From NCBI GenBank assembly GCA_964399295.1, contig CAYNQD010000001.1, positions 86,454 through 150,453 on the forward strand: DNA of 64,000 nt, in the 5' to 3' direction. The notes beneath the pieces were generated by a model, which saw only the letters and a list, made by a program, of their open reading frames with translations, made no database searches and had not been told where the DNA came from. Source of the DNA: an uncultured Candidatus Saccharibacteria bacterium (GTDB taxonomy: Bacteria > Patescibacteriota > Minisyncoccia > Phycocordibacterales > UBA918). The translations under genes were made by a program, and so were the position numbers. Numbering within the stretch: position 1 is the first letter of the stretch; each line of letters begins with the position of its first letter. Below are positions 1 through 64,000 of the stretch, piece by piece.

Positions 1-583
1 CACTCAGGAAATTTTCCAGCTCTTCCTCATCATGTATATTTAAGAATGTACCTGAAACCTCAGATAATTTATTTATAACCTGAGAATCCTCTTTGTCCAC
101 GACCAAATCACGCAGCAGCATTTCCATTTCTTTATTGTGGATGGGGTTGTTGAGAATGAAGTTGGGGATTTCAACTTTACCAATATCGTGTAGCAAACAA
201 GCCCGAAAGAATTGCTCGGGAGTAACGTTTTCTTTCGCGATTAAGTCAATTATTTTGACATTAAAATCCAATTCTTTTTCAATCTTTTCTTTGGCAATTC
301 TGTAGGTTTCAAGTGAGTGCAGGGCCAGGTCTTTGTCGTACAATTCTAAAATGGTGAAAATTTTTAAATCCTGCTCGGTCAAAAACTCGATACTTTGCAA
401 AAACTCTTGATATTCAGCTTTGACTCTGAGCATCTCGTCGGCCAAGAGGTTTTCGCTGGTCAATTGAGATTCTATTTCTCTGTAGTCGCCACTGGCGGCG
501 ATAATTCTGGCTCGGGCGGAGCTGTCTTTTTCGATGGCTGATTCCGATTGGTGAGCAAAAGAAAAGGCTTCAGGAGATGTCAT
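1..583 (-). CDS. HD-domain phosphohydrolase, partial (runs off window start)
   Basis: Minus-strand ATG (revcomp of cat at 581-583) opens a frame MTSPEAFSF...ACLLHDIGKVEIPNF... with an HD motif. There is no stop before coordinate 1, so it is absent from the ORF track because it is edge-truncated. Confidence 0.55.
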   Translation of the reverse strand, partial: MTSPEAFSFAHQSESAIEKDSSARARIIAASGDYREIESQLTSENLLADEMLRVKAEYQEFLQSIEFLTEQDLKIFTILELYDKDLALHSLETYRIAKEKIEKELDFNVKIIDLIAKENVTPEQFFRACLLHDIGKVEIPNFILNNPIHNKEMEMLLRDLVVDKEDSQVINKLSEVSGTFLNIHDEEELENFLS

Positions 584-751
584 AAGTATAAGAAAGTTAT
601 TTTAATCAATACTATTACATAATACTGTACCTTTAAATAGGCTAAATGTACATACTATCAACATATTAAGTCCACTGTAAAAATATGTTGACCGGCTAAC
701 GTGTTATTATTTTACTAACTACCGGATGCGTCGCCGAGTTTTTGGGCGTTC

Positions 752-2008
752 GTGTTGGTCTGTAGTTTGATATCATTTATGCGTGTTCTTACTTTCGGCT
801 GGGACTATCCACCATCACGTAATGGTGGTCTTGGTGTCGCTTGTTTTGGTTTGACTCGGGAACTTACTCAAGATGGCGTGGAGGTAATATTTGTCTTGCC
901 AAGACAGCAGGAAGTGATAAGTAATACTCGTTTTGTATTTGCCGATCAGGCTAGAAACGTTAAGTTTAAGTTAAAGGAAATATCATCTTCATTAAGACCT
1001 TACCAAGCCGCTGAAAGCCTGGTGCATTACATTGAGGGTTATGATGCTGATGGTCGGCCAATAATAAAATCAAGAACTATCGTTGAAGAAGCGCACCGCT
1101 TTGCTCACCAAGCTTCTTTAATCGCGCTGGAGGAAGATTTTGATCTCATTCATGCTCATGACTGGACATCATACCTAGCGGGAGTAGCCGCCAAGATCGC
1201 CAGTGGCAAACCGCTTATTTTGCACGTTCACGCTACTTCTTACGATCAAGCCGCGAGTGACAAGGTTGACCCTACTATTTATAAAATTGAACATGATAGC
1301 TTCAGACAGGCGGACAAGGTGGTGACGGTAAGTAATTTTACTCGTGATATTATCGTAAGAAAACACGGTGTTGATCCAAAAAAGGTGGAAGTGATACACA
1401 ATGGTTGTGATACTTGTGAGCCACCACGACACGCCGCTACGCTAACCGACCTAAAAGCCCAAGGCAAGAAAATAATTCTTTACCATGGTCGAATTACTAT
1501 CCAAAAAGGAGTGGACTATTTTATCAAAGCCGCTAGAAGAGTGGTGGACGTGGATCCAAACGTGGTTTTTGTAATTTCCGGTTGGGGAGATATGACCAAT
1601 CAAATAATTGAGCAAGTCGGAGCCATGTCGTTATCAAAAAATGTCATTTTTGCCGGTGCCCTGTGGGAGGAGGAAAGAGACAGAATGTATCAAAGCGTGG
1701 ATTTGGTGGTCATGCCGTCGGTTTCGGAGCCTTTTGGTTTGGTGCCGCTTGAGGCCCTGCAACACAATACAGCCTCTTTGATAAGCAAGCAGTCGGGGGT
1801 GTCTGAGATATTGACGCATGTCTTGAAAGTGGATTTTTGGGACGTGGATGAAATGGCCAACAAAATCCTATCCTCTCTTCGTTATCCGGCGATGAGAAGG
1901 CAGATTGTCAGTGAAGGAAAACGCGACCTGCACAAGATGTCGTGGTCTGAAGCCGCTAAAAAAGTTAAACAACTTTATAAAAATCTGTTAGAATCTATCA
2001 ATAAATAA
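752..2008 (+). CDS. GT-B retaining glycosyltransferase (glycogen/alpha-glucan synthase-like, GT4/GT5). Likely true start at internal Met MRVLTFGW (about 779).
   Basis: N-terminal GGLGV glycine motif typical of starch/glycogen synthase-like GTs. C-terminal EPFGLVPLEAL (E-x7-E) GT-B motif. 418 aa. Confidence 0.7.
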   Translation: MLVCSLISFMRVLTFGWDYPPSRNGGLGVACFGLTRELTQDGVEVIFVLPRQQEVISNTRFVFADQARNVKFKLKEISSSLRPYQAAESLVHYIEGYDADGRPIIKSRTIVEEAHRFAHQASLIALEEDFDLIHAHDWTSYLAGVAAKIASGKPLILHVHATSYDQAASDKVDPTIYKIEHDSFRQADKVVTVSNFTRDIIVRKHGVDPKKVEVIHNGCDTCEPPRHAATLTDLKAQGKKIILYHGRITIQKGVDYFIKAARRVVDVDPNVVFVISGWGDMTNQIIEQVGAMSLSKNVIFAGALWEEERDRMYQSVDLVVMPSVSEPFGLVPLEALQHNTASLISKQSGVSEILTHVLKVDFWDVDEMANKILSSLRYPAMRRQIVSEGKRDLHKMSWSEAAKKVKQLYKNLLESINK

Positions 2009-2009
2009 T

Positions 2010-3428
2010 ATGCTTACTGTCTGCCCTTATTTTCACGTCCATCAACCATATCGAATTAAAAAATACCGAGTCTTTGATATCGGGAATGACAATGAGTATT
2101 TCAATGATGCTAGTGATACGGATTTAAATAATCGTCGGATTGTCGATAAGGTGGCAAATAAGTCCTATCGTCCCACCAACAAAATCTTACAGGAATTGTT
2201 GGACACGCATCCGGAGTTTCGGTTTGCCTTATCTTTTTCCGGTACGGTGTTGGAACAATTTGAAGAGTATGCTCCGGACGTACTTGAGTCATTTCAAAAG
2301 TTAGTCGCCAGCGGGCGGGTTGAGATTTTGGCGGACACTTATCATCACTCGCTGGCTTTCTTTTATTCTGTGCCCGAATTTGAGCGGCAGGTAACGCAAC
2401 ACCGCAATAAAATAAAAAAATTATTTGGTGTCACTCCGAAAGTCTTTCGTAATACCGAATTGTCTTACCGCAACGATTTGGCTAAATGGTGCGAGGACAA
2501 TGGCTACTTGGGAATTATGGCTGAAGGTTGGGATAAATATCTGGGTTGGAGAAGTCCGAATTTTCTTTATCAACCACCAAACACCAAGAAAATAAAAGTC
2601 TTGCTAAAAAATTACAAGCTGTCTGATGATGTTGCTTTTCGGTTTGGAAATCAGGCGTGGGAAAGTTGGCCTTTGTCAGCTGAGACTTACGCCAGCTGGA
2701 TTCATGCTCATCATGGGGATGGGCAAACCATAAACCTCTTTATGGACTATGAAACCTTTGGTGAACACCAATGGGAGGATACCGGAATTTTCAATTTTTT
2801 AAGAGCTTTGCCAAATTTGCTAACACGGCATCCGGATACTACTTTCAAAACTCCAACCGAGACCGTAAATAGTTACGACACGGTGGGGGAGTTGGATGTG
2901 CCGGATATTTTGACTTGGGCTGACACAGACAGAGATTTGACCGCTTGGACAGGAAATGACATTCAACGTGATGCCATAAATTCCATCTACGGCATGGAGG
3001 AAAAAGTCTTGCAAACCAAAAATAAAAGTCTGGTTGAAACCTGGCGCAAGCTCCAGACTTCCGACCACTTTTATTACATGTGTACCAAGTGGTCTCATGA
3101 CGGCGACGTACATGCTTACTTTAGTCCTTACCAATCTCCTTACGACGCGTATATCGCCTTCATGAATGCTTTAAGTGATTTACAATTAAGAGTCAATCAC
3201 GCTCTAATGGAACAGGAAAACAGGATAAGAGAATTAGAGAAAAAAGTTGATAATTTGGAGAAAGAAGACGAGGAAGATGTTAGAGTTAAGGAACAGGAAT
3301 CAGTGACAGTGGTTCAAGAAGGAGGTAGTACCATTTCACCATTGCCATGGTGGCAAAATATTAAGATTAAAGTTACTAATTTTTTGTCACGACTAGGGTT
3401 CTTTAATAATTCTCGTAAGAGAGATTAG
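2010..3428 (+). CDS. Glycoside hydrolase family 57 (alpha-glucan branching/amylolytic enzyme)
   Basis: CPYFHVHQPYR: GH57 proteins begin with an HxHQP signature. 472 aa with coiled-coil tail. Start is 2 nt after the upstream GT stop. Confidence 0.65.
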   Translation: MLTVCPYFHVHQPYRIKKYRVFDIGNDNEYFNDASDTDLNNRRIVDKVANKSYRPTNKILQELLDTHPEFRFALSFSGTVLEQFEEYAPDVLESFQKLVASGRVEILADTYHHSLAFFYSVPEFERQVTQHRNKIKKLFGVTPKVFRNTELSYRNDLAKWCEDNGYLGIMAEGWDKYLGWRSPNFLYQPPNTKKIKVLLKNYKLSDDVAFRFGNQAWESWPLSAETYASWIHAHHGDGQTINLFMDYETFGEHQWEDTGIFNFLRALPNLLTRHPDTTFKTPTETVNSYDTVGELDVPDILTWADTDRDLTAWTGNDIQRDAINSIYGMEEKVLQTKNKSLVETWRKLQTSDHFYYMCTKWSHDGDVHAYFSPYQSPYDAYIAFMNALSDLQLRVNHALMEQENRIRELEKKVDNLEKEDEEDVRVKEQESVTVVQEGGSTISPLPWWQNIKIKVTNFLSRLGFFNNSRKRD

Positions 3429-3440
3429 TTCTTAAAATAT

Positions 3441-3848
3441 ATGCCAAAAAAGATAACAACAACCAAAAAAGTTACCACCAATAAAATTGCTCCCAAGAAA
3501 GCAATAAAAAAAGTTTCTCCTAAAAAAGTTGCTCTGCCGAAGAAAAAAGTTTCAACTGCGGCTAAAAAAGTTACAACCAAGAAGCCTTTAGTCTATGCCG
3601 ACAATGACCACTCTTTCTGGGTGAGTAACGGACAAGTATTAAATAGTCTGATTGCTTTGCAGCAAGCTTTGGCCAATATGGAGAAAGAGGTCTTTGAACA
3701 TCATGTCAGCGATGAAAAACACGATTTTGCCGATTGGGTGGAGGTGGTACTTTGCGATGGGAAATGCGCTAGTGATTTGCGGAAGTCTAAAACTCCTGAT
3801 AAGGCTTGTGGAATAGTAGATAAGCATTTAAAGACCTACAAAATTTAG
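3441..3848 (+). CDS. Lys-rich histone-H1-like / nucleoid-associated small protein with unknown C-terminal domain
   Basis: N-terminal about 50 aa are KK/PKK repeats (PKKAIKKVSPKKVALPKKKVSTAAKKVTTKKP). The C-terminal 80 aa is non-repetitive. Confidence 0.35.
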   Translation: MPKKITTTKKVTTNKIAPKKAIKKVSPKKVALPKKKVSTAAKKVTTKKPLVYADNDHSFWVSNGQVLNSLIALQQALANMEKEVFEHHVSDEKHDFADWVEVVLCDGKCASDLRKSKTPDKACGIVDKHLKTYKI

Positions 3849-3853
3849 CGGTT

Positions 3854-5830
3854 ATGGCGCGCGCTGTCACTATTGGAAATGGGAATTTGTTACTCGGTCT
3901 CGATTGTCGAGGGCAAGTTCGTGATTTGTATTACCCGTTTGTGGGTGAAGCCAATCACGTCAGTGGCGCTAGTGGAAATTTTGTCCATCGGATTGGTATT
4001 TTTGTTGATGGGACTTTATCTTGGCTCGATGATAGTGATTGGCAAATCACTATTGGTTCTGATGAGCATGTAGCGATTGGCAGTATGTTTGCGGTTAATG
4101 ACAAATTGGGAATCAGCTTGACCAGCCGCGACGCTGTTCATAACGAACAAAATGTTTTTATAAGAAACTTCGTGGTCGCAAATCATAGCAATGAAGACCG
4201 CGAAGTAAAATTATTTTTGTCTCAACAATTTCGTATTTCTGAATCCAGGCGCGGAGACACTGCTTTTTTTGATCCCAGGGTCAATGCCATTATTCATTAC
4301 AAAGGCAATGTTTCTTTTCTGATAAATGCCTTTGTGGGTAATAAACAGTTTAAAGATTACAACATCGGCTTGTTTGGAATTGAGAACAAAGAGGGAACCT
4401 ATTTTGATGCTTTGGATGGGATTTTGGAACGCAATCCAATTGAACATGGTTCGGTCGATTCAATAATCGGTCTTACCATGGAGATTCCGGCGAAAGGTAG
4501 TACGGACGCTTATTACTGGATAGTCTGCGGTGAATCCATACCAGTTACTCATACTTTAGATGAGTATATCATTCAAGAAACACCAGCTAGCCTGATAGAC
4601 ACCACCGAGTCCTACTGGCGGGCTTGGCTCAAAAAAGAAGACCGTGATCTGTCTGTTTTGTCTGCTCCTTTGCGAGCTTTGTTTAATCGGTCTTTGGTGA
4701 CAATGCGGATTCACACCGACAATCGGGGCGGTATAATCGCTTCCAGCGACACCGACATGCTTCATCATGGCAGAGATACTTATGGCTATGTCTGGCCAAG
4801 GGACGCGGCTTTTATTGCTTCAGCTTTGGATGTGTCGGGCTATAGTGATATCGTCAAGCGTTTTTATTCTTTTATAGCGGAACGAATTGAATCGGGAGGA
4901 TATTTGATGCACAAATACCGCACTGATGGTATGCTCGGCAGCTCGTGGCATCCTTGGATGCAAAACGGCAAACCACAGCTGCCAATCCAAGAAGATGAAA
5001 CCGCTTCGATTATTTTTACCCTCTGGCAACACTACGAACGCAATCGGGATTTGGAATTTATTGAGTCTTTGTATAATCCATTTATCGAGCCGGCGGCGAA
5101 TTTTATGTGTAATTACATTGAGTCAATCACGGGCTTGCCTCAAGCTTCTTATGACTTATGGGAAGAAAAATACGGCACTTCCACCTACACCGCGGCTTCT
5201 GTCTATGGCGGTTTGATGGCGGCTTCGCGCTTTGCCATGGTTTTGGGAAAAGATGATGATGCTCGGGTGTATCAGGCTGTCGCTCAGCGCATCCAAACAG
5301 CGATTGGAAATATTCTTTACGATGAGAAATTAGAGATGTTTGTAAAACACGTTTTGCATGGCGAGGACGGGGAATTGGTTTATGATAAAACCATAGACAC
5401 CAGCAGTTTCTACGGACTGATACTTTTTGATGTTTTTGATGTAGACGATCCACGCATGGAAAAGTCAGCTAAGACCGTAATGCAAAAATTGCAGGTGCAG
5501 GCTAGTAGTAAAGGTTTTATTCGTTATGAAAATGATAAATATTATCGAATGCAGGACACTTATTATCCAAACCCTTGGGTCATCACTACCTTGTGGATGG
5601 CCGAATATTTGATAAAGAAGGCCAAATCTCTAAAAGAGCTAAAAGCTCCGCTTGAGCTTCTGGAATGGACATGTTCTCACGCCACCACCGGCGGTGTGCT
5701 GGCCGAGCAGATGCATCCCGACACCAGAGAACACCTCTCCACGGCACCACTCATCTGGAGTCATGCCGAGTATGTCTTGGCGGTTGATGAATATTTGAAG
5801 AAGGTGAAGGAGTTGGGTGACAAAGAGTAA
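3854..5830 (+). CDS. Glycoside hydrolase family 15 (glucoamylase/glucodextranase-like)
   Basis: 658 aa. YVWPRDAAFIASAL matches the GH15 WxRDxA catalytic-region motif. An N-terminal beta-sandwich plus (alpha/alpha)6-type organisation is plausible. Confidence 0.65.
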   Translation: MARAVTIGNGNLLLGLDCRGQVRDLYYPFVGEANHVSGASGNFVHRIGIFVDGTLSWLDDSDWQITIGSDEHVAIGSMFAVNDKLGISLTSRDAVHNEQNVFIRNFVVANHSNEDREVKLFLSQQFRISESRRGDTAFFDPRVNAIIHYKGNVSFLINAFVGNKQFKDYNIGLFGIENKEGTYFDALDGILERNPIEHGSVDSIIGLTMEIPAKGSTDAYYWIVCGESIPVTHTLDEYIIQETPASLIDTTESYWRAWLKKEDRDLSVLSAPLRALFNRSLVTMRIHTDNRGGIIASSDTDMLHHGRDTYGYVWPRDAAFIASALDVSGYSDIVKRFYSFIAERIESGGYLMHKYRTDGMLGSSWHPWMQNGKPQLPIQEDETASIIFTLWQHYERNRDLEFIESLYNPFIEPAANFMCNYIESITGLPQASYDLWEEKYGTSTYTAASVYGGLMAASRFAMVLGKDDDARVYQAVAQRIQTAIGNILYDEKLEMFVKHVLHGEDGELVYDKTIDTSSFYGLILFDVFDVDDPRMEKSAKTVMQKLQVQASSKGFIRYENDKYYRMQDTYYPNPWVITTLWMAEYLIKKAKSLKELKAPLELLEWTCSHATTGGVLAEQMHPDTREHLSTAPLIWSHAEYVLAVDEYLKKVKELGDKE

Positions 5831-5875
5831 TACAAAATTAAAGCTATCGCTGTAGGTAGTATAGGGTGTGTTTGC

Positions 5876-6703
5876 CTATTTATTTTCAGCAAAATGTCCG
5901 ATTTTTGTGCGGTGAATACTAAAAGCCAGTCCTTTTGAATCAAGTTTTTCGGCGATGACTTCCGCCAAAGTCCGCATGTAGGTGCCGCTGGAGCAAACGC
6001 ATCTGATTTTGGCAATGGAAAATTTATCTGTTGGTTGGCCGTTTTTGATAAAAGTCTGCCAAGCCAAGCGGACATCCGGCCGACGGAAATCATTACCCAG
6101 AGCTTTGCGCACGTCCGTAACTGGCGGGATGGTGGCAATTTTTTCTAGGGCGGTTTTAGCGATTTCTTCACGTGACGCGGCTTTTAGTTCTAATATTTCC
6201 AGCTCGTGAATGGTGGTTTTTTTGGTGGGGATGGTGATTTCGTTTAGGCGGCCCTCCATTGTCCAGGTGTGCAGGGGTTTGCCCTGCACGGTCTTGGCCG
6301 AAAAAATTGGGTAAGGAAATTCGACTGGGCCAACTAGGGTGGCCAAAATTTTCTCCAGCTCTGTCTGTGTCACCACAATTTTTTCGACCTCTTTCACCAA
6401 TCCCAAAACATCACCAGAGTCAGACGACACGCCAAACAAAACCTCAAACTCATACTCTTTATCCAGATTGTGGTAGGCAGTTTGGTTTTTGCATTCTTCG
6501 CCAATTAACACCAATAATATTCCTGAGGCCATGGGATCAAGCCGGCCGGCATAGGCGAGGGGACTGTCTTTAAATTCTGGCTTGGTGGCTCTCCATTCCT
6601 CAAGACATTCAAGCGGAGTTTGGCCGACTTTCTTTTCGAGTATTACGTAGCGGTCAGTGTCTGGCGCAATAATTTTCATTTGGAAATTATTAAACAGGAT
6701 CAC
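5876..6703 (-). CDS. truB: tRNA pseudouridine(55) synthase TruB
   Basis: AYAGRLDPMASGILLVLIGEECK resembles the TruB [22 protein letters not shown] motif (catalytic Asp). CSSGTYMRTL resembles CSKGTYIRTI. Confidence 0.75.
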   Translation of the reverse strand: MILFNNFQMKIIAPDTDRYVILEKKVGQTPLECLEEWRATKPEFKDSPLAYAGRLDPMASGILLVLIGEECKNQTAYHNLDKEYEFEVLFGVSSDSGDVLGLVKEVEKIVVTQTELEKILATLVGPVEFPYPIFSAKTVQGKPLHTWTMEGRLNEITIPTKKTTIHELEILELKAASREEIAKTALEKIATIPPVTDVRKALGNDFRRPDVRLAWQTFIKNGQPTDKFSIAKIRCVCSSGTYMRTLAEVIAEKLDSKGLAFSIHRTKIGHFAENK

Positions 6704-6754
6704 CTCCTAAAAAGGCGTTGATTATCATAAGTAAAATAAAAAGCCCGATTGCTA

Positions 6755-6790
6755 AAATAATAACCCGCATAATATTATGCGGGTTATTAT
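6755..6790 (-). terminator. Rho-independent terminator for the helicase gene
   Basis: aataacccgcat-aatatt-atgcgggttatt is a perfect 12-bp stem. On the minus strand it is followed by ttatttt, immediately 3' of the helicase stop (6814). Confidence 0.55.
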
Positions 6791-6813
6791 ATCATATAGA
6801 ATTTAAGTCAAAA

Positions 6814-8151
6814 CTAAGCTGGTACGAAAGTCAGAGCTTGTCCGCGCTTGCTCCCTCGTCCGGTACGGCCGATGCGATGCACGTAATCCTCGTAGGTATT
6901 TGGGAGGTCGTAGTTGATGACGTGTGATACGTCGTCAACGTGGATACCTCTGGCCGCCACGTCAGTAGCTACCAAGACCTTTACTTGACCGTCTTTGAAA
7001 CGTTTCAAAGCACGCTGTCTTTGGCCGTGAGATTTGTTGCCGTGAATAGCATCAGAGCTTATACCGGCGTGAACCAGTTCTTGGCTGAGTTTTTCAACAC
7101 TGTGTTTCATCGCGCCAAAAATTATTACTCGTTTAAAATCTTCCTTTTTGAGCAGGTCAACCAGAGTGGTGAATTTTGAATGTGATTCGTAACGAACGAC
7201 ATCTTGCGTAATGCTGTTTGTGATGTCGGTTTTTCGAACAGAAATAGTGACTGGATTGCGCAGAAATTCGTGAATCAAGACTTCAATACTTTTTGACATG
7301 GTGGCGGAGAAGAAAAGAGTTTCTCGTTCTTCCGGAATATCCTTAAGAATTTTCTTGATGTCATGAATAAAACCCATGTCTAGCATGCGGTCGGCCTCGT
7401 CCAAAATTACATTGGTAATAGCACCCGGCTTGATGTGGCCACGGTCAATTAGGTCTTGGACTCTTCCGGGAGTACCAATGATGAAGTGATTTTTGCGACG
7501 CAGACCTCTAATCTGAGGCATGATATTCATTCCGCCGACGCAGACTGTTGAATACAGATGCATTTTTGGCGTTAGTTTGCGTAGTTCTTGTTCCACTTGA
7601 ATAGCTAGTTCTCGGGTAGGGGTGAGGATTAAAGTTTGCAGACTATTTCGACGCAAGGTTTTTTGGATCGTGGGAATTAAGAAAGCGGCGGTTTTACCGG
7701 TTCCGGTTTGGGCTAGGCCAACCACGTCGGTACCTTCTAAAATCAAAGGAATTACCTGATCTTGAATGGCGCTTGGTGTTATTAAATCGGCGCTGGCAAT
7801 AGCGTCTACCAGGATTTTATCTAATTTAAAATCAGCAAACGTGTGCTTGGCTTCGTAAGCTACTTCAGGAGATAAGCTAACTGGATTGAGATTGATAAAT
7901 TTTGATACGTCAAAAGTCGCCAGTTGGCGGCCACCGCCACGGCGCGCGCCACTACCGCTTCTTCCGCCACTTGAAAAAGTACGGCGCGGGGTTGATCGTG
8001 AAAAGCCGCCGGTTTGTCCCGACGTGGGGCGAGAAAATGACCGTCTTGGACTTCTAAATTCACCGCCCCGACTAGGGGCAGATGAATAAGACCGCTGTGG
8101 GCGGCTACTACTAGATGTTGACCGACTAGGTCGGCTGTTGGTGTTATGCAT
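6814..8151 (-). CDS. DEAD-box ATP-dependent RNA helicase with C-terminal RG/RS-rich tail
   Basis: Motifs GTGKTAAF (Walker A), LDEADRMLDMGF (DEAD), SAT and HRIGRTGR are present. The tail is RGGGRQ...SGSGARRGGG...RSTSSSSRPQRSYSS. Confidence 0.85.
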   Translation of the reverse strand: MHNTNSRPSRSTSSSSRPQRSYSSAPSRGGEFRSPRRSFSRPTSGQTGGFSRSTPRRTFSSGGRSGSGARRGGGRQLATFDVSKFINLNPVSLSPEVAYEAKHTFADFKLDKILVDAIASADLITPSAIQDQVIPLILEGTDVVGLAQTGTGKTAAFLIPTIQKTLRRNSLQTLILTPTRELAIQVEQELRKLTPKMHLYSTVCVGGMNIMPQIRGLRRKNHFIIGTPGRVQDLIDRGHIKPGAITNVILDEADRMLDMGFIHDIKKILKDIPEERETLFFSATMSKSIEVLIHEFLRNPVTISVRKTDITNSITQDVVRYESHSKFTTLVDLLKKEDFKRVIIFGAMKHSVEKLSQELVHAGISSDAIHGNKSHGQRQRALKRFKDGQVKVLVATDVAARGIHVDDVSHVINYDLPNTYEDYVHRIGRTGRGSKRGQALTFVPA

Positions 8152-8451
8152 TGTTTTATTGTTATTTAGGCTCTAAATGAGTCCCTGTCGTGTGCAGATA
8201 GTAAATCCAAACTGAAATTGATAGAAAACCACGCCAGTTGGCGGCTCAAGAGCCCTACACGAGAATCTTAAGGTAGCACGATAATAACACTAATTGGTAT
8301 TTTTGTCAAAACCCTGCCACCCCAATAACCGCCCTCCGCAAACAGTGTAATTGGTTGTGGGGCTATTTGGAAGTTGACTGGTTGATTAGCATGAGTCCCA
8401 TTTGTGGAGGTTGTTTTTTAAGATAATTTGAATGTTGTATAATCATTATAT

Positions 8452-8871
8452 ATGGAAATACTTCCTTTAGGTAAAGTCGCGGCCTCAGCTGCTGTTATTA
8501 GACGTAATAAAATTCTTTTATTACAACGTTCTGAAAAATCAATTTTATTCGCTGGCTATTGGACTTTTCCTTCGGGGGGAATTGAAGATTTTGACATAAA
8601 CACAGAATCTGCTGTATCTCGTGAGGTAAGAGAAGAGACAGGTCTGGATTTTACTCCAAAGAAAAAATTTGGATTTTATGAGAGTCATGCTGGAGGAAAG
8701 CGTCATTTTGCTCTTGTATACTTGGGTTCATGCCAAGGTACGCTTAAACTTCAAGAATCTGAAGTTCAAAACGCACGATGGTTTTCTTATAATGAAGCAA
8801 AAAAACTAAATCTAGCATTCGCGTACCAAAATGTAATAAAAGATTTATATAAAAGTAAGTTGATAAAATAA
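8452..8871 (+). CDS. NUDIX hydrolase
   Basis: Nudix box GGIEDFDINTESAVSREVREETGL (G-x5-E-x7-REVxEExG). 139 aa. AT-rich relative to neighbours. Confidence 0.7.
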   Translation: MEILPLGKVAASAAVIRRNKILLLQRSEKSILFAGYWTFPSGGIEDFDINTESAVSREVREETGLDFTPKKKFGFYESHAGGKRHFALVYLGSCQGTLKLQESEVQNARWFSYNEAKKLNLAFAYQNVIKDLYKSKLIK

Positions 8872-8913
8872 AAACCACCCTACAGGAAGTGGGGTGGTGA
8901 AGTGTCCGGGTTC

Positions 8914-10086
8914 TTATTGAATATTTAGCCATTCAGTAGCAATTTGTTGTCTAACAGCTTCGCTGACCTCGTGAATCACGTGATGGTCTAAGTTGTTTTC
9001 GACCAAACGTTTACAGCCTTCAGCCATTTCAGCAAAAACTAAATCCATAGTTTCGTCTGGACAGCTCCCGATAAGGAAATTCACTGCAGCACCGTTTCTA
9101 AGTACATGGACCGTTTTGCCTGAATGCATTACATATTCTGTAATCATCTTGCTGGTGTGTTGGATTTGTTTAGCACGACTACGAATACCCGCCATATCAA
9201 GTTCATTTGCCTTTGAGCCAGCACTTGCGAGTATAATCCCGTCATGAGCATCCTGTATATCAGCAATGTTTATTGCCTGTGAACCTGTGGCACTAATAAC
9301 GATATCAGATGTGTTTAGTAAGCTTTCAAGTGTTAGACAAATATTGTGCCTGAAACTTCGTGCTTCAAGTAATTTCAGAGGATTTTTGTCGAATACTATG
9401 GTATGAGCACCGTTTGCTCTTGCTGCAGTAGCAACTCTTCTACCAATCATTCCGTATCCAACGATTCCAACTCTTTTACCAAAAGCACTAACGCCGACAT
9501 TGCGTAGTATAGAGTCGACAGCGAGCCAAGCACTTTCGCCAACAAAAGTAGCTTCTACGTCTTTGATTTCACTTCTTGCTATGGAAAGAATAGGGATGTT
9601 AATTGCCGATAGTGCCTTCACATATCTGTTGTGTCCAAACGTTGTGACCTCAAGGACGCCAATTGGTAATGGTGCGTTCTTTGCGTTTAGTTCAATTAGT
9701 GGTTTTGCGAAGTATCCACCAACATCAATCAATACTAAAGGCTGGGACACTACTCCAAGTTGCCGAGTAATTGTTTCGTGAAGGACTGATGTATTTTCCA
9801 GAGTATCGTAATCAAGTTGTTCGACACGCACACCCATTCGTTCAATATTTGCAATTACCTCTGCGTTCTTTGAAAACGGTTTTGCAAATATGACAGGCAC
9901 TTCATTCCCAAGATTAAGTAGGTGATATACGAATTCTTGCGTGTCGCTAAGAGCGTGCAGTATTCCTATAACACTCATTTTAGGTGTTCGTGATATGATG
10001 GATTTAGTGACAATGAGTTTCTCGTTCGAGAAATTAATCATGGTTAGACTCCTATGTTTGTTGTTTACAAGGTACTTGACTAGCAA
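8914..10086 (-). CDS. Adenosylhomocysteinase (AhcY)-like NAD-binding protein
   Basis: [31 protein letters not shown] Rossmann segment aligns with AhcY [40 protein letters not shown] resembles [25 protein letters not shown] resembles RIILLAEGRLVNLGCA. Confidence 0.4.
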   Translation of the reverse strand: [390 protein letters not shown]

Positions 10087-10129
10087 TAAAGTACAATACT
10101 TTTTGTTTTATGTCTACACAAATTGTGGA

Positions 10130-10172
10130 GGCATAAAAAAGTACGGTTTTTCTTTAGAAAAACCGTACTGTG
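10130..10172 (-). terminator. Rho-independent terminator downstream of the secreted SLT-like gene
   Basis: aaaagtacggttttt/aaaaaccgtact inverted repeat (about 12-bp stem). On the minus strand it is followed by ttttttat. Confidence 0.45.
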
Positions 10173-10187
10173 ATGGGATTGGCCAGA

Positions 10188-10700
10188 TTAAACTCTTTGC
10201 CCCCAGCAATGCTTGGAGGCGTTCCAGGGATTGAGTCCGTATTTTTGGACCAGATGACTAACAAACTCATAATAGTCGTTATCATCATCCAAATTGAGAC
10301 CTCTTTTTTTTAATTCCGGTTTGTGCACTTTTGCGTGCACTTGGAATATCCCCATAGCTGGAGAGCCGCCCGTATTTTGTAGCAGCCTCCCTTTTTCGTC
10401 ACGGTGTTGAAATCCCGACTCGCATTGAGCAACATGAAACATTGCCCCGATATACTCATCGGGTAGTAGGTTTTTGATTTTCGTGATGTGCCGCATGGTA
10501 TCTGATACCAAGTGTGGCAACAGCTTCTGATCCTCGTATCGGTTGCGGTGGATGTTGGTATAATCCAATTCCCACAGCTTCTGGCTAAGATCCTGCTCGA
10601 AATACGGATAACTGTCTTTATCCGTATTTGTTGTGTTAAGAAATAAAAATACTAATAATACTAAAAAAAGTATTATAGGGGTTCTGATTTCTGAATACAA
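10188..10700 (-). CDS. Secreted lytic transglycosylase (SLT/GH23-like) protein
   Basis: N-terminal hydrophobic signal/anchor (IILFLVLLVFLFL). AQCESGFQH ... GGSPAMGIFQV resembles the SLT E-S ... GLMQI pattern. Confidence 0.4.
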   Translation of the reverse strand: MYSEIRTPIILFLVLLVFLFLNTTNTDKDSYPYFEQDLSQKLWELDYTNIHRNRYEDQKLLPHLVSDTMRHITKIKNLLPDEYIGAMFHVAQCESGFQHRDEKGRLLQNTGGSPAMGIFQVHAKVHKPELKKRGLNLDDDNDYYEFVSHLVQKYGLNPWNASKHCWGQRV

Positions 10701-10895
10701 AATAACTTCTCCTTAAAAAAGTTGAAAGAACTTTCCTCACCAATAATTTATCGGTGTTAGCCTGTAAGACGGATTAAGTGTAACTTTCTTACAAAAGTAC
10801 TCTTTTCCTCCATCTAATCCCCAGATTCAACTTGACTATATATTGATAGGTAGTAAGATGACCGCATTGTAATTTTTAGGCCGAAGCTCGGGGAG

Positions 10896-11252
10896 TTGTT
10901 GCTCTGCAATGATAGCAAAGTTACGGTTTTCGATAAAAATAAAACTAAAAACATGTCATTTAATACTATTATCGAAGCGGAAAAAGAGGCTGATTTTATC
11001 GTTGGCGCGGCTAAGGACAAGTCGAAACAAATGGTAGAGGAAGCCTCAGCCAAGCAAAAAAAAGATATCGAAGAAGCAAAAAGTACCGGCGAAGCCAAGA
11101 TGCGGGAAGACTTGCTGGTCTTTGAGGGTGAGTTGAATCAGACAATAGAAGCTGAGCGAAAAAAAGCTGACGAGCAGATAAAAGTGCTTGAACAAAACGT
11201 AGTGAAGCAAAAAACAGCGGCTTTAGAGCGTATAATCGGAAGTTTTAAATAA
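10896..11252 (+). CDS. V/A-type ATPase peripheral-stalk subunit (G/H-like, NtpF position)
   Basis: 118 aa, highly charged coiled-coil (EAEKEADFIVGAAKDKSKQMVEEASAKQKKDIEEAK). It is the first gene of the operon, as ntpF is in ntpFIKECGABD. Confidence 0.5.
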   Translation: MLLCNDSKVTVFDKNKTKNMSFNTIIEAEKEADFIVGAAKDKSKQMVEEASAKQKKDIEEAKSTGEAKMREDLLVFEGELNQTIEAERKKADEQIKVLEQNVVKQKTAALERIIGSFK

Positions 11253-11255
11253 TTT

Positions 11256-13244
11256 ATGGCTGTAGTTCCCATTAGCAAGGTGCGTATTTTGTCCTACCGT
11301 AGCGATGTGGCTAAAATGCTGGATATCGTGCAAAGGGCTGGGGCTATTGAATTTAAAGAGGTGGCGGAGATTAAGGATTTTTCGGTCGAAGCTGTCGTTT
11401 TAGGCAAAAACTACCAAGATTTGATTAGTAAAATCAAGCATAATATTGATATTTTAGGCCATTACGAGGTGAAGATGGGTACTTTGGCCAAATTAAAGCA
11501 GGGCACGACCATCAATCTTTCCGAATCGCAGCTGGCTGAGCAGCTGGTGGATAATTCAGAGCTGGAAGCCATTTTTGAGGAAATTAGAGCGGGGCATGAC
11601 GAGGAGGTTAATTTAAAGGAGCAAATACGAGTTGCTGGCGAAAGGAAAAAACAATTGTTGCCGTGGCAATCTTTAACAATACCAATGCAAAGCTTGCTGA
11701 CCAAATCCACCAACACCTATCTGCTTAGGGTTAAAAAAATAAAGAGTAAGGGCATTGATCCGAAGAAGCCAATGGCTAAAAAAATTGAAGCGGTGCTTGA
11801 TGACGCCGGCTTTTTGTCTTACGTGGAGGAGGTTAACAGATCTTTGTTTAGCGTGACTGTTTATAGGACTCCAAACGCAAGTTTGTTGCCTGAAATAATA
11901 AAGCTACTTCGGGCGGAATCTGCTTTGTTGCCGGTTGGTGAAGGGACTATTGCTTCCAATCTGGCTACGTTGGAAAAAAAAGCTGTTGAGCTGGAAAAAA
12001 GCTACCAAGAGGCGCAGCTTAAAATGGCTGAACTGGCGCAAAAATATCTAAGAAAGCTCAAAATTGCTCATGATGTTTGGGTTTGGAACCATGACAAGAA
12101 TGCCGCGGCGGAGTTTGGAAAATCTTCAAAATATCTGACGATTTTTGAAGGTTGGTGCAATCAGCAAATCCTGCCCCAGCTTGAAGCCGACTTGACCAAG
12201 GCTGGAGTAATATTTAATATTTCTGACATACCACTGCTGGCAAAGGAATCTTCGCCGGTAGAAATTAAAAATAATCCGTTGGTGGAGCCGTTTGAGGTTG
12301 TGACTCGCTTGGGGGGATTGCCCGGCCCCAGAGATATTGACCCAACGCCATTTATGGCCTTTTTCTTCCTTTTCTTTGCTGCCATGTCTTTGACTGATTC
12401 GGGGTATGGTTTGCTCTTGATGGCTTTTACTTTTCCGGTGGCTTTTTATTTTGCGGTGTCAAAGCAGGTGAAGCTATTTGCGCGGCTGCTATTTATGGTG
12501 GGGGCGGCTACTGTTGTCATGGGCTTATTCTTCGGCGGTTATTTTGGCATCAGCATGAGTCAAATGCCTCAATTCTTGCAAGATTTGCAGGTATTTAATC
12601 CGGTGAACGACCCGCTTAAGGTCTTTGGCTTTGCTTTGATTTTGGGTATTATTCAGGTAATGTTTGGGATGACGCTGGGAATCTTGCGTGAAGCTAAAAA
12701 TGGTCAAGTCATGCAGGGAGTGTTGGACAAAGGGCCTTGGCTTTTGTTATTCATTACACTAATTCTTTATGGAATGTCCAGTATTGGTTTTATTGCCGGT
12801 AGTGTTGATTTTTATCTAAATTTTGTCTACGCGGCGGTGGCAATCATCATGCTTACCAGCGCGCGCAAAGGGGTTGGTATATTTGATAAAATTAAGAAAG
12901 GCGTTTTGAGTTTGTACGGTTCTGTCTCTTACTTCTCAGATATATTGTCCTACTCACGACTTTTGGCTTTGGGGCTAGCTACCAGCGCCTTGGCTTTTGC
13001 TGTAAACTTAATCGCCGGTATCGTGAATGACCTTATCCCCGTTATTGGATTTATAGCGGCAGGTTTGGTTTTGGTTTTTGGACACATGCTGACTTTAGCT
13101 ATAAACACTCTCGGCGCTTTTATCCATAGTGCTCGTTTGCAGTTTATTGAGTTTTTTGGTAAGTTTGTTGTCGAATCTGGTAGGCTTTTTAAGCCTCTAA
13201 CTAGAAAGGAGTCGTATGTAAACTTTAAAAAGGATAGTGGTTGA
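11256..13244 (+). CDS. atpI: V/A-type ATPase subunit I (a-subunit, membrane stator)
   Basis: 662 aa. N-terminal soluble coiled-coil half plus C-terminal polytopic membrane half. Located between the G-like and proteolipid genes. Confidence 0.8.
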   Translation: MAVVPISKVRILSYRSDVAKMLDIVQRAGAIEFKEVAEIKDFSVEAVVLGKNYQDLISKIKHNIDILGHYEVKMGTLAKLKQGTTINLSESQLAEQLVDNSELEAIFEEIRAGHDEEVNLKEQIRVAGERKKQLLPWQSLTIPMQSLLTKSTNTYLLRVKKIKSKGIDPKKPMAKKIEAVLDDAGFLSYVEEVNRSLFSVTVYRTPNASLLPEIIKLLRAESALLPVGEGTIASNLATLEKKAVELEKSYQEAQLKMAELAQKYLRKLKIAHDVWVWNHDKNAAAEFGKSSKYLTIFEGWCNQQILPQLEADLTKAGVIFNISDIPLLAKESSPVEIKNNPLVEPFEVVTRLGGLPGPRDIDPTPFMAFFFLFFAAMSLTDSGYGLLLMAFTFPVAFYFAVSKQVKLFARLLFMVGAATVVMGLFFGGYFGISMSQMPQFLQDLQVFNPVNDPLKVFGFALILGIIQVMFGMTLGILREAKNGQVMQGVLDKGPWLLLFITLILYGMSSIGFIAGSVDFYLNFVYAAVAIIMLTSARKGVGIFDKIKKGVLSLYGSVSYFSDILSYSRLLALGLATSALAFAVNLIAGIVNDLIPVIGFIAAGLVLVFGHMLTLAINTLGAFIHSARLQFIEFFGKFVVESGRLFKPLTRKESYVNFKKDSG

Positions 13245-13295
13245 GATTAGGTTTTCACTGCCTTTTAATTATTAAAAATTTAAAAAAAATAAAAT

Positions 13296-13778
13296 ATGGA
13301 ATTTTCGATGGGAGTAATTTTAGTATTCGTAGGAGCCTTGATTTGTGCTTTGCTTGGTTTTCTTGGTTCGGCTATCGGTATGAGAGGTATCGGTAAAGCT
13401 GCTACTGGTGTTATTAGTGAAAGACCGGAATTGGCCGGTAAGATGATTGTGCTTCAGGCTTTGCTGGGTTCACAGGGTATTTACGGCTTAGTGGGAGCTT
13501 TTTTGCTTTTAAATTTCTCCGGAATTTTGGGCGCGACTGAGCTGCCTTCAATTGATACTATGACCGGTATTCTATTTCTGATAGCTGGTTTGCCGATTGG
13601 TATTTCCGGCTTGTTTACCGCTATGTTTCAGGGAGCGGTGGCTTCATCAGCGGTTTTGATGGTTTCAAAAAATGAGTCAAGTTTGGGATCAGGCATTATC
13701 TTGGTCGCTATGATCGAGACCTGGGCCATCTTTGGTATCCTACTTAGCTTCATTTTCCTGACCTCTATTGGTTCTTAA
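13296..13778 (+). CDS. atpK: V/A-type ATPase proteolipid subunit K (c-ring)
   Basis: 160 aa, four hydrophobic helices (duplicated hairpin). Conserved carboxylate in the last helix (VAMIETWAIFGILL). Confidence 0.8.
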   Translation: MEFSMGVILVFVGALICALLGFLGSAIGMRGIGKAATGVISERPELAGKMIVLQALLGSQGIYGLVGAFLLLNFSGILGATELPSIDTMTGILFLIAGLPIGISGLFTAMFQGAVASSAVLMVSKNESSLGSGIILVAMIETWAIFGILLSFIFLTSIGS

Positions 13779-13789
13779 GCTAAAAAGCG

Positions 13790-14362
13790 ATGTCACTGCA
13801 AGCAATAGTTGAAAAAATAAAGACTGAAGCGCAAACTGAAGCGCAAAAGCTGCTTTCTGTGGCTGAGGATAATTCTCTGGAAATAAAAGAGGAAACGCAA
13901 AACCAAATCAATGAAATTAAAAACAATTTTCAGACGATTCTTGACAAGCAGAAAGAGAAAAAAAGAACTATCGTTCATTCTTTGGAAAGACAAAAATTAG
14001 CTCTGGCCGCACAGACCGTGAAAAGACGATTACTCGACAGTGTTTATTATGAAGCGTTGGAAACGATAATCAAGCTGCCGGCCAATGAATATATTGCAAT
14101 ATTTGTCGGTAAGTACGAAAAACTTGTACCTAAGGATGTTGAGATTGATTTGATTTTGGCGCCAGAAGCCAGACAAGCCGAAACCGCCGAAATCTGTAAG
14201 GCTTTAAATTGGTCGGCACAGGTGGAAGTAAGCCTTAATTTGCGTGGTGGTTGTATTCTAAAAAGTAAGAACTTTGAGTACGATCTATCAATCGAAAAAT
14301 TATTCACCGACACGCGTTCTAATTCTGAAATTGAAATCGCGCAGTTGTTATTCCGGAAGTAA
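13790..14362 (+). CDS. atpE: V/A-type ATPase subunit E
   Basis: 190 aa. N-terminal long charged helix (KIKTEAQTEAQKLL...) and C-terminal globular part. Position in operon. Confidence 0.6.
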   Translation: MSLQAIVEKIKTEAQTEAQKLLSVAEDNSLEIKEETQNQINEIKNNFQTILDKQKEKKRTIVHSLERQKLALAAQTVKRRLLDSVYYEALETIIKLPANEYIAIFVGKYEKLVPKDVEIDLILAPEARQAETAEICKALNWSAQVEVSLNLRGGCILKSKNFEYDLSIEKLFTDTRSNSEIEIAQLLFRK

Positions 14363-14383
14363 TATTATTTGTCATAATTTCTC

Positions 14384-15382
14384 ATGGGAACGTCCTATAC
14401 TTACAGTGCCAGTCGAGTAAAAACTATCGAAAGATTGTTTCTTACCGCTGCCGATATAGAGCGTTTGCTTTCAGCCGCTCCTGGGGCGGAGCTGGTGCAG
14501 GAATTAAAAGACACTTATCTCTCTGAATATATTGCCGGCAACGATATTGAAAGTGTATTCAAAGCGCTAGAGCAAAGCAAAATCGAAACTAAAATTCTTT
14601 TGGAAAAAATATCACCCAAGCCAACTCTGTTTGATTTTGTTTGGGTTCGTTACGATTTTCATAATTTGCGTTTGTTTTTGCGGGCAAAAGCAGCTGGCCT
14701 TAGTCTTGATGAAGTGAGGGTGTACATGTCGACTCTAGGAACGCATAATCCTGACCGACTGCATGAATTGGTTGAAAGTGGCAGCAATATCGACGATAGT
14801 CCGGAAAAATTAGACGCGGATTTGAAAGCAGCCTACAAAAACGCCCTCAAAGTAATGAATGAAAAGGAAATTGCTTTCGCTGACATTGAAATGGATAAAA
14901 GTTATTTTGCCATTATTAAGAAATTGGCTGATAAGTCTAAAAATTCTGTTATAAAAGAAATTGTAAAGTTGCAGATAGATTTATTTAATCTCAAAACCAA
15001 ATTACGCATTTTGTTGGTTCCTAGAGTTGAAGATGACAGGCTTTGGTTTGTGGAGGGTGGTAGTTTTTCTCTGGTTGAAATTGAAACCAAAGAAAAAACC
15101 GTGAAGAAACTAAAGACTTTTGGTGATGAAAAATATTGGCGGGAGGCTTTGCTTTCATACGAAAAGGAAGGAAACCTAACTTCTCTTGACGCTAAAATTG
15201 ATGATTATTTGCTGTCGCGGATAATCAAATCAAACCAAGAAGTTTTCTCTTTTTCTACGCTGTTGGCACACGTTGTCAAGGTGCAAAACATGGCTTTGAT
15301 TATTCAGGCGATAGTGGCAGGCAAAGACAGCGGGCAAAACGAGTTGGCGATAAGAGAACAATTAAGAACTATCTATGTCTAA
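14384..15382 (+). CDS. atpC: V/A-type ATPase subunit C (d-subunit)
   Basis: 332 aa, all-alpha. Position between E and F. Its last 8 nt overlap the next gene. Confidence 0.6.
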   Translation: MGTSYTYSASRVKTIERLFLTAADIERLLSAAPGAELVQELKDTYLSEYIAGNDIESVFKALEQSKIETKILLEKISPKPTLFDFVWVRYDFHNLRLFLRAKAAGLSLDEVRVYMSTLGTHNPDRLHELVESGSNIDDSPEKLDADLKAAYKNALKVMNEKEIAFADIEMDKSYFAIIKKLADKSKNSVIKEIVKLQIDLFNLKTKLRILLVPRVEDDRLWFVEGGSFSLVEIETKEKTVKKLKTFGDEKYWREALLSYEKEGNLTSLDAKIDDYLLSRIIKSNQEVFSFSTLLAHVVKVQNMALIIQAIVAGKDSGQNELAIREQLRTIYV

Positions 15383-15728
15383 AAATCCCAATCAATACAA
15401 AATTGCCATTATTGGCCCGAGCAACGTCGTGTCGGGGTTTAAGGCTCTGGGTGTGGACGCTTTTACCGCTCAAAAATCAGATGAAGTGATTTTGCAATTG
15501 AAGAAGATTAAACAAATAAACAACAGCGAAAACGAGTCGGCTGCCTACGCCGTGGTCTGCATCATTGAGGACTTGATGTTGGATATTGATGAAAAAGAGT
15601 ACGCCAAAGCCGTGCACGGGCCGCTACCGGCGGTGGTGATGTTGCCAAGTTCTAAAGGCAGCCAAGGCTTAGCCGAGGCGCGCTTGCGGAAACTGTCGGA
15701 AAAGGCCATCGGCGCGTCGATTTTTTAA
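15375..15728 (+). CDS. atpF: V/A-type ATPase subunit F
   Basis: 117 aa. [28 protein letters not shown] is a typical subunit-F start. Immediately upstream of A. Confidence 0.6.
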
Positions 15729-15753
15729 AAGCTTTATTATTAAATTTATTACC

Positions 15754-17553
15754 ATGACAAACACAATTAACACACAAGAAATTACAAAAACAGGAAAGAT
15801 TGTCCGAGTAACCGGACCATTGGTGCGCGCTAGCGGCATGTCTAGCGCCAAGCTTTATGAATTGGTGAAAGTTTCAGAAGAACGTCTGCTTGGAGAAATA
15901 ATTGAGTTGCATGGTGATATTGCTTCGATTCAGGTGTATGAAGAAACAGCAGGTATCGGGCCTGGTGATCCTGTATATCGTACCGGCAAGACCATGTCTG
16001 TTGTTTTGGCTCCTGGACTCCTTGAGTCCATCTATGATGGAGTACAAAGGCCTCTCAAAAGCATAGAAGCGGCTTCCGGCTCTTTTTACATTAAGCGAGG
16101 AATCGACGCCGAGGCTTTGGACAAAACCAAGAAATGGGATTTTAAAGCCACGGCCAAAGTCGGTGACAAAGTAATTGGTGGTGATATTTTGGGTATGGTT
16201 GATGAAACTAAGCTGATTGTTCACAAGATAATGGTACCGCCTAATTTGTCTGGAACGATAAGCAGTCTCAAATCCGGTAGTTTTAATATTACTGAAACTA
16301 TAGCCGAGATAAAAACCGAATCAGGCGAAATTGTACCGGTGACGATGCTTCAGTATTGGCCGATTCGTGAGCCGCGTCCAAAAAACAAAAAAATATTTCC
16401 TTCAGAACCACTTCTAACTGGTGTACGCTCAGTTGATACTTTTTTCCCAATTGCCAAGGGCGGGGCTGGTTCTGTTCCTGGGCCGTTTGGTGCTGGTAAG
16501 ACCGTGATTCAGCAATCAATTTCTAAATATTGTAACGCGGAAGTGATTGTTTACATCGGCTGTGGTGAGCGTGGTAATGAAATGACAGAAGTACTTTCTG
16601 AATTTCCGCATCTGATAGACCCAAACTCTGGTGAGTCTTTGATGAAGCGCACAATCCTGATTGCTAATACTTCAAACATGCCGGTAGCTGCTCGTGAGGC
16701 TTCTATTTATACGGGTATTACTATCGCTGAGTATTATCGTGACATGGGCTACAATGTAGCCTTGATGGCCGACTCGACTTCACGCTGGGCTGAGGCGATG
16801 CGTGAGATTTCCGGCCGTTTGGAAGAAATGCCAGGCGAGGAAGGTTATCCGGCTTATTTGTCATCGCGCACAGCGCAATTTTACGAACGAGCGGGGGTGG
16901 TGGAAACTCTTGGTTCGGAAGGACGTACCGGCTCCTTGACGGTGATTGGCGCCGTGTCGCCACCGGGCGGGGATTTGTCTGAGCCGGTATCGCAATCAAC
17001 TTTGCGTGTAACCAAAACTTTCTGGTCGCTGGATGCTGGCTTGGCTTACAAAAAACATTTTCCCTCTATAAATTGGCTGTCTTCATACTCTTTGTACGTG
17101 GACAACTTCACTGATTTCTGGCGTGAAAAAGTAGCTCCGGATTTTGCTACTATCAGAAAACAAGCCATGGAACTTTTAGAAAAGGAGTCAGCCTTGCTTG
17201 AGATTGTGCGTTTGGTCGGTATGGAATCTTTGTCAAACAATGACAGATTGATTCTTGAAGTGGCTGGCATGTTGCGTGAGGATTTCCTAATGCAAAACGC
17301 TTTTGACAAGGAAGACGCTTACATGCCTATTAAAATTCAATACGGATTATTAAAGGCTATCATGACTTTCTACACGGAAGGCGCGTCTGTGGTAGCCGCT
17401 GATGAATTTGATTTTTCTCTCTTCAAGCAGATGGAAACTTTCAAGGAAGTTGGCCGACTAAAGGACAAGAAAGAACTTTCTGATTATGAAGCTTTCATAG
17501 AGAGGGTTAAAAAAGAAATTAGCGCTTTATCAGCTCAAGCTAACACTAAGTAA
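15754..17553 (+). CDS. atpA: V/A-type ATPase catalytic subunit A
   Basis: 599 aa. P-loop GPFGAGKTV. Non-homologous insert region. CGERGNEM and SRWAEA motifs. Confidence 0.9.
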
Positions 17554-17554
17554 C

Positions 17555-18934
17555 ATGAATCAAAAAGAATACAAAACCGTCTCTGCCATTACCGGCCCCT
17601 TGCTGATTGTGGAAGGCATTAGTGGCGTGAAATATGAAGAATTGGTGGAGGTGAATGTGCCTGGGGAGAAGAAGGTTCGTCTGGGAAAGGTTTTGGATAT
17701 TTCGGAGGATAAGGCGGTGGTGCAGATGTTTGACCCAACTACCGGCATGCAAGCGGAAGACACTCGTGTGCGTTTTCGGGGGGAGACTCTAAAGCTTGGC
17801 GTTAGTGAAGATATGCTGGGACGGGTGTTTACCGGATCGGGAGTGGTCAATGACGGCGGGCCGGAAATTATTCCGGAAAAGCGCATCGACATAAACGGCA
17901 ACGCCATCAACCCATACAGCCGCGAATTTCCAAATGATTTTATTCAGACCGGCATCTCATCTATCGACGTGATGAATACTTTGGTGCGCGGCCAGAAGCT
18001 CCCTATCTTCTCGGGAGCCGGTCTTCCGCATTCCAATTTGGCGGCTCAGATTGCTCGCCAAGCCAAGGTAAAGGACGGTGGGGAATTTGCGATTGTGTTT
18101 GCGACTTTAGGAGTTTCTTTTGAAGAAGCGGAATACTTCAGGCGACAATTTCAAGAAGCTGGCTCTTTGGAGCGTAGCGTACTTTTCATCAATACCGCCG
18201 CTGATCCGGTAGTGGAGCGTATTTCTACCCCGCGCATGGCACTCACCACCGCTGAATATCTGGCTTTTGAGAAGGGAATGCACGTGCTGGTAATTCTAAC
18301 GGACATGACCAACTACTGTGAAGCTTTGCGTGAAGTGTCTTCTGTGCGCAAGGAGGTGCCGGGACGGCGCGGTTATCCCGGGTATCTTTATACTGATTTG
18401 TCTACCATTTATGAACGAGCGGGAAGGGTAAGGGGTAAAACCGGCACCATTACACAAATTCCAATTCTCAGTATGCCGGACGACGACAAAACTCATCCGG
18501 TACCAGACTTGACGGGCTATATTACTGAAGGTCAGTTTGTGATTTCTCGTGAACTCTATCGCAAAGGTATTTTACCACCAGTTGACGTGCAAGGTTCACT
18601 TTCAAGACTGTGGGCAGCGGGAGTGGGAGAAGGAAAAACCCGTGACGATCACAAGACTCTGAAAGATCAACTTTTTGCTTCTTATGCTGTGGGCAAGGAG
18701 GTGCGTGAATTGGCCGTGGTGCTGGGCGAGGCTTCGCTTGATGATTCGGACAAGGCCCACTTGCGCTTCGCGGACGCCTTTGAACGCGAATTTGTCGGGC
18801 AGGGCGAATATGAAAATCGCTCTGTGGAAGAATCGCTTGATATCGGCTGGCGACTTTTGACCATGCTTCCGCGGGAGTCACTCAAAAGATTAAAACTCGA
18901 ACTGATAGAGCAATACATGCCGGTGGCAGAGTAG
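17555..18934 (+). CDS. atpB: V/A-type ATPase subunit B (regulatory)
   Basis: 459 aa. [18 protein letters not shown] is a degenerate P-loop characteristic of B subunits. Starts 2 nt after the A stop. Confidence 0.9.
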
Positions 18935-18948
18935 TCTTTGTTATACTA

Positions 18949-19581
18949 TTGATTATGATTTTAAAAGTCAGTCCAACTCGAATATCACTTCTAAATCTTA
19001 AGAAGGAAATTAAGGTGGCCAAGAAAGGGCATAAGCTTCTTAAAGATAAACGTGACGGTCTCATCAAAAAATTCATGATGATTATTTTTGAGACTCGTGA
19101 TTTGCGCAAGTCGGTCGAGGAGCGTCTGGGCTTGGCTTTTGACTCTTATCAAAGGTCCAGTGCTGTTACGCCCAGACTAGCGCAAGAAACGGCTCTTTTG
19201 GTGCCAAACGCCAAGATAAGTCTTGAGGTGGCGATAAAAAATGTAATGTCGGTTAAGATTCCGGAATTTAAAATTTCCAAGGAAGGTTCGGCTTTTGCTT
19301 ATGGGTTTTTGGATACGACCGGAGACTTGGATAACGCGATTGTAAAATTTGACGCGGTGTTTGTGGACATTGTGCGGTTGGCGGCTTTGGAAAAAAGCGC
19401 GGAAAATCTGGCGGAAGAAATTGAAAAAACCCGCCGTCGCGTAAGTTCCCTTGAAAACGTGATGATACCCAACCTAGCAGAAACTATAAAATTCATCGCC
19501 ATGCAGCTTGATGAACGCGCCCGCGACGCGATAGTATCTACCATGCGTGTAAAAGCGATGATTGTGGAGAAGGAGGGGTAG
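18949..19581 (+). CDS. atpD: V/A-type ATPase subunit D (central stalk)
   Basis: 210 aa coiled-coil with a KGHKLLKDKRDGL start typical of subunit D. Last gene of the operon. Confidence 0.8.
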   Translation: MIMILKVSPTRISLLNLKKEIKVAKKGHKLLKDKRDGLIKKFMMIIFETRDLRKSVEERLGLAFDSYQRSSAVTPRLAQETALLVPNAKISLEVAIKNVMSVKIPEFKISKEGSAFAYGFLDTTGDLDNAIVKFDAVFVDIVRLAALEKSAENLAEEIEKTRRRVSSLENVMIPNLAETIKFIAMQLDERARDAIVSTMRVKAMIVEKEG

Positions 19582-19643
19582 AGAGTTTTTAGAGATTGTG
19601 AAGACTTAAAAAATATTTGTAGGTTAGGTAATTTTCTCTAAAC

Positions 19644-20531
19644 CTATGCCACAAAACCACCAACTCTATACAAAGCACTCTCATTAGCTTTCATGTAAGC
19701 GATTTGCAAATTGTTGTTTTTAGCAAAATCGCTGATGGCCTCCGTGTTTAAAAGCAGGGCGGTGGTGGCAGAAGCGTCGGCGTCGCAGGCGTTGTCGCTC
19801 TTGGTAAATACTCCGTCGATTTCTAGTTCGGCATCCTTATCTTTGCCGACTATGTGGTGGTATTTTTTGTTGTTGACCACCCAGCGTCTTTTGTGCGGGC
19901 TGGAGGCGGCAAAACCTTGATTTAAAATAGTGGTCGTACCTATGTACTCGTTGGCCTGTATGGGATGTTCAAGATAAATGGTTATCGACTCTCCATTGTC
20001 ACTGGTGGCGTACATGTCACCGCCGCCATTTATTAGGAAGTAATTTAGATCATAAGTATTTTGCAGTTCTTGCGCCAATAAATCAATCAAGTAACCTTTG
20101 CCAAAACCACCAAGATCAATCTTGCCGGATTTCAAAGTGATTGCTTCACTGGAGATATCTAAATCCGTCAGTGGGTCGGGGTCGGTGAAAATTATTTCTT
20201 TGGGTTTGAAGGAGTAGTCTTTGCCGTAGCCTCGACTTTCTAAGATTTCACCAATCAGCAAATTAAACAAACCTCCGGTTTTTGAATAGAGAGCTTGCCC
20301 GCGTTTTAAAATATCCACGGTCATGGCGTCGGGATTATTTAATTTGCCGGTGTTGTTGATCTGGCTGATGAGGGAAGTGGTTTTAAAGCGTGAGTAGCGG
20401 TTTTCAAAGTCGTAGATAATAGAACGCAGGCCGTCTACGACGGCCTGCGTTCTTGCTTCTGAAATTTCCGCAAAAACTTCAATCCACCAGACGGTGCCAA
20501 GGGCGTTGATGGCGGGAAGAAGAGTGGACAT
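19644..20531 (-). CDS. apbE: FAD:protein FMN transferase (ApbE family)
   Basis: 295 aa. GGFGKGYLIDL resembles ApbE GGIAKGYAVD. Metal/FAD-binding C-terminal acidic residues. Confidence 0.7.
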   Translation of the reverse strand: MSTLLPAINALGTVWWIEVFAEISEARTQAVVDGLRSIIYDFENRYSRFKTTSLISQINNTGKLNNPDAMTVDILKRGQALYSKTGGLFNLLIGEILESRGYGKDYSFKPKEIIFTDPDPLTDLDISSEAITLKSGKIDLGGFGKGYLIDLLAQELQNTYDLNYFLINGGGDMYATSDNGESITIYLEHPIQANEYIGTTTILNQGFAASSPHKRRWVVNNKKYHHIVGKDKDAELEIDGVFTKSDNACDADASATTALLLNTEAISDFAKNNNLQIAYMKANESALYRVGGFVA

Positions 20532-21038
20532 TTAGGAATTGACTTCGGAAATAATTTTAGCCACGGCTTCATTAAAGGCTCCGGAAGTGAGTGAAGCTCC
20601 GCCGACGCGAGACAGAGAAATATCTTCCAATTTCTTGCCGACGACTTCGGTCTTATAAACGCCGTTAAAGCGTTCTTGGTTTGGGTTGGAAAAACCATTT
20701 TCCTTCTTGTCGTAAAGGACGGAAACAGCTGTCACGGTATTGCTTGCGTCTATGGTCAAAGTGACGTCGATGTTGTGGTTGGTTCTGGCGGGAGTGATGT
20801 AGCCAGCGTCACTGGAGTAGCTTCTCTCTGAACTGGTGGCTATTTCGGTGGCGGCGACATCATCTTCTGAAATTTCCGCTTCTTGAACAATCGGCTCGTT
20901 ATTTTGGGTTTCATCATCGCGGTTTGTCTCTAGGGTGTCGGTGGTTAGAACTTCGTTTTCAGGAGTGTTTTTCGTTACCAGAAAAAAAGTTCCCAGCAAA
21001 ATGATTCCTACGCCTAAAATGATTGCAATTAACGGCAT
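20532..21038 (-). CDS. Membrane-anchored FMN-binding domain protein (likely ApbE flavinylation substrate)
   Basis: N-terminal TM helix. C-terminal VGGASLTSGAFNEAV resembles the FMN_bind D-x-x-SGAT-(x)-T flavinylation motif. Start abuts the apbE stop. Confidence 0.55.
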   Translation of the reverse strand: MPLIAIILGVGIILLGTFFLVTKNTPENEVLTTDTLETNRDDETQNNEPIVQEAEISEDDVAATEIATSSERSYSSDAGYITPARTNHNIDVTLTIDASNTVTAVSVLYDKKENGFSNPNQERFNGVYKTEVVGKKLEDISLSRVGGASLTSGAFNEAVAKIISEVNS

Positions 21039-21130
21039 GATGTTTTATATAAGATACTTTATGATTTTTAACTTGACAATCTTACCAAAAAATCAATTAT
21101 GATACAATGTTGGAACTCTAAAAGTTTTTT

Positions 21131-22687
21131 ATGCCTACAATTTTAAACAAAATATTTCAACCAATCAGAAAACGCCTCGACGACACGGCCATGTATCGGA
21201 CAGTAACTCTGGCTTTGCTAAGCTTGGTATTTTGTTCCTTGGTATTGGGTTTTGTTGGTACTTTTCCATACTCTGGCCTGGAGCAACTCATCTCTCTTTT
21301 TACGGCTTTAGCGGTGGCTCTTAGCGCCAATGTTCTTTTGAGCAAATTGTTAAAAGTTCATGTCAATAATGAGTCCGCTATTATCACCGCTTTAATTTTG
21401 TTCTTTTTGGTTATTCCTCCGCAAATATCTAATCTGTCTGATTTGTGGCAAATTTCGGTAGTGGTTTTGTTGGCCATTTTATCAAAATTTTTGTTGGTGT
21501 GGAATAAACAACACCTATTCAATCCGGCGGCTTTTGGAGTTTTCGCTCTGGCTTTAATTTATGAGTTGTTTCCCATAAATGGTTATTTTGAAACTGTATG
21601 GTGGATTGGAAAACCGGAGTTGTTTATTCCACTTTTAATAGCGGGTTCACTTTTAGTTTTTAAAATTAGGCGCTGGACACCGGTCTTGGTTTTTATCGGA
21701 GTGGCATTTGTGATGTTTTTGTTTGAGGAGTGGCGTTTTGGATCTGATGTGCTGGCTCAAGCGCCAAATTTCTGGCTATCCGGTCCGAGTTTGTTTTTGG
21801 CTTTCTTTATGTTGACTGAGCCATTCACCATGCCGCCAACAAAACGCTTGCAAGCCGGATACGGAGCGGTTTTGGGATTTTTGGCACAAACCACCATGTT
21901 TTTGCCGGTATTGAAAATGACACCGGAATTAGCTTTAATTATCAGTAATTTATTATTTTATCCAACAACCTTAAAGCGTAAACTGATTTTGCCGTTGGTA
22001 GAAAAACGAGAATTAGCAACCAACACTTATGAATTTGCTTTTGCCAAACCAAAGGGATTAACTTTCAAAGCCGGACAATATTTAGAGTGGATGTTGCCTC
22101 ACTCTGGTGCGGACAATCGCGGTATACGTCGCTATTTTACCATCGCGTCCGCTCCCAACGATGATTTGTTGAGAATCGGTGTACGTTTTGCGGATACGGT
22201 TAGCAGTTTTAAAACTAAGTTGAAATCTTTGGAAGTCGGCGATAAGATTATTGCCAGTCAGTTGGCGGGGGATTTTGTCTTGCCAAAAAATCCAAATATT
22301 AAATTAGCTTTTATTGCCGGCGGGATTGGTATTACGCCATTTGTGAGCCATTTGGGATACATGGCGGCCGCTGGCGGAAAATTCAATACGATTCTCTTCA
22401 ACTGCAACAACACCTCTATCGAAATTGCTTATAAGGATAATTTGCGTGAAGCGTCGGAAAAAATAGCTTGTAACGTAGTGAACATTTTGGCGAAAGAAAA
22501 TCTGCCTGGATATGAAAGTGGTTTTTTGACAGCCGATATGGTGAAGAAATATAGCCCAGATTATCTGGAGCGACATTGGTATATTTCCGGCCCGCCGCCG
22601 ATGGTCAGTGCTTATAGTCAGCTACTCACAGGTATGGGTGTGCCTAGCAAGCAAATTGTAACTGATTTCTTTCCAGGTTTGGCTTAA
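21131..22687 (+). CDS. Polytopic membrane domain fused to FNR/NOX-type FAD- and NAD(P)-binding reductase domain
   Basis: About 290 aa with at least 8 hydrophobic helices (includes HLFNPAAFG). C-terminal about 230 aa carries RRYFTIASAPNDD (RxY[ST] FAD motif, NOX-like HPFTxxSAP) and GGIGITPF (NAD(P) glycine motif). Confidence 0.55.
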   Translation: MPTILNKIFQPIRKRLDDTAMYRTVTLALLSLVFCSLVLGFVGTFPYSGLEQLISLFTALAVALSANVLLSKLLKVHVNNESAIITALILFFLVIPPQISNLSDLWQISVVVLLAILSKFLLVWNKQHLFNPAAFGVFALALIYELFPINGYFETVWWIGKPELFIPLLIAGSLLVFKIRRWTPVLVFIGVAFVMFLFEEWRFGSDVLAQAPNFWLSGPSLFLAFFMLTEPFTMPPTKRLQAGYGAVLGFLAQTTMFLPVLKMTPELALIISNLLFYPTTLKRKLILPLVEKRELATNTYEFAFAKPKGLTFKAGQYLEWMLPHSGADNRGIRRYFTIASAPNDDLLRIGVRFADTVSSFKTKLKSLEVGDKIIASQLAGDFVLPKNPNIKLAFIAGGIGITPFVSHLGYMAAAGGKFNTILFNCNNTSIEIAYKDNLREASEKIACNVVNILAKENLPGYESGFLTADMVKKYSPDYLERHWYISGPPPMVSAYSQLLTGMGVPSKQIVTDFFPGLA

Positions 22688-22692
22688 GCTCA

Positions 22693-23355
22693 TTACCAAT
22701 CAATTTTTTTCAGTCCGTGTTTTTCTAAATAGGCGTTGGTTTGGCTGAATGGCTTTGAACCAAAGAAACCAGTATGTGCTGAGAAAGGGGAAGGGTGAGG
22801 GGCCTTTAATATTAAATGTTTGTTTTGGTCAATTAAGACGGCTTTGGCCTGAGCAAATTTTCCCCAAAGGATAAAAACGACACGTTCTTTTTTATCGGAA
22901 ATGGTTTTGATTATGGTGTCGGTGAAGGTTTCCCAGCCAATACCTTGGTGCGAGCCAGCTTCGCTGGCGCGCACCGTGAGCGTGGCGTTTAGCAACAACA
23001 CCCCCTGCTTGGCCCATATTTCCAGATTGCCCGAAGCGGGAATAGGCTGGCTCAAATCTTCATTTAGTTCTTTATAAATATTTTGCAGTGATGGCGGCAC
23101 TCTAACTCCATCCGGCACGGAAAAAGACAGACCGTGCGCTTGCCCGGGGCCGTGGTAAGGGTCTTGTCCTAAAATCACCACTTTCACCTCCGCAAACGGA
23201 CAAAAAGCAAAAGCGTTAAAAATATTTTTTGGGTGCGGATAAATTATTTCACGGAGGTAAGATTGCTTGACTGCTTCTGTTAGGTTTTTAAAATAAGGCT
23301 TTTCAAATTCTTCAGTCAGTGCCTCTTGCCAGCTTTTTTCAATTTTTACGCTCAT
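22693..23355 (-). CDS. ung: Uracil-DNA glycosylase (family 1)
   Basis: ILGQDPYHGPGQAHGLSFSV (water-activating loop) and APHPSPFSAH (HPSPLS) motifs. Confidence 0.85.
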   Translation of the reverse strand: MSVKIEKSWQEALTEEFEKPYFKNLTEAVKQSYLREIIYPHPKNIFNAFAFCPFAEVKVVILGQDPYHGPGQAHGLSFSVPDGVRVPPSLQNIYKELNEDLSQPIPASGNLEIWAKQGVLLLNATLTVRASEAGSHQGIGWETFTDTIIKTISDKKERVVFILWGKFAQAKAVLIDQNKHLILKAPHPSPFSAHTGFFGSKPFSQTNAYLEKHGLKKIDW

Positions 23356-23364
23356 AGATTATTT

Positions 23365-24234
23365 TTATTTCTGGCAACTGGGACAAAAATGAGTACCTCG
23401 GCCCGCGGTGCGAATTTTTTGAATCAGAGTTTTACATTTTGGGCAGGGAGTATTTTGTTTACCAAAGACTTTTAAGAAATCAGTGTAATTGCCGGTCTCG
23501 CCGCCGGTGTCCACGAAATGTTGAAAAGTAGTACCGCCAAAGGTCAATGATTTTTTCATTACTTTACCACCAGCCTTTATAATGTCCGACACTTCTTTCT
23601 TGGTAACGAGATTTGACGGCCGGTTTGGGTGAATCTTGGCCAAAAATAAGGCTTCATCGACGTAGATGTTACCAAGACCAGCCACCAATGATTGGTTTAG
23701 CAAAGTCGCTTTGATGGGGGATTTGCGTTTTTGCAGTTTGTTGAAAAAAGTTTCGTAGTCAAAATTATCAGCGATTGGCTCTGGGCCAAATCTGGCTTTG
23801 GCTTTTTCCACCTCTTCCTTAGTGGCGGTTTTTATGTAGCCAAATAAGCGCATGTCATTGAAAAATAAAGACGAACCATCGGTGAAATGAAAAGCTACTC
23901 GGGTGTGGCGATTGGGCAAATCTTCACCATCGCTTTTGGAGGTGGAGTGACCACCGCCGATTATTTCCTGTTTGTTGACATAGAAAAACTGTCCGGTCAT
24001 TTTCAGATGCGCCAACAGAAATAGATTATCTTCATTTGAAAATTTAAATATCAATAATTTTCCGATGCGGTCGATTCCGGAAAAAGATTTACCGGTAACT
24101 TTTTTTGAGAAGTCTGAACGCAAACCTATCGTCTTCGGATTAAAGATTTTTACGCTGGCAATTTTTTTATTTAAAATTTTGTGAAGCAATTGCAGTCTAA
24201 CTGTTTCCACTTCCGGTAATTCAGGCATGGACAT
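23365..24234 (-). CDS. mutM: Formamidopyrimidine-DNA glycosylase
   Basis: N-terminal MPELPEVE (catalytic Pro2/Glu3). C-terminal CPKC...CPSC zinc finger. 289 aa. Confidence 0.85.
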   Translation of the reverse strand: MSMPELPEVETVRLQLLHKILNKKIASVKIFNPKTIGLRSDFSKKVTGKSFSGIDRIGKLLIFKFSNEDNLFLLAHLKMTGQFFYVNKQEIIGGGHSTSKSDGEDLPNRHTRVAFHFTDGSSLFFNDMRLFGYIKTATKEEVEKAKARFGPEPIADNFDYETFFNKLQKRKSPIKATLLNQSLVAGLGNIYVDEALFLAKIHPNRPSNLVTKKEVSDIIKAGGKVMKKSLTFGGTTFQHFVDTGGETGNYTDFLKVFGKQNTPCPKCKTLIQKIRTAGRGTHFCPSCQK

Positions 24235-24340
24235 ATTGTAGAGATGAATATAATTTATTGCAACTTTTTCTTTTTAGTGTTTATAGAGAGAACAATATAA
24301 ATCTGAGTGATGCTATAATTATTTCCGATAAACAAAATTT

Positions 24341-25984
24341 ATGGATACATCAGTGTTTGTTCTTGTGGTAGCCTTTGCTCTCTTTCTTTTGATGGGGGTG
24401 TTGCTGTGGGGTCGAACTCCTTTATTACCAGGTAAATTTACCCACGGCAAAAATAATTTGGAATTTACGGATAATCAAGAGCAATTAGAAAACTACAGCA
24501 CTGATGCCAGCTGGTTTAAAATGAAACCGGAGAAAGTCTATTTTCCAAGGTCGGTTGCGGACATTCAGTCTATTGTAGCAGAGCAGCAGAAAAATAAGCT
24601 GGCTGGACAGCCGGTGTCATTGACAGTCAGAGCCGGCGGAACCTGCATGAGCGGCGGTTCGCTTACGGAAGGAGCTATTGTAGACATGACTCGTCATCTG
24701 AACAAAGTACAAATTGATGCCAAAAATATGACAGCGACAGTGGAGGCGGGAGCTTATTTTCGTGATATAGAAGATAAGGCTGCAAAATTTGGTTTGATGT
24801 TTCCCGCTTATCCGTCGTCGCATCGGATTTGTGGAATTGGAGGCATGATTGGCAACAACGCTTCCGGCGAAAAAAGTCTGCGCGGCGGTGCTACGGGCGA
24901 TAATATCCTTGAGCTTGAAGTGGTGTTGGCTGATGGTTCGGTTTTAAACCTCAAGCCCAAATCTTTGGTGGAAAATAATTTCACCGACATTGAAAAAGCG
25001 GTTTTGGCTTTGTATGACCAGTACAACGCAAAACTAAAAGAGGCGGTTGGTAATGTAAAGAAAGCCGCGTCTGGCTATCGTCTTGATAAAGTGGTGGAGA
25101 ATGGAACCTTCAGCACTATACCGCTTTTTGTGGGCGCTCAAGGTACGCTGGGTATTGTTACCAAGGCTGTCCTAAAATTATCACCAATTCCCAAACACAC
25201 AGAGCTGGTGGTGATATCAGCCGATAATCTTCTTGATTTACCGGAAATTCTACGCGTTGCTTTTGAACACAACCCTGAGAGCTTGGAAACTTTTGACATA
25301 AACACGTTTAAACAAGCTAAAAAGCACTTAAAGGGACACGCCAAGCATTTGTTACCATATATAAATGAGGAAGCAGAGTTGTTTATTTTGGCTCAGTTTA
25401 GTGAAGATACCAAAGAGGCAACCAAAAAACAAACGGCCGCTTTTTCCGATAAATTAAAAGAAAAAAGATTTTTTATCTCTCATATCACTCGGGCTTTAGA
25501 CGTATTTTCGGCTTGGCAGGTGCGGCGAAATTCATTTTTACTAATGCGAGATCACAACCCGCGTGGCTTTAGAGCGGTGCCGTGTATTGAAGACGTGATA
25601 GTTCCCGTTGAAGCTATTGGTCAATTTATCGAATCGTTACAAAAAATACTAAATAAACACACTGTTTATTATGGTTTTCATGGGCATATCGGTGACGGTT
25701 CTTTGCGTATAATTCCGGTGTTTGATTTTGGAAAAGCTGATGCCATGGATAATGTTTTTGCTCTGATGCAAGATACTTTTGCGCTGGTGAAAAAACTAAA
25801 AGGTAACATCAGTGCCGACCACAGCGACGGCATAATCCGCACCCCGTTTTTGCGTAAATTTTATGGGGAAGATACTTACGAGGTCTTTGAGAAGATAAAG
25901 AATATCTATGATCCGGAAAATATAATGAACACAAACAAAAAAGTCAGCGGAACGCTAGACTTAGTTCGCAAATACATGCAATGA
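24341..25984 (+). CDS. FAD-linked oxidase (GlcD/D-lactate dehydrogenase-like) with N-terminal TM helix
   Basis: 547 aa. PCMH-type FAD-binding region (VRAGGTCMSGGS...). N-terminal hydrophobic helix. Confidence 0.65.
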   Translation: MDTSVFVLVVAFALFLLMGVLLWGRTPLLPGKFTHGKNNLEFTDNQEQLENYSTDASWFKMKPEKVYFPRSVADIQSIVAEQQKNKLAGQPVSLTVRAGGTCMSGGSLTEGAIVDMTRHLNKVQIDAKNMTATVEAGAYFRDIEDKAAKFGLMFPAYPSSHRICGIGGMIGNNASGEKSLRGGATGDNILELEVVLADGSVLNLKPKSLVENNFTDIEKAVLALYDQYNAKLKEAVGNVKKAASGYRLDKVVENGTFSTIPLFVGAQGTLGIVTKAVLKLSPIPKHTELVVISADNLLDLPEILRVAFEHNPESLETFDINTFKQAKKHLKGHAKHLLPYINEEAELFILAQFSEDTKEATKKQTAAFSDKLKEKRFFISHITRALDVFSAWQVRRNSFLLMRDHNPRGFRAVPCIEDVIVPVEAIGQFIESLQKILNKHTVYYGFHGHIGDGSLRIIPVFDFGKADAMDNVFALMQDTFALVKKLKGNISADHSDGIIRTPFLRKFYGEDTYEVFEKIKNIYDPENIMNTNKKVSGTLDLVRKYMQ

Positions 25985-25997
25985 TTTCAGCTTTGTT

Positions 25998-26069
25998 CCA
26001 CAGCAACTCACTATTTGCGCAAGGCGGTTTATTGGGGCGGTGGGCGGAGTAAATAGTGAGTTGCTGTGG
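25998..26069. terminator. Bidirectional terminator-like hairpin carrying the GC-rich repeat motif in its 34-nt loop
   Basis: Perfect 19-bp inverted repeat ccacagcaactcactattt (25998-26016) / aaatagtgagttgctgtgg (26051-26069), followed by ggggtggggttttt. Lies between convergent genes ending at 25984 and 26080. Confidence 0.5.
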
Positions 26070-26079
26070 GGTGGGGTTT

Positions 26080-27090
26080 TTAATTAGTATTGGGGACTTG
26101 TTTATTCCTGGCTGTTACTGAAGATCGGTATGACAAGATTACAAAACAAAGACCGATTGAGCCTATTACCACCTCGGGAACGTGGAAGATGAGGTTGGCC
26201 AACATAGTGCCAGCCAAGCCAAGTATGGCCCAGTGCGCGCCGTGCTCCAGATAGACCAGTTCAGTCAGAGTGTCTTGTCGCACAAAATAAAGGGTAATCG
26301 CACGAACAAAGTAAGCTCCAATACCAAGACCAACCATAATAATAATCAGATTATTGGTAAGGGCAAAAGCACCGATTACTCCGTCAAGTGAGAAAGCTGA
26401 GTCAAGAATATTTAGGTAAATAAACAAGGTGGCGCCACCAACCGCTATATCCTTACCCTCAACCGAGAGCGAGCCGGCGACTCCTTCCATAATAATAAAC
26501 AAAATCAAGCCAATAAGCCCAGACACCAGCACGGTGGCCTGATCGTAATTGGTTACAAAAGAAAGAGTGGTAAGCAAGGTAAGAGCAACAGCAATTTCCA
26601 CTGCTTCAATGTGTCCCCATCGCACCAAATGTTTTTCTACAGCTCTAAACCAATGAACAGACTTGGCCTTATCAAAGAAAAATTTTAACGATACCATCAG
26701 AAGAAACACGCCACCAAAAGCGGTGATGGAGGCGTGGACGCTATCCAAGAGAAGGCTGTATTCTTCGGGGTTAGTGAATACTAGTTTTGTGATGTAGGCA
26801 GGTGAAGCCATCACGGCGATGCTAACAATAAGAATTGGCAGCAAGAATCTGGTGCCAAACACGGCGAACAAAATTCCCCAAGTTAAAAAGCGTTTTTGCC
26901 AGACTGTGTCCATGCGCTTAAGAATACGGGCATTTACCACCGCGTTGTCAAAAGATAAAGTAACCTCAAGAACTGAAAGTATGACCACTAGCACAAAAGC
27001 AGAAAATCCCATTCCATACCAGATACCAACAAAAATCAATAGACTGGCAACTGTCGGCCAGAAGAAAAAGTTTTTATGTATTTGCCTCAT
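26080..27090 (-). CDS. Integral membrane protein, TerC/DUF475 family
   Basis: LSFDNAVVNA and LDSAFSLDGVIGAFALT signatures with multiple TM helices. Likely start MRQIHKNF at 27090. The track ORF extends to 27330, but the extension translates the GC-rich repeat (PPTHTLFAAGGYWGGG) and is probably non-coding. Confidence 0.6.
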   Translation of the reverse strand: MRQIHKNFFFWPTVASLLIFVGIWYGMGFSAFVLVVILSVLEVTLSFDNAVVNARILKRMDTVWQKRFLTWGILFAVFGTRFLLPILIVSIAVMASPAYITKLVFTNPEEYSLLLDSVHASITAFGGVFLLMVSLKFFFDKAKSVHWFRAVEKHLVRWGHIEAVEIAVALTLLTTLSFVTNYDQATVLVSGLIGLILFIIMEGVAGSLSVEGKDIAVGGATLFIYLNILDSAFSLDGVIGAFALTNNLIIIMVGLGIGAYFVRAITLYFVRQDTLTELVYLEHGAHWAILGLAGTMLANLIFHVPEVVIGSIGLCFVILSYRSSVTARNKQVPNTN

Positions 27091-27423
27091 TTCCGAGACA
27101 TCATAGCGTAACCGCTTAACTACAGCAAGATGAGGATATCTAAAAACTAACCCACCGCCCCAATAACCGCCCGCCGCAAACAGGGTGTGTGTGGGGGGGT
27201 TGATCAAGGTGGAAAGGACTGTGTGAAAGCTCAAGTTTTGGCGCTGGCCTATAGTTTCAAAGGAACCGGAGTTTATCTTAAAGTCAACTCCGCTTGTGCT
27301 AGCACGACTTGGCTCGACATGGTATCCCAAATTGTAACCTATTGGAAGGAGAATCCGCTCGGAGCGTACCTGCCGAATTTGAGGGATGGGTTGTATCCGG
27401 TGACTAAGCCTACGGCGAAGGAA

Positions 27424-27924
27424 TTAGCTCGGATTTAGAGCGGTCTTAACCTTATCGGCTAACTCTTGAGAATTAAATGCTCCGTGGTTCTGTATTCTCA
27501 AAAGAGGCATGCCTGCACCCTTAAGAATACGCTCAACTTCCTGGTCCCGATCTTGTCTGTCGGGACGGTCGTGCGATTTGTCATCAAGCTCAATAGCCAA
27601 CTTCGGAGAAATGTAAGCCTTATCGCAAAGAACAAAATCTACAGACTTCTGGCTTACATGCCTGAAAGCGGCTCTCCAGTTTTGACCTACCACTTTGTGC
27701 TCGAGGAGTGTTGGCAGATGCACTTGAGCAAAGATTATGTAATCTTGACCGACAGCTTGAGCTAAAGCGTCATAGAACTCATGCTCTGCTTTAGTAAGAA
27801 ACCAGTTGCGGCGTTTATAGTCATACTTCGGCTTTTCATCTTGGATGTCGAACCCTCCCTTTAAAAGTCCTGCGACTATACCGGCAACGATAATTATTCC
27901 GATAAGTATGTAAATTAATGTCAT
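27424..27924 (-). CDS. Membrane-anchored DUF2726-like (restriction-endonuclease-fold) protein
   Basis: N-terminal TM helix (LIYILIGIIIVAGIVAGLL). The remainder resembles the DUF2726/NERD-like nuclease-related fold (FVLCDKAYISPKLAIELDDKSH). Confidence 0.35.
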   Translation of the reverse strand: MTLIYILIGIIIVAGIVAGLLKGGFDIQDEKPKYDYKRRNWFLTKAEHEFYDALAQAVGQDYIIFAQVHLPTLLEHKVVGQNWRAAFRHVSQKSVDFVLCDKAYISPKLAIELDDKSHDRPDRQDRDQEVERILKGAGMPLLRIQNHGAFNSQELADKVKTALNPS

Positions 27925-27975
27925 GGTGTTTATATTTTAACAAAATATGAATTTATTTACATTGACTCCCGTTGA

Positions 27976-28485
27976 TTACTTCTTTGGCCTGTCTCCCTTC
28001 AACAATCTCTCAAACGCCTCAAGGTTACCCATGGCATCATGAACTGGATGATGATCGTGCTTTGTTATGCGCAATCTTTTCCAAGATGATGCATCCTTGA
28101 AGTCTCCGATTAAGCCAGCATAAAAGTCGCCGATTCTGCGAGCGGAATATCCGAATGGATTCTTGCCAAGCGTTCGATGAAAGCTGTCATTGATCCATTG
28201 CCAGTCAAAAGCCGGATTATCACTGACAAATTTAGGTCTTTCTTCACCACATATCTCTTTCAACCACGCATCAAAATTTTCAAATACCTCTTTTTCATCA
28301 AAGACTATACCCGTCGCTATTTTGAACTCAGGATTTTCGGGGTCCGGCTTTCTTTCAACCAACACTCCATGAAAAGTAGCTTTTGATGGATATGCGACCG
28401 CACCAAATTCAGTGAGCTGTCCCATGCTCGGACACTTCCCGTTTGCCTCACAGTCTACAAATATTAAATTCTTTAAATCTTCCAT
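27976..28485 (-). CDS. DEDDh-family 3'-5' exonuclease (DnaQ/RNase T-like)
   Basis: FVDCEANG (Exo I D-x-E) and HDHHPVHDAMGN (Exo III H-x4-D). 169 aa. Confidence 0.6.
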   Translation of the reverse strand: MEDLKNLIFVDCEANGKCPSMGQLTEFGAVAYPSKATFHGVLVERKPDPENPEFKIATGIVFDEKEVFENFDAWLKEICGEERPKFVSDNPAFDWQWINDSFHRTLGKNPFGYSARRIGDFYAGLIGDFKDASSWKRLRITKHDHHPVHDAMGNLEAFERLLKGDRPKK

Positions 28486-28568
28486 ACAGACATTTTAACT
28501 CTTGTGGAAAATTACGCATAATCTGAACTACTAGACTTCCACAAACCTTCTCGGTATGTTCGTGTGCT

Positions 28569-28886
28569 GTGGAAGAAGACATGGATGAGGTCCGCAAAGC
28601 CGCAGAACAAGTGAGGTTTCCGTTCAACCGATACGAGATACTGAATCGGCTTTCCTCTCTTCCGGAACCAAAGGCAAAAATGAAGAAAGCTCTCAAAGAT
28701 AGGATGAGGCACTTAGCGGCCGCTTATGTCTCACTGGCCACTTTTGTTGACGATGAAGACATAGAATTTTCATTTAAATACAAGAAAAGCCGGAAAACAC
28801 GAGCAATTTACCTTAAGGTGATCAAGAATATTAAAAAGGCGCAAAAAGAAATGTGGCAATTCAAGCCCCTAGAGCATATTCAATAA
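28569..28886 (+). CDS. Hypothetical small basic protein
   Basis: 105-aa ORF, no recognisable motif. Directly upstream of the MTase gene. Confidence 0.3.
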   Translation: MEEDMDEVRKAAEQVRFPFNRYEILNRLSSLPEPKAKMKKALKDRMRHLAAAYVSLATFVDDEDIEFSFKYKKSRKTRAIYLKVIKNIKKAQKEMWQFKPLEHIQ

Positions 28887-28895
28887 TTTTCTGTT

Positions 28896-30917
28896 TTGAA
28901 ACAAAAAAATTTAAGGTATAATTGTCTTAACGCTATGCAAACCTCAATCTTAAAAAACAAACAAATAGATTTAGAGGGTGCAGTCTCACTCTTGGGTGTT
29001 TCTTCTGCTACGGTAAGAAATTGGATAAGACATGATTATCTTGTCCCTGACAACAAGGAAGGTAGAAAGCTTCTGTTTGATCATGACCATGTTAGAGATT
29101 TAAAAGAGAAAATAGATTCGGGCGTAATAGACCGTTTGAACAAACGGGCAAACAAAAAGGGGTCTATAAATACGTTTATACCTGATGAATATACGGACAA
29201 CATCGATGTAATTTTATTTGTAGAAAAAATTATCGACCAAAATGTTGAGAATCAACTCGATCGTGACAGTATTCTTCTCTCGGTCGCTCTTAATCTGCTC
29301 AAAAAACAGCAATTGATTACATATACGGATACACTTTCAAAACTTTCCTACAAAAATAAAATTATAAAAGACGAACTAGCTTGGTGGCTGAATAAAACCC
29401 AGAGGAGCTTTTCTTTTGATAAGTATTCGCATCTCTTAAATATTCAATTACCCGAGGCTGGTGACTTATTGGGAGTCGTATATCAATCACTTGTGGCCGA
29501 AGGTAGTAAAGCTCAAGCAGGTTCTTATTACACCCCAAAAAGTGTAGTTGATGAAATCATTAATAGTCACATACAAAATGATTCACTAGTTCTTGATCCC
29601 TGCTGTGGAACAGGCCAATTTCTCTTGTCTGCAGCATCTAAGGTCAAAAATCCTAGAAACATATGGGGCTTTGACATAGATGAAACGGCTACAAGATTAG
29701 CTCGCTTAAATTTGCTAATAAAGTTTCCAGATGAAGAATTTTCACCAAATATATACCACAAGAATACCTTGCTCCATGTTCAATCGGGGGGGCTATTTGC
29801 TGACGATATCCCGAATTTTGATGTAGTTATCACAAATCCACCTTGGGGGGTCCATTTTTCTCAACACGAGACTGATCAACTTCAAGGTATATATCCATCC
29901 ATTCAATCAAATGAGTCTTTTTCGTATTTTCTCAATAAGGGATTAAGCCTTCTCAAAGACGGTGGAATATTGTCGTTTATCCTTCCTGAGTCAATCCTCA
30001 ATATAAAGACTCATCGAGATATAAGAGAAGTAATATTGAACACGTCAAAAATCCAAAAAATTAAGTTCTTGGACCGAGTATTTAAAAATGTTTTTACACC
30101 TGTAATAAGACTTGATGTAGTTAAAACTAGCCCAGCAGATGAGCATACTTTTGAAGCTGAAAAGTATGAGGATATTTTAAGAGTTGATCAGTCGAGATTA
30201 AAAAAGAATCATGACTATATTTTTGATGTATTTTCTAACGGTAGTGATATGGTTATCATCGACAAGGTGTATAGCCTTGAACATGTAACCCTAGAAAATA
30301 ATGCAGAATGGGCGTTAGGAATAGTGACTGGTGATAATAAAAAATATCTAAAAGAAAGAGAGACATCAGACAGCGAACCCATTATTACAGGCAAAGATGT
30401 CAAGAGATTTATAACCTGTAAGCCAAAAAACTTTATTAGGTTTGATATTGAGAAGTTTCAACAGGTTGCTCCAGAATATAAATACCGTACCGAGGAAAAA
30501 TTGATTTATAAATTTATATCGAAAGACCTTGTTTTCTCTTATGACAACAAAAAGACTCTAACTCTCAATAGTGCGAATATTCTTATACCTAAAATAGCTG
30601 GGTATCCTGTAAGGACCATACTAGCACTGTTCAACTCGAGTCTGTATCAGTTTGTGCATCAGAAAAAGTTCGCTTCGATAAAGGTTTTAAGAAGTGATAT
30701 TGAAAAGCTACCTTTGCCTACACTAAACAATAACCAACATCATGAAATAATTTCTCTGGTTGACAAGCTTCTTGATGAGGAAATTTCATCTGAGCAAAGG
30801 AAAGAAAAATATGTGGAGCTCGATAATCTGATTATGGACATCTTCTCCCTAAATGAGGACCAAAAAGCACATGTCGTGTCAAATGTGAAGATTTCTGATA
30901 AACTATTATCCGTATAA
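28896..30917 (+). CDS. N6-adenine DNA methyltransferase, gamma-class Eco57I family, with N-terminal excisionase-type HTH and C-terminal target-recognition region
   Basis: VSSATVRNWIRHDYLVP (HTH_17-like), GSYYTPKSVV, LDPCCGTGQFLL (motif I), VVITNPPWG (motif IV NPPW). 673 aa. Confidence 0.75.
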   Translation: MKQKNLRYNCLNAMQTSILKNKQIDLEGAVSLLGVSSATVRNWIRHDYLVPDNKEGRKLLFDHDHVRDLKEKIDSGVIDRLNKRANKKGSINTFIPDEYTDNIDVILFVEKIIDQNVENQLDRDSILLSVALNLLKKQQLITYTDTLSKLSYKNKIIKDELAWWLNKTQRSFSFDKYSHLLNIQLPEAGDLLGVVYQSLVAEGSKAQAGSYYTPKSVVDEIINSHIQNDSLVLDPCCGTGQFLLSAASKVKNPRNIWGFDIDETATRLARLNLLIKFPDEEFSPNIYHKNTLLHVQSGGLFADDIPNFDVVITNPPWGVHFSQHETDQLQGIYPSIQSNESFSYFLNKGLSLLKDGGILSFILPESILNIKTHRDIREVILNTSKIQKIKFLDRVFKNVFTPVIRLDVVKTSPADEHTFEAEKYEDILRVDQSRLKKNHDYIFDVFSNGSDMVIIDKVYSLEHVTLENNAEWALGIVTGDNKKYLKERETSDSEPIITGKDVKRFITCKPKNFIRFDIEKFQQVAPEYKYRTEEKLIYKFISKDLVFSYDNKKTLTLNSANILIPKIAGYPVRTILALFNSSLYQFVHQKKFASIKVLRSDIEKLPLPTLNNNQHHEIISLVDKLLDEEISSEQRKEKYVELDNLIMDIFSLNEDQKAHVVSNVKISDKLLSV

Positions 30918-30924
30918 TAAATAT

Positions 30925-31665
30925 ATGGATCCCCTTAAAGAAAAGCTAAATAAGCTCGTGGATGGGCTTTCTGCAGATAAAAAGGAAATAATTAAGACTA
31001 GACTTTCAAATCTCGTTTCGGTTTATCCTTTTAATGAATACGAATATATAATTTCTACCTTGTTAGGCTATAGGAAAATTACCATTGACGATTATAACCA
31101 GATTAGAGATGAATATATTGCTAAGAATATATACCTTAATATTTTCGAAATAGGATCGCCGAGGGGATTTGGTGAGCTATGGGCACAAGGACATCTTAAA
31201 GAGCTTGTACCTGAACTCGTAAAACCTACAAAGAAAATCGAAGAGAACTATAAAGGTGACTACGATTTTATATTACCTGGACAAGACCATCTTGTTCGAA
31301 TTGAGGTAAAAGCCTCAAGAGCTGTAGATGGTGATAGTGCAGAGCCTTTATATGTTAAAGCTTTGGCGTTCGACAGTAAGCAACCTTTCTGGATGAATTT
31401 TCAACAAATTAAACCGGCACACTGTGATGTATTTGTCTGGATTGCTGTGTGGCGTGATGTGATCAAGTATTGGGTCCTATCTTCCGACGAAGTAAAGAAT
31501 AATAAGTACTACTCAAAAGGTCAGCACCGAGGAAATGTTGGTGAAGGACAATTACATCTCAAAGATGACAATATCAAAGATTTTCAAATTTATGAGGTAA
31601 AAGCTGCTGAACTTAAAGATGCCATCGTGAGAGCTTATGAACGTCAAAAAAGTTCAAACGGATAA
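30925..31665 (+). CDS. Putative PD-(D/E)xK restriction endonuclease (cognate of upstream MTase)
   Basis: DYDFILPGQDHLVRIEVKASR gives D...E-V-K spacing typical of PD-(D/E)xK. Starts 7 nt after the MTase stop. Confidence 0.4.
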   Translation: MDPLKEKLNKLVDGLSADKKEIIKTRLSNLVSVYPFNEYEYIISTLLGYRKITIDDYNQIRDEYIAKNIYLNIFEIGSPRGFGELWAQGHLKELVPELVKPTKKIEENYKGDYDFILPGQDHLVRIEVKASRAVDGDSAEPLYVKALAFDSKQPFWMNFQQIKPAHCDVFVWIAVWRDVIKYWVLSSDEVKNNKYYSKGQHRGNVGEGQLHLKDDNIKDFQIYEVKAAELKDAIVRAYERQKSSNG

Positions 31666-31757
31666 GGCTATTTAGCCCCTAAATGCCCCTGTGTACGCTT
31701 TTCTGGCCCCATTCGGGGCTTCTTGCGTATATGCCAGATTTCGCCAACTTTTTAGAG

Positions 31758-31830
31758 GGTCCAAAGTAATTCCTACTCTTAGAAATCTAGGAGGTCCTAA
31801 AATCACAAGCATTGTAGGCCCAAAAGTAAT
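31758..31830. repeat. Three direct imperfect 13-14-nt iteron-like repeats
   Basis: gggtccaaagtaat (31758-31771), aggtcctaaaatca (31792-31805), aggcccaaaagtaat (31816-31830). Consensus GG(T/C)CC(A/T)AAAGTAAT. Confidence 0.5.
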
Positions 31831-31960
31831 GCAACACGTTTTTCACTTTTTGGAGCCGACAATGTAAATATTCCCGTTGCACGGAAAAAGCTGGACCACT
31901 TGCAACGGGGGTCTAGCTTTTTCCGTTTTCAGGAAGAACTACGCAAGGTCGAAACCCCTC

Positions 31961-32230
31961 ATGATAAGCAAACACGCATTCGAAGAATACAAGCAGATAC
32001 ACCGAGAAGAAATCGGCAAGGCTTTTTCCGATGATGTGCTTTTCGATGAGGCAACTAATCTGCTTACGCTCTTTGATCGCGTCTATCGGCCGATCAAGAA
32101 AGCGTGGCTCAAGGAATATGGACAACGAACAAGAGATAACTCCGATATGGCGAAACGAAAGACCGAGGTCGCCAGCCAGGATGGCTCTCAACGCAAATCA
32201 GAAAAACGCAAATCTGAAAAAGCAGATTGA
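31961..32230 (+). CDS. Hypothetical small protein (island sub-element)
   Basis: Likely start ATG at 31961 (MISKHAFEEY...). The track ORF from 31877 translates the upstream hairpins. Overlaps the next gene out of frame by about 50 nt. Confidence 0.3.
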   Translation: MISKHAFEEYKQIHREEIGKAFSDDVLFDEATNLLTLFDRVYRPIKKAWLKEYGQRTRDNSDMAKRKTEVASQDGSQRKSEKRKSEKAD

Positions 32231-33029
32231 TCAGATGGACAAGTCAAAGCTTCGGACCAAGCGCAAGCCGAGCAGATTCTTTGTCGAAAACGAATACGTG
32301 CATGGCGGATATGTAGCCATACTTCCTAACGCATGCTCAAGAATCTATTACGTTCTCTCGGTCCATTGTAATAACGAAACACAAGTGGCATTCCCGAGCA
32401 TCACGACTATTCAAGAGATGTCAGGCTGTACCAATCGCAACACGACCATGAAGGCTCTCTCCATACTTGAGTCGTATGGCATCATCGGAATCCTCAAGAC
32501 CAAAGGATTCAATATGGTGAATGTGTACGCCTTTCAAGCCACTCGATACTGGAAACCGATCCCTGAATGGAAAGAAAGGATGGAGAAATACAGAAACAAA
32601 TCGCAGTATCAATTCACCCCACATCGTAGTAACAAAAAGACCGACTATCGCAGTGACAGGGATGATACCCTAACTAACCTAAGTGATAACTCTCCTAATA
32701 CTATAACTAGCATCGGAGATGTCTTAAGAAAAATGCAGTTGCAGGGACCCGATTCGGTTGCTATTCAGGAGCCTTCTGGGCATAGTGTCGTCGGTCCAGC
32801 TAAGCATGAACTTTTACCCGTAATAACGGGTAATTTACGGGAACATCGTAATAACACCAGTGATACTACGATAGACCAAGAAAGCACCGTTAATAAACGG
32901 GAAGAAACGGTGGACACAGTCGAAAGTGCACCATTTATAAATGGAGAAAAATGGACTAAGGAAGATGAGGGCATTGGTCTGATGGACATCAACAATGAAG
33001 ACATCGGGCCAGGAAACGCAACATTATAA
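32181..33029 (+). CDS. Putative winged-helix DNA-binding protein (replication initiator/regulator of mobile element)
   Basis: HGGYVAILPNACSRIYYVLSVHCNNETQVAFPSITTIQEMSGCTNRNTTMKALSILESYGIIG resembles wHTH replication-initiator/regulator N-termini. Likely start at 32181 (MALNANQ). Confidence 0.3.
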   Translation: MALNANQKNANLKKQIDQMDKSKLRTKRKPSRFFVENEYVHGGYVAILPNACSRIYYVLSVHCNNETQVAFPSITTIQEMSGCTNRNTTMKALSILESYGIIGILKTKGFNMVNVYAFQATRYWKPIPEWKERMEKYRNKSQYQFTPHRSNKKTDYRSDRDDTLTNLSDNSPNTITSIGDVLRKMQLQGPDSVAIQEPSGHSVVGPAKHELLPVITGNLREHRNNTSDTTIDQESTVNKREETVDTVESAPFINGEKWTKEDEGIGLMDINNEDIGPGNATL

Positions 33030-33033
33030 AACT

Positions 33034-34707
33034 ATGAATAAAACACCACCAATCAAATACTTCCTCTACGCCCGCAAGTCGAGCGAAGCGGAAGACAGAC
33101 AGGCGGCATCCATCGATGCCCAAAAAGACGAGCTCCTGAAGATTGCCAAAGAGCAGGGCTTGGCAATCGTAGACGTTCTTGAGGAATCGCAATCGGCCAA
33201 GAAGCCAGGCAGACCAATCTTCAACAAAATGCTCGAACGAATTTACAAGGGCGAGGCCAACGGCATCATCTGCTGGAAATTGGATCGTCTCGCTCGCAAT
33301 CCGGTAGACGGCGGACAGATAAGCTGGATGCTCCAGCAAAGCGCCATCGCAGAGATCATCACCTTCGGCCGAACCTACTATCCGACCGACAACGTCCTCA
33401 TGATGCAAGTTGAACTTGGCATGGCCAACCAATATATTCGAGACTTATCAGTGAATGTAAAAAGAGGCTTGGCCAAGAAAGTCCGAGAAGGTTGGCTCCC
33501 GAGCATGTGTCCCGTCGGCTACATGAGCACTCCTGACAGAGAAAAGGGATTTAAGACTATCACCAAAGACCCCGACCGCTTTCCAATCGTGCGGCGCATC
33601 TTTGACCTCATGCTCACCGGCAACTACACGGTCCAACAGATATGGAATATCTCACGCAAAGAACTCAATCTCACCACTTTCAAACGCCGAAGCCTCGGCG
33701 GCAAACATCTCTCAAAGAGCGGCATGTATGCGCTCCTGAGCAATCCCTTTTACTACGGTTGGTTTGAGTATCCGTACAAAAGCGGAGAATGGCACAAAGG
33801 CTCACATGAGCCGATGATCACCGAAGACGAATTCAACAAGGTCCAGCAATACATGGGCAGAAAGAACAGACCGTCGCTCGCCAAGAACCTCAACTTCGCA
33901 TTTACCGGCCTCATGCATTGCGGCACCTGCGGTTGCGGCATCACCGCCCAAGCGAAAGTAAAGCGATGTAAGAATGGCAATGTCCACCACTACGTCTACT
34001 ACAATTGCACCAAGAAGAAAGTAGATGTGAAGTGTCCCGAGCAATGTATCGAGCTCAAGAACCTCGAACTGGATATCAAAGGCAAACTCAGCGAAATCAC
34101 CATTTCAGAGCGATTCAAGGATTGGGCGATCAAGCATCTGCATGAACTTCGCAAGACCGAGGCTGATAGCGACTCGGCGGTACTCAAAGGCAAGAACAAA
34201 GAGCTTGAGGAAATCACCAAGAAACTGCAATCGCTCACCCTCAATTTCACCTCGCCGGCCAATCAGGAGCGCACTCTCATTTCAGACGAGGAGTACCAGA
34301 ATTTGAAGATGGGCATGGTCCGAAGAAAGCTCAAGCTCGAAGACGAGCTCAAGGTGCAGAACAAGGAGATCTTGGAATGGGTGGAGCTGTCGGAACGGAC
34401 CTTTGACTTTGCCTGCTACGCCCACATCTGGTTTGAAAAAGGCGATGAAAAGACCAAGCGAGCCATCCTTTCATGCCTTGGCTCGAACCTCACTCTAAAG
34501 GGCAAAAAAGTCTTTGTAAATTACCATTCTTTCGTGAAGACACTCATAAAAAGTCGTCAGGCGGTTGAAGACGAATTAGAGAAGGTTAGAACCTCTAAAG
34601 TATCAAGCAATAAAAGACAAAACCCTACAAATTGTGAGGTTTCGTCACTAGGGCTCCCCGTCTCGAGTTGGGGACTTTTGCCGCCTTGCCCCGCAATGCT
34701 TTTTTGA
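33034..34707 (+). CDS. Large serine recombinase (resolvase/invertase N-domain plus recombinase domain plus Zn-ribbon)
   Basis: YFLYARKSSEAEDRQAASIDAQKDEL carries the catalytic Ser of Y-x-R-x-S. Cys cluster CGTCGCGITAQ...CTKKKVDVKCPEQC and coiled-coil C-terminus. The track ORF starts 32995, but internal Met 33034 is likely. Confidence 0.8.
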   Translation: MNKTPPIKYFLYARKSSEAEDRQAASIDAQKDELLKIAKEQGLAIVDVLEESQSAKKPGRPIFNKMLERIYKGEANGIICWKLDRLARNPVDGGQISWMLQQSAIAEIITFGRTYYPTDNVLMMQVELGMANQYIRDLSVNVKRGLAKKVREGWLPSMCPVGYMSTPDREKGFKTITKDPDRFPIVRRIFDLMLTGNYTVQQIWNISRKELNLTTFKRRSLGGKHLSKSGMYALLSNPFYYGWFEYPYKSGEWHKGSHEPMITEDEFNKVQQYMGRKNRPSLAKNLNFAFTGLMHCGTCGCGITAQAKVKRCKNGNVHHYVYYNCTKKKVDVKCPEQCIELKNLELDIKGKLSEITISERFKDWAIKHLHELRKTEADSDSAVLKGKNKELEEITKKLQSLTLNFTSPANQERTLISDEEYQNLKMGMVRRKLKLEDELKVQNKEILEWVELSERTFDFACYAHIWFEKGDEKTKRAILSCLGSNLTLKGKKVFVNYHSFVKTLIKSRQAVEDELEKVRTSKVSSNKRQNPTNCEVSSLGLPVSSWGLLPPCPAMLF

Positions 34708-34754
34708 CATTTTTATTTTACCACAACGACGCATCCTGAGCACCTTAAAATCGC

Positions 34755-35465
34755 CTACTTCTCTACATACTTTATTGGATTTTGACTGCCTTTCTTCCAA
34801 ATATGTGCGACGGATGTATTAAGATATTTTTCACGAATTTTAGATGGTGCGATAAAACCCTCAAATATATATCTCCCAGATACATCCTGAGAGGGTAGCC
34901 ACTTTTTTATGACATACACCTCACGAATGATTCCTGCATATACGGCGCAGGCTATTTTAAATGTTTTTGCACGAGCGCCGACTTTCCAATCCTTTCGCGT
35001 TACCTGATAAAGTTCTTCTTTGGACATGTCGTGTCTAAATGCTTTGTTGATGCGAATGAGTATCACGGGGTCATCAAATACTGCTGGTCGAGCCTGATAT
35101 TCTATCTCAATATCCCGCAAAGACATTTTTCCGCGCAAATAGGCATGATGACCTGTTACAAGATTGGTTAAATTATTCAATCCAAAATAATCGATCATTG
35201 CACTCTCTACTTCAAACGCCTCCTTTTCTTCCAGCCCGTGGCGCAAGACGATAAGCCCGACTTCGTGGCCAGCTTTCTGTATCTCACGAATAGTTTTTAT
35301 CTTCTCGGTTTCTTTTGTCTTTTCCTCAAGCGCCCCAAGCAAATGATGATTTATTCGATTGCCTTTTCCTTTACCAACATAGAAAACTTTTCCTGCCTGA
35401 GGGTTGATAAGAAAATAGACATAATATTTGAGCTTCTCTATAGTTGACTGTGATAGCCTACTCAT
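34755..35465 (-). CDS. GIY-YIG nuclease-domain protein
   Basis: YYVYFLINPQAGKVFYVGKGKGNRINHHL has the GIY...YIG catalytic-motif arrangement with Arg/His downstream. 236 aa. Confidence 0.55.
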   Translation of the reverse strand: MSRLSQSTIEKLKYYVYFLINPQAGKVFYVGKGKGNRINHHLLGALEEKTKETEKIKTIREIQKAGHEVGLIVLRHGLEEKEAFEVESAMIDYFGLNNLTNLVTGHHAYLRGKMSLRDIEIEYQARPAVFDDPVILIRINKAFRHDMSKEELYQVTRKDWKVGARAKTFKIACAVYAGIIREVYVIKKWLPSQDVSGRYIFEGFIAPSKIREKYLNTSVAHIWKKGSQNPIKYVEK

Positions 35466-35581
35466 GCTCCGCGGGATGGACGGGTTCAGAACTCTTGGTA
35501 AGCCAATTCAAGCAAGTAGATTGGTCACAAATTCAGAAAGAGTTAGCGTTTAGTGGAATTTTAAATAATTATTGTTTAGAA

Positions 35582-36859
35582 CTACGGTAGTCTTTTTACA
35601 AAGCTAAATAGTTCATTATCAGCTTCATTCAAATCTTCAGCTGTGATCAGTTCGCAAATTTTTGTAGCTAACTTTACTTTTGAAATAGCTATACCATTAT
35701 GACAGTTAGGATCATTAGATAAATAATCCTTAACAATCTCGGTCCTTGTCTGTGTTGAGTTAAAAATCGACTGAAGGTGTCTTTCTGGATAGTAATACTC
35801 TATAGCATCTTTGGTTAAAGTTAGGATATGATCATCCTTTCCAATCAATAATTTCCACTCTCTTTCCAGCGTGTCTTTCAAAGGATTGTCTACTATTACA
35901 TAAGTACGATCCTTATATACTGGAACATTTTTTTCATTAAATTTTAAAAAATTAGTGATTGAATTTATTGCGTATTTAACGCTTCCGTTTCCTCCAGAAT
36001 TATGTACACCAAAGCCAGATTTACCTAAGAGACTAAGAATTTTCTTGATAAAACTAGTATCAGAAGGTCCTTCGAATATAAGCACTTTTTCAGGTAATAA
36101 GTAACTTGCGAGAGTGTTTCCTAATAATCTAAATATAACATCATTCATCTGCTCAACAGGTTTTATTTCAATTTTATCGTCCCCGTTTCGTTGGCAAATA
36201 TAATTATTTGATGGATCTTCTAGATCTAGGAAATGATGAGAATGTGTAGCAATAAAGATTTTTTTCTTCGGTAAAGCCTTATCTTTAATTGCTTGAAATA
36301 AATACTTCTGTAAATACGGTTCCAGGCCAAGCTCTGGCTCATCGATACATAGATATTCAACTTCTGGGTCGAACAGTCTGATGAAAATCTCGATTGTCGC
36401 TCTCATCCCAGAACCCTGTTTTGTAATTGAGTATTTGTTTGCCTTTAGTAACATAGGCGACGCTGAATTGTCTACATCCTCTCGCTCTTCAATGAGGGGA
36501 TTAGGAAAATATTTGTTATACCATTCAATAATTGGCTCTCGGTCCTTATCCTTGAGACTAAAGAAATCTTGCAAAGGCTGAATTTGGCGACTTGAGTTAT
36601 CATCCTCTTGTTGCAGTGTTCGTGAATTGTATACTGGCAGGTTCTTTTTATAGTCTTCTTTCATAGACCCTTCGCCTGTTAGTAGAGTTCTATTCACTGG
36701 TACAACATAACTTTTTTGATCCTGAAAAGTTTTAGCTATACTTCGAAGAAGTGTTGATTTGCCACCATTGTTAGAGCCAACGAAAATGAAGAAATTTTTA
36801 TCATCAGGCAGGTTTATGTTTTGTGTAGCGAACTGTTTTTCTTTATCTTGTATTTCCAT
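35582..36859 (-). CDS. OLD-family-like ATP-dependent nuclease (ABC-type ATPase plus TOPRIM)
   Basis: Walker A FIFVGSNNGGKSTLL, Walker B LCIDEPELGLEP, H-loop IFIATHSHHF. The C-terminal VLIFEGPSDTSF ... YVIVDNPLKD is consistent with the TOPRIM E ... DxD. Confidence 0.55.
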   Translation of the reverse strand: MEIQDKEKQFATQNINLPDDKNFFIFVGSNNGGKSTLLRSIAKTFQDQKSYVVPVNRTLLTGEGSMKEDYKKNLPVYNSRTLQQEDDNSSRQIQPLQDFFSLKDKDREPIIEWYNKYFPNPLIEEREDVDNSASPMLLKANKYSITKQGSGMRATIEIFIRLFDPEVEYLCIDEPELGLEPYLQKYLFQAIKDKALPKKKIFIATHSHHFLDLEDPSNNYICQRNGDDKIEIKPVEQMNDVIFRLLGNTLASYLLPEKVLIFEGPSDTSFIKKILSLLGKSGFGVHNSGGNGSVKYAINSITNFLKFNEKNVPVYKDRTYVIVDNPLKDTLEREWKLLIGKDDHILTLTKDAIEYYYPERHLQSIFNSTQTRTEIVKDYLSNDPNCHNGIAISKVKLATKICELITAEDLNEADNELFSFVKRLP

Positions 36860-36908
36860 ATCTGTTAGAAGAATTATAAATTATTGTAAAGTATTGTAAA
36901 CTATAGTA

Positions 36909-37823
36909 ATGGATCCGATTACCATTACTCAAAAGGACGAACTCGCGCTATTTAAGCTTTCTGAACAAGGTCCGCTTGGGAAAAGAGCATTATTTATATT
37001 TCAGTATCTCTTCATACGTGCTGACTTCAGGGACCTTGTAAAAGAGTTACGTGCGGAATTTGATATACCACCAGAAGGTTTTGACTTATCTGACCATAGT
37101 CAAAGTGAAATCGTAAGACAGAAGTACGTTGACACGGGCGGTTTCTCAGGAGAGATGATTTTTACAGCTAGTTTTAGACTAGATCCAAAAATGTCACATC
37201 GTATTGATCAGTTTATCGAGCAGTGTGGAGTTGTGCAGTATTCGCCTAATATGGATCTTGCAGAAGGTTTTATCTCAGCAATTGTCCGAGAGTACATTCT
37301 CCTTAATGATTTTATCGGTCTCTACAAAAATCGTTTTGGTCTGATTACTGTAGAACAGTACGATGTTTATGATCGCGAGGATGAGAATTACAGCGAAAAA
37401 GATGTTGAACTTCGTTTCTCTATACCGATCTCTGTGAAGAGGGATGAATTTAAAGAGTATATTGATAATATTTGGGACGTTCTTGAAAGCTCAAGAAAGG
37501 ATTTTTTACGTAAACAAGACCAAGTTCGTTTTCGTCCGAGAAATAACTTTGTCCGTGATGTGCTTATTTTGAATAAGTACATAGAGCTTGAGAATTTACC
37601 GAAGTCCAAACAAACGGCTCGTGGTATAAACTATTTAGATGTAGCTACTAGAAAAGAGCTTATTGCAGAAGGTCATTTAGATATACCTGATGAGGGGTCA
37701 ATAAGAAGTATAGTGAGTAGATTAAAACGTGAAATTAAAGAGAAGAGTGCATATTGGGAAGAACGAGAACCTGATCCAGAACCCGATCCAAACTACAAAC
37801 CATCAGATAATGATGGCTTCTAG
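36909..37823 (+). CDS. Hypothetical protein (divergent from OLD-like gene), acidic EPDPEPDP tail
   Basis: 304-aa ORF with no recognisable motif. Divergently arranged 50 bp from the ATPase-TOPRIM gene start. Confidence 0.3.
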   Translation: MDPITITQKDELALFKLSEQGPLGKRALFIFQYLFIRADFRDLVKELRAEFDIPPEGFDLSDHSQSEIVRQKYVDTGGFSGEMIFTASFRLDPKMSHRIDQFIEQCGVVQYSPNMDLAEGFISAIVREYILLNDFIGLYKNRFGLITVEQYDVYDREDENYSEKDVELRFSIPISVKRDEFKEYIDNIWDVLESSRKDFLRKQDQVRFRPRNNFVRDVLILNKYIELENLPKSKQTARGINYLDVATRKELIAEGHLDIPDEGSIRSIVSRLKREIKEKSAYWEEREPDPEPDPNYKPSDNDGF

Positions 37824-38076
37824 CGTTTAAGCCCACTGCTTAAATGCAACAATGTGGCTTTTAAACTGAACTCTTAAATTCAGTATTTTACTTTTGCCTA
37901 CTGTAATAACGTATGAGCAACCTTCGGGTTGTTTATGAGTTGTTCAGACACACAAAAGATAAGTATCTCTGATATGACCTGTGAAGACAGGGGTCGACTT
38001 GTTAGTGCTTTTGAGTGGCTGATGAAGCAGGATAAAAAGCAAAATCCTGCTCTTTATCAGGAAAAATACAGGGAAA

Positions 38077-39207
38077 ATGATCGACACAGTATGTCTCCTC
38101 ATTCCGAAGGACAAGATGAAATTTATCGAAGGTGTGTCTAATTGGGAACTCTATTCACGTACAGACACCTATCAAAAGTTTGTACGGAACCCTTCAAAGA
38201 TCGAGAAGAATACGGGTAAGTATTTTCCAAGACTGACGGGCTATAAAAGACGCTTCGGAGATGATGCAAATGTACGCATTGAGTTCTCGGTCCCGAAACT
38301 GCTTTTACTAAATAATCTCGATGAAGTTACTGAAAGTGACTTCTCGAGAATAGTAAATGTTTTATACGACCGTCTAACCGAAATGGGCGTAGTTATTCCA
38401 AAATCAGAGCTTAAAAGTGCGAATGTTAGCTCCGTTCATTATTCAAAGAATATCGCCCTGACTAACGGGTATACTGCCAGCTATATCCTTTCGGAGATTA
38501 ACAAGATTGATCTTAGAAAGAGCTTTGATTTCTCGAAGGCACGCTTCACAAATGATGGTCAGAGTTTGTACATTCACACTACAAGTCATCAGTTCGTGCT
38601 CTATGACAAGATTGCTGATTTAGCTAAGGGCAAGAAGCGAGCTATCGATAAGGATCAGACAATATACCAGCGGTCCTTGTTTGAACAGATAGATCAATCA
38701 TCAACCGAGGTACTTAGGTTAGAAGTAAGGCTGAATAAGAAGCAGAAGTTGAAAGAAGTGTTAGCTAAGTTCGGTCAAAATCAAACTCCGATCTTCTCGG
38801 ATATTTTCTCAGAAAAAATAAGCAAAAAAATCGTAGTGGATTATTGGAATACACTTATTAAAGCCAACAATCTAGCAGTACTCTCTTTGGACCTCAAACC
38901 CAAAGACCTACTACAGCTATTAATCCGATCCGAGTTTAAGGCGAAGCCCAATCGACTGCTATATCTCATAGGTTTACATTGCCTTGCACGGGACGGAACT
39001 GGTACAAGGCAATTACGATCTGTGCTCGAGAAGAAGTCTAGTGATAGAAGTTGGTACCGTATCTCAAGTGACCTCAAACTTCTAGGTGAACTTATTTCTG
39101 ATGATTATCTGAGAGATTGGGTCAAACATATCGATCAAGCACTAAAAGATTACAAAACATTTAAAGTTAATGAATATGCAAAACCGATCGCATCAAAAGA
39201 CTTTTAA
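38077..39207 (+). CDS. Putative replication initiation protein (Rep_trans/rolling-circle-like)
   Basis: 376 aa. Mobile-element context. Candidate catalytic SSVHYSKN Tyr motif. Weak evidence overall. Confidence 0.25.
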   Translation: MIDTVCLLIPKDKMKFIEGVSNWELYSRTDTYQKFVRNPSKIEKNTGKYFPRLTGYKRRFGDDANVRIEFSVPKLLLLNNLDEVTESDFSRIVNVLYDRLTEMGVVIPKSELKSANVSSVHYSKNIALTNGYTASYILSEINKIDLRKSFDFSKARFTNDGQSLYIHTTSHQFVLYDKIADLAKGKKRAIDKDQTIYQRSLFEQIDQSSTEVLRLEVRLNKKQKLKEVLAKFGQNQTPIFSDIFSEKISKKIVVDYWNTLIKANNLAVLSLDLKPKDLLQLLIRSEFKAKPNRLLYLIGLHCLARDGTGTRQLRSVLEKKSSDRSWYRISSDLKLLGELISDDYLRDWVKHIDQALKDYKTFKVNEYAKPIASKDF

Positions 39208-39451
39208 CACTTCATTTCTTAATCGAGTAATTACGTATAAAGAGAAGCTCAAGGAAGTCGAGACATCTTCCATTGAAGAGGTGTTAGAAAACTTCTCAAA
39301 AGATCTATACCCAGAGCAAGAATTAATCGTGTGGGAAATGATTAGTTTACATTATGAAAATGGCACTTTGATGCACCCAGAATGGGACTTAACTGCCAAA
39401 AAAGAGCATTATAAGTCAGTATTCGCTCAATCTTTCGGTATCAACGGGTAG
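39170..39451 (+). CDS. Hypothetical small protein
   Basis: 93-aa ORF overlapping the end of the upstream gene. No motif found. Confidence 0.25.
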   Translation: MNMQNRSHQKTFNTSFLNRVITYKEKLKEVETSSIEEVLENFSKDLYPEQELIVWEMISLHYENGTLMHPEWDLTAKKEHYKSVFAQSFGING

Positions 39452-39493
39452 TTACTAGGGATGTAAAGAATAGTAAAGTATAATAAAACACAT

Positions 39494-39670
39494 ATGGAGG
39501 AAAAAGAATTTTACACAGCGCAAGAACTTGCTGAAATGTTACGTGTGAACATTATGACAGTCTATAGGTATATAGATGCAAAAAAACTCAACGCCTACAA
39601 GTTTGGAAAAGAGTATCGTATTGATAAGGTTGAGTTTAAAAGTTTTCTAGAAAAGGCAAAAACAAAGTGA
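39494..39670 (+). CDS. Excisionase-family HTH DNA-binding protein (HTH_17/MerR-like)
   Basis: 58-aa ORF below the track cutoff: MEEKEFYTAQELAEMLRVNIMTVYRYIDAKKLNAYKFGKEYRIDKVEFKSFLEKAKTK matches the Xis/HTH_17 pattern. Stops 4 nt before the Dcm start. Confidence 0.6.
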   Translation: MEEKEFYTAQELAEMLRVNIMTVYRYIDAKKLNAYKFGKEYRIDKVEFKSFLEKAKTK

Positions 39671-39673
39671 TAT

Positions 39674-40666
39674 ATGGCGAAACAAAAATTTACATTCATT
39701 GATCTATTTGCAGGAATTGGCGGTATTAGAATTGCATTTGATAATGTTGGCGGTAAGTGCGTTTTTACTTCTGAGATTGATGAGCAATGTCAGAAGATGT
39801 ATGAAAATTATTTTGGTGACAAGCCACACGGCGATATAACTAAAATTGATGCAAAGGATATTCCCGATCACGATATTCTAACTGGCGGTTTCCCTTGTCA
39901 GGCTTTCAGTATCATCGGTGGGATGAAGGGTTTTGCGGATACTAGAGGAACGCTTTTCTTCGATGTTGAGAGGATATTAAAAGAGAAGCGACCAAAAGCA
40001 TTTCTACTAGAGAATGTAAGAAATTTGACTGTGCACGATGGGGGTAGAACTTTTCAAACCATAAAAGATAGACTGCTCGATTTGGGTTATTTTGTGCACT
40101 ATAAAGTTCTTAACGGACTGGATTTTGGGGTTCCTCAAAAAAGAGAGCGAATAATGATTGTTGGTTTTGAAAAAAATTATCCCTTTGTCTTTCCTGATGG
40201 TTCTAAAGTGAAGAAAAAGTTATTAACTGATATTCTTGAAGACGAAAGTACGATTGACCCTAAGCACTTTGTCAGTGATTACGTTAAGCAAAACTTGCAA
40301 CAAAAGTTAATCGACCAAAATAAGCAGAGACCTGATTATCCAACTATTTGGCACGAAAATAAGTCAGGCAATATTGGTATTCACGAGTTTTCTTGTGCTT
40401 TGAGGGCTGGGGGTTCTTATAATTATTTGCTAGTTAATGGAACCCGAAGACCAACTCCTAGAGAGATGTTTCGGTTACAAGGTTTTCCAGATAATTACCC
40501 TATAATTGTTCCTTTAACCCAAGCTAGAAAGCAGGCTGGGAACGCTGTGGTTGTGCCAAAAATTCAAGCTGTTGCTGAAGCAATGATTGAAGCAATGTCA
40601 AAGAAACCTATTTCTTCATTAGATCAAGATGAAGTTTCCAATGTTGTCTTGGAGTTTAGTAAGTAA
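39674..40666 (+). CDS. DNA cytosine-5 methyltransferase
   Basis: FAGIGG (motif I), GFPCQAFS (motif IV, catalytic Cys), ENVRNL (motif VI), VPQKRER (motif VIII). 330 aa. Confidence 0.85.
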   Translation: MAKQKFTFIDLFAGIGGIRIAFDNVGGKCVFTSEIDEQCQKMYENYFGDKPHGDITKIDAKDIPDHDILTGGFPCQAFSIIGGMKGFADTRGTLFFDVERILKEKRPKAFLLENVRNLTVHDGGRTFQTIKDRLLDLGYFVHYKVLNGLDFGVPQKRERIMIVGFEKNYPFVFPDGSKVKKKLLTDILEDESTIDPKHFVSDYVKQNLQQKLIDQNKQRPDYPTIWHENKSGNIGIHEFSCALRAGGSYNYLLVNGTRRPTPREMFRLQGFPDNYPIIVPLTQARKQAGNAVVVPKIQAVAEAMIEAMSKKPISSLDQDEVSNVVLEFSK

Positions 40667-40679
40667 TAATTAATGAATT

Positions 40680-41723
40680 ATGCCCGAAGAGAAAAAAGCA
40701 CTTGATAGTTTGATTAAAAAGTCTAGAGTGCACTTTTACAAGCCAATTCAGATTGCAGAAATTCTGCATCATAAAAGGAATGGAGCCGACATCGAACTCT
40801 CGGATCTTGAACAGTATCGTAATATATCCAAAAGATGGCGAGACGAGGTCTCAACTCGACTAATCGGACGAAGAAGCACATCTAGTCAAAAGTATCAGGA
40901 TAATCTTTTTGAGAATAACGCTATTCCGCCAAACATCTTGGCGAAATTAGGTAGTGTAAATCAAGAAAGCGCAGGTGGCGTAGAAGCATATATTTACTAT
41001 ACGATGAAGGAGAAATTCTCAGAATTACATTCTGTTGCCACCTACATTGGAACTGCAACACCTGAGACATTTGACTTAGATGAAGTAGTAAATATTTTCA
41101 CAAGAACTGCAGGTTTAAAAAGAAGTATTGATAAGGTTTATGAAATCGCTGTTTATGCCTTGTTTGCGACTATTGTTAGGGCGTTGCGTGCAGAAATTAC
41201 GCTTGCTATTAAGAATGAGGACGAAGAAATCTTAGCTGACTTTAATACGTTTATAAAAAATGTTTTAGGGATTTCAGCAAACCAGACCCAGCTTACTGTA
41301 CCAGCTAACTTATATCGAGTAGGTGCTACAAATGCAGCAGATAGAGGCTTAGATATGTGGTCAAATTTTGGTCCTGTAGTGCAGGTTAAACACCTTACAA
41401 TCACTCCTGAAACTGTTGAGGATATAGCTGAGGGAATTGCGGCTGATAAAATAGTAATCGTCTGTCTTGATGCAGAAAGAGAAGCTATAGCGGTATTGTT
41501 GGCACAGGTTGGATGGGGTGAAAGAATTCAAGGTATCATAACTCTAAGTGATCTTCGAGAGTGGTATTTACTTTGTATGAGCGAAAAATACCGAGAAAAA
41601 TTAGGAGTTGCATTGCTTAGCGACTTACGAAGGGAGTTTGCAAATGAATTTCCTTCTGGAGCTGAATTAAACCCTTTTATTGCTGAAAGAAACTACCAGC
41701 AATCTTTCCCTGTAGGTTGGTAA
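40680..41723 (+). CDS. Putative type II restriction endonuclease (cognate of C5-MTase)
   Basis: 347-aa ORF 14 nt downstream of Dcm in the same orientation. No family-level motif recognised. Call is by operon context only. Confidence 0.35.
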   Translation: MPEEKKALDSLIKKSRVHFYKPIQIAEILHHKRNGADIELSDLEQYRNISKRWRDEVSTRLIGRRSTSSQKYQDNLFENNAIPPNILAKLGSVNQESAGGVEAYIYYTMKEKFSELHSVATYIGTATPETFDLDEVVNIFTRTAGLKRSIDKVYEIAVYALFATIVRALRAEITLAIKNEDEEILADFNTFIKNVLGISANQTQLTVPANLYRVGATNAADRGLDMWSNFGPVVQVKHLTITPETVEDIAEGIAADKIVIVCLDAEREAIAVLLAQVGWGERIQGIITLSDLREWYLLCMSEKYREKLGVALLSDLRREFANEFPSGAELNPFIAERNYQQSFPVGW

Positions 41724-41731
41724 GTTAAGTT

Positions 41732-43306
41732 ATGAAAGCAATAGTACTAGCTCGTGTATCTACTGAAGAACAACGTGAAGCTGGTAACTCATTGCCAGCA
41801 CAACAAGCGAGACTTATCTCTTACATTGAGAAATCATTCAGTAAGACAAACAATCAAAAATTAGTGCTCGAAAAAGAGTTCGTTTTTGACGAGAGTGCCT
41901 ATAAAGAGCATCGAAAAGAGTTTAATAAAATAACCGAGTACATTGAAGGTTTTAAAGAAACTGTAGCTCTTTGCTGTGATAAAGTTGACCGACTATCGAG
42001 AGACTTTTTAATCGGTCTGCCTGTGTTAGAGAGGTTGAGACGAGATGGAAAGATTGAGCTTCACTTTCCATCAGATAACTTAGTTCTACACCAAAATTCG
42101 CCTGCCACAGACCTTTTCCACTACAACATCGCCCTTGCTCTAGCCCAGTACTATTCAAACGCCATCAGTGATAATACTAAAAGAGCACTTGAACAAAAGC
42201 GAAGAAATGGAGAATGGACTGGTAAGGTACGTATAGGTTATTTGAACGTGTCGCTTGATGCTGAAAAACGCCTTCGAAAAGATATAATCATAGATCCGTT
42301 TAGAGGACCGCTTATTCAGAAGTTGTTTGAGCTGTATGCAACAGGCAACCATTCACTTGAAAGCGTTCGCTCCGAAATCATTAAACTTGGTTTGAGAAGT
42401 CTTGATGAAAATAAGCCTTCCAAAAGTAATATCGATCTAATTCTCAATGATCCTTTTTACTGTGGTATTGCTGTGTCGAAAAAGTACGGTAAGTTTGCTC
42501 ATCGCTATCCGAAACTAATTTCGAAAGAGCTTTTTGACCGATGCCAAGAAGTGCGAACTAAGAGAACCAATAACCGAAATAAGGTAGTCTCAAAGGATTT
42601 CATCTTCAAAGGGATGCTTAAATGTGCTAATTGTGGCTGTTCGATGAGTGCTGAAACGAAAGTAAAACCGAGTGGCAAATCCTATACGTATTATTCTTGC
42701 ACGAATGCCAAAAAAACCTGCAAAAAACAATACGTTACTGAGCAAGACCTCCTAAAGCCCATCTGGGACGTACTGGGACGTTTCGGAACGATTTCAGAGC
42801 AGGTACAGGCTGATCTAGTATCTGAGCTAAGAAAGACCACAGAAGCCGAAATTGAGTTCCATAAGGCACAATTAAACCGTATCCGAAATGAATACGAAGA
42901 ACTTAAGAAGAAGGACGATCGTTTGCTGGATGCTTATCTAGACCAGAGTATTACTAAAGATGTCTATGACAAAAAACATCAAGACTATGCTGACAAGCTC
43001 CAGCTCCTTGAGATAGAATTATCAGAGTACCGAAAAGCTGACTACGACTACCAAACAACCGTTGCTACAGTCATATCTTTGGCACGAAGAGCACAAGCCA
43101 TCTTCGATGGTTGTTCTGAAGTTGCTGAAAAGAGAGCGTTTTTGAATTTGATACTTCAGAACCCGACCGTAAACGGAAAAAAGCTAGATTTTACACTAGC
43201 TTCTCCGTTTAATTTGGTCCTTGATTTAGCTGACGTCTCTTCTGGCTCCGCAGGTAGGATTCGAACCTACGACCAATCGGTTAACAGCCGATTGCTCTAC
43301 CGCTGA
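41732..43306 (+). CDS. Large serine recombinase (second copy); 3' end overlaps tRNA-Asn
   Basis: MKAIVLARVSTEEQREAGNSLPAQQ resolvase motif with catalytic Ser. Cys cluster CANCGCSMSAETK...CTNAKKTCKKQ and coiled-coil. The last about 21 codons are read through the tRNA gene on the opposite strand. Confidence 0.8.
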   Translation: MKAIVLARVSTEEQREAGNSLPAQQARLISYIEKSFSKTNNQKLVLEKEFVFDESAYKEHRKEFNKITEYIEGFKETVALCCDKVDRLSRDFLIGLPVLERLRRDGKIELHFPSDNLVLHQNSPATDLFHYNIALALAQYYSNAISDNTKRALEQKRRNGEWTGKVRIGYLNVSLDAEKRLRKDIIIDPFRGPLIQKLFELYATGNHSLESVRSEIIKLGLRSLDENKPSKSNIDLILNDPFYCGIAVSKKYGKFAHRYPKLISKELFDRCQEVRTKRTNNRNKVVSKDFIFKGMLKCANCGCSMSAETKVKPSGKSYTYYSCTNAKKTCKKQYVTEQDLLKPIWDVLGRFGTISEQVQADLVSELRKTTEAEIEFHKAQLNRIRNEYEELKKKDDRLLDAYLDQSITKDVYDKKHQDYADKLQLLEIELSEYRKADYDYQTTVATVISLARRAQAIFDGCSEVAEKRAFLNLILQNPTVNGKKLDFTLASPFNLVLDLADVSSGSAGRIRTYDQSVNSRLLYR

Positions 43307-43317
43307 GCTACTGCGGA
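43243..43317 (-). tRNA. tRNA-Asn (anticodon GUU) with encoded CCA
   Basis: Minus-strand UCCGCAGUAGCUCAGCGGUAGAGCAAUCGGCUGUUAACCGAUUGGUCGUAGGUUCGAAUCCUACCUGCGGAGCCA. The 7-bp acceptor, D arm GCUC/GAGC, anticodon stem AUCGG/CCGAU with loop CUGUUAA, and T-arm GUAGG-UUCGAAU-CCUAC all form. Confidence 0.85.
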
Positions 43318-43478
43318 ATGTTTCTCTATTTCGTTTGTTTTGTTCTTGAACTTGAAGCTGATTAATTTGCTGATTCCTAATCAATCTAACCAATTCAGTC
43401 CAAGTGCTTGTATTGTACAGAAAAAAAATGATTATTCAACCTTTTCTGGTGGCTGTTTTGAAGGTTTGGTGTTGGTGG

Positions 43479-43539
43479 GGACAAATTGGCCATAAGGGGG
43501 CGGCAACGTAGTTGCCGCCCCCTTATGGCCAATTTGTCC
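43479..43539. repeat. Perfect 29-bp inverted repeat with 3-nt spacer
   Basis: ggacaaattggccataagggggcggcaac-gta-gttgccgcccccttatggccaatttgtcc. The arms are exact reverse complements. Confidence 0.8.
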
Positions 43540-43632
43540 TGTGCAAAACTCCAAAAAAACCAACAAAACAAAGAAAGTTTAATTTGTCCAAAAAGATAGT
43601 ATAATTAGGGAGTTATAAGTTAAAGATTTTCT

Positions 43633-43932
43633 ATGCTTACACTTTATTACAAACCAACTTGTCAATTTTGTCGGCGAGTGCTAGCTGTGATTGATCGTTT
43701 GGAACTGGAGGTGGAAATGAAGGATGTTACCGAGTCGGAAGTAGAGGCCGATTTAGTTGCTAGAGCGGGAAAAATGCAGGTCCCTTACTTAGTAGATACT
43801 GAAATCGGAATTGAAATGTTTGAATCAGATCTAATTGTCGCTCACTTACAGACCAATTATGGAAAATCATCAATTCCGGCTCGTCCGCGCGTTCATATCA
43901 GCGACAGCACCTGCGTTTCTTGCGAGGGATAG
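43633..43932 (+). CDS. Glutaredoxin-like thioredoxin-fold protein
   Basis: LTLYYKPTCQFCRRV has CxxC in a glutaredoxin-like N-terminal context. 99 aa. Confidence 0.45.
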   Translation: MLTLYYKPTCQFCRRVLAVIDRLELEVEMKDVTESEVEADLVARAGKMQVPYLVDTEIGIEMFESDLIVAHLQTNYGKSSIPARPRVHISDSTCVSCEG

Positions 43933-43935
43933 TTT

Positions 43936-44163
43936 ATGTACGTTAAGGTTCGGGTGATACCGAAAGCAAAGAAGGAAACAATGAAAAAGATTGCCGACCA
44001 GACCTTTGAAATGACGGTAAAACAGCCTGCTGAAAGAAATTTGGCCAATAATCGCGTAAGAGAACTGTTGGCTAATGAATATAATATAGACAGCAAAGCG
44101 GTTAGAATTGTTTCCGGTCATCATTCAGGCAGTAAAATATTTGACGTAAAAATTGATTATTAG
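43936..44163 (+). CDS. DUF167/YggU (UPF0235) family protein
   Basis: 75 aa. VKVIPKAKKE ... NNRVRELLANEYNIDSKAVRIVSGHHSGSKIFDV resembles YggU. Confidence 0.45.
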   Translation: MYVKVRVIPKAKKETMKKIADQTFEMTVKQPAERNLANNRVRELLANEYNIDSKAVRIVSGHHSGSKIFDVKIDY

Positions 44164-44181
44164 AAAGATAAGTCTAAAAAT

Positions 44182-44547
44182 ATGTCATTCAATAATATTA
44201 TTTTCAAAAACACTGACGCTAATGTTAAAAAAAGTTTACATGATTTGGTTGAACAAAAACTAACTTCACTGGAGAAATATGTTGGTGATGAAACCGATGT
44301 GAAATGTGAGGTTGAATTTGAAAAAGTTGCTCCGCATAATTCTGGTGATATTTATCGGGTGGAATTAAATCTTTGGGTGGCCGGAAAAATGTATCGCGCT
44401 GAGTCTACCAAATCCACTTATGAGGCAGCTATAGATTTGGTGCGCGACGAACTAGATCGAGATTTGAGCAAAAGTCACGACAAACGCCATACCCTAGAGA
44501 GAAAAGGAGGTAGAGAAATCAAGGAAGCGCTTCGGTCTATAGAATAA
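44182..44547 (+). CDS. hpf: Ribosome hibernation-promoting factor / RaiA (YfiA) family
   Basis: 121 aa with the beta-alpha-beta-beta-beta-alpha size and pattern. NIIFKNTDANVKKSLHDLVEQKL is a typical start. Confidence 0.55.
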   Translation: MSFNNIIFKNTDANVKKSLHDLVEQKLTSLEKYVGDETDVKCEVEFEKVAPHNSGDIYRVELNLWVAGKMYRAESTKSTYEAAIDLVRDELDRDLSKSHDKRHTLERKGGREIKEALRSIE

Positions 44548-44549
44548 AA

Positions 44550-45404
44550 TCAGCGGAAACAGAGACTAAAATCAGTCTCTGTTTTTCCTTCCGGAACGAT
44601 GCGGGTAATTTGCAGCTTGTTGTTAATAATATCAGCGTGTTTGATTTTGTAGCGCTTTCCTTGATGAATAAAAAAAGTTTCAGGCCAGCCGTCAAAAGCG
44701 CGGATTTTTAGAAGTGCTTGGTAAGCTTCATTGCCGGATGGTAGATTGTAAGGGTTGATGGCAAGTTCGCCCATGTTTTTTTTGATTTTGGTACAAAAAG
44801 TAGCTTGCGAGTGGTCTTGGGTGGTGGGCGAAATTTCACCGGCCAGATAGCGAGGAATCAAATCTGCCAACATGGCTCCGCCTTGGTGCGCCATGGCCAC
44901 GTCTAATTCTTCGCCGGCAACCGGCCAGTTTTCCTCAGAAATTTGTATTGCCATCTGACTTAAAATGGGGCCGTGATCCAAATCTTCGTCCATGAGCATA
45001 AGGGTCACGCCGGTTTTTCTTTCGTCATTTAAAATCGCACTGCGAATCGGGCTGGCGCCGCGGAGTTTGGGAAGTAGAGAAGGGTGAACATTAATGGTTC
45101 CAAATTTTGGCAAATCCAAAAGCCAAGCCGGCAGGATTTTTCCGTAAGCGACAACAATAAATAAATCCCAAGCACTTTCGGTTAATTCTGGAACCAAACT
45201 TGCTTCTTTGAGGGTTTTTGGTTGAATGACGGGAATGTCATTATCCTGTCCCCAGATTTTTACCAGTGGGGGCGTGAGAATCTGTTTTCTTCCCACCGGC
45301 GCGTCGGGATTGGTGACAATTAAATTTGGTAAGATATTGGCTACTTTCAACTCATCCAGCACGATTGAAGCTATTTTAGGCGTGCCAAAGAAAGCTATTT
45401 TCAT
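44550..45404 (-). CDS. fmt: Methionyl-tRNA formyltransferase
   Basis: MKIAFFGTPKIA start, HPSLLPKLRGASPI (SLLP active site), C-terminal domain. 4-nt overlap with def upstream. Confidence 0.8.
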   Translation of the reverse strand: MKIAFFGTPKIASIVLDELKVANILPNLIVTNPDAPVGRKQILTPPLVKIWGQDNDIPVIQPKTLKEASLVPELTESAWDLFIVVAYGKILPAWLLDLPKFGTINVHPSLLPKLRGASPIRSAILNDERKTGVTLMLMDEDLDHGPILSQMAIQISEENWPVAGEELDVAMAHQGGAMLADLIPRYLAGEISPTTQDHSQATFCTKIKKNMGELAINPYNLPSGNEAYQALLKIRAFDGWPETFFIHQGKRYKIKHADIINNKLQITRIVPEGKTETDFSLCFR

Positions 45405-45943
45405 GTTAGGGGAGTTTCGGTGTTACTGATTTCCACGTCTTTACCATCTTTTTTGATCCAGACTTTTTCCGCTTTGTCGGTAAATAAAATACCATCGAGA
45501 TGATCGTGTTCGTGTTGCATTATTTGCGCTAGAAGTCCACCGGCGCCGCGGGTAAATTTTTTGCCATGTTCATCTAAAGCTTCCAAGGTAACATTAGTGG
45601 CTCGGCGTACCAATCCATAACGGTCGGGAATAGAAAGGCAGCCTTCGCCAGACACACGGGTTTTTTTGGAAATTTTCGTGAAGCGGGGATTGATGGCTAT
45701 GATGGTCGGTAGACGCTCTTCTTCTTTTCCGCTTTGATCTTCAATGATAAACATTCTTTTACCAACGCCAATTTGTGGCGCCGCGATGGCGACAGCCGTA
45801 AAACCGTCAACTTTATAGGTCTTGATTGCTTTACGTAAATCTTTTAGAAGTTTGGTAACGGCACCGGCAGCAAAATCTTCCGCTGTAATTTCTTCCGCTA
45901 CGGTGTGCAATACTGGATTGTTTTCTGGTACTAATTTTGCCAT
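45401..45943 (-). CDS. def: Peptide deformylase
   Basis: GVGKRMFII (GxGxAAxQ-like), EGCLSIP (EGCLS), QHEHDHLDG (HExxH metal site). Confidence 0.85.
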   Translation of the reverse strand: MAKLVPENNPVLHTVAEEITAEDFAAGAVTKLLKDLRKAIKTYKVDGFTAVAIAAPQIGVGKRMFIIEDQSGKEEERLPTIIAINPRFTKISKKTRVSGEGCLSIPDRYGLVRRATNVTLEALDEHGKKFTRGAGGLLAQIMQHEHDHLDGILFTDKAEKVWIKKDGKDVEISNTETPLT

Positions 45944-45991
45944 AAATTTAAAACGTGTTGTAATTATAGCAAATTACCACAATCATTAAAA

Positions 45992-47887
45992 CTAAACAAT
46001 ACGGCTAGGATCAATTTCCACTCTGACATAAGGCGGAAGATTCCTGATGATATCTATCAGTGCCTTATATTCCTTGCTGCCGACAGGCAGTCTAAACAAA
46101 GAATGCCGCAGTAATTTCCCTTGTCCAAAAGTGGGATTGCTATAAAAAAGACCATTGTAAGGCTTGGTTAAAGCTTTTATTGTTTCCTCTGTGGATAGGA
46201 TAAATTCTTTGGTGCCTGTCCAGCTCAGTAGTACAAAAGTTGAAAAAGGTGGGTAATTCAAACTTTCTCTCAGGGCTAATTCATCACTGTAGAAGTTTTC
46301 CAAACTGCCGGTTTTGACGTAATTGATCAATTCATCAGGCGGGGTACGGGTTTGAACCAGCACTTCCTTGTGGGAAATTTCTCGTAGTTGCAGCAGGAGT
46401 CTGAAAGTGTCTTCGTCGGCTCTCCAGGTGGGATTGGAACGAGTGGCATCCAGAGAAATGATGGCGCTTAAATCCACTCCGCGTAGCGTCAGGTAGGGTA
46501 AGGTCATGGTCGTGCCAATCAAAATCACGCCGCGTTTGGAATAAAATTCATCAATAATTTTTTCCGCTCGTTTTTTGGTAGCGGCAGTGGTGTTGTCAAA
46601 AAGTAAAACGGTTTGGTTGGGGAAATTGGCGACGGCCTCATCAAAGACATGTTGAATACCGATGCCGCGTTGTTTTAGCCTCCAAGAGCCGCAGTCGGTA
46701 CAAGTATCGGCCGCTCGCACTCTTCGTCCAGAAGTGCTGGAAACAAACCACCTTTCTTCTTCACCGTCTTTTTTATATGTCCGCAGTAGTGAATAGGGGG
46801 TGTTGGAATCGGGGCAACGAAAAATAAAACCACAATCAATACAGGCTACAACTGGAGAAATTCCCCGTCTAGCTCCATACAAAAAGACTCGTCCACGGCT
46901 TTCTAAAGTACTGTTAATTCTTTTTTTTAGCTCTGTGGAGAATAGCAAAAAAGGCAAGTGCGGCGAGGGCTTGTCTTTTTGTTCGATGATGGTGAATGGA
47001 GTGGAGAAGGCGATGCGTTTTGTTTCTTCGTTGTGGGTGAGGTATTTTTCGGTTCTTCGATAATGTTCATCTTCGGCGCGCGGCAAAATGTCCCCCAGCA
47101 AAATACTACGACCGGTAACTTTGGCTTGAGTGATTAGGGCGGTGCGATGGTCGAGGTAGGGGCGGGTTCGGTCTTTGTATAAGTTATTGGCGCTTCTTTC
47201 GATTATTATTGAGAGCAGATCAACACGGTCCAGGTAGGCGTGAGAAGGGGTGGTCAAAATTACTTTGGCGATACTGGTATCTTCAAAAGCAGCATAAGCC
47301 TTTTTGCGTTCGGTTTTTGATTGCTGGGGAGAAAATTTAACAATTCTATCTTCAATCCCGTGAGAAAGATGAGAGTGAGCATATTCCAAATCAACGGAAT
47401 TGGGAATCACAAACATAACAGAACCTCTCCTAGCCAAAGTGCTTCTGATATGGCTGCGGTAGGTGACGTATCTTTCTGGGATAATGGCGGTCAAAATCTG
47501 TGGCGCGGTATCTTCGTGGTGGGTGAGTGAGGATACTGTCGGGTATTGATACTGGCCATTACGGAGATCGGGTGATAGGAGTTGGTACAAGATTGCTCCC
47601 AGTGAACTGGGGTAAATTTCGGTTAATTTTTCTGCGGTTTGTCGTAAACATAGAGGAATTATGGCTGGGTTGGTTTGTTCGGGGAGTTTGCGCAGGGCAA
47701 AGGAGGCGTTTCTGAGTGAGGTTTTGTGGTCGGTAGCTGGTTTGCTGCTGGTTATGATGGCGCGGTGGTTTTTATTCCTAATTGGCACGGTCACAAAAGT
47801 ACCGACTTCATAGTTTACGCTACTAAAATAAGTCAGAGTGTTTATTTTGGTGGCTTTAATAAGGGGAATGACCTGGATGACAAACAT
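45992..47887 (-). CDS. priA: Primosomal protein N' (PriA) with degenerate helicase Walker A/B motifs
   Basis: N-terminal 3'-DNA-binding-type start. CIDCGFIFRCP...CTDCGSW zinc-binding region. Aligns with the E. coli PriA helicase core, but GVTGSGKT becomes AIIPERYV and VIDEEHDSSYKQ becomes IIIERSANNLYKD. Confidence 0.7.
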   Translation of the reverse strand: MFVIQVIPLIKATKINTLTYFSSVNYEVGTFVTVPIRNKNHRAIITSSKPATDHKTSLRNASFALRKLPEQTNPAIIPLCLRQTAEKLTEIYPSSLGAILYQLLSPDLRNGQYQYPTVSSLTHHEDTAPQILTAIIPERYVTYRSHIRSTLARRGSVMFVIPNSVDLEYAHSHLSHGIEDRIVKFSPQQSKTERKKAYAAFEDTSIAKVILTTPSHAYLDRVDLLSIIIERSANNLYKDRTRPYLDHRTALITQAKVTGRSILLGDILPRAEDEHYRRTEKYLTHNEETKRIAFSTPFTIIEQKDKPSPHLPFLLFSTELKKRINSTLESRGRVFLYGARRGISPVVACIDCGFIFRCPDSNTPYSLLRTYKKDGEEERWFVSSTSGRRVRAADTCTDCGSWRLKQRGIGIQHVFDEAVANFPNQTVLLFDNTTAATKKRAEKIIDEFYSKRGVILIGTTMTLPYLTLRGVDLSAIISLDATRSNPTWRADEDTFRLLLQLREISHKEVLVQTRTPPDELINYVKTGSLENFYSDELALRESLNYPPFSTFVLLSWTGTKEFILSTEETIKALTKPYNGLFYSNPTFGQGKLLRHSLFRLPVGSKEYKALIDIIRNLPPYVRVEIDPSRIV

Positions 47888-47963
47888 TTGGGATATTGTA
47901 ACAGAATATAGGTGGGTAGTCAGGTTGTGGGGCGAGGGTTGTGATTCTCCGGTGAAAACTCAC

Positions 47964-49463
47964 CTAAAACTCATCTAAATATTCAATTTTGGCACCAAGT
48001 GAAGACAGTCTTTCTACTAATTTTTCATAACCGCGGTTGATGCTGTAGATGTTGCGTAAGACGCTGTGTCCGTTGGCCCCCAGCATGGCAATCAAGAGTA
48101 TGGTGGCGGGACGAAGGGCGGGCGGGCAGATGAGTTCAGTTGGTTTGAGTTCGGTGGGGCCGGTGATGTAGATGCGGTGCGGATCAGCCAAAACCGTGTC
48201 CGCTCCCAGCTTTTCCAGTTCGGTAAAATAAATGGCTCGCTTCTCATAAACCCAGTCGTGGATTAGGGTTTGGCCTTCCGCTTGAGTAGCGATAACGGCA
48301 AAAAAGGGAAGGTTGTCTATATTGAGTCCGGGATAAACAGAGGGGTGGATTTTTTCGTGCAAGGCGATTAGTTTTGATGGTTTGGTGGTGATATTGACTA
48401 ATTTTGTAAAATTATTATCAGATAAATAAACTTTAGATTTGGTGTACTTAAAACCCATTTTCTCCAGCTTTAAAAGCTCAAGTTCCAGAAATTCAATGGG
48501 GCAACGAGTGATGGTTATAGCTGAATTGGTGACAATAGCTGTCGCTAAAAAAAACATACTGTCGGTTGGGTCTTCCGACAAGGTGTAGGTAATGTTTTTA
48601 TTTATATCCGCCACTCCCGTGACTTTCAGTGTGGTGGTGCCGATACCTTCAATCTTAACTCCTAATAATTGGAGAAAAATACAAATTTCCTGCACCATGT
48701 AATTGGCGGAAGCGTACTTTATAACGGTGGTGGACGGAGTTCTGGCTGCCGCAAAAAGAGCATTTTCCGTAACGGTGTCGCCGGATTCATAAAGAATGAC
48801 TTCCTCCGGACTTTTATTAGTATGAATTATTTCATAACTATCATCAGTGGTTTTGATATCAACGCCAAAATGTTCCAGGGCGTAGAAATGCGGTCTGACA
48901 GTCCGGCTTCCGAGCTTGCAGCCGCCTGATTGCGGGAGATTAAATTTTGGTAAAAAATGAATCAGCGGCCCGATAAACATCACGATGCTGCGAGTACGCT
49001 TGGCGGCTTCAGTATCGATCTTTCTTAATTGGTACTGCTTGGGCGGGGTAATAACGACCGTGCTGTCTTTCCAGTCTACCTTGGCGCCGATACTCTCTAG
49101 GACTTCAATAATACGGTGCACTTCCTCAATTCGAGGCATGCGGTGCAGGGTGGTTGTGCCGCGATTGAGGATACTGGCGCAGAGCAAGCCCACAGCGCCA
49201 TTTTTGGAGGTGTTTGTCTCGATGGTGCCGCTCAGCTTTTTTTTGCCTTCAATCTCGACATTGACCGTCCCCAGGGAAAGGGTAATCAGGTTTTTGCCGA
49301 GGGCCTTGCTGATTTTTTTCAACATATCAGCGCTGATGTTTTGTCGGCCTGATTCCATGCGAGCAACGGCACTTTGAGTAGTGTTGATTTTTTTTGCCAA
49401 TTCAGCTTGCGTCAAGCCTTTGGTTTCGCGCATATCGGCGATGCGATGTCCAATATTTAACAT
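47964..49463 (-). CDS. murA: XRE-family HTH fused to UDP-N-acetylglucosamine 1-carboxyvinyltransferase (MurA)
   Basis: N-terminal about 65 aa LTQAELAKKINTTQSAVARMESGRQNIS (HTH_XRE). Remainder is EPSP-synthase fold with GGCKLGSRTVRPHFYALEHFG matching MurA GGCAIGARPVDLHI (catalytic Cys). Confidence 0.75.
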   Translation of the reverse strand: MLNIGHRIADMRETKGLTQAELAKKINTTQSAVARMESGRQNISADMLKKISKALGKNLITLSLGTVNVEIEGKKKLSGTIETNTSKNGAVGLLCASILNRGTTTLHRMPRIEEVHRIIEVLESIGAKVDWKDSTVVITPPKQYQLRKIDTEAAKRTRSIVMFIGPLIHFLPKFNLPQSGGCKLGSRTVRPHFYALEHFGVDIKTTDDSYEIIHTNKSPEEVILYESGDTVTENALFAAARTPSTTVIKYASANYMVQEICIFLQLLGVKIEGIGTTTLKVTGVADINKNITYTLSEDPTDSMFFLATAIVTNSAITITRCPIEFLELELLKLEKMGFKYTKSKVYLSDNNFTKLVNITTKPSKLIALHEKIHPSVYPGLNIDNLPFFAVIATQAEGQTLIHDWVYEKRAIYFTELEKLGADTVLADPHRIYITGPTELKPTELICPPALRPATILLIAMLGANGHSVLRNIYSINRGYEKLVERLSSLGAKIEYLDEF

Positions 49464-49544
49464 ATCTTGCCATTATAGCATATATGCTATGGAAAAATAC
49501 TTTGTAGTTTTGGATAAAAGCGGTACTATGGTGTATCTATAGCT

Positions 49545-50561
49545 ATGTCTTGGAATAATCTAACTCCCAAAATAGGAATTGATCTTGGTACGACTAGTAT
49601 TTTGGTTTTTGTACCTGGACACGGCATTGTTCTCAATGAACCGTCAGTGGTTGCCATATCGGACGACAATCGAGTGGTGGCTGTCGGCGCTGAGGCCAAA
49701 CAAATGATTGGTAGAACTCCCGACACCATCAGAGCCTATCGTCCGATGAAAGATGGCGTGATTGCTGATTATCGCGTGACGGAAGCCATGCTTCGTTATT
49801 TTCTTCGTAAAGCTCTGGGGAAATATAATATTTTTAAACCGGATGTCATGGTGTCGGTGCCGGCGGGCGTAACCTCGACCGAGAGACGAGCAGTGGTGGA
49901 AGCCACTCTCAAGGCAGGAGCCAAAAATGCCTACGTGGTGAAAGAGCCAATTTTGGCAGCTATCGGAGCGGGTGTACCAATCTACGAAGCACAAGGGCAT
50001 ATGATTATTGATATTGGCGGTGGGACTATCGACGTGGCTGTTATTTCACTCGGCGGTATTGTAGCTTCAAATTCAGTCAAATGTGCCGGCAACCGCATCG
50101 ACACCGCCATCATAGATTATGTTAAGAAATCCAGAAATTTATCTATCGGTGAAAAAACCGCTGAGGAAATTAAGATTACCATTGGTTCCGCTTTGCCGTT
50201 GGAGGAAGAGTTGGTAATGGATATAAATGGAAGAGATGTCTTGTCGGGTTTGCCGCGGACGACTGAAATTCGTACCAATGAAGTCGTCAAGGCTATTGGC
50301 AAGGAGTTGAGAGAAATGATAAAAGCCATAAAGGATGTCTTCCAAGAGACTCCGCCAGAATTAGCTTCAGACATTATTGACGGTGGTATCATCATGACAG
50401 GAGGAACTTCTCAATTGCGAAATTTTCCGGAACTGGTGAAAAGACGCACTGGAGTCAAAGCCCAGCTGGCTGATCGAGCTCTATTTTGCGTGGTCACCGG
50501 CACCGGTATCGCGCTTGAGCACCTTGATACCTACAAACGCACAGTTTTGGCAAAACGTTAA
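49545..50561 (+). CDS. MreB-like actin homolog (paralog, outside mreBCD operon)
   Basis: IGIDLGTTSILVFV phosphate-1, DIGGGTIDVAVIS phosphate-2, GGIIMTGGTSQL adenosine motif. 338 aa. Confidence 0.8.
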   Translation: MSWNNLTPKIGIDLGTTSILVFVPGHGIVLNEPSVVAISDDNRVVAVGAEAKQMIGRTPDTIRAYRPMKDGVIADYRVTEAMLRYFLRKALGKYNIFKPDVMVSVPAGVTSTERRAVVEATLKAGAKNAYVVKEPILAAIGAGVPIYEAQGHMIIDIGGGTIDVAVISLGGIVASNSVKCAGNRIDTAIIDYVKKSRNLSIGEKTAEEIKITIGSALPLEEELVMDINGRDVLSGLPRTTEIRTNEVVKAIGKELREMIKAIKDVFQETPPELASDIIDGGIIMTGGTSQLRNFPELVKRRTGVKAQLADRALFCVVTGTGIALEHLDTYKRTVLAKR

Positions 50562-50613
50562 TTTAGGGGATAGTTGCCATCGTCTTCTGTATTTTTGAGT
50601 TACAATAGCAAAT

Positions 50614-53355
50614 ATGTCAGAGGAAATACCAAAGAGATTTTCCTCACCGGAGGAAGAGATATCTTATTTACGGGAACAAATCGCCGCTCGTGAGCGGGAG
50701 CTATTGTCTCGCTCTATTGAGTTAGACAAAACAGACATAGAAACTATCGGCAAGGAAGAAATTAGAGAATACGCGTCTTTTACACCCAGGATTATTCTGG
50801 ATCCAAGTCATAAATTAGACGATGCCAGCGTGGCTATTTCCGTTGAGCAGATTAAAGAGACATCCAATCCGGTGGAAGAAATAATTGCCTTGGCTTTGGA
50901 GAAGGGTATTCGTAATGCTTTGTCTGTTTTAGAAAAAATAGACAATGCTTACATAGTAGATGAAGTGCATAAGCGGCTGGTCGAACAGATTCGTTCGGGC
51001 GTGAATTTGCAGGATATAAAAGAGGGTGTGAAGGAATGGCATCTTCTGCACATGACGCTTTATGAATTGACTCTACCGGAGACAAAAGCCGCCAACGGCC
51101 GAGAGTACCAATTGGCGGAATTGGTGGGGATGATGGAGCAGTTATTCGCGGGTCTCCGAACTATAGGCTCAGTATATTCGTATAATCACTTCGCTATTGA
51201 AATTGCCGTGGCTGATTTTAGCGACGATATTATTTTCTACGTGGCGGTTCCAAATAAATTCGTTAATCTGTTTGAAAAACAAACTCTGTCTTTGTTTCCG
51301 CAAGCCCAACTAACAATCCAATCTCACGACTATAATATTTTTGTTAATGAGGGCACGACTCTCATTTCAGAAATGTCCTTAAAGAAACATCCGATCTATC
51401 CGATTCGCACTCACGACGGCTTTACTTCCGATCCTCTGTCTGTCATCTTGAACGCTTTTTCCAAAATCGACCGCGAAGGTGGCGGAGCAGCAGTACAGTT
51501 TTTGATGCGTTTTCCTCAGAAAAAGTATCGAAAAAGTTACGAAGAAATCATAAAAAGCATGCAAAAAGGCATGAAGGCCGGGGAGGCTATTTCTCGCAGC
51601 ACGGTCGGGGGAGAGATTATGGGTTCGTTGTCGGATTTTTTCTTCGCCAAGAAAAAGGGGGATGAGAGCGCGTCGTCTGAAATTGATAACGAAAAAATTG
51701 AACTTTTCTCACGGAAATTAAAATCTGAAATATTTGAAACCAATATTCGAATCGCGGTGTCAGCCAAGGAAAAAAGTCTGGCCGAACAAAGTCTAACCGA
51801 AATCGAATCCACTTTTAATCAATTTGATTTGGTTGAGAGCAATACTTTCGTGTCCAAGAGAGCCAAGGGTAATATAAAAAATTTACAAAAAGCCTTTGCG
51901 TTTCGCGAATTTTCTTCAAGTTCTGTCATTCCTTTCAATTTGACTGAATTATCTACTTTGATTCACTTTCCGGGCAATGGCATCGCTTCTTCTCCGCAAT
52001 TTAAACAATCTCATTCCGCGACAGCCGCTGCTCCGACAGATATGCCGACCGAAGGCACTATTATTGGCATCAATCGCCACCGCAATTCCGAACAAACCAT
52101 CTACATGAGCGAACTCGACCGTATGCGGCATTTGTACGTTATCGGGCAAACCGGTACCGGTAAATCAAAGTTTCTTACCAATCTAATCATTCAAGATATT
52201 CAGCAAGGAAACGGCGTGTGTATGATTGACCCGCATGGGACTGATATTGAAGAAGTATTGGGAGCGATTCCGCCGGAGCGAGAGCAAGATATCATATATT
52301 TTGATCCTTCCAGGATGGATCGGGTGGTTGGTCTTAATATGCTCGAATATGATATAAACAAACCCGAGCAAAAAACTTTCGTGGTCAATGAGTTGTTTTC
52401 TATTTTCCAAAAATTATACGGCGGCAATCCGGAATCAATGGGGCCGATGTTTGAACAATACTTTCGTAACGCCACGCTTTTGGTGATGGAAGACCCAGAC
52501 AGCGGCAATACTTTGATGGACATTTCCCGAGTGATGGCCGACGCAAAGTATCGTCGCATGAAGCTGGAAAAAGCCAAAAATCCGGTGGTGGTGCAATTTT
52601 GGCGAGAGATTGCCGGCAAGGCGGGAGGAGAAGCTTCGCTCGAAAATATTGTGCCGTACATTGTGTCAAAATTTGACGTTTTTACCGCCAACGATTACAT
52701 GCGGCCGATTATTGGCCAGCAAAAGTCAGCCTTTAATTTTCGGAAGGTGATGGACGAACGAAAGATTTTACTGGTAAATTTGTCAAAGGGGCGATTGGGA
52801 GAAATAAACGCCAATCTTATCGGCATGATATTTGTCGGCAAAATCCTGATGGCGGCTTTGTCGCGAGTCGACGATTCTTCCAAGTCCTTCGCTCCTTTTT
52901 ATCTGCATATAGATGAGTTTCAAAATGTCTCTACTCCGGCCATTGCTTCTATCTTGTCCGAAGCGCGAAAATACAAACTCAGCCTTACCATGGCGCACCA
53001 ATTTATCGCTCAGCTTGACTCCAGCATCAAAGACGCGGTGTTTGGCAACGTGGGTTCTCTGGTATCGTTCCGGGTCGGATCAGAGGATTCTCATTTCCTA
53101 GAGCAGCAATTCACGCCGGACTTTGAAGCCAAAGACCTGATGAATATACCAAATTACAATGCCATAGTCAGAATCCTCGCCAATGGCAAACCTACCAAAC
53201 CATTTAGTATGGCTACTTTGGCACCTATTACTTCGGATCAGACCCAAGTCAAACGATTGATTGAGCAGAGTGCCACTCGCTATGGCCGTTTGCGCGGGGA
53301 GGTGGAAGCGGAGATATCCGCAAGATACTCCAAGCCGGAGATTTTACCATTATAA
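50614..53355 (+). CDS. Large P-loop ATPase with TraG/VirD4/TrwB-like (T4SS coupling-protein-type) C-terminal domain and unknown N-terminal half
   Basis: Walker A YVIGQTGTGKSKF followed by MIDPHGTD (resembles coupling-protein IDPKGD). Walker B YLHIDEFQN. LSLTMAHQFIAQLD resembles the VirD4 QSxxQL region. No N-terminal TM helices. Confidence 0.45.
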   Translation: MSEEIPKRFSSPEEEISYLREQIAARERELLSRSIELDKTDIETIGKEEIREYASFTPRIILDPSHKLDDASVAISVEQIKETSNPVEEIIALALEKGIRNALSVLEKIDNAYIVDEVHKRLVEQIRSGVNLQDIKEGVKEWHLLHMTLYELTLPETKAANGREYQLAELVGMMEQLFAGLRTIGSVYSYNHFAIEIAVADFSDDIIFYVAVPNKFVNLFEKQTLSLFPQAQLTIQSHDYNIFVNEGTTLISEMSLKKHPIYPIRTHDGFTSDPLSVILNAFSKIDREGGGAAVQFLMRFPQKKYRKSYEEIIKSMQKGMKAGEAISRSTVGGEIMGSLSDFFFAKKKGDESASSEIDNEKIELFSRKLKSEIFETNIRIAVSAKEKSLAEQSLTEIESTFNQFDLVESNTFVSKRAKGNIKNLQKAFAFREFSSSSVIPFNLTELSTLIHFPGNGIASSPQFKQSHSATAAAPTDMPTEGTIIGINRHRNSEQTIYMSELDRMRHLYVIGQTGTGKSKFLTNLIIQDIQQGNGVCMIDPHGTDIEEVLGAIPPEREQDIIYFDPSRMDRVVGLNMLEYDINKPEQKTFVVNELFSIFQKLYGGNPESMGPMFEQYFRNATLLVMEDPDSGNTLMDISRVMADAKYRRMKLEKAKNPVVVQFWREIAGKAGGEASLENIVPYIVSKFDVFTANDYMRPIIGQQKSAFNFRKVMDERKILLVNLSKGRLGEINANLIGMIFVGKILMAALSRVDDSSKSFAPFYLHIDEFQNVSTPAIASILSEARKYKLSLTMAHQFIAQLDSSIKDAVFGNVGSLVSFRVGSEDSHFLEQQFTPDFEAKDLMNIPNYNAIVRILANGKPTKPFSMATLAPITSDQTQVKRLIEQSATRYGRLRGEVEAEISARYSKPEILPL

Positions 53356-53380
53356 ATATGTGCTATCATAATCCTAAGTT

Positions 53381-56242
53381 ATGAGTGAGAAACTATCCAC
53401 ATCTGAAAGCGAACTTTCTTCAAGGTTAGAAAACGGGAATATTTCCGATGCTGTAGTTTTGGAAGATATAAAGAGAGAGGATGTAAGTTCAGAAAATACG
53501 GAGCAAGCTGAGTCTGATTCCAATAATCAAGAAACAAACGAATCCAGTCCGAAAGCCAAGCATGAATCTGATTTGAATAGTCAGGAAAAAATGGAGCTAG
53601 AGTTAAATCTCTTGGATAGAGAATTGAAAGACGCTATAGGTAACTTCAATCACATGATCGAAGTTAATGGTGTTCCTGATGGTTATACATATAAGGATTA
53701 TGTACAAAATATAATAAATAAAGTCGAGCAGTATGTTCACGATGATATTAAAACTGAGATTTTAGAAAAAGAAAATTATTTAAGAACAATAATAAAATAT
53801 ACAGAGATAATTGAAAAAGGTCATCATCCGGAGAGAGGGGGGGTCGACTCTGAAAACGCTAAAGAAGTTGAAGAAGAATCAATAGAGAAAAAAGAAGAAG
53901 ATTTAGCTGATGTAAACACAAAAGAAGAACCGGTAGAAGAAGTTGCAGAAGAAAAAAGTCAGGAACAAGAATTTTATGAAATAGCCAGAGAAGATTTATT
54001 TAAGTCTAAGGAAGGCTATAGAAATAAAAAAGCCGCCTATGAGGAAGCTCTGGAGAAATATCAAGAAGAACAAGCTGCAGTCGGTTTTTTTGGAAAGACA
54101 ACCACAAAAATCAAAAGTATTTTTGGTATAAAGCCGGAAATTCCTGAAGCTATAAAGAAATTAGAGACTAAGTACAAAGAAGCTCGAAAAGAATATTCTG
54201 AGAACTTGAGGCATTCTTTGATTAAAAGAGGTGAGGTAAGCGGCAATAAAGAATTTCAAGAAAGAGAGAGTGTGAGTCCCGCTGCCGTAGAAAAGTCTAA
54301 ATTCAGTAAAGCAGAAGCTTACGATTCCAATTCATTTGCTTTTAAAAATGCCTTCGCTCATAAATTTATTATTAAGCCCCATCAGAAGGCTATAGAAAAA
54401 CAACAGGAGATATTACTGAGCGAAGCCGAGAAGTCAAGATTAAGAAAAATAATGCTAACCCTGTCCAAAAATAAGTGGCATATTCGTACCGGTTTGGTGG
54501 TGGGGGCTGGAGTTTTGGGAGCGGTGACAGGAGGGGCAGCAGCGGCAGCTTTGGCCGGAGCCGGTATGCAAGCCGGGCGAATAGCGTTTGGGTCTATTGC
54601 TGGTATGGCGGGTGGTATGGCGGGGCATGCGATTTTCTCAGGACATGTTGAAAAATCAAATGAAGCTCTGGCTAAACAAGAGGCATTTACCAGAAAAAAT
54701 TATATATCTAGTAATTTAGATTATTTGGAAGAGCAATTGCTTAAGGCTCAAAAAACCAAAGATACGGCGGAAAAAAATCAGAGACGAGCCTCGGTGGCGG
54801 GGGCGGTGCTGGGAGGTGGACTTACGGCTTATAGTATGCCTGATATGGAAGCGGCAGAGTTGGTAAATAATATTTCCCAAAAGTCCGGTGAAGTGATGGA
54901 CACTTCACAAGAAGCTCTTGGAAAGGCTTTAGACCAGATGAATGAGGAGGCAAAAGATGCTCTCAAGGCTCTTGATAAAGTTATTGAAGAGAGTAAAGCT
55001 ACTGCCGCTAACGTCTCTGAGAAGGTCTCCGGCTCAGTTCCTGATGTTGTTAAAGATACTTATTCAGAATTAACTGAAGAAGCTAAAGAACAACTTTCAA
55101 ATCTTGCCCGACAAATGGGTGTAGGAGAAACAGATTCTACACCTACGTCGAAAATTGATGACTTAGCGTATGGAGTGCAAACGCCTGAGACAGTGTCTTC
55201 TATAGAATCTGGTGAAGTTGTATCGCATATGTACGAGGTGGTTAAAGGGGATACTTTGTGGCACATAATGAAAAGAGAGTACGCGGAGGTTTTAGATCAA
55301 CTTCCAGAAAATGAGCACAATAAAATCCTGGATAAGTTTTTTGATAAAGTCAGAGATGATGCTACTTTGATAAATTCACTGGGTCTAAAAAGTGTTGATG
55401 ATATTGATTTAATTTATCCTAAGGAAAATATTGATATCGGTCTGATTGGTGAGGAGTTAACAAAAATGGTTAATGGGGAAGTTGGAGATGAGGGTATCGC
55501 GATTCATGAGAAGAGCGCTACTTTGGAGGTCAAGGTTGAAGGCTCTGAAGAAACCAGTATCCCCATTAAAATAAACAACGATCCTTTTGCGTATGGTGCG
55601 GATTCGTTTGCCGGCGACGGAGTATATACGCCTGAGGCAGATATTTCGTCCAATACTCCTCATACCAGCGTACCTTTTCACACCGAACCAATCGTCGATG
55701 CTAGCAAATTAAACTTCGCTGAGACACCTATTCCCACAGAATCTACAGAAACGAACCTTCCTGTTCCTGTAGAACCTATAAAAACAACCGTCCCCCCAGA
55801 GAAAAATTATTTTGACAACATAAAGCCCGAGGTTCTTCCTCAAGAAATGATAGCTAAAGCGATTGATCGTTATGTCGAGGGAATAGAGTCAGGTACCTAC
55901 GATTTTATGGACAGGTTTGCCAATCACACCAGTCCCTTTCTATTTTTTAAAGAGATGGACTTGCGTGATTTTGATGAGTTTGGACAATCTGATGTTCGTG
56001 GTCAGTTTGCGGATCTGGCGAGAAGTGGTGGCGCGAATATAAAATATGAGACATACTTGGCTTTGAATGATCTTGTGGATATGATGAGAAAGGAGGTTGA
56101 TGCACCTTCAGACATATCTTTAAATGAATACTTTTCAAGATACTTAAAGGAACATCCACAGATAGTTGAGGCGCTTAATTCTAAAAATTTTGCTACAGTG
56201 CAAAATAAGCTTGCTCATGATTTATACTACTTAAGATCATAA
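53381..56242 (+). CDS. Giant acidic coiled-coil protein with Gly/Ala-rich membrane-like segment and LysM-like motif
   Basis: 953 aa. E/K-rich N-terminus. GLVVGAGVLGAVTGGAAAAALAGAG...GMAGGMAGHAIFSG hydrophobic glycine-zipper region. YEVVKGDTLWHIMKREY LysM-like. Confidence 0.4.
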   Translation: MSEKLSTSESELSSRLENGNISDAVVLEDIKREDVSSENTEQAESDSNNQETNESSPKAKHESDLNSQEKMELELNLLDRELKDAIGNFNHMIEVNGVPDGYTYKDYVQNIINKVEQYVHDDIKTEILEKENYLRTIIKYTEIIEKGHHPERGGVDSENAKEVEEESIEKKEEDLADVNTKEEPVEEVAEEKSQEQEFYEIAREDLFKSKEGYRNKKAAYEEALEKYQEEQAAVGFFGKTTTKIKSIFGIKPEIPEAIKKLETKYKEARKEYSENLRHSLIKRGEVSGNKEFQERESVSPAAVEKSKFSKAEAYDSNSFAFKNAFAHKFIIKPHQKAIEKQQEILLSEAEKSRLRKIMLTLSKNKWHIRTGLVVGAGVLGAVTGGAAAAALAGAGMQAGRIAFGSIAGMAGGMAGHAIFSGHVEKSNEALAKQEAFTRKNYISSNLDYLEEQLLKAQKTKDTAEKNQRRASVAGAVLGGGLTAYSMPDMEAAELVNNISQKSGEVMDTSQEALGKALDQMNEEAKDALKALDKVIEESKATAANVSEKVSGSVPDVVKDTYSELTEEAKEQLSNLARQMGVGETDSTPTSKIDDLAYGVQTPETVSSIESGEVVSHMYEVVKGDTLWHIMKREYAEVLDQLPENEHNKILDKFFDKVRDDATLINSLGLKSVDDIDLIYPKENIDIGLIGEELTKMVNGEVGDEGIAIHEKSATLEVKVEGSEETSIPIKINNDPFAYGADSFAGDGVYTPEADISSNTPHTSVPFHTEPIVDASKLNFAETPIPTESTETNLPVPVEPIKTTVPPEKNYFDNIKPEVLPQEMIAKAIDRYVEGIESGTYDFMDRFANHTSPFLFFKEMDLRDFDEFGQSDVRGQFADLARSGGANIKYETYLALNDLVDMMRKEVDAPSDISLNEYFSRYLKEHPQIVEALNSKNFATVQNKLAHDLYYLRS

Positions 56243-56246
56243 TTCT

Positions 56247-56543
56247 ATGCAAAATAATAATCAAAACAACAACGCACCCATAGCTTTAGATTTAGACCAT
56301 CTTGAAGACGAACAGCAGCAACTCTTTTTAGAGGAAGTTGGAACTGTCGTTTTTCAAAGTGCTTTGATGAAGTATTTGGCCGTTGAAACGGAAGAAGTGG
56401 CTAGCGAGTTTGAAACTTTTATCAATTTACAAGTCGGTTCACCTGATTTCATTGAAAGCTTGTGTTTGAAGTACCCGAGTTTTGGTGAAGCTTTAAATGA
56501 AGAAATAACCGCTTTCACCGCGGAAATAAATTCTCTGGCGTAG
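56247..56543 (+). CDS. Small acidic protein
   Basis: 98-aa ORF, Gln/Asn-rich start then acidic. 5 nt after the upstream stop. Confidence 0.3.
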   Translation: MQNNNQNNNAPIALDLDHLEDEQQQLFLEEVGTVVFQSALMKYLAVETEEVASEFETFINLQVGSPDFIESLCLKYPSFGEALNEEITAFTAEINSLA

Positions 56544-56611
56544 ACTTAATTCACACTTATAATTTAAAATTCGCTGTGTTTTATTTTACATAATGTTATT
56601 ATGTGTAGGTT

Positions 56612-58165
56612 ATGGATCAAAACAGTTCTTTAGTTACTTCGTACGATTTTAATTCTCAAGCTGGAATAACTTCAGTCTTAGCTGCTGTTAGGCAAAGCGG
56701 TTTAAATTCCGCCGACAAAAATGAATTAAGGGATTTAGTTTTTTTATACAAAAGTGGAGGTGGCGATGAGTCGGTAAGAATTTCTTTAGAGCAAAAATTA
56801 AAAGCTCATAAAATTGAGGTTATGTTGCCAAAGTCGGTAGTGACCAGCTCTGCGCCAGCTCCTAGTTTACCTTTTGGTAGCTACAGGCCGGCTCCGGTTT
56901 TTAAATCCCCTAAAGTTGAGTTTTCGCCAGTAGCTTCAAAACCAGTAGCCACGCCTCAGATGGCGACTGAGGTAGCTACACCCAATGTCGCGGCTGAGGA
57001 GGTCGTTGTTGCCGAGGCGGCGGCACCAGTCGAAGCACCGATTGCTGTCTCCAAGCCAATGCCGGCTTTTGTACCCAAACCAGAGCCAACTCCCGTATTT
57101 ACTCCTCCGGTATCTATACCACCAGTTGAGCCAGTACTACCAGCTGAGGTTGTAAAAAGTGATGATATGGACACTCCCGCTGTTGCTCCACCATCAGTTT
57201 CAAACAACACTAATTATTTAGACCGAATCAGAGAAATAAAGTCCGTGGTCAACAACAAAGTTGGTAATCCGGTTAATTTGGTTGATATCAATAATGAAGT
57301 CGGAAGGGAATACATGAATGCTCTCCTCGACTCGATGAAAAAATTAAACGGCGGTCTGGCCGGAGATTTGGATAAAGCCATGCAAAGGCTAGAGATAGCT
57401 TTTTTAGCAGTTGAAAAAGCAATCATCGAACACGCCAAAACCACCCAAAATGCAGACTCGGCTAGTCGACAAATAAATTCAAATCTATCACCAAGCTCAG
57501 TCATCAAAAAAGAGGCTGCTTCCAATAATGTAGAAATCAAGTCCGGTTTTGATGATGTAAAAACAGACGATGTGCGGACGGGTTTTGAAGTCAATGGTGT
57601 GTCTGGTGCAGTAAACGCCAATGCGGTTTCTGAGACTAAGGTAGACTCAGCGGTCTATGTACCTGTAACTCAGTCGGAAAATTCGCCAACTTTTTCTGTT
57701 CCCCCTACACCTACACCCGCTCCAGCTGCGGTGCCCAGCCCTTCCCCCAGAAAGATAGTTTCCTTGGCGGAAGAAAAGAAAATACTAACCCCAGCCGACT
57801 TGCCAGAATACTCCGTCACCGCCGAAGATCTAGCCAATCCACTTTTTACTGGTGAGGTTGATAGGGGTTTGGATCAGTTGTTGTCTGATTGGCCGCTATT
57901 CAAAAAGAGCGGTTTGTTTGGAACTGGTCCAAAAGGTAGAGAGCATCCTCTCTACAAAAAAATATCCGGACTGCAAATACCGCTTTTGTTGGCAGGGCGT
58001 TTTGAGGGAGCTAGTCAAGAAATCAAGCAAAGCATAACCGACTACATGAATGGGTGGCGGTATGAACAGGGTATTATTTATGAGCAAGGTGAAACTTTTG
58101 ATACTTACTTAAGGCGTGTTATAAAGCATATTATTGATTTACAAAAAAGACGAAATCCAGCATAA
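56612..58165 (+). CDS. Pro/Ala/Val-rich linker protein with conserved N- and C-terminal domains
   Basis: 517 aa. Central about 130 aa PAP/PVP-rich low-complexity region (PAFVPKPEPTPVFTPPVSIPPVEPVLPAEV). Confidence 0.3.
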   Translation: MDQNSSLVTSYDFNSQAGITSVLAAVRQSGLNSADKNELRDLVFLYKSGGGDESVRISLEQKLKAHKIEVMLPKSVVTSSAPAPSLPFGSYRPAPVFKSPKVEFSPVASKPVATPQMATEVATPNVAAEEVVVAEAAAPVEAPIAVSKPMPAFVPKPEPTPVFTPPVSIPPVEPVLPAEVVKSDDMDTPAVAPPSVSNNTNYLDRIREIKSVVNNKVGNPVNLVDINNEVGREYMNALLDSMKKLNGGLAGDLDKAMQRLEIAFLAVEKAIIEHAKTTQNADSASRQINSNLSPSSVIKKEAASNNVEIKSGFDDVKTDDVRTGFEVNGVSGAVNANAVSETKVDSAVYVPVTQSENSPTFSVPPTPTPAPAAVPSPSPRKIVSLAEEKKILTPADLPEYSVTAEDLANPLFTGEVDRGLDQLLSDWPLFKKSGLFGTGPKGREHPLYKKISGLQIPLLLAGRFEGASQEIKQSITDYMNGWRYEQGIIYEQGETFDTYLRRVIKHIIDLQKRRNPA

Positions 58166-58811
58166 TAGAGCCATGGTATTCGGTCATCATGCGTACTTAG
58201 CAAGGGAGGATTTGCATGAAGTTGATAAGTGCGAGAGGATAGTTACCAGCCTTGGTTTTGATGAGGTAAATTACGTGATGGATGAAACTTTTGGCATAGA
58301 TGAAGCGAGAAAGTTGATAAAAACCGCTTACATCAAGCCAAATGTTTCCGAGAAAAAATTGATTGTCGTAAAAGTAAAAACCTTAACCTTGGAAGCCCAG
58401 CAGTCTTTATTGAAAATTTTGGAGGAACCGCCGGCTACCACCGTTTTTCTTTTTCTGGTAGACAAAGGGATAAAAATTTTACCCACTCTACAGTCACGTT
58501 TTCAAGAATATAGACTGGACGAAAAAAAAGAAAAACCAAAAGAGAATGTAACTTTTGTTGATTTTTGTAAATTATCTTACGCCGATCGTTTGGCTACCAT
58601 CTCTAAAAAATTGGAGAAACCGGATTCGGTTTGGTTGAATGAAATCAGTGATGGCTTGGCTTTGGAATCACTAGACAATATTCAAAAAATGAAACCAAAA
58701 GTTTTGACCACCTTAAATATGATAATTATGAATCTAAACACCAGAGGAGCTTCCAATAAAATGTTGTTGGAAGAAATGGCCTTAACCATTCCTTTGCAGG
58801 CGAGTAAATAA
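58134..58811 (+). CDS. holB: DNA polymerase III delta'-like clamp-loader subunit (short)
   Basis: LTLEAQQSLLKILEEPPATTVFLFL (sensor-1/box VII region) and TLQSRFQ (SRC-like motif) without a P-loop. True start probably an internal Met. Confidence 0.5.
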   Translation: MIYKKDEIQHNRAMVFGHHAYLAREDLHEVDKCERIVTSLGFDEVNYVMDETFGIDEARKLIKTAYIKPNVSEKKLIVVKVKTLTLEAQQSLLKILEEPPATTVFLFLVDKGIKILPTLQSRFQEYRLDEKKEKPKENVTFVDFCKLSYADRLATISKKLEKPDSVWLNEISDGLALESLDNIQKMKPKVLTTLNMIIMNLNTRGASNKMLLEEMALTIPLQASK

Positions 58812-58847
58812 AAAAATGGTAAACTATTAAGGATAATTAGATTTAGT

Positions 58848-59390
58848 ATGAATAATGAAATTAAACAAAAACTAAAAGAAGCCGTTGATTGGCTGGTGAA
58901 GGAGTATTCAGGGATTAGGACCGGTCAAGCTAGCCCAGCTTTGCTTGACGGTGTAAAAGTGGAAAGTTATGGTTCTTACATGACTCTCCAACAAATCGGC
59001 TCCATCAGCATTGAAGATATTCGCACGCTTAGGGTGGTGCCTTGGGACAATAATATGATTACGCCGGTGGAAAAAGCGATTAGAGATGCTGATTTGGGAA
59101 TTTCGGTAGTTGTCGATTCATCAGGGTTGCGGGTAATTTTTCCGGAGTTGACCAGCGAGCGTCGGACACAGCTTTTGAAATTAGCCAAAAACAAGCTTGA
59201 GGACGCTCGCATTACTGTGCGTTCCATTCGTGATGAGGTGATGAAAGAAATTGAAAAGCAATTCAAAGCCAGTGAAATCAGTGAGGATGAAAAATTTACC
59301 TTGAAAGAAAATATTCAAAAGAACGTTGAAGAAGCCAATAACAGTTTGGAAAATTTGTTTATCAATAAAGAACGTGAGTTACAAAAATAA
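58848..59390 (+). CDS. frr: Ribosome recycling factor
   Basis: 180 aa. GIRTGQASPALLDGVKVESYGS and LRVIFPELTSERRTQLLK are typical RRF segments. Confidence 0.85.
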   Translation: MNNEIKQKLKEAVDWLVKEYSGIRTGQASPALLDGVKVESYGSYMTLQQIGSISIEDIRTLRVVPWDNNMITPVEKAIRDADLGISVVVDSSGLRVIFPELTSERRTQLLKLAKNKLEDARITVRSIRDEVMKEIEKQFKASEISEDEKFTLKENIQKNVEEANNSLENLFINKERELQK

Positions 59391-59396
59391 TATTTT

Positions 59397-60497
59397 ATGT
59401 CAGTTATCCTTTTTTTATTGGTCTTGTTTGTACTTATCTTGGTGCATGAATGGGGGCATTTTATAGTAGCCAAAAAAACCGGTATGCGTGTGGATGAGTT
59501 TGGGATTGGTTTTCCGCCCAAGATGTACAGCGTAAAAAAAGGGGAAACGGAATATAGTTTTAATGCTCTGCCGATTGGTGGATTTGTTAGAATTTACGGA
59601 GAAAATCTTGAAGCTATCCCCGACGACGAACCAGACAAGTCCAAGGCTTTTGGTTCAAAACCAAGATGGGCTCAGGCTTTGGTTTTGATAGCGGGCGTGA
59701 CCATGAACGTTTTGTTTGCTTGGCTGTTGTTTTTTATTGTTTTTATGACTGGAATTCCAACTTCCGTGGATGAAGCGACGGCTTCCGATCAAGCTGTTTT
59801 GTATGTGTCAGGAATTCTGCCTGATAGCCCGCTGAAGGAAAATCTGCCTTTAGGGGCGGAAATCACTAGCGTGGCTAGCGTAAACGGAGAAATAATAAAG
59901 CCAACTCCATCATCTTTCACGGAGTTTATTCAAAACAACGCCAATGATGAAGTGAGTATTAGTTATAAGCTTGGAGAAAATACCGGAGTTGTAACTGCGG
60001 TGCCGGTGGTCGGATTGATACAGGATGACATTGAGCGGCCGGCGGTGGGAGTGTCATTGTCTTTGGTTGAAAATATCGGACTTTCCATGCCGGAAGCTTT
60101 TACTAAATCATTCACTGCGACGGTTAGTGGTTTAAAAAATATTACCCTGGGTCTTTACACCCTGATTGTCGGTGCTTTTACCGGCGCGGCTGATTTAAGT
60201 CAGGTGGCTGGGCCGGTGGGTATTGTTGGTATGGTGGGTGAAGCGGCGGAATTTGGGATAGTGGCTCTGCTTACTTTTACGGCGATAATTTCTCTTAATT
60301 TGGCGGTTATAAATCTGCTGCCGATTCCGGCTCTTGATGGCGGGCGGTTGGTGTTTGTGGCGATTGAGGCGGTTACTCGGCGGCCGATAAACCCCAATTG
60401 GGCGGGGCGGGTAAATTTGGTTGGTTTTGTTCTTTTGATGCTCCTTATGATTATGGTAACTTACAATGATATCGTTCGTATTTTTTTCACCAACTAA
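59397..60497 (+). CDS. rseP: Site-2 protease (RseP-type zinc metalloprotease) with PDZ region
   Basis: LVHEWGHFIVAKK (HExxH) in the first TM segment. LNLLPIPALDGG (LDG motif) near the C-terminus. 366 aa. Confidence 0.8.
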   Translation: MSVILFLLVLFVLILVHEWGHFIVAKKTGMRVDEFGIGFPPKMYSVKKGETEYSFNALPIGGFVRIYGENLEAIPDDEPDKSKAFGSKPRWAQALVLIAGVTMNVLFAWLLFFIVFMTGIPTSVDEATASDQAVLYVSGILPDSPLKENLPLGAEITSVASVNGEIIKPTPSSFTEFIQNNANDEVSISYKLGENTGVVTAVPVVGLIQDDIERPAVGVSLSLVENIGLSMPEAFTKSFTATVSGLKNITLGLYTLIVGAFTGAADLSQVAGPVGIVGMVGEAAEFGIVALLTFTAIISLNLAVINLLPIPALDGGRLVFVAIEAVTRRPINPNWAGRVNLVGFVLLMLLMIMVTYNDIVRIFFTN

Positions 60498-60513
60498 CAC
60501 CCCTTAAAATTAT

Positions 60514-61779
60514 ATGCGTCAATCAAAATTATTTACAAAAACTCGAAGAGAAACTCCGGCCGATGAGCAGTCCAAGAATGCTCAGCTTTTGATAAAGGCC
60601 GGTTATGTTTATAAGGAAATGGCTGGAGTCTACGCTTACCTGCCTTTGGGACTCAAGGTGCTGGAAAAAATTAAATCAATTGTCAGAGAAGAAATGAACC
60701 AGCTCGGCGGACAAGAACTAATAATGACTACTCTCCAAAACAAAGAGCTGTGGCAGTCTACTGGCCGTTGGGACGACGACGTGGTGGATATTTGGTTTAA
60801 GTCTGAATTAAAATCCGGCGGCGAGATCGGTTTTGGTTGGAGTCATGAAGAACCGATCGGTGAAATGATGAAAAACTACATAACCAGCTACAAAGACTTG
60901 CCGATTTATGTTTATCAATTCCAGACAAAATTGAGAAATGAATTGCGTGCCAAGAGCGGCGTTATGCGCGGGCGGGAATTTTTGATGAAGGACATGTATT
61001 CATTCTGTGTTGATGGTGATGAGCATGAATCGTTTTATACCGCCACTATTGCTGCTTACAACCGTATCTACAGCCGGTTGGGATTAGGTAATGACACGTT
61101 CGTTACTTTTGCTTCCGGTGGAGCTTTTACGGAGTTTAGTCACGAATTTCAAACCATCTGCGAAGCGGGCGAGGATTCTATTTATATCAATCGAGAAAAG
61201 AACATCGCCATCAATAGCGAAGTGCTAAGTGACGATACGCTACAAAAATTAAATATTTCCCGAGATGATTTGGAGGAAGTAAAGACTGCTGAAGTTGGTA
61301 ACATTTTTAATTTCGGCCGCCAAAAAGCCAGTGATCTTAATTTGACTTTCAAAAATGAATCTGGCGAAGATTTGTCGGTGTGGATGGGTTCTTATGGAAT
61401 TGGCGTGACACGCTTGATGGGCGTGATTGTCGAAAAATTTTCTGATGAAAAGGGAATTGTTTGGCCTGAAAGTATTGCTCCGTACCAAATGCATTTGGTG
61501 TTGCTAAATAATGATGACAAAGCGGTCGTTGATTGGGCGGATGGAATTTATGGTAATTTGACGGAAAAGGGAGCTGAAGTTTTGTATGATGATCGTGACG
61601 CTCGCGCGGGAGAAAAGTTTGCTGACAGCGATCTTTTGGGTATTCCGTATCGGGTGGTAATCAGCAAAAAGGCCAAAGAAGAGGGTAAATTTGAAGTAAT
61701 AAATCGCGCCACCGGTGAAATTAGATATTTGACGGAAGACGATTTATACGCGGATTTTGATAGCGATCAAAATACATAG
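60514..61779 (+). CDS. proS: Proline--tRNA ligase, minimal form without editing insertion
   Basis: Class II motif 2 MRGREFLMKDMYSF and motif 3 GSYGIGVTRLMG. C-terminal anticodon-binding domain. 421 aa. Confidence 0.7.
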   Translation: MRQSKLFTKTRRETPADEQSKNAQLLIKAGYVYKEMAGVYAYLPLGLKVLEKIKSIVREEMNQLGGQELIMTTLQNKELWQSTGRWDDDVVDIWFKSELKSGGEIGFGWSHEEPIGEMMKNYITSYKDLPIYVYQFQTKLRNELRAKSGVMRGREFLMKDMYSFCVDGDEHESFYTATIAAYNRIYSRLGLGNDTFVTFASGGAFTEFSHEFQTICEAGEDSIYINREKNIAINSEVLSDDTLQKLNISRDDLEEVKTAEVGNIFNFGRQKASDLNLTFKNESGEDLSVWMGSYGIGVTRLMGVIVEKFSDEKGIVWPESIAPYQMHLVLLNNDDKAVVDWADGIYGNLTEKGAEVLYDDRDARAGEKFADSDLLGIPYRVVISKKAKEEGKFEVINRATGEIRYLTEDDLYADFDSDQNT

Positions 61780-61796
61780 TACAATTACACCTCCAG

Positions 61797-62870
61797 ATGA
61801 GTTTTTTAACCCAAAATCTAAATAAGTTTTTGTCGGTAATTTCCACCGATATGGCTATTGACCTTGGTACGGCCAATACTTTAGTTTACGTAAAAGGCAA
61901 AGGAATTGTTTTGAATGAACCAACAATCGTTGCCATAAACAAAAAAACCGGACAATTAGTAGCTGTTGGCCAGGAGGCAAAAGCGATGCAGGGGCGGACC
62001 CCGCAGCACGTTGAAGTGATTCGTCCTTTGGTCGACGGCGTTATTTCAGATTTTGAAATGACAGAGGAAATGTTGAGTTACTTAATCAACAAAACACAAA
62101 ATGACAATCGTGCTTTCATTTCGCCAAAAATCCTAATTGGAGTGCCGTCGGGCATAACCAACGTAGAAATGAGAGCCGCCCGCGACGCCGCCAAAAATGC
62201 CGGCGCCCGTGACGTTTTTTTGATTGAAGAACCAATGGCGGCCGCTATTGGCGCCAAATTACCAATTGGTAAAGCGGCTGGAAATATGATTATTGATATC
62301 GGCGGCGGTACTACGGATATTGCGGTCATTTCGCTCAATGGTATCGTGGTGGCAAAAAATTTACGGGTGGCGGGCGACCATTTAAATTCAGCCATTTCTT
62401 CTTATGTTAGAGATCAGTTTAAAATCTATGTTGGTGAGAAGACGGCTGAGGATGCAAAAATCGCCCTGGCTTCTGTCAAACGAGATGGCAGTGGTAGTGA
62501 GATGGTGATTCGCGGTAGAGATGTGATGACGGGCTTGCCCAGAGAAGTAATTATCACCGCTGGCGACGTAAAAGACGCCGTCATCAACCAAATCGACAGC
62601 ATCGTGGAGTCCACCAAAACTGTGCTTGAAAAAACACCGCCGGAAGTATTGGCTGATATAATGCAAAGAGGAATACATATCTGCGGCGGCGGGGCTTTGA
62701 TTCCAGGGCTGGCGGCTTTGTTGGAAGAAAGTTTGCAAGTGCCGGTGATTGTGGTGCCGGATCCATTGCGGTCAGTGGTACGAGGAGCCGGTATTGTTAT
62801 TGAAAATTTTGATCAATATGAAGAAATACTCATCGACAACGAAGGTGAATTATCACCATACCTTGCGTAA
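61797..62870 (+). CDS. mreB: Rod shape-determining protein MreB
   Basis: MAIDLGTANTLVYV, DIGGGTTDIAVIS and HICGGGALIPGL motifs. Followed by mreC/mreD. Confidence 0.85.
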   Translation: MSFLTQNLNKFLSVISTDMAIDLGTANTLVYVKGKGIVLNEPTIVAINKKTGQLVAVGQEAKAMQGRTPQHVEVIRPLVDGVISDFEMTEEMLSYLINKTQNDNRAFISPKILIGVPSGITNVEMRAARDAAKNAGARDVFLIEEPMAAAIGAKLPIGKAAGNMIIDIGGGTTDIAVISLNGIVVAKNLRVAGDHLNSAISSYVRDQFKIYVGEKTAEDAKIALASVKRDGSGSEMVIRGRDVMTGLPREVIITAGDVKDAVINQIDSIVESTKTVLEKTPPEVLADIMQRGIHICGGGALIPGLAALLEESLQVPVIVVPDPLRSVVRGAGIVIENFDQYEEILIDNEGELSPYLA

Positions 62871-63780
62871 GAAACGTCAGCTTTGGTTTGGCGTGGCGGT
62901 TGTTTTAATTGTTGTTGGTTTGTTGTTGCCTTGGTTGGTGTCTAAAGTGGCTACCATTGCTTTATATCCGATTCATGCGACTGCTGCTTGGGTTAAAAAT
63001 TCTGATGGCGTAATACCGACTTATTTTCGTTCCAAAGCTGATTTGGTTTCTGAACTGGAGGCGCTGCGAACAAAAGTCGCCACCGAAACCGAAACCAAAT
63101 TGTCTGTTGACAGACTATTGGAGGAAAATATGAAATTACGCGCTCTTACCAATGTAAGCACTTCTTCCAAGCGAGTGGTGGCCAGGGTAATGGCCAGTCC
63201 CAACAGCTTGGTCTACGACTCGCTGCAGATTGACCAAGGTTCTCAAAGCGGATTGGAGGTTGGTATGCCGGTTTACTCCGGATTGGATACTGTTGTTGGT
63301 ATGGTTTTGCATGTTACTCCCAAGTATTCTTTCGTAGAACTTTTTACCGCGCCCAATTTTGAAGCCACCGCTTTTATTGTCGGTCCGAATGTGTTTGGGG
63401 TAATTGAAGGCATGGGAGGAGGTGTTTCCAGAGTGCGATTGCCGCAAGGAATCAGTCTGCACGAAGGGCAGTTGGTACTTTTGCCGGCGGTTTTCAGTGG
63501 AGTTTATGGAGAAATTGCTTGGGTGGAAAATCACCCCACTCAGCCGGAGCAGTATGGTTACGTCGTTCCGCCTTTATCCATAAATAATATTTTCTACGTT
63601 TCGGTAGATACCGAAGTTGTTCAGCCGAAAACGGAAGCGGTAATTGAGGCTGAAATCAGAGCGGAAATCCAAAATAAAGCCCGTCTGCAGAGTCCGATTA
63701 TTGATAGTTTAAACAGTCGATTGGCAGATGAATTTTCAACCACCACCGCTACCACTACGACGGAAGAAATAATTGAATAG
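62749..63780 (+). CDS. mreC: Rod shape-determining protein MreC (start uncertain; track ORF overlaps the mreB end)
   Basis: N-terminal TM helix (WFGVAVVLIVVGLLLPWLV). Coiled-coil (VSELEALRTKVATETETKLSVDRLLEENMKLRAL). C-terminal beta domain. Position between mreB and mreD. Confidence 0.65.
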   Translation: MWCRIHCGQWYEEPVLLLKILINMKKYSSTTKVNYHHTLRKKRQLWFGVAVVLIVVGLLLPWLVSKVATIALYPIHATAAWVKNSDGVIPTYFRSKADLVSELEALRTKVATETETKLSVDRLLEENMKLRALTNVSTSSKRVVARVMASPNSLVYDSLQIDQGSQSGLEVGMPVYSGLDTVVGMVLHVTPKYSFVELFTAPNFEATAFIVGPNVFGVIEGMGGGVSRVRLPQGISLHEGQLVLLPAVFSGVYGEIAWVENHPTQPEQYGYVVPPLSINNIFYVSVDTEVVQPKTEAVIEAEIRAEIQNKARLQSPIIDSLNSRLADEFSTTTATTTTEEIIE

Positions 63781-63784
63781 TTTT

Positions 63785-64000
63785 ATGTGGCGTTTATTTG
63801 CGTTTATTTTAATTGCTTCTCTAGCCATAACACCGCTTTACTGGGGCGCGTTTATTTTGGCGATTTGGTATATTTTTCGGTTTTCTGGTTATGAGTTGAT
63901 TGTTTTGGCTGTCTTGGTTGATGGTTATTTTGGCGCTTTTTATAATGTGCCTGTCATTACGATTGTGACGACGGTTTTAGTTTTTACCATAGATTTCCTC
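63785..64000 (+). CDS. mreD: MreD-like membrane protein, partial (runs off window end)
   Basis: ATG at 63785 opens MWRLFAFILIASLAITPLYWGAFILAIWYIF..., hydrophobic throughout. Immediately after mreC. No stop within window. Confidence 0.45.
   Translation, partial: MWRLFAFILIASLAITPLYWGAFILAIWYIFRFSGYELIVLAVLVDGYFGAFYNVPVITIVTTVLVFTIDFL

Follow-up and report, generated by a model that had tools for sequence, protein, structure and literature searches.

Three adjacent genes in the 64-kb window (the whole stretch of 64,000 nucleotides that was analysed) encode, as judged from their sequences, a Patescibacteria (CPR) example of the published NQR/RNF-like system, from which it differs in nothing essential. 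The reading that we favour, at a probability of roughly 0.6, is that of an all-flavin unit, matured by ApbE, which would take electrons from cytoplasmic NAD(P)H and deliver them to an FMN carrier outside the cytoplasm, in a manner resembling NQR and RNF. Sequence comparison gives good support for what the parts are; which way the electrons flow, what accepts them and where flavinylation takes place are what we infer. All three ORFs (apbE, an FMN_bind protein and a divergent 518-aa fusion protein) lay at the positions given in the original prediction. The features of the locus are as follows.

19644..20531, minus strand: apbE, 295 aa, FAD:protein FMN transferase (Pfam ApbE)
20532..21038, minus strand: FMN_bind carrier gene (NqrC/RnfG-like), 168 aa, Pfam FMN_bind, neighbour of apbE
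20586..20615, minus strand: predicted flavinylation motif L-S-R-V-G-G-A-S149-L-T of the carrier, S149 codon at 20592-20594
20976..21032, minus strand: transmembrane anchor of the FMN_bind protein (aa 3-21), from hydropathy scan and AF2 helix
21039..21130, no strand: divergent intergenic region of 92 bp, promoter-like sites back-to-back
21131..22687, plus strand: fusion protein gene, 518 aa, NqrB/RnfD-like membrane domain and NqrF/FNR-type domain
21131..21985, plus strand: NqrB/RnfD-like membrane domain, fusion aa 1-285, approximately 10 membrane segments, both termini inside
21566..21649, plus strand: short outward loop, fusion aa 146-173, in place of the NqrB/RnfD loop of approximately 70 aa with the flavinylated Thr
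21986..22687, plus strand: NqrF/FNR-type FAD- and NAD(P)H-binding domain, fusion aa 286-518, predicted cytoplasmic

The ATG of apbE comes straight after the TAA that ends the FMN_bind gene, and the two minus-strand ORFs abut in the same frame with that single codon between them, in agreement with the translational abutment described previously. Stop-codon read-through or recoding, by which the FMN_bind protein would be fused to ApbE and tether it outside, was considered and discarded: the intervening codon is TAA, and both the spacing and the frame of the two genes vary among loci, with spacers of 0, 2, 5, 6, 14 and 26 nt and overlaps of 1 and 4 nt. The carrier gene starts 92 bp from the fusion gene on the opposite strand. 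This interval contains a promoter-like site on the plus strand (TTGACA, 16 nt spacer, AATTAT; 21073-21100, 10 of 12 positions matching) and another on the minus strand (TTGTCA, 17 nt spacer, TATCTT; 21079-21051, 9 of 12), the total number of such sites being no higher than expected from shuffled sequence. The presence of divergent promoters, one per direction, is only suggested by these matches.

The association of the three genes is not due to chance, since 30 of 36 loci (35 related ones and the window, all from Patescibacteria) have retained the trio, with fusion proteins 41-65% identical. The locus does not represent a fragment of a full RNF operon, since the 64-kb window holds no homologue of RnfA, B, C or E. 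Phmmer searches with E. coli RsxA, B, C, E and G gave no match in the window, even at E ≤ 10; RsxD was the only Rsx query to yield one, and its match was the fusion protein. Operons for V-type or F-type ATPases were found within the fetched flanks of 18 of the 36 loci. No acceptor gene was evident in the neighbourhood.

An architecture of this kind was defined in 2021 as the "NQR/RNF-like system", a fusion of PF03116 and PF00175 encoded near ApbE or FMN_bind, with CPR as a main host (Méheust et al., eLife, PMC8238504). The earlier suggestion that the fusion may be novel is thereby superseded. The 518-aa protein is a single polypeptide with NqrB/RnfD (PF03116) at its N-terminus and an NqrF-type NAD-binding domain (PF00175) at its C-terminus, its gene lies no more than five genes from an ApbE or FMN_bind gene, and its membrane domain lacks the flavinylated Thr while keeping a non-covalent flavin site, as described by Huang et al. 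(mSystems 2024, PMC11334425). Both papers, in the passages devoted to this architecture, propose that it moves electrons of NAD(P)H through the membrane to the outside, and in the AlphaFold-multimer model of a homologous pair given in the latter the carrier is docked on the outer face. A literature search yielded no experimental study of any member of the system, and a search for CPR-specific work on ApbE or RnfD returned the 2021 paper only.

The membrane half of the fusion protein matched Pfam NQR2_RnfD_RnfE (PF03116) at 1.1e-13, and its AF2 model has the RnfD/NqrB fold with approximately 10 membrane segments, two more than first proposed. It is thus a homologue of NqrB and RnfD, not an unrelated transporter. 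A single-sequence search of this half against PDB sequences found nothing, and a profile was needed for alignment to NqrB. Residues K and R make up 24% of the predicted inner loops and 2.9% of the outer loops, a distribution that puts the loop at 146-161 on the outside and the FNR domain in the cytoplasm. The riboflavin ligands of V. cholerae NqrB (T162, G198, N200, N203, A205, F342 and D346) map to T86, K126, H128, N131, A133, F226 and E230 of the fusion protein; all are invariant or nearly so in the family apart from K126, which corresponds to a backbone contact. The non-covalent flavin site is thus conserved, and we infer that it is occupied. The loop that carries covalent FMN in NqrB and RnfD is, on the same alignment, deleted. 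Fusion residues 66-145 align with NqrB 143-217 and residues 174-275 with NqrB 287-392, so that NqrB 218-286, which includes T236, faces just 28 residues; the "GISQAT" loop of RsxD likewise falls in an insertion absent from the fusion protein, in which no [ST]GA[ST] motif is present. The outer face is strongly conserved (E154, W157, W158, E199, W201 and R202), the first three of these residues lying in the short outward loop.

All FNR motifs are intact in the C-terminal half, which matched Pfam NAD_binding_1 at 8e-12 and, weakly, FAD_binding_6. The RRYFTIAS and GGIGITPF motifs quoted previously are present. Assignment to the FNR type was upheld; the proposed kinship with NOX was not, the domain being closest to those of NqrF, flavohaemoglobin and cytochrome b5 reductase, and no Fe-S or haem motif was detected in it. 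Weak matches to NAD_binding_6 and DUOX were confined to this half and could be taken to favour a haem system of the NOX or ferric-reductase type. The membrane half, however, has the RnfD/NqrB fold, contains two His residues only (aa 1-285), too few for a ferric-reductase haem domain, as had been pointed out, and the fusion protein gave no match to that domain (PF01794). Comparison with NOX and ferric reductases is consequently beside the point, there being no haem domain at all. The view that the three genes are merely unrelated neighbours is countered by the retention of the trio at 41-65% fusion identity. Either of these readings is so improbable that it can be regarded, for practical purposes, as refuted by the Pfam, fold and synteny evidence.

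Assignment of the carrier is weaker. The protein passed the Pfam FMN_bind threshold (PF04205, 6.2e-6) only just, at 27.2 bits against a cut-off of 22, and an E value ≤ 0.01 was reached by only 9 of 27 carrier homologues. A profile search against PDB sequences gave no match to NqrC or RnfG, and Foldseek of the domain model against the PDB gave no significant match. Alignment with hhalign placed RVGGAS in register with the flavinylation site of E. coli RsxG, QFTGAT, in a match which was not significant. The AF2 model consists of a helix at 3-21, a disordered region at 22-70 and a beta-beta-beta-alpha-alpha domain with pLDDT >90, in which S149 stands at the N-terminus of the last helix. The predicted motif, whose letters had been correctly read (G146-G147-A148-S149-L-T-S), is invariant or nearly so in sets of 27 and 40 carrier homologues. 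It does not conform to the canonical D-x-x-[ST]-G-A-[ST] (as given in the motif description of PMC12052999), which is absent from the carrier: S-R-V-G-G-A-S keeps the G-A-S core and the acceptor Ser, but the Asp at position 1 and the [ST] at position 4 are replaced. In one tested target a D-to-A change had minor effects only, and flavinylation at S149 is for this reason still plausible. The original prediction of an FMN_bind protein thus holds, if narrowly. A site elsewhere in the window or in the fusion protein was sought and rejected, as D..[ST]GA[ST] occurs nowhere; "GGAT" strings in an FAD-linked oxidase and in a DUF475/TerC-family protein represent family or transmembrane motifs.

The carrier is anchored, as predicted, by one N-terminal hydrophobic helix (aa 3-21). 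The n-region is uncharged, with no K/R ahead of the helix and usually one just after it (means of 0.9 K/R and 2.4 D/E in the following 15 aa), and the charges do not settle its orientation. The disordered linker is acidic, with 4.3% K+R and 43% T/S/P, and resembles the outer loops of the fusion protein.

By its HMM match and fold, catalytic histidine and Mg-binding residues, the 295-aa protein is, on sequence criteria, a member of the ApbE family. Residues 11-275 matched positions 1-262 of Pfam PF02424 at 7.2e-33, and in the alignment to solved ApbE structures both the D-A-x-x-T motif of the Mg site (D250-T256) and the catalytic His (YHHIV, H225/H226) are kept. The protein has no signal peptide, lipobox or transmembrane segment, the hydropathy scan revealing no hydrophobic stretch, and the same is true of ApbE in approximately 30 related loci. 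Alignment to the solved ApbE structures 1VRM and 4XGW begins at residue 10, the first ApbE strand has no more than 9 residues ahead of it, and a longer N-terminus is not possible because a TAA stop lies immediately upstream of the start. ApbE proteins of this signal-less kind act on targets in the cytoplasm (Bertsova 2014, cited in PMC12052999), which is at odds with an FMN_bind domain on the outside unless flavinylation of the carrier precedes its export. The missing export signal had been passed over in the original prediction and is the one feature which does not fit a simple extracytoplasmic picture. It raises the concrete question of where flavinylation of the ApbE type occurs.

In the mechanism that we favour, NAD(P)H would be oxidised on FAD in the FNR-type domain of the fusion protein, on the cytoplasmic side, NADH being the likelier donor. 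From FAD, electrons would move to a flavin bound non-covalently at the conserved riboflavin-type site, which lies in the NqrB/RnfD-like domain's cytoplasmic half, and then to FMN in an outward-facing pocket. In true NqrB and RnfD this pocket holds the subunit's own covalent FMN; since the corresponding loop is deleted, the FMN probably comes from the partner, that is, from the FMN_bind domain with FMN on Ser149, following Huang et al. (PMC11334425). ApbE, whose gene is translationally coupled to that of the carrier, would attach this FMN using FAD, and the flavinylated domain, on its long flexible linker, would hand electrons to an acceptor outside the cytoplasm. The net effect would be one-way disposal of cytoplasmic reducing equivalents by flavins only, with no haem, Fe-S cluster or quinone. 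An extracytoplasmic flavin-based electron-transfer unit, as originally proposed, thus stands as the best-supported reading and fits the published proposals; the signal-less ApbE is the part that fits poorly.

The absence of an export signal from ApbE throughout the clade would be explained if the carrier were oriented N-out/C-in, with its FMN_bind domain and ApbE both in the cytoplasm. Covalent FMN would then bridge the FAD of the FNR domain and the riboflavin site, and the outward pocket would take up a flavin non-covalently or pass electrons straight to the external acceptor. Control of ApbE specificity by localisation, as discussed in PMC12052999, is consistent with such an arrangement, as are the distribution of K/R around the carrier helix and the occurrence in this genome of N-out/C-in anchors with uncharged N-termini, for example that of 27424-27924, which bears a DUF2726 nuclease-like domain. 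Set against this, the K/R-poor, acidic, T/S/P-rich linker resembles the outer loops of its partner and not the K/R-rich inner ones, RnfG and NqrC are periplasmic, in the AlphaFold-multimer model of PMC11334425 the homologous carrier docks from the outside, conservation is strong on the outward side of the membrane domain, and the probable carrier of locus L028 has a lipoprotein-like N-terminus. A carrier whose FMN_bind domain faces the cytoplasm is considered unlikely, albeit the most serious competitor of the export reading. A further departure would couple the same electron path to Na+ or H+ translocation, as a two-protein "half-NQR" working with a neighbouring ATPase to energise the membrane. 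E157 of the proposed NqrB Na+ pathway corresponds to E81 and the gate residue F338 to F222, both invariant, F342 corresponds to F226, and ATPase operons flank half of the loci. Coupling in NQR and RNF, however, also requires NqrD/E (RnfA/E) and two-site shuttling by NqrC, and those subunits are absent from the 64-kb window; the NqrB segment with E273/E274 is deleted; F226, like E230, is also a riboflavin ligand, and its conservation therefore needs no ion-pathway explanation; ATPase synteny may be mere inherited gene order in small genomes; and the ion path of RnfD itself is still disputed. We regard such a pump as improbable. Equally doubtful is a two-protein, all-flavin transmembrane NADH oxidoreductase whose carrier is flavinylated in the cytoplasm and which possibly acts as a minimal Na+/H+ pump beside the ATPase. 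In such an enzyme the signal-less ApbE would act before export of the C-terminal domain or on a cytoplasm-facing carrier, and enough of the NqrB ion path (E81, F222 and F226) may be kept for pumping. Reverse operation, in which an external reduced donor would drive the reduction of NAD(P)+ inside at the expense of an ion gradient made by the ATPase, draws on the reversibility of RNF complexes and the same nearby operons. It is very improbable: no low-potential donor module is present, nothing at the locus indicates a donor, and fermentative CPR are expected to need regeneration of NAD+ and not additional NAD(P)H.

With the NQR/RNF-like system the locus shares the fusion architecture, ApbE and NqrC/RnfG-like neighbours, the Thr-less membrane domain, the CPR host and the proposed one-way flow. 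A clade-wide signal-less ApbE, the S-R-V-G-G-A-S motif in place of D-x-x-[ST]-G-A-[ST], and the escape of most carrier homologues from PF04205 are not among the features given in the published passages that describe the system. Also among the closest known systems are the RnfD-RnfG-RnfC branch of RNF (7ZC6, 8AHX) and NqrB-NqrC of Na+-NQR (7XK3, 8A1T). Canonical RNF and Na+-NQR are composed of six subunits, among them RnfA/E (NqrD/E), which hold an intramembrane 2Fe-2S cluster, and RnfB/C or NqrA/F, whereas no RnfA/E (NqrD/E), RnfB, RnfC or NqrA is encoded in the 64-kb window, the module has no Fe-S cluster and its membrane subunit has no covalent FMN on Thr. For NAD(H) the locus has an FNR-type FAD domain, fused in cis, where RnfC has an FMN and two [4Fe-4S] clusters, and the electron path is presumed linear where theirs is semicircular. 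In Listeria EET (Ndh2/EetA/B/PplA/FmnB), as proposed for the locus, an ApbE-type enzyme matures a membrane-tethered extracytoplasmic FMN carrier, NADH is oxidised and electrons are disposed of outside the cell. The Listeria route runs through the quinone pool and EetA/B, whereas here a different membrane protein would serve with no quinone step, and FmnB, unlike the ApbE of the locus, is secreted as a lipoprotein and receives exported FAD. In bacterial NOX/MsrQ-like systems, too, an FNR-type NAD(P)H/FAD domain on the cytoplasmic side is fused to a conduit that takes electrons through the membrane, but theirs is a bis-haem six-helix domain (PF01794) and not a haem-free NqrB/RnfD flavin domain.

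The usual description of Patescibacteria is that of fermenters which lack electron-transport chains. As a hypothesis built on the sequence comparisons, a conserved and abundant membrane-spanning module may be their main route of NAD(P)H re-oxidation, with electrons sent outside; possible sinks include oxygen, iron, host-derived acceptors and redox repair of the cell envelope. Were the cytoplasmically flavinylated ion pump to prove correct, these "non-respiring" ultra-small bacteria would gain a respiratory-like energy module. The pair would also make an attractive minimal model for electron transfer, and possibly ion transfer, of the NqrB/RnfD type across a membrane by flavins alone.

Judged by its sequence, the locus belongs to a published class and is ordinary within it; conservation of the riboflavin site together with deletion of the FMN loop, conservation of the trio, the size of the family and the proximity to ATPase operons are newly detailed here. 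The family comprises 1435 clusters at 50% identity (E ≤ 1e-30), compared with 127 for the NQR/RNF-like system in the 2021 count, in which, by the account given there, a signal-peptide filter was applied (PMC8238504). The lower figure is probably explained by that filter and by the escape of most carriers from PF04205, and the family is apparently much larger than was then reported.

Three open reading frames were confirmed at exactly the coordinates originally predicted, and their products matched the Pfam families ApbE, FMN_bind and NQR2_RnfD_RnfE/NAD_binding_1. The genes and their neighbours are as follows.

10896-19581, plus strand: complete V-type ATPase operon, ending 62 bp before the apbE 3' end
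19644-20531, minus strand: apbE, 295 aa (ApbE 7e-33)
20532-21038, minus strand: carrier gene, TM-anchored product of 168 aa (FMN_bind 6e-6, 27.2 bits against a cut-off of 22)
21131-22687, plus strand: fusion gene, 518 aa (NQR2_RnfD_RnfE 1e-13, NAD_binding_1 8e-12, weak FAD_binding_6)
22693-24234, minus strand: uracil-DNA glycosylase-like and Fpg/MutM-like genes, directly downstream of the fusion gene, judged from their sequences with no Pfam scan
24341-25984, plus strand: FAD-linked oxidase (FAD_binding_4 and FAD-oxidase_C) of the GlcD/D-lactate dehydrogenase type
~28896-43306: mobile or defence island of low GC (36-39%)

The TAA stop codon of the carrier gene abuts the apbE ATG with zero gap, and the fusion gene diverges from the carrier gene across a 92-bp spacer. 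NCBIfam agreed with Pfam for the N-terminal half of the fusion protein (rnfD/RsxD/NqrB) and assigned its C-terminal half to NqrF, flavohaemoprotein or BenC-type reductases. Divergent promoter-like sites at 21051-21100 overlap in their -35 region, which is partly palindromic and reads TTGACA on one strand and TTGTCA on the other; this would fit co-regulation of the two transcription units, but the arrangement cannot be told apart statistically from chance.

The architecture had been suspected to be novel. This suggestion fails, since a PF03116 and PF00175 fusion inside an ApbE/FMN_bind gene cluster was published as the ‘NQR/RNF-like system’ (Méheust et al., eLife 2021, PMC8238504); the locus is a further member of this computationally described class. 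Huang et al. (mSystems 2024, PMC11334425) modelled a Ktedonobacter pair, whose NqrB/RnfD-like subunit is described there as having no flavinylation site, and suggested that the covalent FMN of the partner samples the flavin pocket of the membrane subunit. A full-text literature search found the system discussed nowhere beyond these two papers, and no experiments on it. The predicted flavin-based electron transfer accords with these proposals, themselves computational.

Profile alignments, together with a structural model, identify the membrane half as an NqrB/RnfD homologue, which settles the earlier question of whether it was a ferric-reductase domain, a transporter or a novel type. A profile of aa 1-285 aligned with E. 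coli RsxD at 95% probability and with V. cholerae NqrB in two blocks, between which about 28 residues remain in the fusion protein. This shortened stretch corresponds to the site of the flavinylated threonine (T236 in NqrB, ‘GISQAT’ in RsxD), and the motif [ST]GA[ST] is absent from the whole fusion protein. The non-covalent riboflavin of NqrB is held by T162, G198, N200, N203, A205, F342 and D346 (Hau et al. 2023), the counterparts of which are, in the same order, T86, K126 (a backbone contact), H128, N131, A133, F226 and E230; all except K126 are invariant or nearly so across the family. The AlphaFold2 model, built with 32 homologues as input, was confident (pLDDT 87.7, pTM 0.83). Its helices, combined with the K+R content of the predicted loops (24% inner, 2.9% outer), give a predicted N-in, C-in topology of approximately 10 membrane segments, in which the FNR domain would be cytoplasmic and the shortened loop (E154, W157, W158) would face outwards.

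The FNR half retains all canonical motifs (R334-x-F-T337, G397-G-I-G-x-T-P and S486-G-P), and its C-terminal D-F-F aligns with the gate phenylalanine of NqrF. Compared with the motifs of cytochrome b5 reductases, the stretch F-N-C-N-N-T-x-x-E-I suggests a putative preference for NADH over NADPH. No Fe-S or haem motifs were found in this half. A haem-based NOX-like system is effectively excluded.

The weak point of the case is the FMN_bind assignment of the carrier, which depends on a Pfam match barely over threshold, an invariant motif and synteny with ApbE. Foldseek, a profile search against PDB sequences and hhalign against RsxG each failed to confirm FMN_bind, and most carrier homologues have no Pfam annotation. 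The invariant L-S-R-V-G-G-A-S-L-T, at the N-terminus of the last helix, deviates from the canonical D-x-x-[ST]-G-A-[ST] as presented in PMC12052999. The linker is acidic, K/R-poor (4.3%), 43% T/S/P and 29-113 aa long. Five related loci (L010, L011, L014, L016 and L018) encode two tandem TM-anchored carrier paralogues, e.g. L010:6813-7250 and 7314-7919, both with SRVGGASLT, a sign that tethered flavins may form a short chain.

ApbE lacks a hydrophobic segment; its first conserved strand is preceded by only nine residues, and the gene is immediately preceded by a stop codon. Signal-less ApbE was also found in approximately 30 related loci and one more distant locus. Extracytoplasmic ApbEs known so far are secreted lipoproteins. 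According to PMC12052999, the known signal-less ApbE of Klebsiella acts on a cytoplasmic target, localisation setting specificity there. The TAA stop, and spacing and frame that vary between loci, rule out that carrier and ApbE are joined by read-through. Flavinylation of the C-terminal motif might precede carrier export, a plausible course given that ApbE accepts seven-residue tags at protein termini as substrates; another option is that the genome encodes a second ApbE elsewhere. The third, a carrier facing the cytoplasm, is the main rival to the external arrangement and appears unlikely: the anchor helix has no positive charge in front and usually one just behind, as such an orientation would predict, but homology to RnfG/NqrC, a linker resembling in composition the outer loops of the fusion partner, strong conservation of the membrane domain's outer face and a lipoprotein-like carrier in one divergent locus all point outwards.

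We favour the published linear path (probability roughly 0.6), in which electrons would pass from NAD(P)H to FAD, to the flavin in the riboflavin site, to the carrier's FMN in the outward-facing pocket and finally to an acceptor outside. Coupling of this path to ion transport is improbable, more so than a cytoplasmic carrier. The NqrB pathway residues E157, F338 and F342 do correspond to conserved E81, F222 and F226, and V-type or F-type ATPase operons lie in the fetched flanks of 18 of the 36 loci compared, but an NqrD/E-type partner is missing and F226, like neighbouring E230, also serves as a flavin ligand. Chance adjacency of the three genes is effectively excluded.

The 35 related loci, drawn from species-representative genomes, are all from Patescibacteria MAGs, including Paceibacterota, Kaiserbacteria and Nomurabacteria; with the window they make 36, in 30 of which the three genes occur together. 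No RnfA, B, C or E homologues were found within the 64-kb window. An exhaustive profile search yielded 1435 clusters at 50% identity (E ≤ 1e-30), the 150th best match still being full-length at 4e-120, so the family greatly exceeds its earlier count. That count was likely small because carriers are mostly unannotated in Pfam and the 2021 pipeline, as outlined in PMC8238504, discarded clusters that lacked a predicted signal peptide or lipobox. The class is of interest as one abundant in CPR bacteria, with an unexplained signal-less ApbE and functions predicted from sequence.

ATPase subunits A, B and D are conserved in related loci; the I-like subunit (662 aa, multi-TM), K proteolipid (160 aa) and small subunits were judged by ORF size and TM pattern only. 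The equivalent position holds a V-type operon in L001, L011, L017, L025 and L026 and an F-type operon in L002, L003 and L030, with an F-type operon 4-5 kb downstream in others, which looks like replacement of ATPase type within a conserved neighbourhood. The glycosylase-like gene is kept in order in 15 loci and the Fpg/MutM-like gene in 11, which probably reflects inherited synteny; no functional link is obvious. The FAD-linked oxidase, whose N-terminal TM helix is predicted by charge pattern to be an N-out/C-in anchor, is not retained beside the module in related loci. The island encodes an Eco57I/TaqI-type N6 methylase fusion, two large serine recombinases, a GIY-YIG protein, an AbiEii-like AAA ATPase and a C5 cytosine methylase with a HaeII-family restriction endonuclease.

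In 10 loci the module is accompanied by a conserved TM-anchored protein of ~235 aa that has an ‘HVHGDF’ motif but matches no Pfam family; its gene lies directly downstream of apbE (e.g. L024:5751-6458, minus strand) and is missing from the window. The protein might have an accessory or acceptor role. In a Berkelbacteria MAG (L035) a 32% identical fusion homologue (L035:7059-8582) lacks a neighbouring ApbE or FMN_bind gene and lies next to a gene for a membrane-anchored cupredoxin-like protein (L035:8610-9080, minus strand; Cupredoxin_1 4e-11). The cupredoxin-like protein has a T/P-rich linker similar to that of the carrier and may serve this membrane protein as a different extracytoplasmic partner or electron acceptor.

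Follow-up and report, generated by a model that had tools for sequence, protein, structure and literature searches.

The strain-variable island next to the tRNA-Asn gene (15.9 kb, positions 27316-43249 of the window, which is the whole 64,000-nucleotide stretch analysed) is best read as two mobile elements and one leftover gene cassette stacked at the last bases of that gene; we give this reading as a whole a probability of about 0.82. The host is a tiny bacterium of the Parcubacteria/Kaiserbacteria-like (CPR) type. Element A (27316-34656), cassette G (34658-35465) and element B (35466-43249) all have the 5-nt core GCTCC at their borders; this core is antisense to the 3' end of tRNA-Asn and is common to attL, attR and P-P' junctions. 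Copies of the core lie at 27311-15 (as GGCTC), 34653-57, 35466-70 and 43245-49, so that the search for att-like sites flanking the recombinases, proposed in the first-pass annotation, yielded a core at every unit junction. The range given there for the island, 27424-43320, was essentially right, with the true left end at 27316, about 110 nt to the left of the DUF2726 stop, and the right end at the 3' end of the tRNA (43243-43249). Its description of the content as mobile or defence-related was borne out by gene calls with profile libraries (Pfam, PADLOC). The features are the following.

26080-27315, minus strand: DUF475/TerC gene and upstream region, the left host flank (Pfam DUF475, E 1e-89)
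27316-27423, plus strand: P'_A, left-end attachment arm of element A (alignment to post-LSR1 DNA in L164 and L165)
27424-27924, minus strand: DUF2726 (PD-(D/E)xK-like) gene (Pfam PF10881, E 1e-30)
27976-28485, minus strand: DEDDh-type 3'-5' exonuclease, cargo (PADLOC PDLC00753 'Effector Exonuclease', E 8e-16; DEDDh, E 2e-4; Pfam Rv2179c-like match below cut-off)
28896-30917, plus strand: N6A methyltransferase with N-terminal HTH and TaqI_C (Pfam N6_Mtase, Eco57I, TaqI_C; PADLOC MTase_II, E 3e-134)
30925-31665, plus strand: restriction enzyme of the N6A type II RM pair (PADLOC REase_II, E 4.5e-72)
31666-34656, plus strand: recombination/replication module of element A, with an 89-aa ORF (Pfam HTH_36, Resolvase, Recombinase)
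about 31745-31835: imperfect GGYCCWAAARTMA direct repeats, found by eye
about 32181-33029, plus strand: HTH_36 protein (Pfam HTH_36)
32995-34707, plus strand: large serine recombinase LSR1 (Pfam Resolvase and Recombinase; zinc ribbon just below cut-off)
34658-35465, minus strand: cassette G, without recombinase, between two GCTCC cores (34653, 35466)
34755-35465, minus strand: PD-T4-3 GIY-YIG defence gene (PADLOC PD-T4-3, E 2e-52, full length)
35466-35598, plus strand: attL of element B, core GCTCC (35466-35470) then P'_B with GTTCAGAAC 18 nt from the core
35582-36859, minus strand: OLD/Gabija/PARIS-type ABC ATPase, 425 aa (Pfam AAA_15, AAA_21; PADLOC AriAB, GajA, PtuA, Old, E 1e-15 to 1e-11)
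36865-39670, plus strand: conserved backbone of element B
36865-36905, plus strand: promoter/operator region with TATTGTAAA repeats
36909-37823, plus strand: hyp304
37974-38141, plus strand: small ORF c0
38077/38116-39207, plus strand: Rep_trans-like hallmark protein
39176-39451, plus strand: hyp93
39494-39670, plus strand: HTH_17 Xis-like protein
39674-40666, plus strand: C5-cytosine methyltransferase, type II RM (Pfam DNA_methylase, E 1e-91; PADLOC MTase_II)
40680-41723, plus strand: HaeII-family restriction enzyme (Pfam RE_HaeII, E 5e-127; PADLOC REase_II)
41732-43306, plus strand: LSR2 (Pfam Resolvase, Recombinase and Zn_ribbon_recom, all above cut-off)
43243-43317, minus strand: intact tRNA-Asn(GUU) (ARAGORN; Rfam tRNA, 75.2 bits)

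The left limit was fixed by a sister-strain contig (L166): over window 12692-27315 the two sequences are 99.6% identical, and directly after TTGGCTC at 27315 the contig switches to other defence-type cargo (AlbA_2, ParB-methyltransferase, GIY-YIG, NgoFVII). The host flank ends in ...ACGACTTGGCTC, which appears to be the displaced original tRNA-Asn 3' end with its trailer (attL, B arm plus core). On the right, synteny of tRNA-Asn-Grx-HPF-Fmt-Def-PriA-MurA was found in more than 15 relatives and ended at the tRNA, a single-copy gene whose 3' end GGAGCCA (antisense TGGCTCC, 43243-43249) is both attR of element B and the common crossover core. Three LSR lineages were found at this same tRNA-Asn end in relatives (L017, L020, L024). 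The first-pass annotation had proposed tandem accretion of at least two recombinase-bearing elements at a tRNA hotspot, a view supported by the att-type junctions, the sister strain and the three lineages; conservation of the whole block in all relatives, which it had named as contrary evidence, was not seen. For this strain neither an empty site nor a circular or excised junction was recovered, all recovered LSR2-bearing contigs having the same array, and the DUF475-tRNA-Asn adjacency was not found in GTDB relatives, which are too distant to show it. The predicted empty site, with tRNA-Asn beside the DUF475 gene, follows from the junction sequences, and the predicted attB sequence is ACGACTTGGCTCCGCAGGTAGGATTCG.

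We propose that every element entered the tRNA-Asn gene at its very 3' end through the action of the LSR that it encodes. Crossover, at a putative dinucleotide, would occur within the core, the antisense of tRNA positions ~70-74 (acceptor-stem end, discriminator base and first C of CCA), and the tRNA would stay intact because the right arm of the element resupplies its last bases. Starting from an ancestral site that would have comprised the DUF475 gene, 218 nt and tRNA-Asn, each new element would enter at the tRNA-proximal core and displace older ones outward; the likely order of entry is therefore element A (LSR1 type, 7.3 kb), the unit that is now cassette G, and element B (LSR2 type, 7.8 kb). 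The proposed anatomy of an element is core and P' arm, minus-strand cargo slot, promoter, replication/regulation genes, second cargo slot, LSR, P arm and core. The replication genes would be a Rep_trans-like rolling-circle initiator and an Xis-like HTH protein in B and the HTH_36 protein in A. Nearly all of the cargo consists of anti-phage genes or genes that target nucleic acids (two type II RM systems, PD-T4-3, OLD-like ATPase, exonuclease, DUF2726).

In element A, alignment of P'_A with the DNA directly 3' of LSR1-family genes (L164, L165) starts at GGCTC/GACATGG. P'_A also matches the protein tails of P0242 and P0263, and would encode the LSR1 C-terminal tail (DMVSQIVTYWKENPLGAYLPNLRDGLYPVTKPTAKELARI) in an excised circle; the tails of the LSR1 family read tRNA antisense. 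The P arm plus core of the element is GTCACTAGGGCTCC, ending at 34657. An 89%-identical copy of the DUF2726 gene occupies the same position beside P' in L165, and this gene probably belongs to the core set of LSR1-type elements and is not free cargo. A 93%-identical copy of the exonuclease lies downstream of an LSR1-type P' in L128. The module of element A recurs in L164 (HTH_36 70%, LSR1 86% identity), and its PHROG replication-initiator-like matches are weak. Homologues of the N6A RM pair (57% and 80% identity) are cargo of LSR2-type elements in L101, L102 and L112, directly before the LSR2-type gene with a gap of 3-4 nt, and element A may therefore be a hybrid with a replaced recombinase module.

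Base composition was as first described, AT-skewed except at 31.7-34.7 kb: GC windows gave 0.38 for the cargo and 0.474 for this module against 0.428 +/- 0.028 for the backbone (island versus backbone, 1-kb windows, Mann-Whitney p = 0.007). The GC-richer segment, with HTH_36 and LSR1, had been taken for a nested mini-element. As an independent unit it would have taken the place of the recombinase of an older LSR2-type element (27.3-31.7 kb), having landed inside that element or next to it, and the array would then hold three or four elements instead of two and a cassette. GC does step up at ~31.67 kb, right after the restriction-enzyme stop and shortly before the direct repeats at 31745-31835 noted by eye; HTH_36 and LSR form a compact pair in L144 and L164, and the arrangement of the N6A pair in L101, L102 and L112 would also fit. 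However, no core or P' was detectable at 31666, and the block at 27316-27423 is of LSR1 type, not LSR2 type, with DUF2726 next as in L165. The module is moreover GC-richer than its flanks in the window, and than its own cargo in L164 and L165 as well, so that the GC step alone is no mark of insertion. We therefore consider an independent mini-element unlikely; the segment is most likely the recombinase/replication module of a 7.3-kb element starting at 27316, where the left block is homologous to post-LSR1 DNA in L164 and L165.

Correcting an earlier reading, the GIY-YIG gene is a separate recombinase-less unit between two cores. Cassette G starts with a decayed P'-like sequence (CCGTCTCGAGTTGGGGACT), and the LSR1 ORF departs from the tRNA-like register at LGLP/VSS. 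A P' profile search did not detect this degenerate P', and cassette G is thus only a putative former element. Recombinase-less remnants in relatives retain exactly the last ~96 LSR codons.

The left end of element B was recovered by nhmmer with a profile of 32 P' blocks from other loci as the single match in the window (35460-35567, E 3.6e-14). The ABC ATPase gene fills, as cargo, the slot that separates P' from the promoter of the element. It had been described as an OLD-like ATPase-TOPRIM protein; Pfam and PADLOC support the ATPase, while the match to OLD-like_TOPRIM (PF20469) is weak (E 0.064, below cut-off), and the protein may hold a degenerate TOPRIM. On fold similarity at 11-13% identity, the hallmark protein is a putative Rep_trans-like rolling-circle Rep. 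It differs from the Rep_trans (pT181/RepD, NicK-type) initiators and relaxases of plasmids, ICEs and IMEs by an extra ~130-residue helical C-terminal domain, and sequence-level membership of Rep_trans was not found for it. The P arm of element B is 43215-43242. LSR2 reads into tRNA-Asn(GUU), as had been noticed: its conserved protein ends with ...LDLAD, its final 21 codons consist of antisense tRNA-Asn, and the ORF overlaps the tRNA gene in antisense over its final 64 nt.

The elements of the island are members of two large families that are undescribed and occur commonly in bacteria of this type. More than 1400 proteins make up the LSR2 family, and ~1250 were counted for its Rep-like partner, which lacks annotation; both are widespread in Patescibacteria, and related elements measure 6-9 kb, like element B. 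In 96 of 117 classified LSR2-family tails the sequence was tRNA-antisense or stopped inside tRNA antisense. Among 63 loci with readable downstream DNA, 33 were scored automatically as tRNA-Asn and ~6 more by eye (~39 together), 2 or 3 abut tRNA-Gln and ~15 precede the P' of another element. In all, 13 elements carry the P' block at their left end. L101 and L102 hold the same element at 97% identity with different left flanks, diverging at AATTTGGCTCC.

Of 32 P' blocks, 29 have GAAC at +18 from the core, and all 52 tRNA-Asn genes have it at +13. The LSR would recognise a T-loop-like GTTC(A)GAAC motif, whose distance from the core is 13 nt in the attB half-site of the tRNA and 18 nt in the attP half-site of P'; P' mimics the tRNA T-arm with the GAAC motif 5 bp further out. 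Such a 5-bp offset is expected from structural work on serine integrases. In Rutherford and Van Duyne's model of the phage A118/LI integrase, the recognition motif is reportedly 5 bp further from the crossover in attP than in attB half-sites, and the +18 and +13 positions are alike in this, the comparison being of right-hand half-sites (B', P') and of sequence alone. The left attB half-site is not conserved among loci.

Each LSR gene spans its own attachment site, the ORF crossing the core. In P' blocks, column entropy at codon positions 1, 2 and 3 of the LSR frame was 0.82, 0.55 and 1.27 (permutation p ~1e-4), with 0 stops in this frame versus 34 and 66 in the other two. It follows that the excised form should make a longer recombinase. 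Of the two isoforms expected, the integrated copy ends in a few codons of tRNA antisense and the excised circle would add a conserved ~30-residue P'-encoded tail, a switch that may have a function. Reconstructed excised ORFs end in family-typical tails. A circular relative (L085, 8858 bp or 8.9 kb, with a 123-nt terminal overlap) displays the P-P' junction, its LSR reading across it into a tail as in P0048; in principle, assembly of a tandem duplication could also have produced this contig. In LSR2 the P-arm spacer is 1 nt shorter and the frame is compensated by a 22-nt insert in P'_B, an agreement that has a 1-in-3 chance of being coincidental.

The array might instead be a fossil of old entries, now immobile and vertically inherited, in which LSR genes and att-like sequences have no current function. 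The identical array in all recovered LSR2-bearing contigs would fit, as would the clearly decayed cassette G and the 21 codons of tRNA antisense in the integrated LSR2 tail, a frame unusual for the family. However, the two LSR ORFs are unbroken and encode catalytic-serine motifs together with full domain sets, there is little decay in P'_A and P'_B, and cargo GC is unlike the backbone. Turnover was recent, since the content beyond the left junction already differs in a sister strain that is 99.6% identical. We rate the fossil array as somewhat less likely still than the mini-element; the copies in this genome may well be active. A degraded prophage or phage satellite, rather than a plasmid-like integrative element, is very improbable, since tRNA-adjacent integration, the Xis-like HTH and PHROG matches for several genes are set against the absence of capsid, portal, terminase, tail or lysis genes among window ORFs and across over 20 related elements, 6-9 kb in size, a single distant match in an LSR1 scan of IMG/VR, and the rolling-circle Rep fold of the hallmark protein.

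We found no description of such elements in CPR bacteria in the literature. Islands at tRNA genes, including tandem arrays, are known from Islander/TIGER (PMC7192596) and from the tycheposons of Prochlorococcus (10.1101/2020.12.28.424599). Shared features are site-specific insertion at a preserved tRNA 3' end, adaptive or defence cargo, replication proteins in many elements and strain-level heterogeneity of the site; in both cases the core is restored at both ends, and further elements can therefore stack in tandem. In those islands the integrases are overwhelmingly of the tyrosine type (910 of 937 in the survey of tycheposons; 10.1101/2020.12.28.424599) and a long 3' part of the tRNA is duplicated, whereas here an LSR is used, the identity segment is only ~5 nt, a diverged T-arm mimic 5 bp further out replaces the tRNA copy, and the host is a CPR bacterium.

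SCCmec/SCC elements of staphylococci, in which Ccr large serine recombinases insert tandem defence-carrying cassettes at the rlmH 3' end (PMC11470126), resemble the island in that an LSR directs insertion to the 3' end of a single conserved housekeeping gene, defence systems are carried as cargo, and the tandem arrays include units that lack a recombinase but have the same short repeat at their borders. They differ in that the target here is a tRNA, a Rep_trans-like gene is carried and the recombinase gene lies at the very end of the element, reading across attP. The best NCBIfam matches of LSR1 and LSR2 are CcrA/B/C and XisF, but at 77 bits against a Ccr cut-off of 900 bits they are not Ccr orthologues. 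The SSV-type ('suicidal') tyrosine integrases found in viruses and plasmids of archaea have their gene divided into two inactive halves (PMC7253208, PMC8371274). There as here the att site is located within the integrase ORF and a tRNA gene is targeted, and integration therefore alters the integrase product; in the present bacterial serine enzymes, unlike the archaeal tyrosine ones, the exchange is limited to the last ~20-35 codons and leaves the catalytic and DNA-binding domains whole.

The region beside the tRNA-Asn gene could be divided into three consecutive units delimited by copies of a GCTCC core, with a large serine recombinase gene (LSR1 or LSR2) at the right end of each of the two longer ones.

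Units, core copies and genes of the island (window coordinates; profile matches in brackets)
27316-34656: element A, 7.3 kb, ending with LSR1
34658-35465: cassette G, 0.8 kb to the next core
35466-43249: element B, 7.8 kb, ending with LSR2
27311-27315, 34653-34657, 35466-35470 and 43245-43249: copies of the GCTCC core
43243-43317: tRNA-Asn(GUU), intact
LSR1: large serine recombinase, ARKSSEAE motif (PF00239 79.3 bits, PF07508 39.6, PF13408 24.1 for a cut-off of 25.3)
LSR2: large serine recombinase, ARVSTEEQ motif (PF00239 61.8 bits, PF07508 48.6, PF13408 42.4, each above cut-off)
N6-adenine type II restriction-modification (RM) system (PF02384, PF07669, PF12950; PADLOC MTase_II 3e-134, REase_II 4.5e-72)
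HaeII-family type II RM system, 13 nt between the genes (PF09554 E 5e-127, 338/338 positions; C5 methyltransferase PF00145 E 1e-91)
PD-T4-3 (GIY-YIG), full-length, N-terminal GIY-YIG (PDLC04031 E 2e-52, residues 3-234 of 236; PF22945 E 3e-20)
OLD/Gabija/PARIS-type ABC ATPase (AAA_15, AAA_21; AriAB, GajA, PtuA and Old profiles, E 1e-15 to 2e-11)
Other genes: DUF2726; DEDDh-type exonuclease; HTH_36 protein; HTH_17 Xis-like protein; three unannotated genes

The ORFs of the 27.4-43.3 kb region were searched against Pfam, PADLOC, PHROGs and NCBIfam, and every gene listed there by the first-pass annotation was recovered. Both recombinases combine a resolvase catalytic domain, including the catalytic serine, with recombinase and zinc-ribbon domains, the zinc ribbon of LSR1 scoring just below its cut-off. 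The N6-adenine system comprises a gamma-type methyltransferase, a target-recognition domain and a cognate endonuclease, and the methyltransferase/endonuclease pair is kept together in three relatives (L101, L102, L112). On its profile match, the GIY-YIG gene of cassette G belongs to the PD-T4-3 family and is a candidate single-gene defence. Of the proposed OLD-like ATPase-TOPRIM, the ABC ATPase part was confirmed, while the TOPRIM part gave a weak match only (PF20469, 14 bits for a cut-off of 23, E 0.064, residues 257-302, EGPSD motif); no partner gene (GajB, PtuB or AriB) was found adjacent to it. Sequence searches with hyp376, the Rep-like hallmark protein of element B, gave no matches in PDB, Pfam, NCBIfam, PHROGs or PADLOC, and LSR1 had a single, distant match in IMG/VR. 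The AT skew noticed by eye was reproduced in GC windows, with cargo at about 0.38, below a backbone of 0.428 +/- 0.028, and the 31.7-34.7 kb segment as the exception at 0.474.

On the right side of the island, the order tRNA-Asn, Grx, PF1765-like, HPF, Fmt, Def, PriA, MurA is kept in more than 15 species-level relatives. The source is a Parcubacteria/Kaiserbacteria-like CPR bacterium: its Fmt shares 73% identity with the Fmt of Parcubacteria bacterium OLB19, and the near relatives are all Patescibacteria MAGs. Synteny ends at the tRNA: the DNA to its left is different in each relative, and several contigs stop there. The left boundary could be decided only with a same-species Logan contig, L166 (SRR16797981, same sample series), the GTDB representatives being insufficient. 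L166 is 99.6% identical to window 12692-27315 and diverges right after ...ACGACTTGGCTC, with unrelated sequence beyond that contains different defence-type genes (AlbA_2, ParB-methyltransferase, another GIY-YIG, NgoFVII). This places the boundary between 27315 and 27316 and indicates that the content turns over between strains. The block, which had been taken for a variable island, is indeed not conserved as a whole in all relatives, since L166 differs past 27315. No empty site was found among same-species contigs, where every recovered LSR2-carrying contig has the identical array, or among GTDB species representatives, where the DUF475 block does not lie within 10 kb of the tRNA. Joining the flanks gives a predicted ancestral site consisting of DUF475, 218 nt and tRNA-Asn. 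As in tRNA-targeted elements, the recombinase lies at one end, the tRNA is intact and the core is present at both ends; the LSR2 ORF overlaps the tRNA in antisense with its final 64 nt. Direct repeats of a tRNA fragment, in the style of tyrosine integrases, were absent from the island ends at lengths of 10 nt or more, in keeping with a 5-nt core. Further occupants of such sites (L165:2744-7402 and L166:1-5900) carry Fic, EcoRI-type methylase, GmrSD/HNH, AlbA_2, ParB-methyltransferase and NgoFVII genes. Their differing, defence-type cargo suggests that the tRNA-Asn site is a general defence-gene hotspot in the clade.

More than 1400 homologues of LSR2 were found at E<=1e-30. The best 120 are 58-77% identical and, wherever the source was named, from Patescibacteria. 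Their C-termini have ...SPFNLVLELADSPNWL in common and then split into three classes: 51 end within a few codons, 45 extend as QDSNLRPID-type peptides, and about 15 have another, conserved tail (LVDKFRTLNW..IKSELQFSGIL). The QDSNLRPID-type peptides are tRNA-antisense translations, in which W corresponds to CCA, DSN to the T-loop and PID to the anticodon stem of tRNA-Asn. In a set of 80 metagenome loci, the LSR stop region and the tRNA-Asn 3' end are about 10 nt apart. Automatic scoring placed tRNA-Asn downstream in 33 of the 63 loci with readable DNA, and visual inspection contributed some six others, for a total of about 39; tRNA-Gln was downstream in two or three loci, and a conserved block of about 110 nt, P', in about 15. 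A few LSR2-family genes or fragments (L107, L145, L150) adjoin tRNA-Gln (TTG/CTG) with unchanged geometry, which points to target switching within the family.

Thirteen elements also carry the P' block at their left extremity, and in each of them it begins with (T)(T/G)GCTCC. Two loci, L101 and L102, carry one element with 97% identity, and their left flanks part exactly at AATTTGGCTCC. The predicted attL is thus the flank followed by GCTCC and P', and the predicted attR the LSR 3' end (the P arm) followed by GCTCC and the tRNA; junctions of LSR with P' would be either attP, in circles, or tandem joints. A contig of a related LSR2-type element, L085, is circular (8858 bp, 123-nt terminal overlap), and its LSR reads through the P-P' junction. 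About 15 more junctions of LSR with P' were seen, and none for the window's own elements. From P' to the tRNA, LSR2-type elements measure 6-9 kb, in the conserved order P', (minus-strand cargo), putative promoter with TATTGTAAA repeats, variable first gene, small ORF c0, hyp376, (hyp93), HTH_17, cargo and LSR, the second cargo slot being mostly an RM system. The AT-rich motif with repeated TATTGTAAA lies just 5' of the first element gene (window 36865-36905; L082, L085, L111, L112, L114 and others) and is likely the promoter/operator of these elements.

To map the units of the window, a profile was made of 32 P' blocks found elsewhere. It gave one match, at 35460-35567 (E 3.6e-14), which defines element B as a typical member of the LSR2 family; its left core adjoins the GIY-YIG start codon. 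LSR1 is a member of another large family, in which close homologues of it (85-87% identical) read ...EVSSLGL followed by tRNA antisense (RRQDSNL...), and two homologous proteins, P0242 and P0263, have the tail DIVRDIGTFWK..LPNLRDGLYPV... in place of the tRNA antisense. Window 27316-27423 encodes a tail of this second type in frame, and from GGCTC/GACATGG onwards the window aligns with the DNA 3' of LSR1-type genes in L164 and L165; a DUF2726 gene comes next after P' in the window, and so does an 89%-identical one in L165. These matches set the extent of element A. A site at 27309, suspected by eye, had been missed by the LSR2-type profile and was afterwards confirmed as an LSR1-type P'. At the other end of element A, the LSR1 ORF keeps the tRNA-like register as far as GGGCTCC, at 34657, and then leaves it. 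Cassette G follows, with PD-T4-3 as its sole gene and a degenerate P'-like start.

Similar P' units lacking a recombinase also occur as tandems of two or three, immediately downstream of tRNA-Asn, in relatives: L030 (13470-14906) and L007 (13413-17832) have three copies each, and L004, L027 and L033 also have such tandems. In L030 the spacing is about 0.6-0.7 kb and each unit has a single small gene, as in a cassette array. Both recombinase families are stacked in reverse order in L128, whose LSR1-type unit contains a 93%-identical exonuclease gene.

The GCTCC core is the identity segment common to all junctions and is antisense to the acceptor-stem end, the discriminator base and the first C of CCA. 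Because it lies at the extreme 3' end of the tRNA, the tRNA body stays chromosomal, its final bases being supplied again by the P arm of the element. GAAC, the antisense of the T-loop, is found 13 nt from the core in 52/52 tRNA-Asn genes, and a T-arm-like GTTCAGAAC 18 nt from the core in 29/32 P' blocks. In serine-integrase structures, the zinc-ribbon motif is placed 5 bp further out in attP than in attB half-sites. The spacing of GAAC, +18 in P' and +13 in the tRNA, matches this offset in the right half-sites, which were the ones compared.

Conservation of P' extends well past a half-site and has a coding signature. Column entropy is 0.82, 0.55 and 1.27 at codon positions 1, 2 and 3 (permutation p ~1e-4), and the LSR frame contains no stop among 22 distinct sequences, versus 34 and 66 stops in the two remaining frames. 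The recombinase made by excised elements should therefore have a conserved extension of about 30 residues, while integrated copies would end in arbitrary tRNA-antisense codons without the P'-encoded tail. In reconstructed circles, LSR2 of element B has 545 aa and ends in ...DWSQIQKELAFSGILNNYCLELR, and LSR1 of element A has 594 aa and ends like P0242. The predicted junctions are ACGACTTGGCTCCGCAGGTAGGATTCGAACC for attB of the window strain, GACGTCTCTTCTGGCTCCGCGGGATGGACGGGTTCAGAAC for attP of element B and GTCACTAGGGCTCGACATGGTATCCCAAATTG for attP of element A. Compared with the usual length, the P-arm spacer of LSR2 is short by 1 nt; the P' of element B has a 22-nt insert. Together they restore the frame of the distal motif, which is suggestive, with a one-in-three chance of coincidence.

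A tentative reading, to which we give a probability of about 0.3, is that these loci form a Patescibacteria tRNA-Asn serine-recombinase cassette system, with an attP-straddling LSR made as two isoforms and recombinase-less defence cassettes mobilised in trans. The LSR would straddle attP deliberately, the long isoform with its P' tail being made only when the element is excised and the short one when it is integrated. The isoforms would serve as the element's sensor of its own state, biasing integration against excision. Recombinase-less units bounded by the core and P' would be mobilised in trans as exchangeable, integron-like defence cassettes.

Recombinase-less units of relatives often keep exactly the last ~96 LSR codons. 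Such 3' fragments of LSR2 type, about 300 nt long, were found at 16 loci (L146-L161; for example L153:6050-6353 and L158:333-626). Their left boundary is nucleotide-identical, after (GG-NGR) at ATTACTAAGGAC, in the codons of the coiled-coil tip, and their right end is the GCTCC core. The sequences adjoining them vary on either side, with a P' block as the left partner in L158. In clustering of this region, fragments are interspersed with the 3' ends of intact genes (L153 versus L084, 97%), indicating that they arose repeatedly, from different LSR lineages. The equivalent of the left boundary in the window is position 42947, and since LSR2 is intact there, the fragments leave the island map unaffected. 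L146-L161 were first read as a crossover inside the LSR, at codon 405, with the last 100 codons being chromosomal. This is not the normal site of the family: the window has no second fragment, intact genes have no mosaicism at that point, L144 is joined at another codon, and attL, attR and P-P' junctions are all placed at GCTCC. The fragments are a hint that LSR2-type genes undergo a second, precise process. A compact HTH_36 and LSR pair was noted in L144:1102-3170. Its LSR is 31% identical to LSR2 (residues 2-409) and runs out of frame, with a deletion of about 45 nt, into a 74%-identical LSR2-type 3' end at tRNA-Asn, which looks like a hybrid or decayed junction of two recombinase lineages.

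Comparison with known systems separates the island from SCC elements, whose target is rlmH whereas the LSRs of the island target tRNA-Asn; the best score of LSR1 and LSR2 against NCBIfam CcrA/CcrB/CcrC was 84 bits, for cut-offs of 700-900. Nor is it an integron, with IntI tyrosine recombinase, attI and attC cassettes: Pfam profiles detected no tyrosine recombinase in the island, the units are bounded by GCTCC and P', and the cassette-array logic alone is similar. tRNA-targeted islands and tandem arrays are known (PMC7192596), LSRs are used by a minority of tRNA-associated elements (10.1101/2020.12.28.424599), tandem defence cassettes at rlmH are driven by an LSR (PMC11470126), and archaeal integrases can have attP inside the ORF (PMC7253208). 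No paper in our literature search connected serine recombinases with elements of Patescibacteria. What appears to be new, on this basis, is the pair of element families with att sites defined at the nucleotide level, the mimicry of the T-arm by P', a recombinase ORF that spans attP and has a conserved tail, and the Rep-like hallmark protein.

The genomes of CPR/Patescibacteria are tiny and, to our knowledge, very little is known of their mobile elements and of how they acquire immunity. The two families are abundant, reach a tRNA end by serine instead of tyrosine recombinases and carry RM and other defence genes, and would offer a concrete route of defence-gene exchange in the group. The family of the Rep-like partner has about 1250 members without annotation. 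The predicted junctions provide candidate recombinase/attP/attB triplets for a group without genetic tools, and an integrase C-terminus dependent on the integration state is a directly testable hypothesis. The tRNA-Asn arrays also account for the assembly breaks at tRNA-Asn in these genomes.

In many relatives, a group I intron of 215-600 nt (Rfam RF00028, 62-84 bits) splits the anticodon loop of tRNA-Asn at position 35/36 (L002:12097-12738, L012:13183-13499, L020:2421-3066, L024:11500-11790; also L014, L015, L023 and L032). The L020 intron contains an HNH-like ORF, and ARAGORN misses the split genes. LSR ORFs at these genes run through exon 2 into intron antisense. Group I introns in Patescibacteria tRNA-Asn have already been published (PMC13011429).

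Two inverted repeats were noted outside the island. One, a perfect 29-nt repeat with a 3-nt loop (GGACAAATTGGCCATAAGGGGGCGGCAAC/..., 43479-43539), lies between tRNA-Asn and the glutaredoxin-like gene; Rfam gave just a spurious sub-threshold miRNA match on it, and three independent Logan contigs (L163, L170, L171) terminate there. The other, a perfect 16-nt repeat (TTATTGGGGCGGTGGG / CCCACCGCCCCAATAA, 26029-26044 and 27151-27166, 1.1 kb apart), flanks the DUF475/TerC gene, upstream of which Rfam found no riboswitch. Finally, MurA (47964-49463, minus strand; EPSP_synthase fold) has an XRE-type HTH domain fused at its N-terminus, and this fusion is kept in relatives at 73-88% identity.

What the first reader, a model, noticed from the sequence alone, without database searches (positions are those of the whole stretch)
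31670..34710. GC-richer ~3-kb mini-element: iterons, interlocked hairpins, small ORF, wHTH protein and serine recombinase
Immediately after the REase stop come a gccccattcggggc hairpin and three direct iteron-like repeats (31758-31830). An interlocked pair of inverted repeats follows: cccgttgca/tgcaacggg (31873-31909) and ggaaaaagct/agctttttcc (31883-31924), which cannot both form at once. Three genes come next: a small ORF, a wHTH Rep/regulator-like protein overlapping out of frame by about 50 nt, and a large serine recombinase. Composition is visibly higher GC than surrounding island DNA. This looks like a self-contained integrative or replicative module with its ori/att region preserved.
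Basis: seen in the sequence. Interest (0 to 1): 0.5.

Follow-up and report, generated by a model that had tools for sequence, protein, structure and literature searches.

The report
tRNA-Asn integrative element backbone, CPR bacteria
The 3-kb GC-rich stretch is the conserved integration and probable replication core of a mobile element family that inserts at the end of the tRNA-Asn gene in many ultrasmall (CPR/Patescibacteria) bacteria and carries anti-phage genes; it is a real, previously undescribed variant of a known kind of element.

Summary
31670-34655 has the highest GC of any 3-kb stretch in the window. The iteron-like repeats, the hairpin and the interlocked inverted repeats are all present and all conserved in homologous loci.

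Homologues of this three-gene block (small ORF, winged-helix Rep-like protein, large serine recombinase, LSR) occur in at least 30 CPR metagenome and MAG loci. LSR identity is 84-91% in the complete copies. Homology ends exactly at GGGCT (34655), about 50 nt before the annotated LSR stop. In about 40 of 66 loci the next base belongs to tRNA-Asn(GTT), so the element integrates at the tRNA 3' end and the LSR tail is encoded by the flank.

The block is probably not the whole element:
- It is always preceded by variable defence cargo.
- A second conserved end lies at 27313-27438. It encodes a 41-codon tail in frame with the LSR and carries an attP-type motif spacing.
- The likely unit here is therefore 27315-34655 (7.3 kb, restriction-modification cargo).
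- A second LSR element (34656-43245) now separates it from tRNA-Asn.

Both interlocked helices show compensatory changes and plus-strand G·U pairs. They form a leader RNA with two conformations that look mutually exclusive.

No free circular form was found. Replication, excision and the RNA switch are inferred, not shown.

The parts
27310..27314 (+). TGGCT, the displaced tRNA-Asn 3' terminus. Its antisense is AGCCA: A72, the discriminator G and CCA. CT at 27313-14 is the proposed outer crossover (attL) of the whole tRNA-Asn array. The same TGGCT occurs at 43243-47 in the live tRNA.
27313..27438 (+). 'Type C' left end. It is a P'-type half-site and a 41-codon tail (LDMVSQIVTYWKENPLGAYLPNLRDGLYPVTKPTAKELARI*). 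The tail is in frame with the LSR once 34655 is joined to 27315.
   Evidence: 33 distinct homologues always begin g|CTCGAC. 13 of 66 loci have this end directly after the LSR right end. Third-codon-position entropy is 1.16 against 0.85. The AACC motif is at +22.
27424..31665 (.). Cargo genes: a DUF2726 nuclease-like gene (27424-27924, minus strand), a DEDDh exonuclease (27976-28485, minus strand), orf105 (28569-28886), a type II N6-methyltransferase (28896-30917) and a type II restriction endonuclease (30925-31665).
   Evidence: Pfam and PADLOC. Homologous cargo is linked to the same backbone in L015, L073, L035 and L044.
31670..31724 (+). Left edge of the conserved backbone: AWTNNNNCCCTAAA..CCCTGTGTACGCTTTTC, then a hairpin (31706-19, or 31685-91 with 31714-21), then a T-run. 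It looks like a terminator placed after the cargo.
31758..31834 (+). Iteron-like repeats (GGYCC N0-8 AAAGTAAT[GT]C). There are two good copies and one weak one here, and 1-5 in other copies at 56-68 nt spacing.
31841..31869 (+). Promoter-like region: TTTCAC, a 17-nt spacer (31847-31863), then GTAAAT. Homologues read TATAAA 6-7 nt before S1. This is inferred from reading the sequence; the consensus scan did not call it.
   Evidence: read from the alignment; one search lists no site here
31873..31926 (+). Leader RNA with two interleaved helices. S1 is 31873-81 with 31901-09. S2 is 31882-97 with 31910-25. A U-run of variable length follows.
31961..32230 (+). Small ORF of 89 aa. It has a conserved 53-aa helical N-terminal part and a variable basic tail. 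Its function is unknown; it is a candidate directionality factor or regulator.
32181..33029 (+). Winged-helix (HTH_36) Rep-like protein. An alternative start is at 32118. The C-terminal half is predicted disordered but carries invariant short motifs.
33034..34707 (+). Large serine recombinase LSR1. Residues 1-541 (to 34655) are element-encoded. The last 17 codons (34656-34707) are read from the neighbouring DNA.
34636..34655 (+). Right end of the element (P arm), GAGGTTTCGTCACTAGGGCT. CT at 34654-55 is the proposed crossover dinucleotide.
   Evidence: It is unique in the window. There are 66 exact matches in metagenomes, and the flanks diverge right after it.
34656..43245 (.). Second element, lying between the first and the tRNA. 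It carries a PD-T4-3 GIY-YIG gene, an OLD/AriA/GajA-like ATPase, unknown ORFs, the HaeII-type restriction-modification pair and LSR2 (41732-43306, 26% identical to LSR1).
43243..43317 (-). tRNA-Asn(GTT), the attB of the array. The LSR2 ORF reads 64 nt into it on the antisense strand.

Best explanation
**What it is.** 31670-34655 is the conserved backbone of a family of site-specific integrative elements of CPR/Patescibacteria. In order it contains:
- a terminator-like hairpin
- iterons
- a promoter-like region
- a leader RNA with two interleaved helices
- a small ORF
- a winged-helix Rep-like protein
- a large serine recombinase (LSR)

**How integration works.** The LSR recombines the element into the extreme 3' end of tRNA-Asn(GTT). 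The crossover lies within GGCT, most simply at the CT that is antisense to A72 and the discriminator G. The tRNA stays intact. The recombinase gene itself spans attP, so after integration its last codons come from whatever lies beyond the junction.

**Extent in this window.** The mobile unit most likely runs from the 'type C' left end at 27315 to 34655 (7.3 kb). Its cargo is a type II restriction-modification system, a DUF2726 gene and an exonuclease. Circularisation would restore an LSR with a conserved 41-aa tail.

**Present state.** A second element with its own LSR (34656-43245) later inserted at the same tRNA and pushed this one away from it. Such arrays and decayed remnants are common at this tRNA.

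**Shown.**
- family membership
- the boundaries
- the tRNA-Asn target
- conservation of repeats and helices
- tail swapping
- arrays

**Inferred.**
- the wHTH protein binds the iterons and replicates the excised circle
- the small ORF helps excision or regulation
- the leader toggles between S1 and S2 to set operon expression
For: **Synteny and boundaries.**
- The small ORF, HTH and LSR occur together in 10 MAG loci from Saccharibacteria, Parcubacteria, Taylorbacteria and Paceibacteria, and in about 20 metagenome loci.
- LSR identity is 84-91%, while HTH identity is only 39-81%.
- DNA homology starts at 31664-31677 and stops at 34657-60 in all of them.

**Right flank.**
- The flank is tRNA-Asn by ARAGORN in L010 and L011.
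- It is an intron-split tRNA-Asn in L008, L013, L014 and L016.
- About 40 of 66 metagenome right ends abut tRNA-Asn.

**LSR domains.** Resolvase 4e-22, Recombinase 7e-10, Zn ribbon 5e-5; PHROG integrase 2e-66.

**Flank-encoded tails.** Family C-termini read ..SSLGL followed by RRQDSNL or GWDSNPRP, which is translated T-arm antisense, or by type C tails.

**Type C end.**
- It is in frame with LSR1, conserved as protein, and always starts at g|CTCGAC.
- The AACC motif is at +17 in 44/44 tRNA flanks and at +22 in 11/13 type C ends.
- This matches the 5-bp attB/attP shift of the zinc-ribbon-domain (ZD) motif reported for LI integrase (PMC3783163).

**Cargo linkage.** Variable defence genes always lie directly upstream of the backbone. 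Homologues of this window's cargo are linked to the same backbone elsewhere.

**Rep-like protein.**
- The AF2 winged helix has pLDDT 80-93.
- The best PDB folds are the staphylococcal RepA initiator N-terminal domain (4pql, 5kbj, 4pt7; E about 1e-3) and the DnaD N-terminal domain.
- PHROG 'replication initiation' families match at E 6e-4 to 2e-3.

**Leader.** 100% pairing, 9 compensatory pairs, and G·U at one position in 19/21 sequences on the plus strand only. The MFE is -35.3 kcal/mol, z = -4.1.

**Composition.**
Against: **Mobility.**
- No circular (attP) junction or empty site was found. None of the 66 right ends is followed by the 31670-type left end.
- No family protein carries the predicted short tail.
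- There are no relatives in the plasmid, phage or IMG/VR collections. Mobility and replication are therefore inferred from comparative data only.

**Rep assignment.**
- It rests on weak scores (E about 1e-3).
- A PDB sequence-profile search found nothing.
- A winged helix plus direct repeats also fits a repressor with operators.

**Left boundary.**
- It is not settled. The 31670 boundary is base-precise, has CT beside it here and in about half of copies, and has an in-frame TAA 10 nt inside in 18/19 copies. It could therefore be a second recombination site.
- Type C ends were not detected within the sequence available upstream of several complete copies (L010, L011, L013, L015, L016).

**Second element.** Its left end lacks the +22 motif, so tandem insertion is not proven.

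**Leader.** The U-tract after S2 is only partly conserved, so an attenuator role is uncertain.
Confidence: 0.7

Rival explanations
1. The 3-kb block (31670-34655) is itself a complete, independently mobile mini-element. Its attP is formed by joining 34655 to 31670. The upstream cargo belongs to other elements or to the host.
For: - The homology boundary is base-precise at 31670 in all copies.
- GGCT/CT sits immediately left of it here and in about half of copies.
- Joining 34655 to 31670 gives an in-frame TAA after 4 codons, followed by the terminator-like hairpin, in 18/19 copies. That would make a tidy 3-kb circle.
- Type C ends were not seen upstream of several copies.
Against: - No copy was found with the 31670-type end next to host DNA. 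Defence cargo always lies immediately upstream, usually co-oriented and ending at the boundary.
- The 31670-type end lacks the +22 AACC motif that marks the other element left ends.
- No right-end-to-31670-type junction occurs among 66 loci, and no protein has the 4-residue tail.
- No remnant of another element's right end sits at 31669.
Confidence: 0.2
2. The wHTH protein and the repeats form a regulatory module (repressor and operators, or an immunity function) rather than a replication module. On this reading the element is purely integrative and never replicates as a plasmid.
For: - The last repeat lies just upstream of the promoter-like region.
- Fold hits also include many MarR/PadR-type regulators at only slightly worse E-values.
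- No extrachromosomal copy was found in the plasmid, virus or metagenome searches.
- No helicase or primase gene is present.
Against: - The top fold hits are plasmid RepA initiator N-terminal domains and DnaD.
- The only PHROG hits are replication-initiation families.
- Multiple spaced direct repeats with variable copy number are typical of iteron origins.
- The long conserved-motif tail resembles a partner-recruiting C-terminal domain more than a small repressor.
Confidence: 0.35
3. This copy is a trapped, no longer mobile relic. Its genes look intact, but its right site has lost the tRNA half and it cannot excise.
For: - The right flank is not tRNA but another element.
- Of 42 loci with enough upstream sequence, 20 retain only a truncated LSR or the bare right end. 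Decay is therefore the common fate.
- This copy has the fewest iterons and the shortest intergenic region (305 nt against up to 536).
Against: - All three ORFs are full length, without frameshifts, and align end to end with homologues.
- The leader helices are intact.
- The right end matches the consensus 20-mer exactly.
Confidence: 0.3
4. The interlocked repeats act at the DNA level, as overlapping palindromic protein-binding sites or origin/att cruciforms, and not as RNA.
For: Palindromic operators also co-vary symmetrically. The repeats lie between the iterons and the first gene.
Against: - G·T pairs are strand-specific. They occur in 19/21 sequences at one position and 6/21 at another, and would be A·C on the other strand.
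- The repeats lie downstream of the conserved -10-like box.
- 25 contiguous pairs are maintained, which is far more than a protein site needs.
Confidence: 0.1

Closest known systems
Serine-integrase (LSR) integrative elements and prophages (A118/LI, phiC31, Bxb1, SPbeta and similar)
   Same: - The three-domain LSR is present (Resolvase, Recombinase, Zn ribbon).
- Integration is site-specific, with a short shared core.
- A recognition motif lies 5 bp further out on the element side than on the host side, as described for LI integrase (PMC3783163).
   Different: - The target is the last base pairs of a tRNA gene.
- attP lies inside the 3' end of the recombinase gene, so the C-terminal tail changes on integration. 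It is 41 aa in the putative circular form.
- Arrays with right-end|left-end junctions are common, although LSRs are not expected to recombine attR with attP.
- There are no phage genes.
Tycheposons of Prochlorococcus (10.1101/2020.12.28.424599)
   Same: - Both are small tRNA-targeted integrative elements in streamlined genomes.
- Both combine an integration module, a small replication module and variable cargo.
- Both show tandem insertions that push older elements into the island, and degenerate remnants.
   Different: - Tycheposons are defined by a lineage-specific tyrosine recombinase (910 of 937; the rest have an LSR) and by primase/helicase-type replication genes.
- Here the integrase is an LSR facing outward into the tRNA, the replication candidate is a wHTH protein with iterons, the hosts are CPR bacteria, and the cargo is defence genes.
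Iteron plasmids with RepA_N/DnaD-like winged-helix initiators (pSK41/pTZ2162 RepA; PDB 4pql, 4pt7, 5kbj)
   Same: A winged-helix N-terminal domain is the best structural match. Directly repeated sites lie next to the gene.
   Different: - There is no sequence-level membership: no RepA_N Pfam hit, only HTH_36.
- The repeats are spaced about 60 nt apart rather than in tandem.
- The C-terminal half is disordered with short motifs.
- No free replicon has been observed.
SSV1-type archaeal integrases whose gene contains attP
   Same: The integrase ORF is interrupted by its own integration. The two parts end up at opposite ends of the integrated element.
   Different: - SSV-type enzymes are tyrosine recombinases that are split in the body of the gene and inactivated.
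- Here only a C-terminal tail beyond residue 541 of a serine recombinase is exchanged, so the enzyme probably stays functional.
Leader attenuators of plasmid rep operons (pT181 and pIP501 type)
   Same: A structured leader with alternative pairings lies between the promoter and a rep-like operon. A U-run follows the more stable helix.
   Different: - The two helices share no nucleotides but are interleaved (S1a-S2a-S1b-S2b).
- No countertranscript promoter was found.
- There is no Rfam match.

Membership tests
Large serine recombinase / serine integrase | N-terminal resolvase catalytic domain with a serine nucleophile | tested here: met
   PF00239 at 4.2e-22, 79 bits. The motif YARKSS at residues 12-17 was read.
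Large serine recombinase / serine integrase | Recombinase domain (PF07508) followed by a zinc ribbon domain (PF13408) | tested here: met
   PF07508 scores 39.6 bits against a cut-off of 21.1. PF13408 scores 24.1 bits, just under the 25.3 cut-off, but is annotated in nearly all close homologues.
Large serine recombinase / serine integrase | attP and attB sites with a common central dinucleotide, and a recognition motif shifted 5 bp between the P and B half-sites | tested here: inconclusive
   - A shared GGCT/CT occurs at all junctions.
- AACC lies at +17 (tRNA, 44/44) against +22 (type C, 11/13).
- The left (P) arm does not mirror this spacing, and no biochemical test was done.
Large serine recombinase / serine integrase | Catalyses integration and, with a directionality factor, excision | not testable with these tools
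   No circular junction or empty site was recovered.
Iteron-type theta replicon (RepA_N/DnaD-like initiator) | Initiator with a winged-helix DNA-binding domain related to known initiators | tested here: inconclusive
   - Foldseek top hits are 4pql, 5kbj and 4pt7 at E 1.4e-3 to 2.9e-3, with TM about 0.5 on the target.
- PHROG replication-initiator families match at E 6e-4 to 2e-3.
- There is no NCBIfam hit and no PDB sequence hit.
Iteron-type theta replicon (RepA_N/DnaD-like initiator) | Multiple directly repeated initiator-binding sites near the rep gene | tested here: met
   1-5 copies of AAAGTAAT[GT]C, or of the AAATTGATT variant, occur in all 19 complete copies. Binding itself was not tested.
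Iteron-type theta replicon (RepA_N/DnaD-like initiator) | Exists as an extrachromosomal replicon | tested here: not met
   There are no plasmid, phage or IMG/VR relatives and no circular contig. L018 and L019 are linear integrated fragments.
Tycheposon | Lineage-specific tyrosine recombinase and shared hallmark replication genes (primase/helicase) | tested here: not met
   The integrase is an LSR, and no primase or helicase is present in the backbone. The definition is taken from 10.1101/2020.12.28.424599.
Tycheposon | tRNA-targeted, carrying cargo, forming tandem arrays with remnants | tested here: met
Known RNA family (Rfam 15) | Match to a curated covariance model | tested here: not met
   There is no hit at the gathering threshold in the window, and none at E<=1 in 31500-35000.

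The most novel reading that the evidence does not exclude
The family may be a serine-recombinase counterpart of an integron-like accretion system. On this reading, each insertion at tRNA-Asn leaves a right arm that, together with the tRNA, is again usable as an attB. Elements and recombinase-less cassettes, bounded by a type C left end and an LSR-3'-remnant right end, would then pile up into defence islands across CPR lineages. The recombinase gene spans attP, so its conserved 41-aa tail is present only in the excised or array-junction state and could act as a built-in directionality or state sensor. Expression would be gated by a previously undescribed leader RNA with two interleaved, mutually exclusive helices.
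Probability: 0.25. Interest if true: 0.8.

Novelty: new variant of a known kind. Interest (0 to 1): 0.6.

Why it matters
Mobile elements of CPR/Patescibacteria are almost unknown, and tools for these organisms are scarce. Genetic manipulation has so far relied on natural transformation in a few Saccharibacteria (PMC10633639, found; not read in detail).

A compact backbone of about 3 kb occurs at 84-91% recombinase identity in Saccharibacteria, Parcubacteria, Taylorbacteria and Paceibacteria MAGs. This implies recent exchange between deep CPR lineages. It also offers a natural site-specific integration system, with a defined 40-50 bp target in tRNA-Asn, and possibly a replicon, for building vectors.

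The data also show how defence islands form in very small genomes, by serial insertion and decay at one tRNA. Two further mechanistic features can be tested directly: a serine integrase whose C-terminus is rewritten by integration, and a leader with two interleaved helices that both co-vary.

Tried and rejected
**Nucleotide and sequence searches.**
- blastn of 31670-34710 against PLSDB plasmids and INPHARED phages found no match.
- The right-end 20-mer and the HTH profile gave nothing in IMG/VR.

**Circular form.** The short contigs L018 (3328 nt) and L019 (3265 nt) looked like candidates. They have no terminal overlap and carry unrelated upstream genes, so they are integrated fragments.

**RNA and tRNA searches.**
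- Rfam at gathering and at E<=1 gave only the tRNA.
- ARAGORN found no tRNA at 34400-34900.

**Fossil tRNA in the LSR 3' end.** The idea was that the last 90 nt of the LSR gene are a fossil tRNA-Asn. It was prompted by KVRTS aligning with LSR2's tRNA-encoded RIRTY. Local alignment is no better than shuffles (p about 0.35) beyond a shared TCGAACCT 8-mer. Rejected.

**Small ORF.** There is no hit in Pfam, PHROG, NCBIfam or PADLOC. The AF2 model is a helix-loop-long helix with no meaningful PDB fold match.

**HTH protein.** The profile found nothing among PDB sequences.

**Source organism.** Cluster and contig look-ups returned no names.

**Analysis errors corrected.** Early scripts used wrong frames for the small ORF and HTH (31962 and 32119). 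Those tblastn identities reflect DNA conservation only. They were redone.

**First profile scan.** It was repeated with 15 sequences.

Full report
**What is in the window.**

The region follows a type II restriction-modification pair: a methyltransferase at 28896-30917 and an endonuclease at 30925-31665 (Pfam, PADLOC). In order it contains:
- a 295-nt intergenic stretch
- an 89-aa ORF (31961-32230)
- an HTH_36 protein (32181, or 32118, to 33029)
- a large serine recombinase, LSR1 (33034-34707), with Resolvase, Recombinase and zinc-ribbon domains

GC is 0.474 for 31666-34657 and 0.38 on both sides. This is the highest of 611 sliding 3-kb windows.

**A recurrent element of CPR bacteria.**

The HTH protein has 58 homologues in the protein collection. 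A profile scan of species-representative genomes returned 11 loci. All are in MAGs labelled Saccharibacteria, Parcubacteria, Taylorbacteria, Paceibacteria or Patescibacteria, apart from one labelled Gammaproteobacteria. The loci with enough sequence carry the same three genes in the same order.

The LSR is 84-91% identical in these loci, while the HTH protein ranges from 39 to 81%. DNA similarity to the window begins at 31664-31677 and ends at 34657-34660 in every locus.

No similar DNA exists in the plasmid or phage collections or in IMG/VR.

**The right end and the target.**

Homology stops after ...GAGGTTTCGTCACTAGGGCT (34636-34655). In L010 and L011 the next bases are tRNA-Asn(GTT) on the opposite strand. 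In L008, L013, L014 and L016 they are the 3' exon of a tRNA-Asn(GTT) interrupted by a group I intron in the anticodon loop.

A metagenome scan for the 20-mer gave 66 loci. About 40 continue into tRNA-Asn, 13 into a recurrent 'type C' sequence (CGACATGG...), and the rest into other sequences, several of them T-arm-like.

The element supplies ...GGGCT and the tRNA supplies CC plus the rest of the acceptor stem. The crossover therefore lies within the shared GGCT. The simplest reading is the CT dinucleotide, which is antisense to A72 plus the discriminator. The tRNA is regenerated.

The crossover lies 50 nt upstream of the annotated LSR stop, so the last codons of the integrated recombinase are read from the flank. 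Family C-termini show ..SSLGL followed by:
- RRQDSNL, RGQDSNLRP or GWDSNPRP, which are translated T-arm antisense, or
- type C tails

In this window the flank is not the tRNA. It gives the tail PVSSWGLLPPCPAMLF.

**The window is a tandem array.**

The only tRNA in the window is tRNA-Asn at 43243-43317. A second LSR (41732-43306, 26% identical to LSR1) reads into it. Between 34656 and that tRNA lie defence genes: a PD-T4-3 GIY-YIG gene, an OLD/AriA/GajA-like ATPase and the HaeII restriction-modification pair.

A similar order occurs in L062: an LSR1-type right end, then an LSR2-like remnant, then the tRNA. I therefore read 34656-43245 as a second element that entered at the tRNA after the first. 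This is inferred. Its left end could not be confirmed with homologues.

**The likely true left end.**

Window 27311-27402 is homologous to the type C sequence that follows LSR1-type right ends elsewhere. It starts at CT 27313-14 and is preceded by host cgactTGGCT. TGGCT is the antisense of the A72-G-CCA terminus, and the same pentamer sits at 43243-47 in the live tRNA.

Read in the LSR1 frame across the junction, it encodes LDMVSQIVTYWKENPLGAYLPNLRDGLYPVTKPTAKELARI*. Thirty-three distinct homologues all begin at g|CTCGAC and are conserved as protein. Third-position entropy is 1.16 against 0.85 for the other two positions. Their left neighbour is either an LSR1-type right end or unrelated DNA.

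An AACC-type motif lies at +17 after GGGCT in 44 of 44 tRNA flanks. It lies at +22 in 11 of 13 type C ends and in 7 of 17 other ends. This is the 5-bp shift of the zinc-ribbon-domain (ZD) motif between attB and attP half-sites described for LI integrase (PMC3783163). The 31670-type end has no such motif.

In every complete copy examined, the backbone is preceded by variable defence cargo: restriction-modification systems, ATPases and helicases. The last cargo gene is usually co-oriented and ends within 0-12 nt of the boundary. It ends about 75-350 nt short in L010, L016 and L038.

Type C ends lie 1.9-9 kb upstream of the right end in many loci. L008 has a spacing of 7.06 kb, comparable to the 7.3 kb here. 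Homologues of this window's cargo are linked to the same backbone elsewhere:
- the exonuclease at 94% in L015
- the DUF2726 gene at 86%, right after a type C end, in L073
- exonuclease remnants fused to LSR remnants in L035 and L044

The mobile unit here is therefore most likely 27315-34655. The 3-kb block is its conserved backbone, and 31670 is the cargo/backbone joint.

I cannot exclude that 31670 is also a recombination site. The boundary is base-precise. CT lies next to it here and in about half of copies. Joining 34655 to 31670 gives an in-frame TAA after four codons, followed by the hairpin, in 18 of 19 copies.

**Decay and arrays.**

Forty-two metagenome loci have at least 1.7 kb upstream of the right end. 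Of these, 22 have a complete LSR, 14 a 3' fragment of varying length, and 6 only the bare right end. L047 is a miniature made of the first ~110 nt of the backbone fused to the last ~80 nt.

The right end may persist because it now forms the 3' end of an essential tRNA gene; this is inferred. Several loci show cassettes bounded by a type C end and a right-end remnant, one after another (L054, L021, L020).

**The intergenic region.**

An alignment of 19 complete copies shows four parts.
- **Left edge.** CCCTAAA..CCCTGTGTACGCTTTTC, a hairpin and a T-run. Both have little covariation.
- **Repeat zone.** Its length varies, with 1-5 copies of AAAGTAAT[GT]C (or AAATTGATT) spaced 56-68 nt apart. Many copies are followed by a small inverted repeat. 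This window has the shortest version, with two good copies.
- **Promoter-like box.** A TATAAA-like -10 box lies 6-7 nt before the structured segment. I read this from the alignment; the scan did not call it.
- **Interlocked repeats.** These are described next.

**The interlocked helices.**

On 21 distinct sequences, S1 (9 bp) and S2 (16 bp) are paired in all 525 cells. Four S1 pairs and five S2 pairs carry changes on both sides. No shuffle out of 500 reaches the observed covariation score, and slid controls drop to 35-48% pairing.

G·U pairs occur on the plus strand in 19 of 21 sequences at one position and in 6 of 21 at another. They would be A·C mismatches on the other strand. The pairing is therefore in a plus-strand RNA, or conceivably plus-strand ssDNA.

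The order is S1a-S2a-S1b-S2b, with 0-nt linkers on both outer sides. The full helices cannot coexist as an H-type pseudoknot. This is my inference from standard pseudoknot geometry. S2 is the thermodynamic fold (-35.3 kcal/mol, z = -4.1). S1 can form first during transcription.

I therefore propose a two-state leader that controls the operon. A U-run follows S2 but is only partly conserved, so attenuation is a hypothesis. No Rfam family matches.

**The proteins.**

- **Small ORF.** It is coding. Entropy at its third positions is 0.75-0.91, against 0.22-0.25 at second positions, over the first 52 codons. Its 33 homologues occur only in these elements. The model is helix-loop-long helix, with no informative fold or family match. 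A role as directionality factor or regulator is a guess based on size and position.
- **HTH protein.** It has a confident winged helix (pLDDT 80-93) and a disordered C-terminal half with invariant short motifs. Its best structural matches are the N-terminal domains of staphylococcal plasmid RepA initiators (4pql, 5kbj, 4pt7; E 1.4e-3 to 2.9e-3) and of DnaD. Many small regulators follow close behind. Its only PHROG hits are replication-initiation families (E 6e-4 to 2e-3). Together with the iterons, this favours a replication initiator for the excised circle, but a repressor/operator pair remains a serious rival.
- **LSR.** It belongs to a family of at least 2466 proteins with E<=1e-100.

**What was not found.**

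There is no circular junction, no empty site and no extrachromosomal copy. Mobility is inferred from three observations:
- identical ends in unrelated genomes
- the constant target
- near-identical recombinases across deep lineages

**Comparison with known systems.**

The element works like other serine-integrase elements. In lifestyle it most resembles the tycheposons of Prochlorococcus: small tRNA-targeted elements with integration and replication modules, cargo, tandem insertion and remnants.

It fails the defining tycheposon features of a tyrosine recombinase lineage and primase/helicase genes. It differs from described LSR systems in having attP inside the 3' end of the recombinase gene. 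That arrangement is otherwise known from SSV-type tyrosine integrases (my own knowledge).

I rate it a new variant of a known kind. It has practical interest as a possible integration and replication toolkit for CPR bacteria, and it contains an RNA motif worth testing.

Noticed in passing
L008:10480-10840 (also L013, L014, L016; by sequence L035, L044, L048, L053, L060, L064, L074): The tRNA-Asn(GTT) genes of several CPR genomes carry a group I intron in the anticodon loop (Rfam RF00028, 73-92 bits). ARAGORN misses these tRNAs.
   Followed up: partly
L028, L059, L065: right flank of the element: The tRNA-Asn T-loop is interrupted right after GGATTCG by 170-460 nt of unrelated GC-rich DNA. This may be another insertion or an intron at an unusual position.
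   Followed up: no
window 41732-43306 / 43243-43317: A second large serine recombinase (26% identical to LSR1) has an ORF that runs 64 nt into tRNA-Asn on the antisense strand. Its tail ..GRIRTYDQSVNSRLLYR is translated tRNA.
   Followed up: partly
window 27315-43245: The whole tRNA-Asn island is made of defence genes. They are a DUF2726 gene, a DEDDh exonuclease effector, a type II restriction-modification system, a PD-T4-3 GIY-YIG gene, an OLD/AriA/GajA-like ATPase, two unknown ORFs and a HaeII-type 5mC restriction-modification system.
   Followed up: partly
L047:1250-1412: A miniature derivative: the first ~110 nt of the backbone left end is fused to the last ~80 nt of the LSR gene and the right end, next to tRNA-Asn. 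It has no genes.
   Followed up: partly
window ~32637-32665 (L001 and L004 ends): In the Logan assembly of SRR16797977 the contig breaks inside the HTH gene, while two sister samples assemble through it. This may reflect strain heterogeneity at that point.
   Followed up: no
window 32630-33029 (HTH protein residues ~150-282): The C-terminal half of the HTH protein is predicted disordered. Yet it carries invariant short motifs (TLTNL..N..I.DIL, VAI..PS..SV, PVITGNLRE, PFINGEKW). PFINGEKW is duplicated in some homologues. There are two alternative C-terminal endings across the family.
   Followed up: no
window 34577-34590 and homologues: A TCGAACCT / TTAGAACCT 8-mer, like the tRNA T-loop antisense, is conserved about 70-80 nt (34581-34588) upstream of the crossover inside the LSR gene, where it encodes (V/A)RTS. 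Overall similarity to the tRNA is not significant. It could be an accessory recombinase site.
   Followed up: partly
window 50614-53355: A TraG/VirD4-like coupling-protein gene (T4SS-DNA_transf, TraG-D_C) lies in the apparent core genome, next to mreB.
   Followed up: no
L054, L021, L020, L041/L081 (same 218-kb contig): There are successive cassettes, each bounded by a type C left end and an LSR-3'-remnant right end and lacking an intact recombinase. They look like non-autonomous passengers of the same recombination system.
   Followed up: partly
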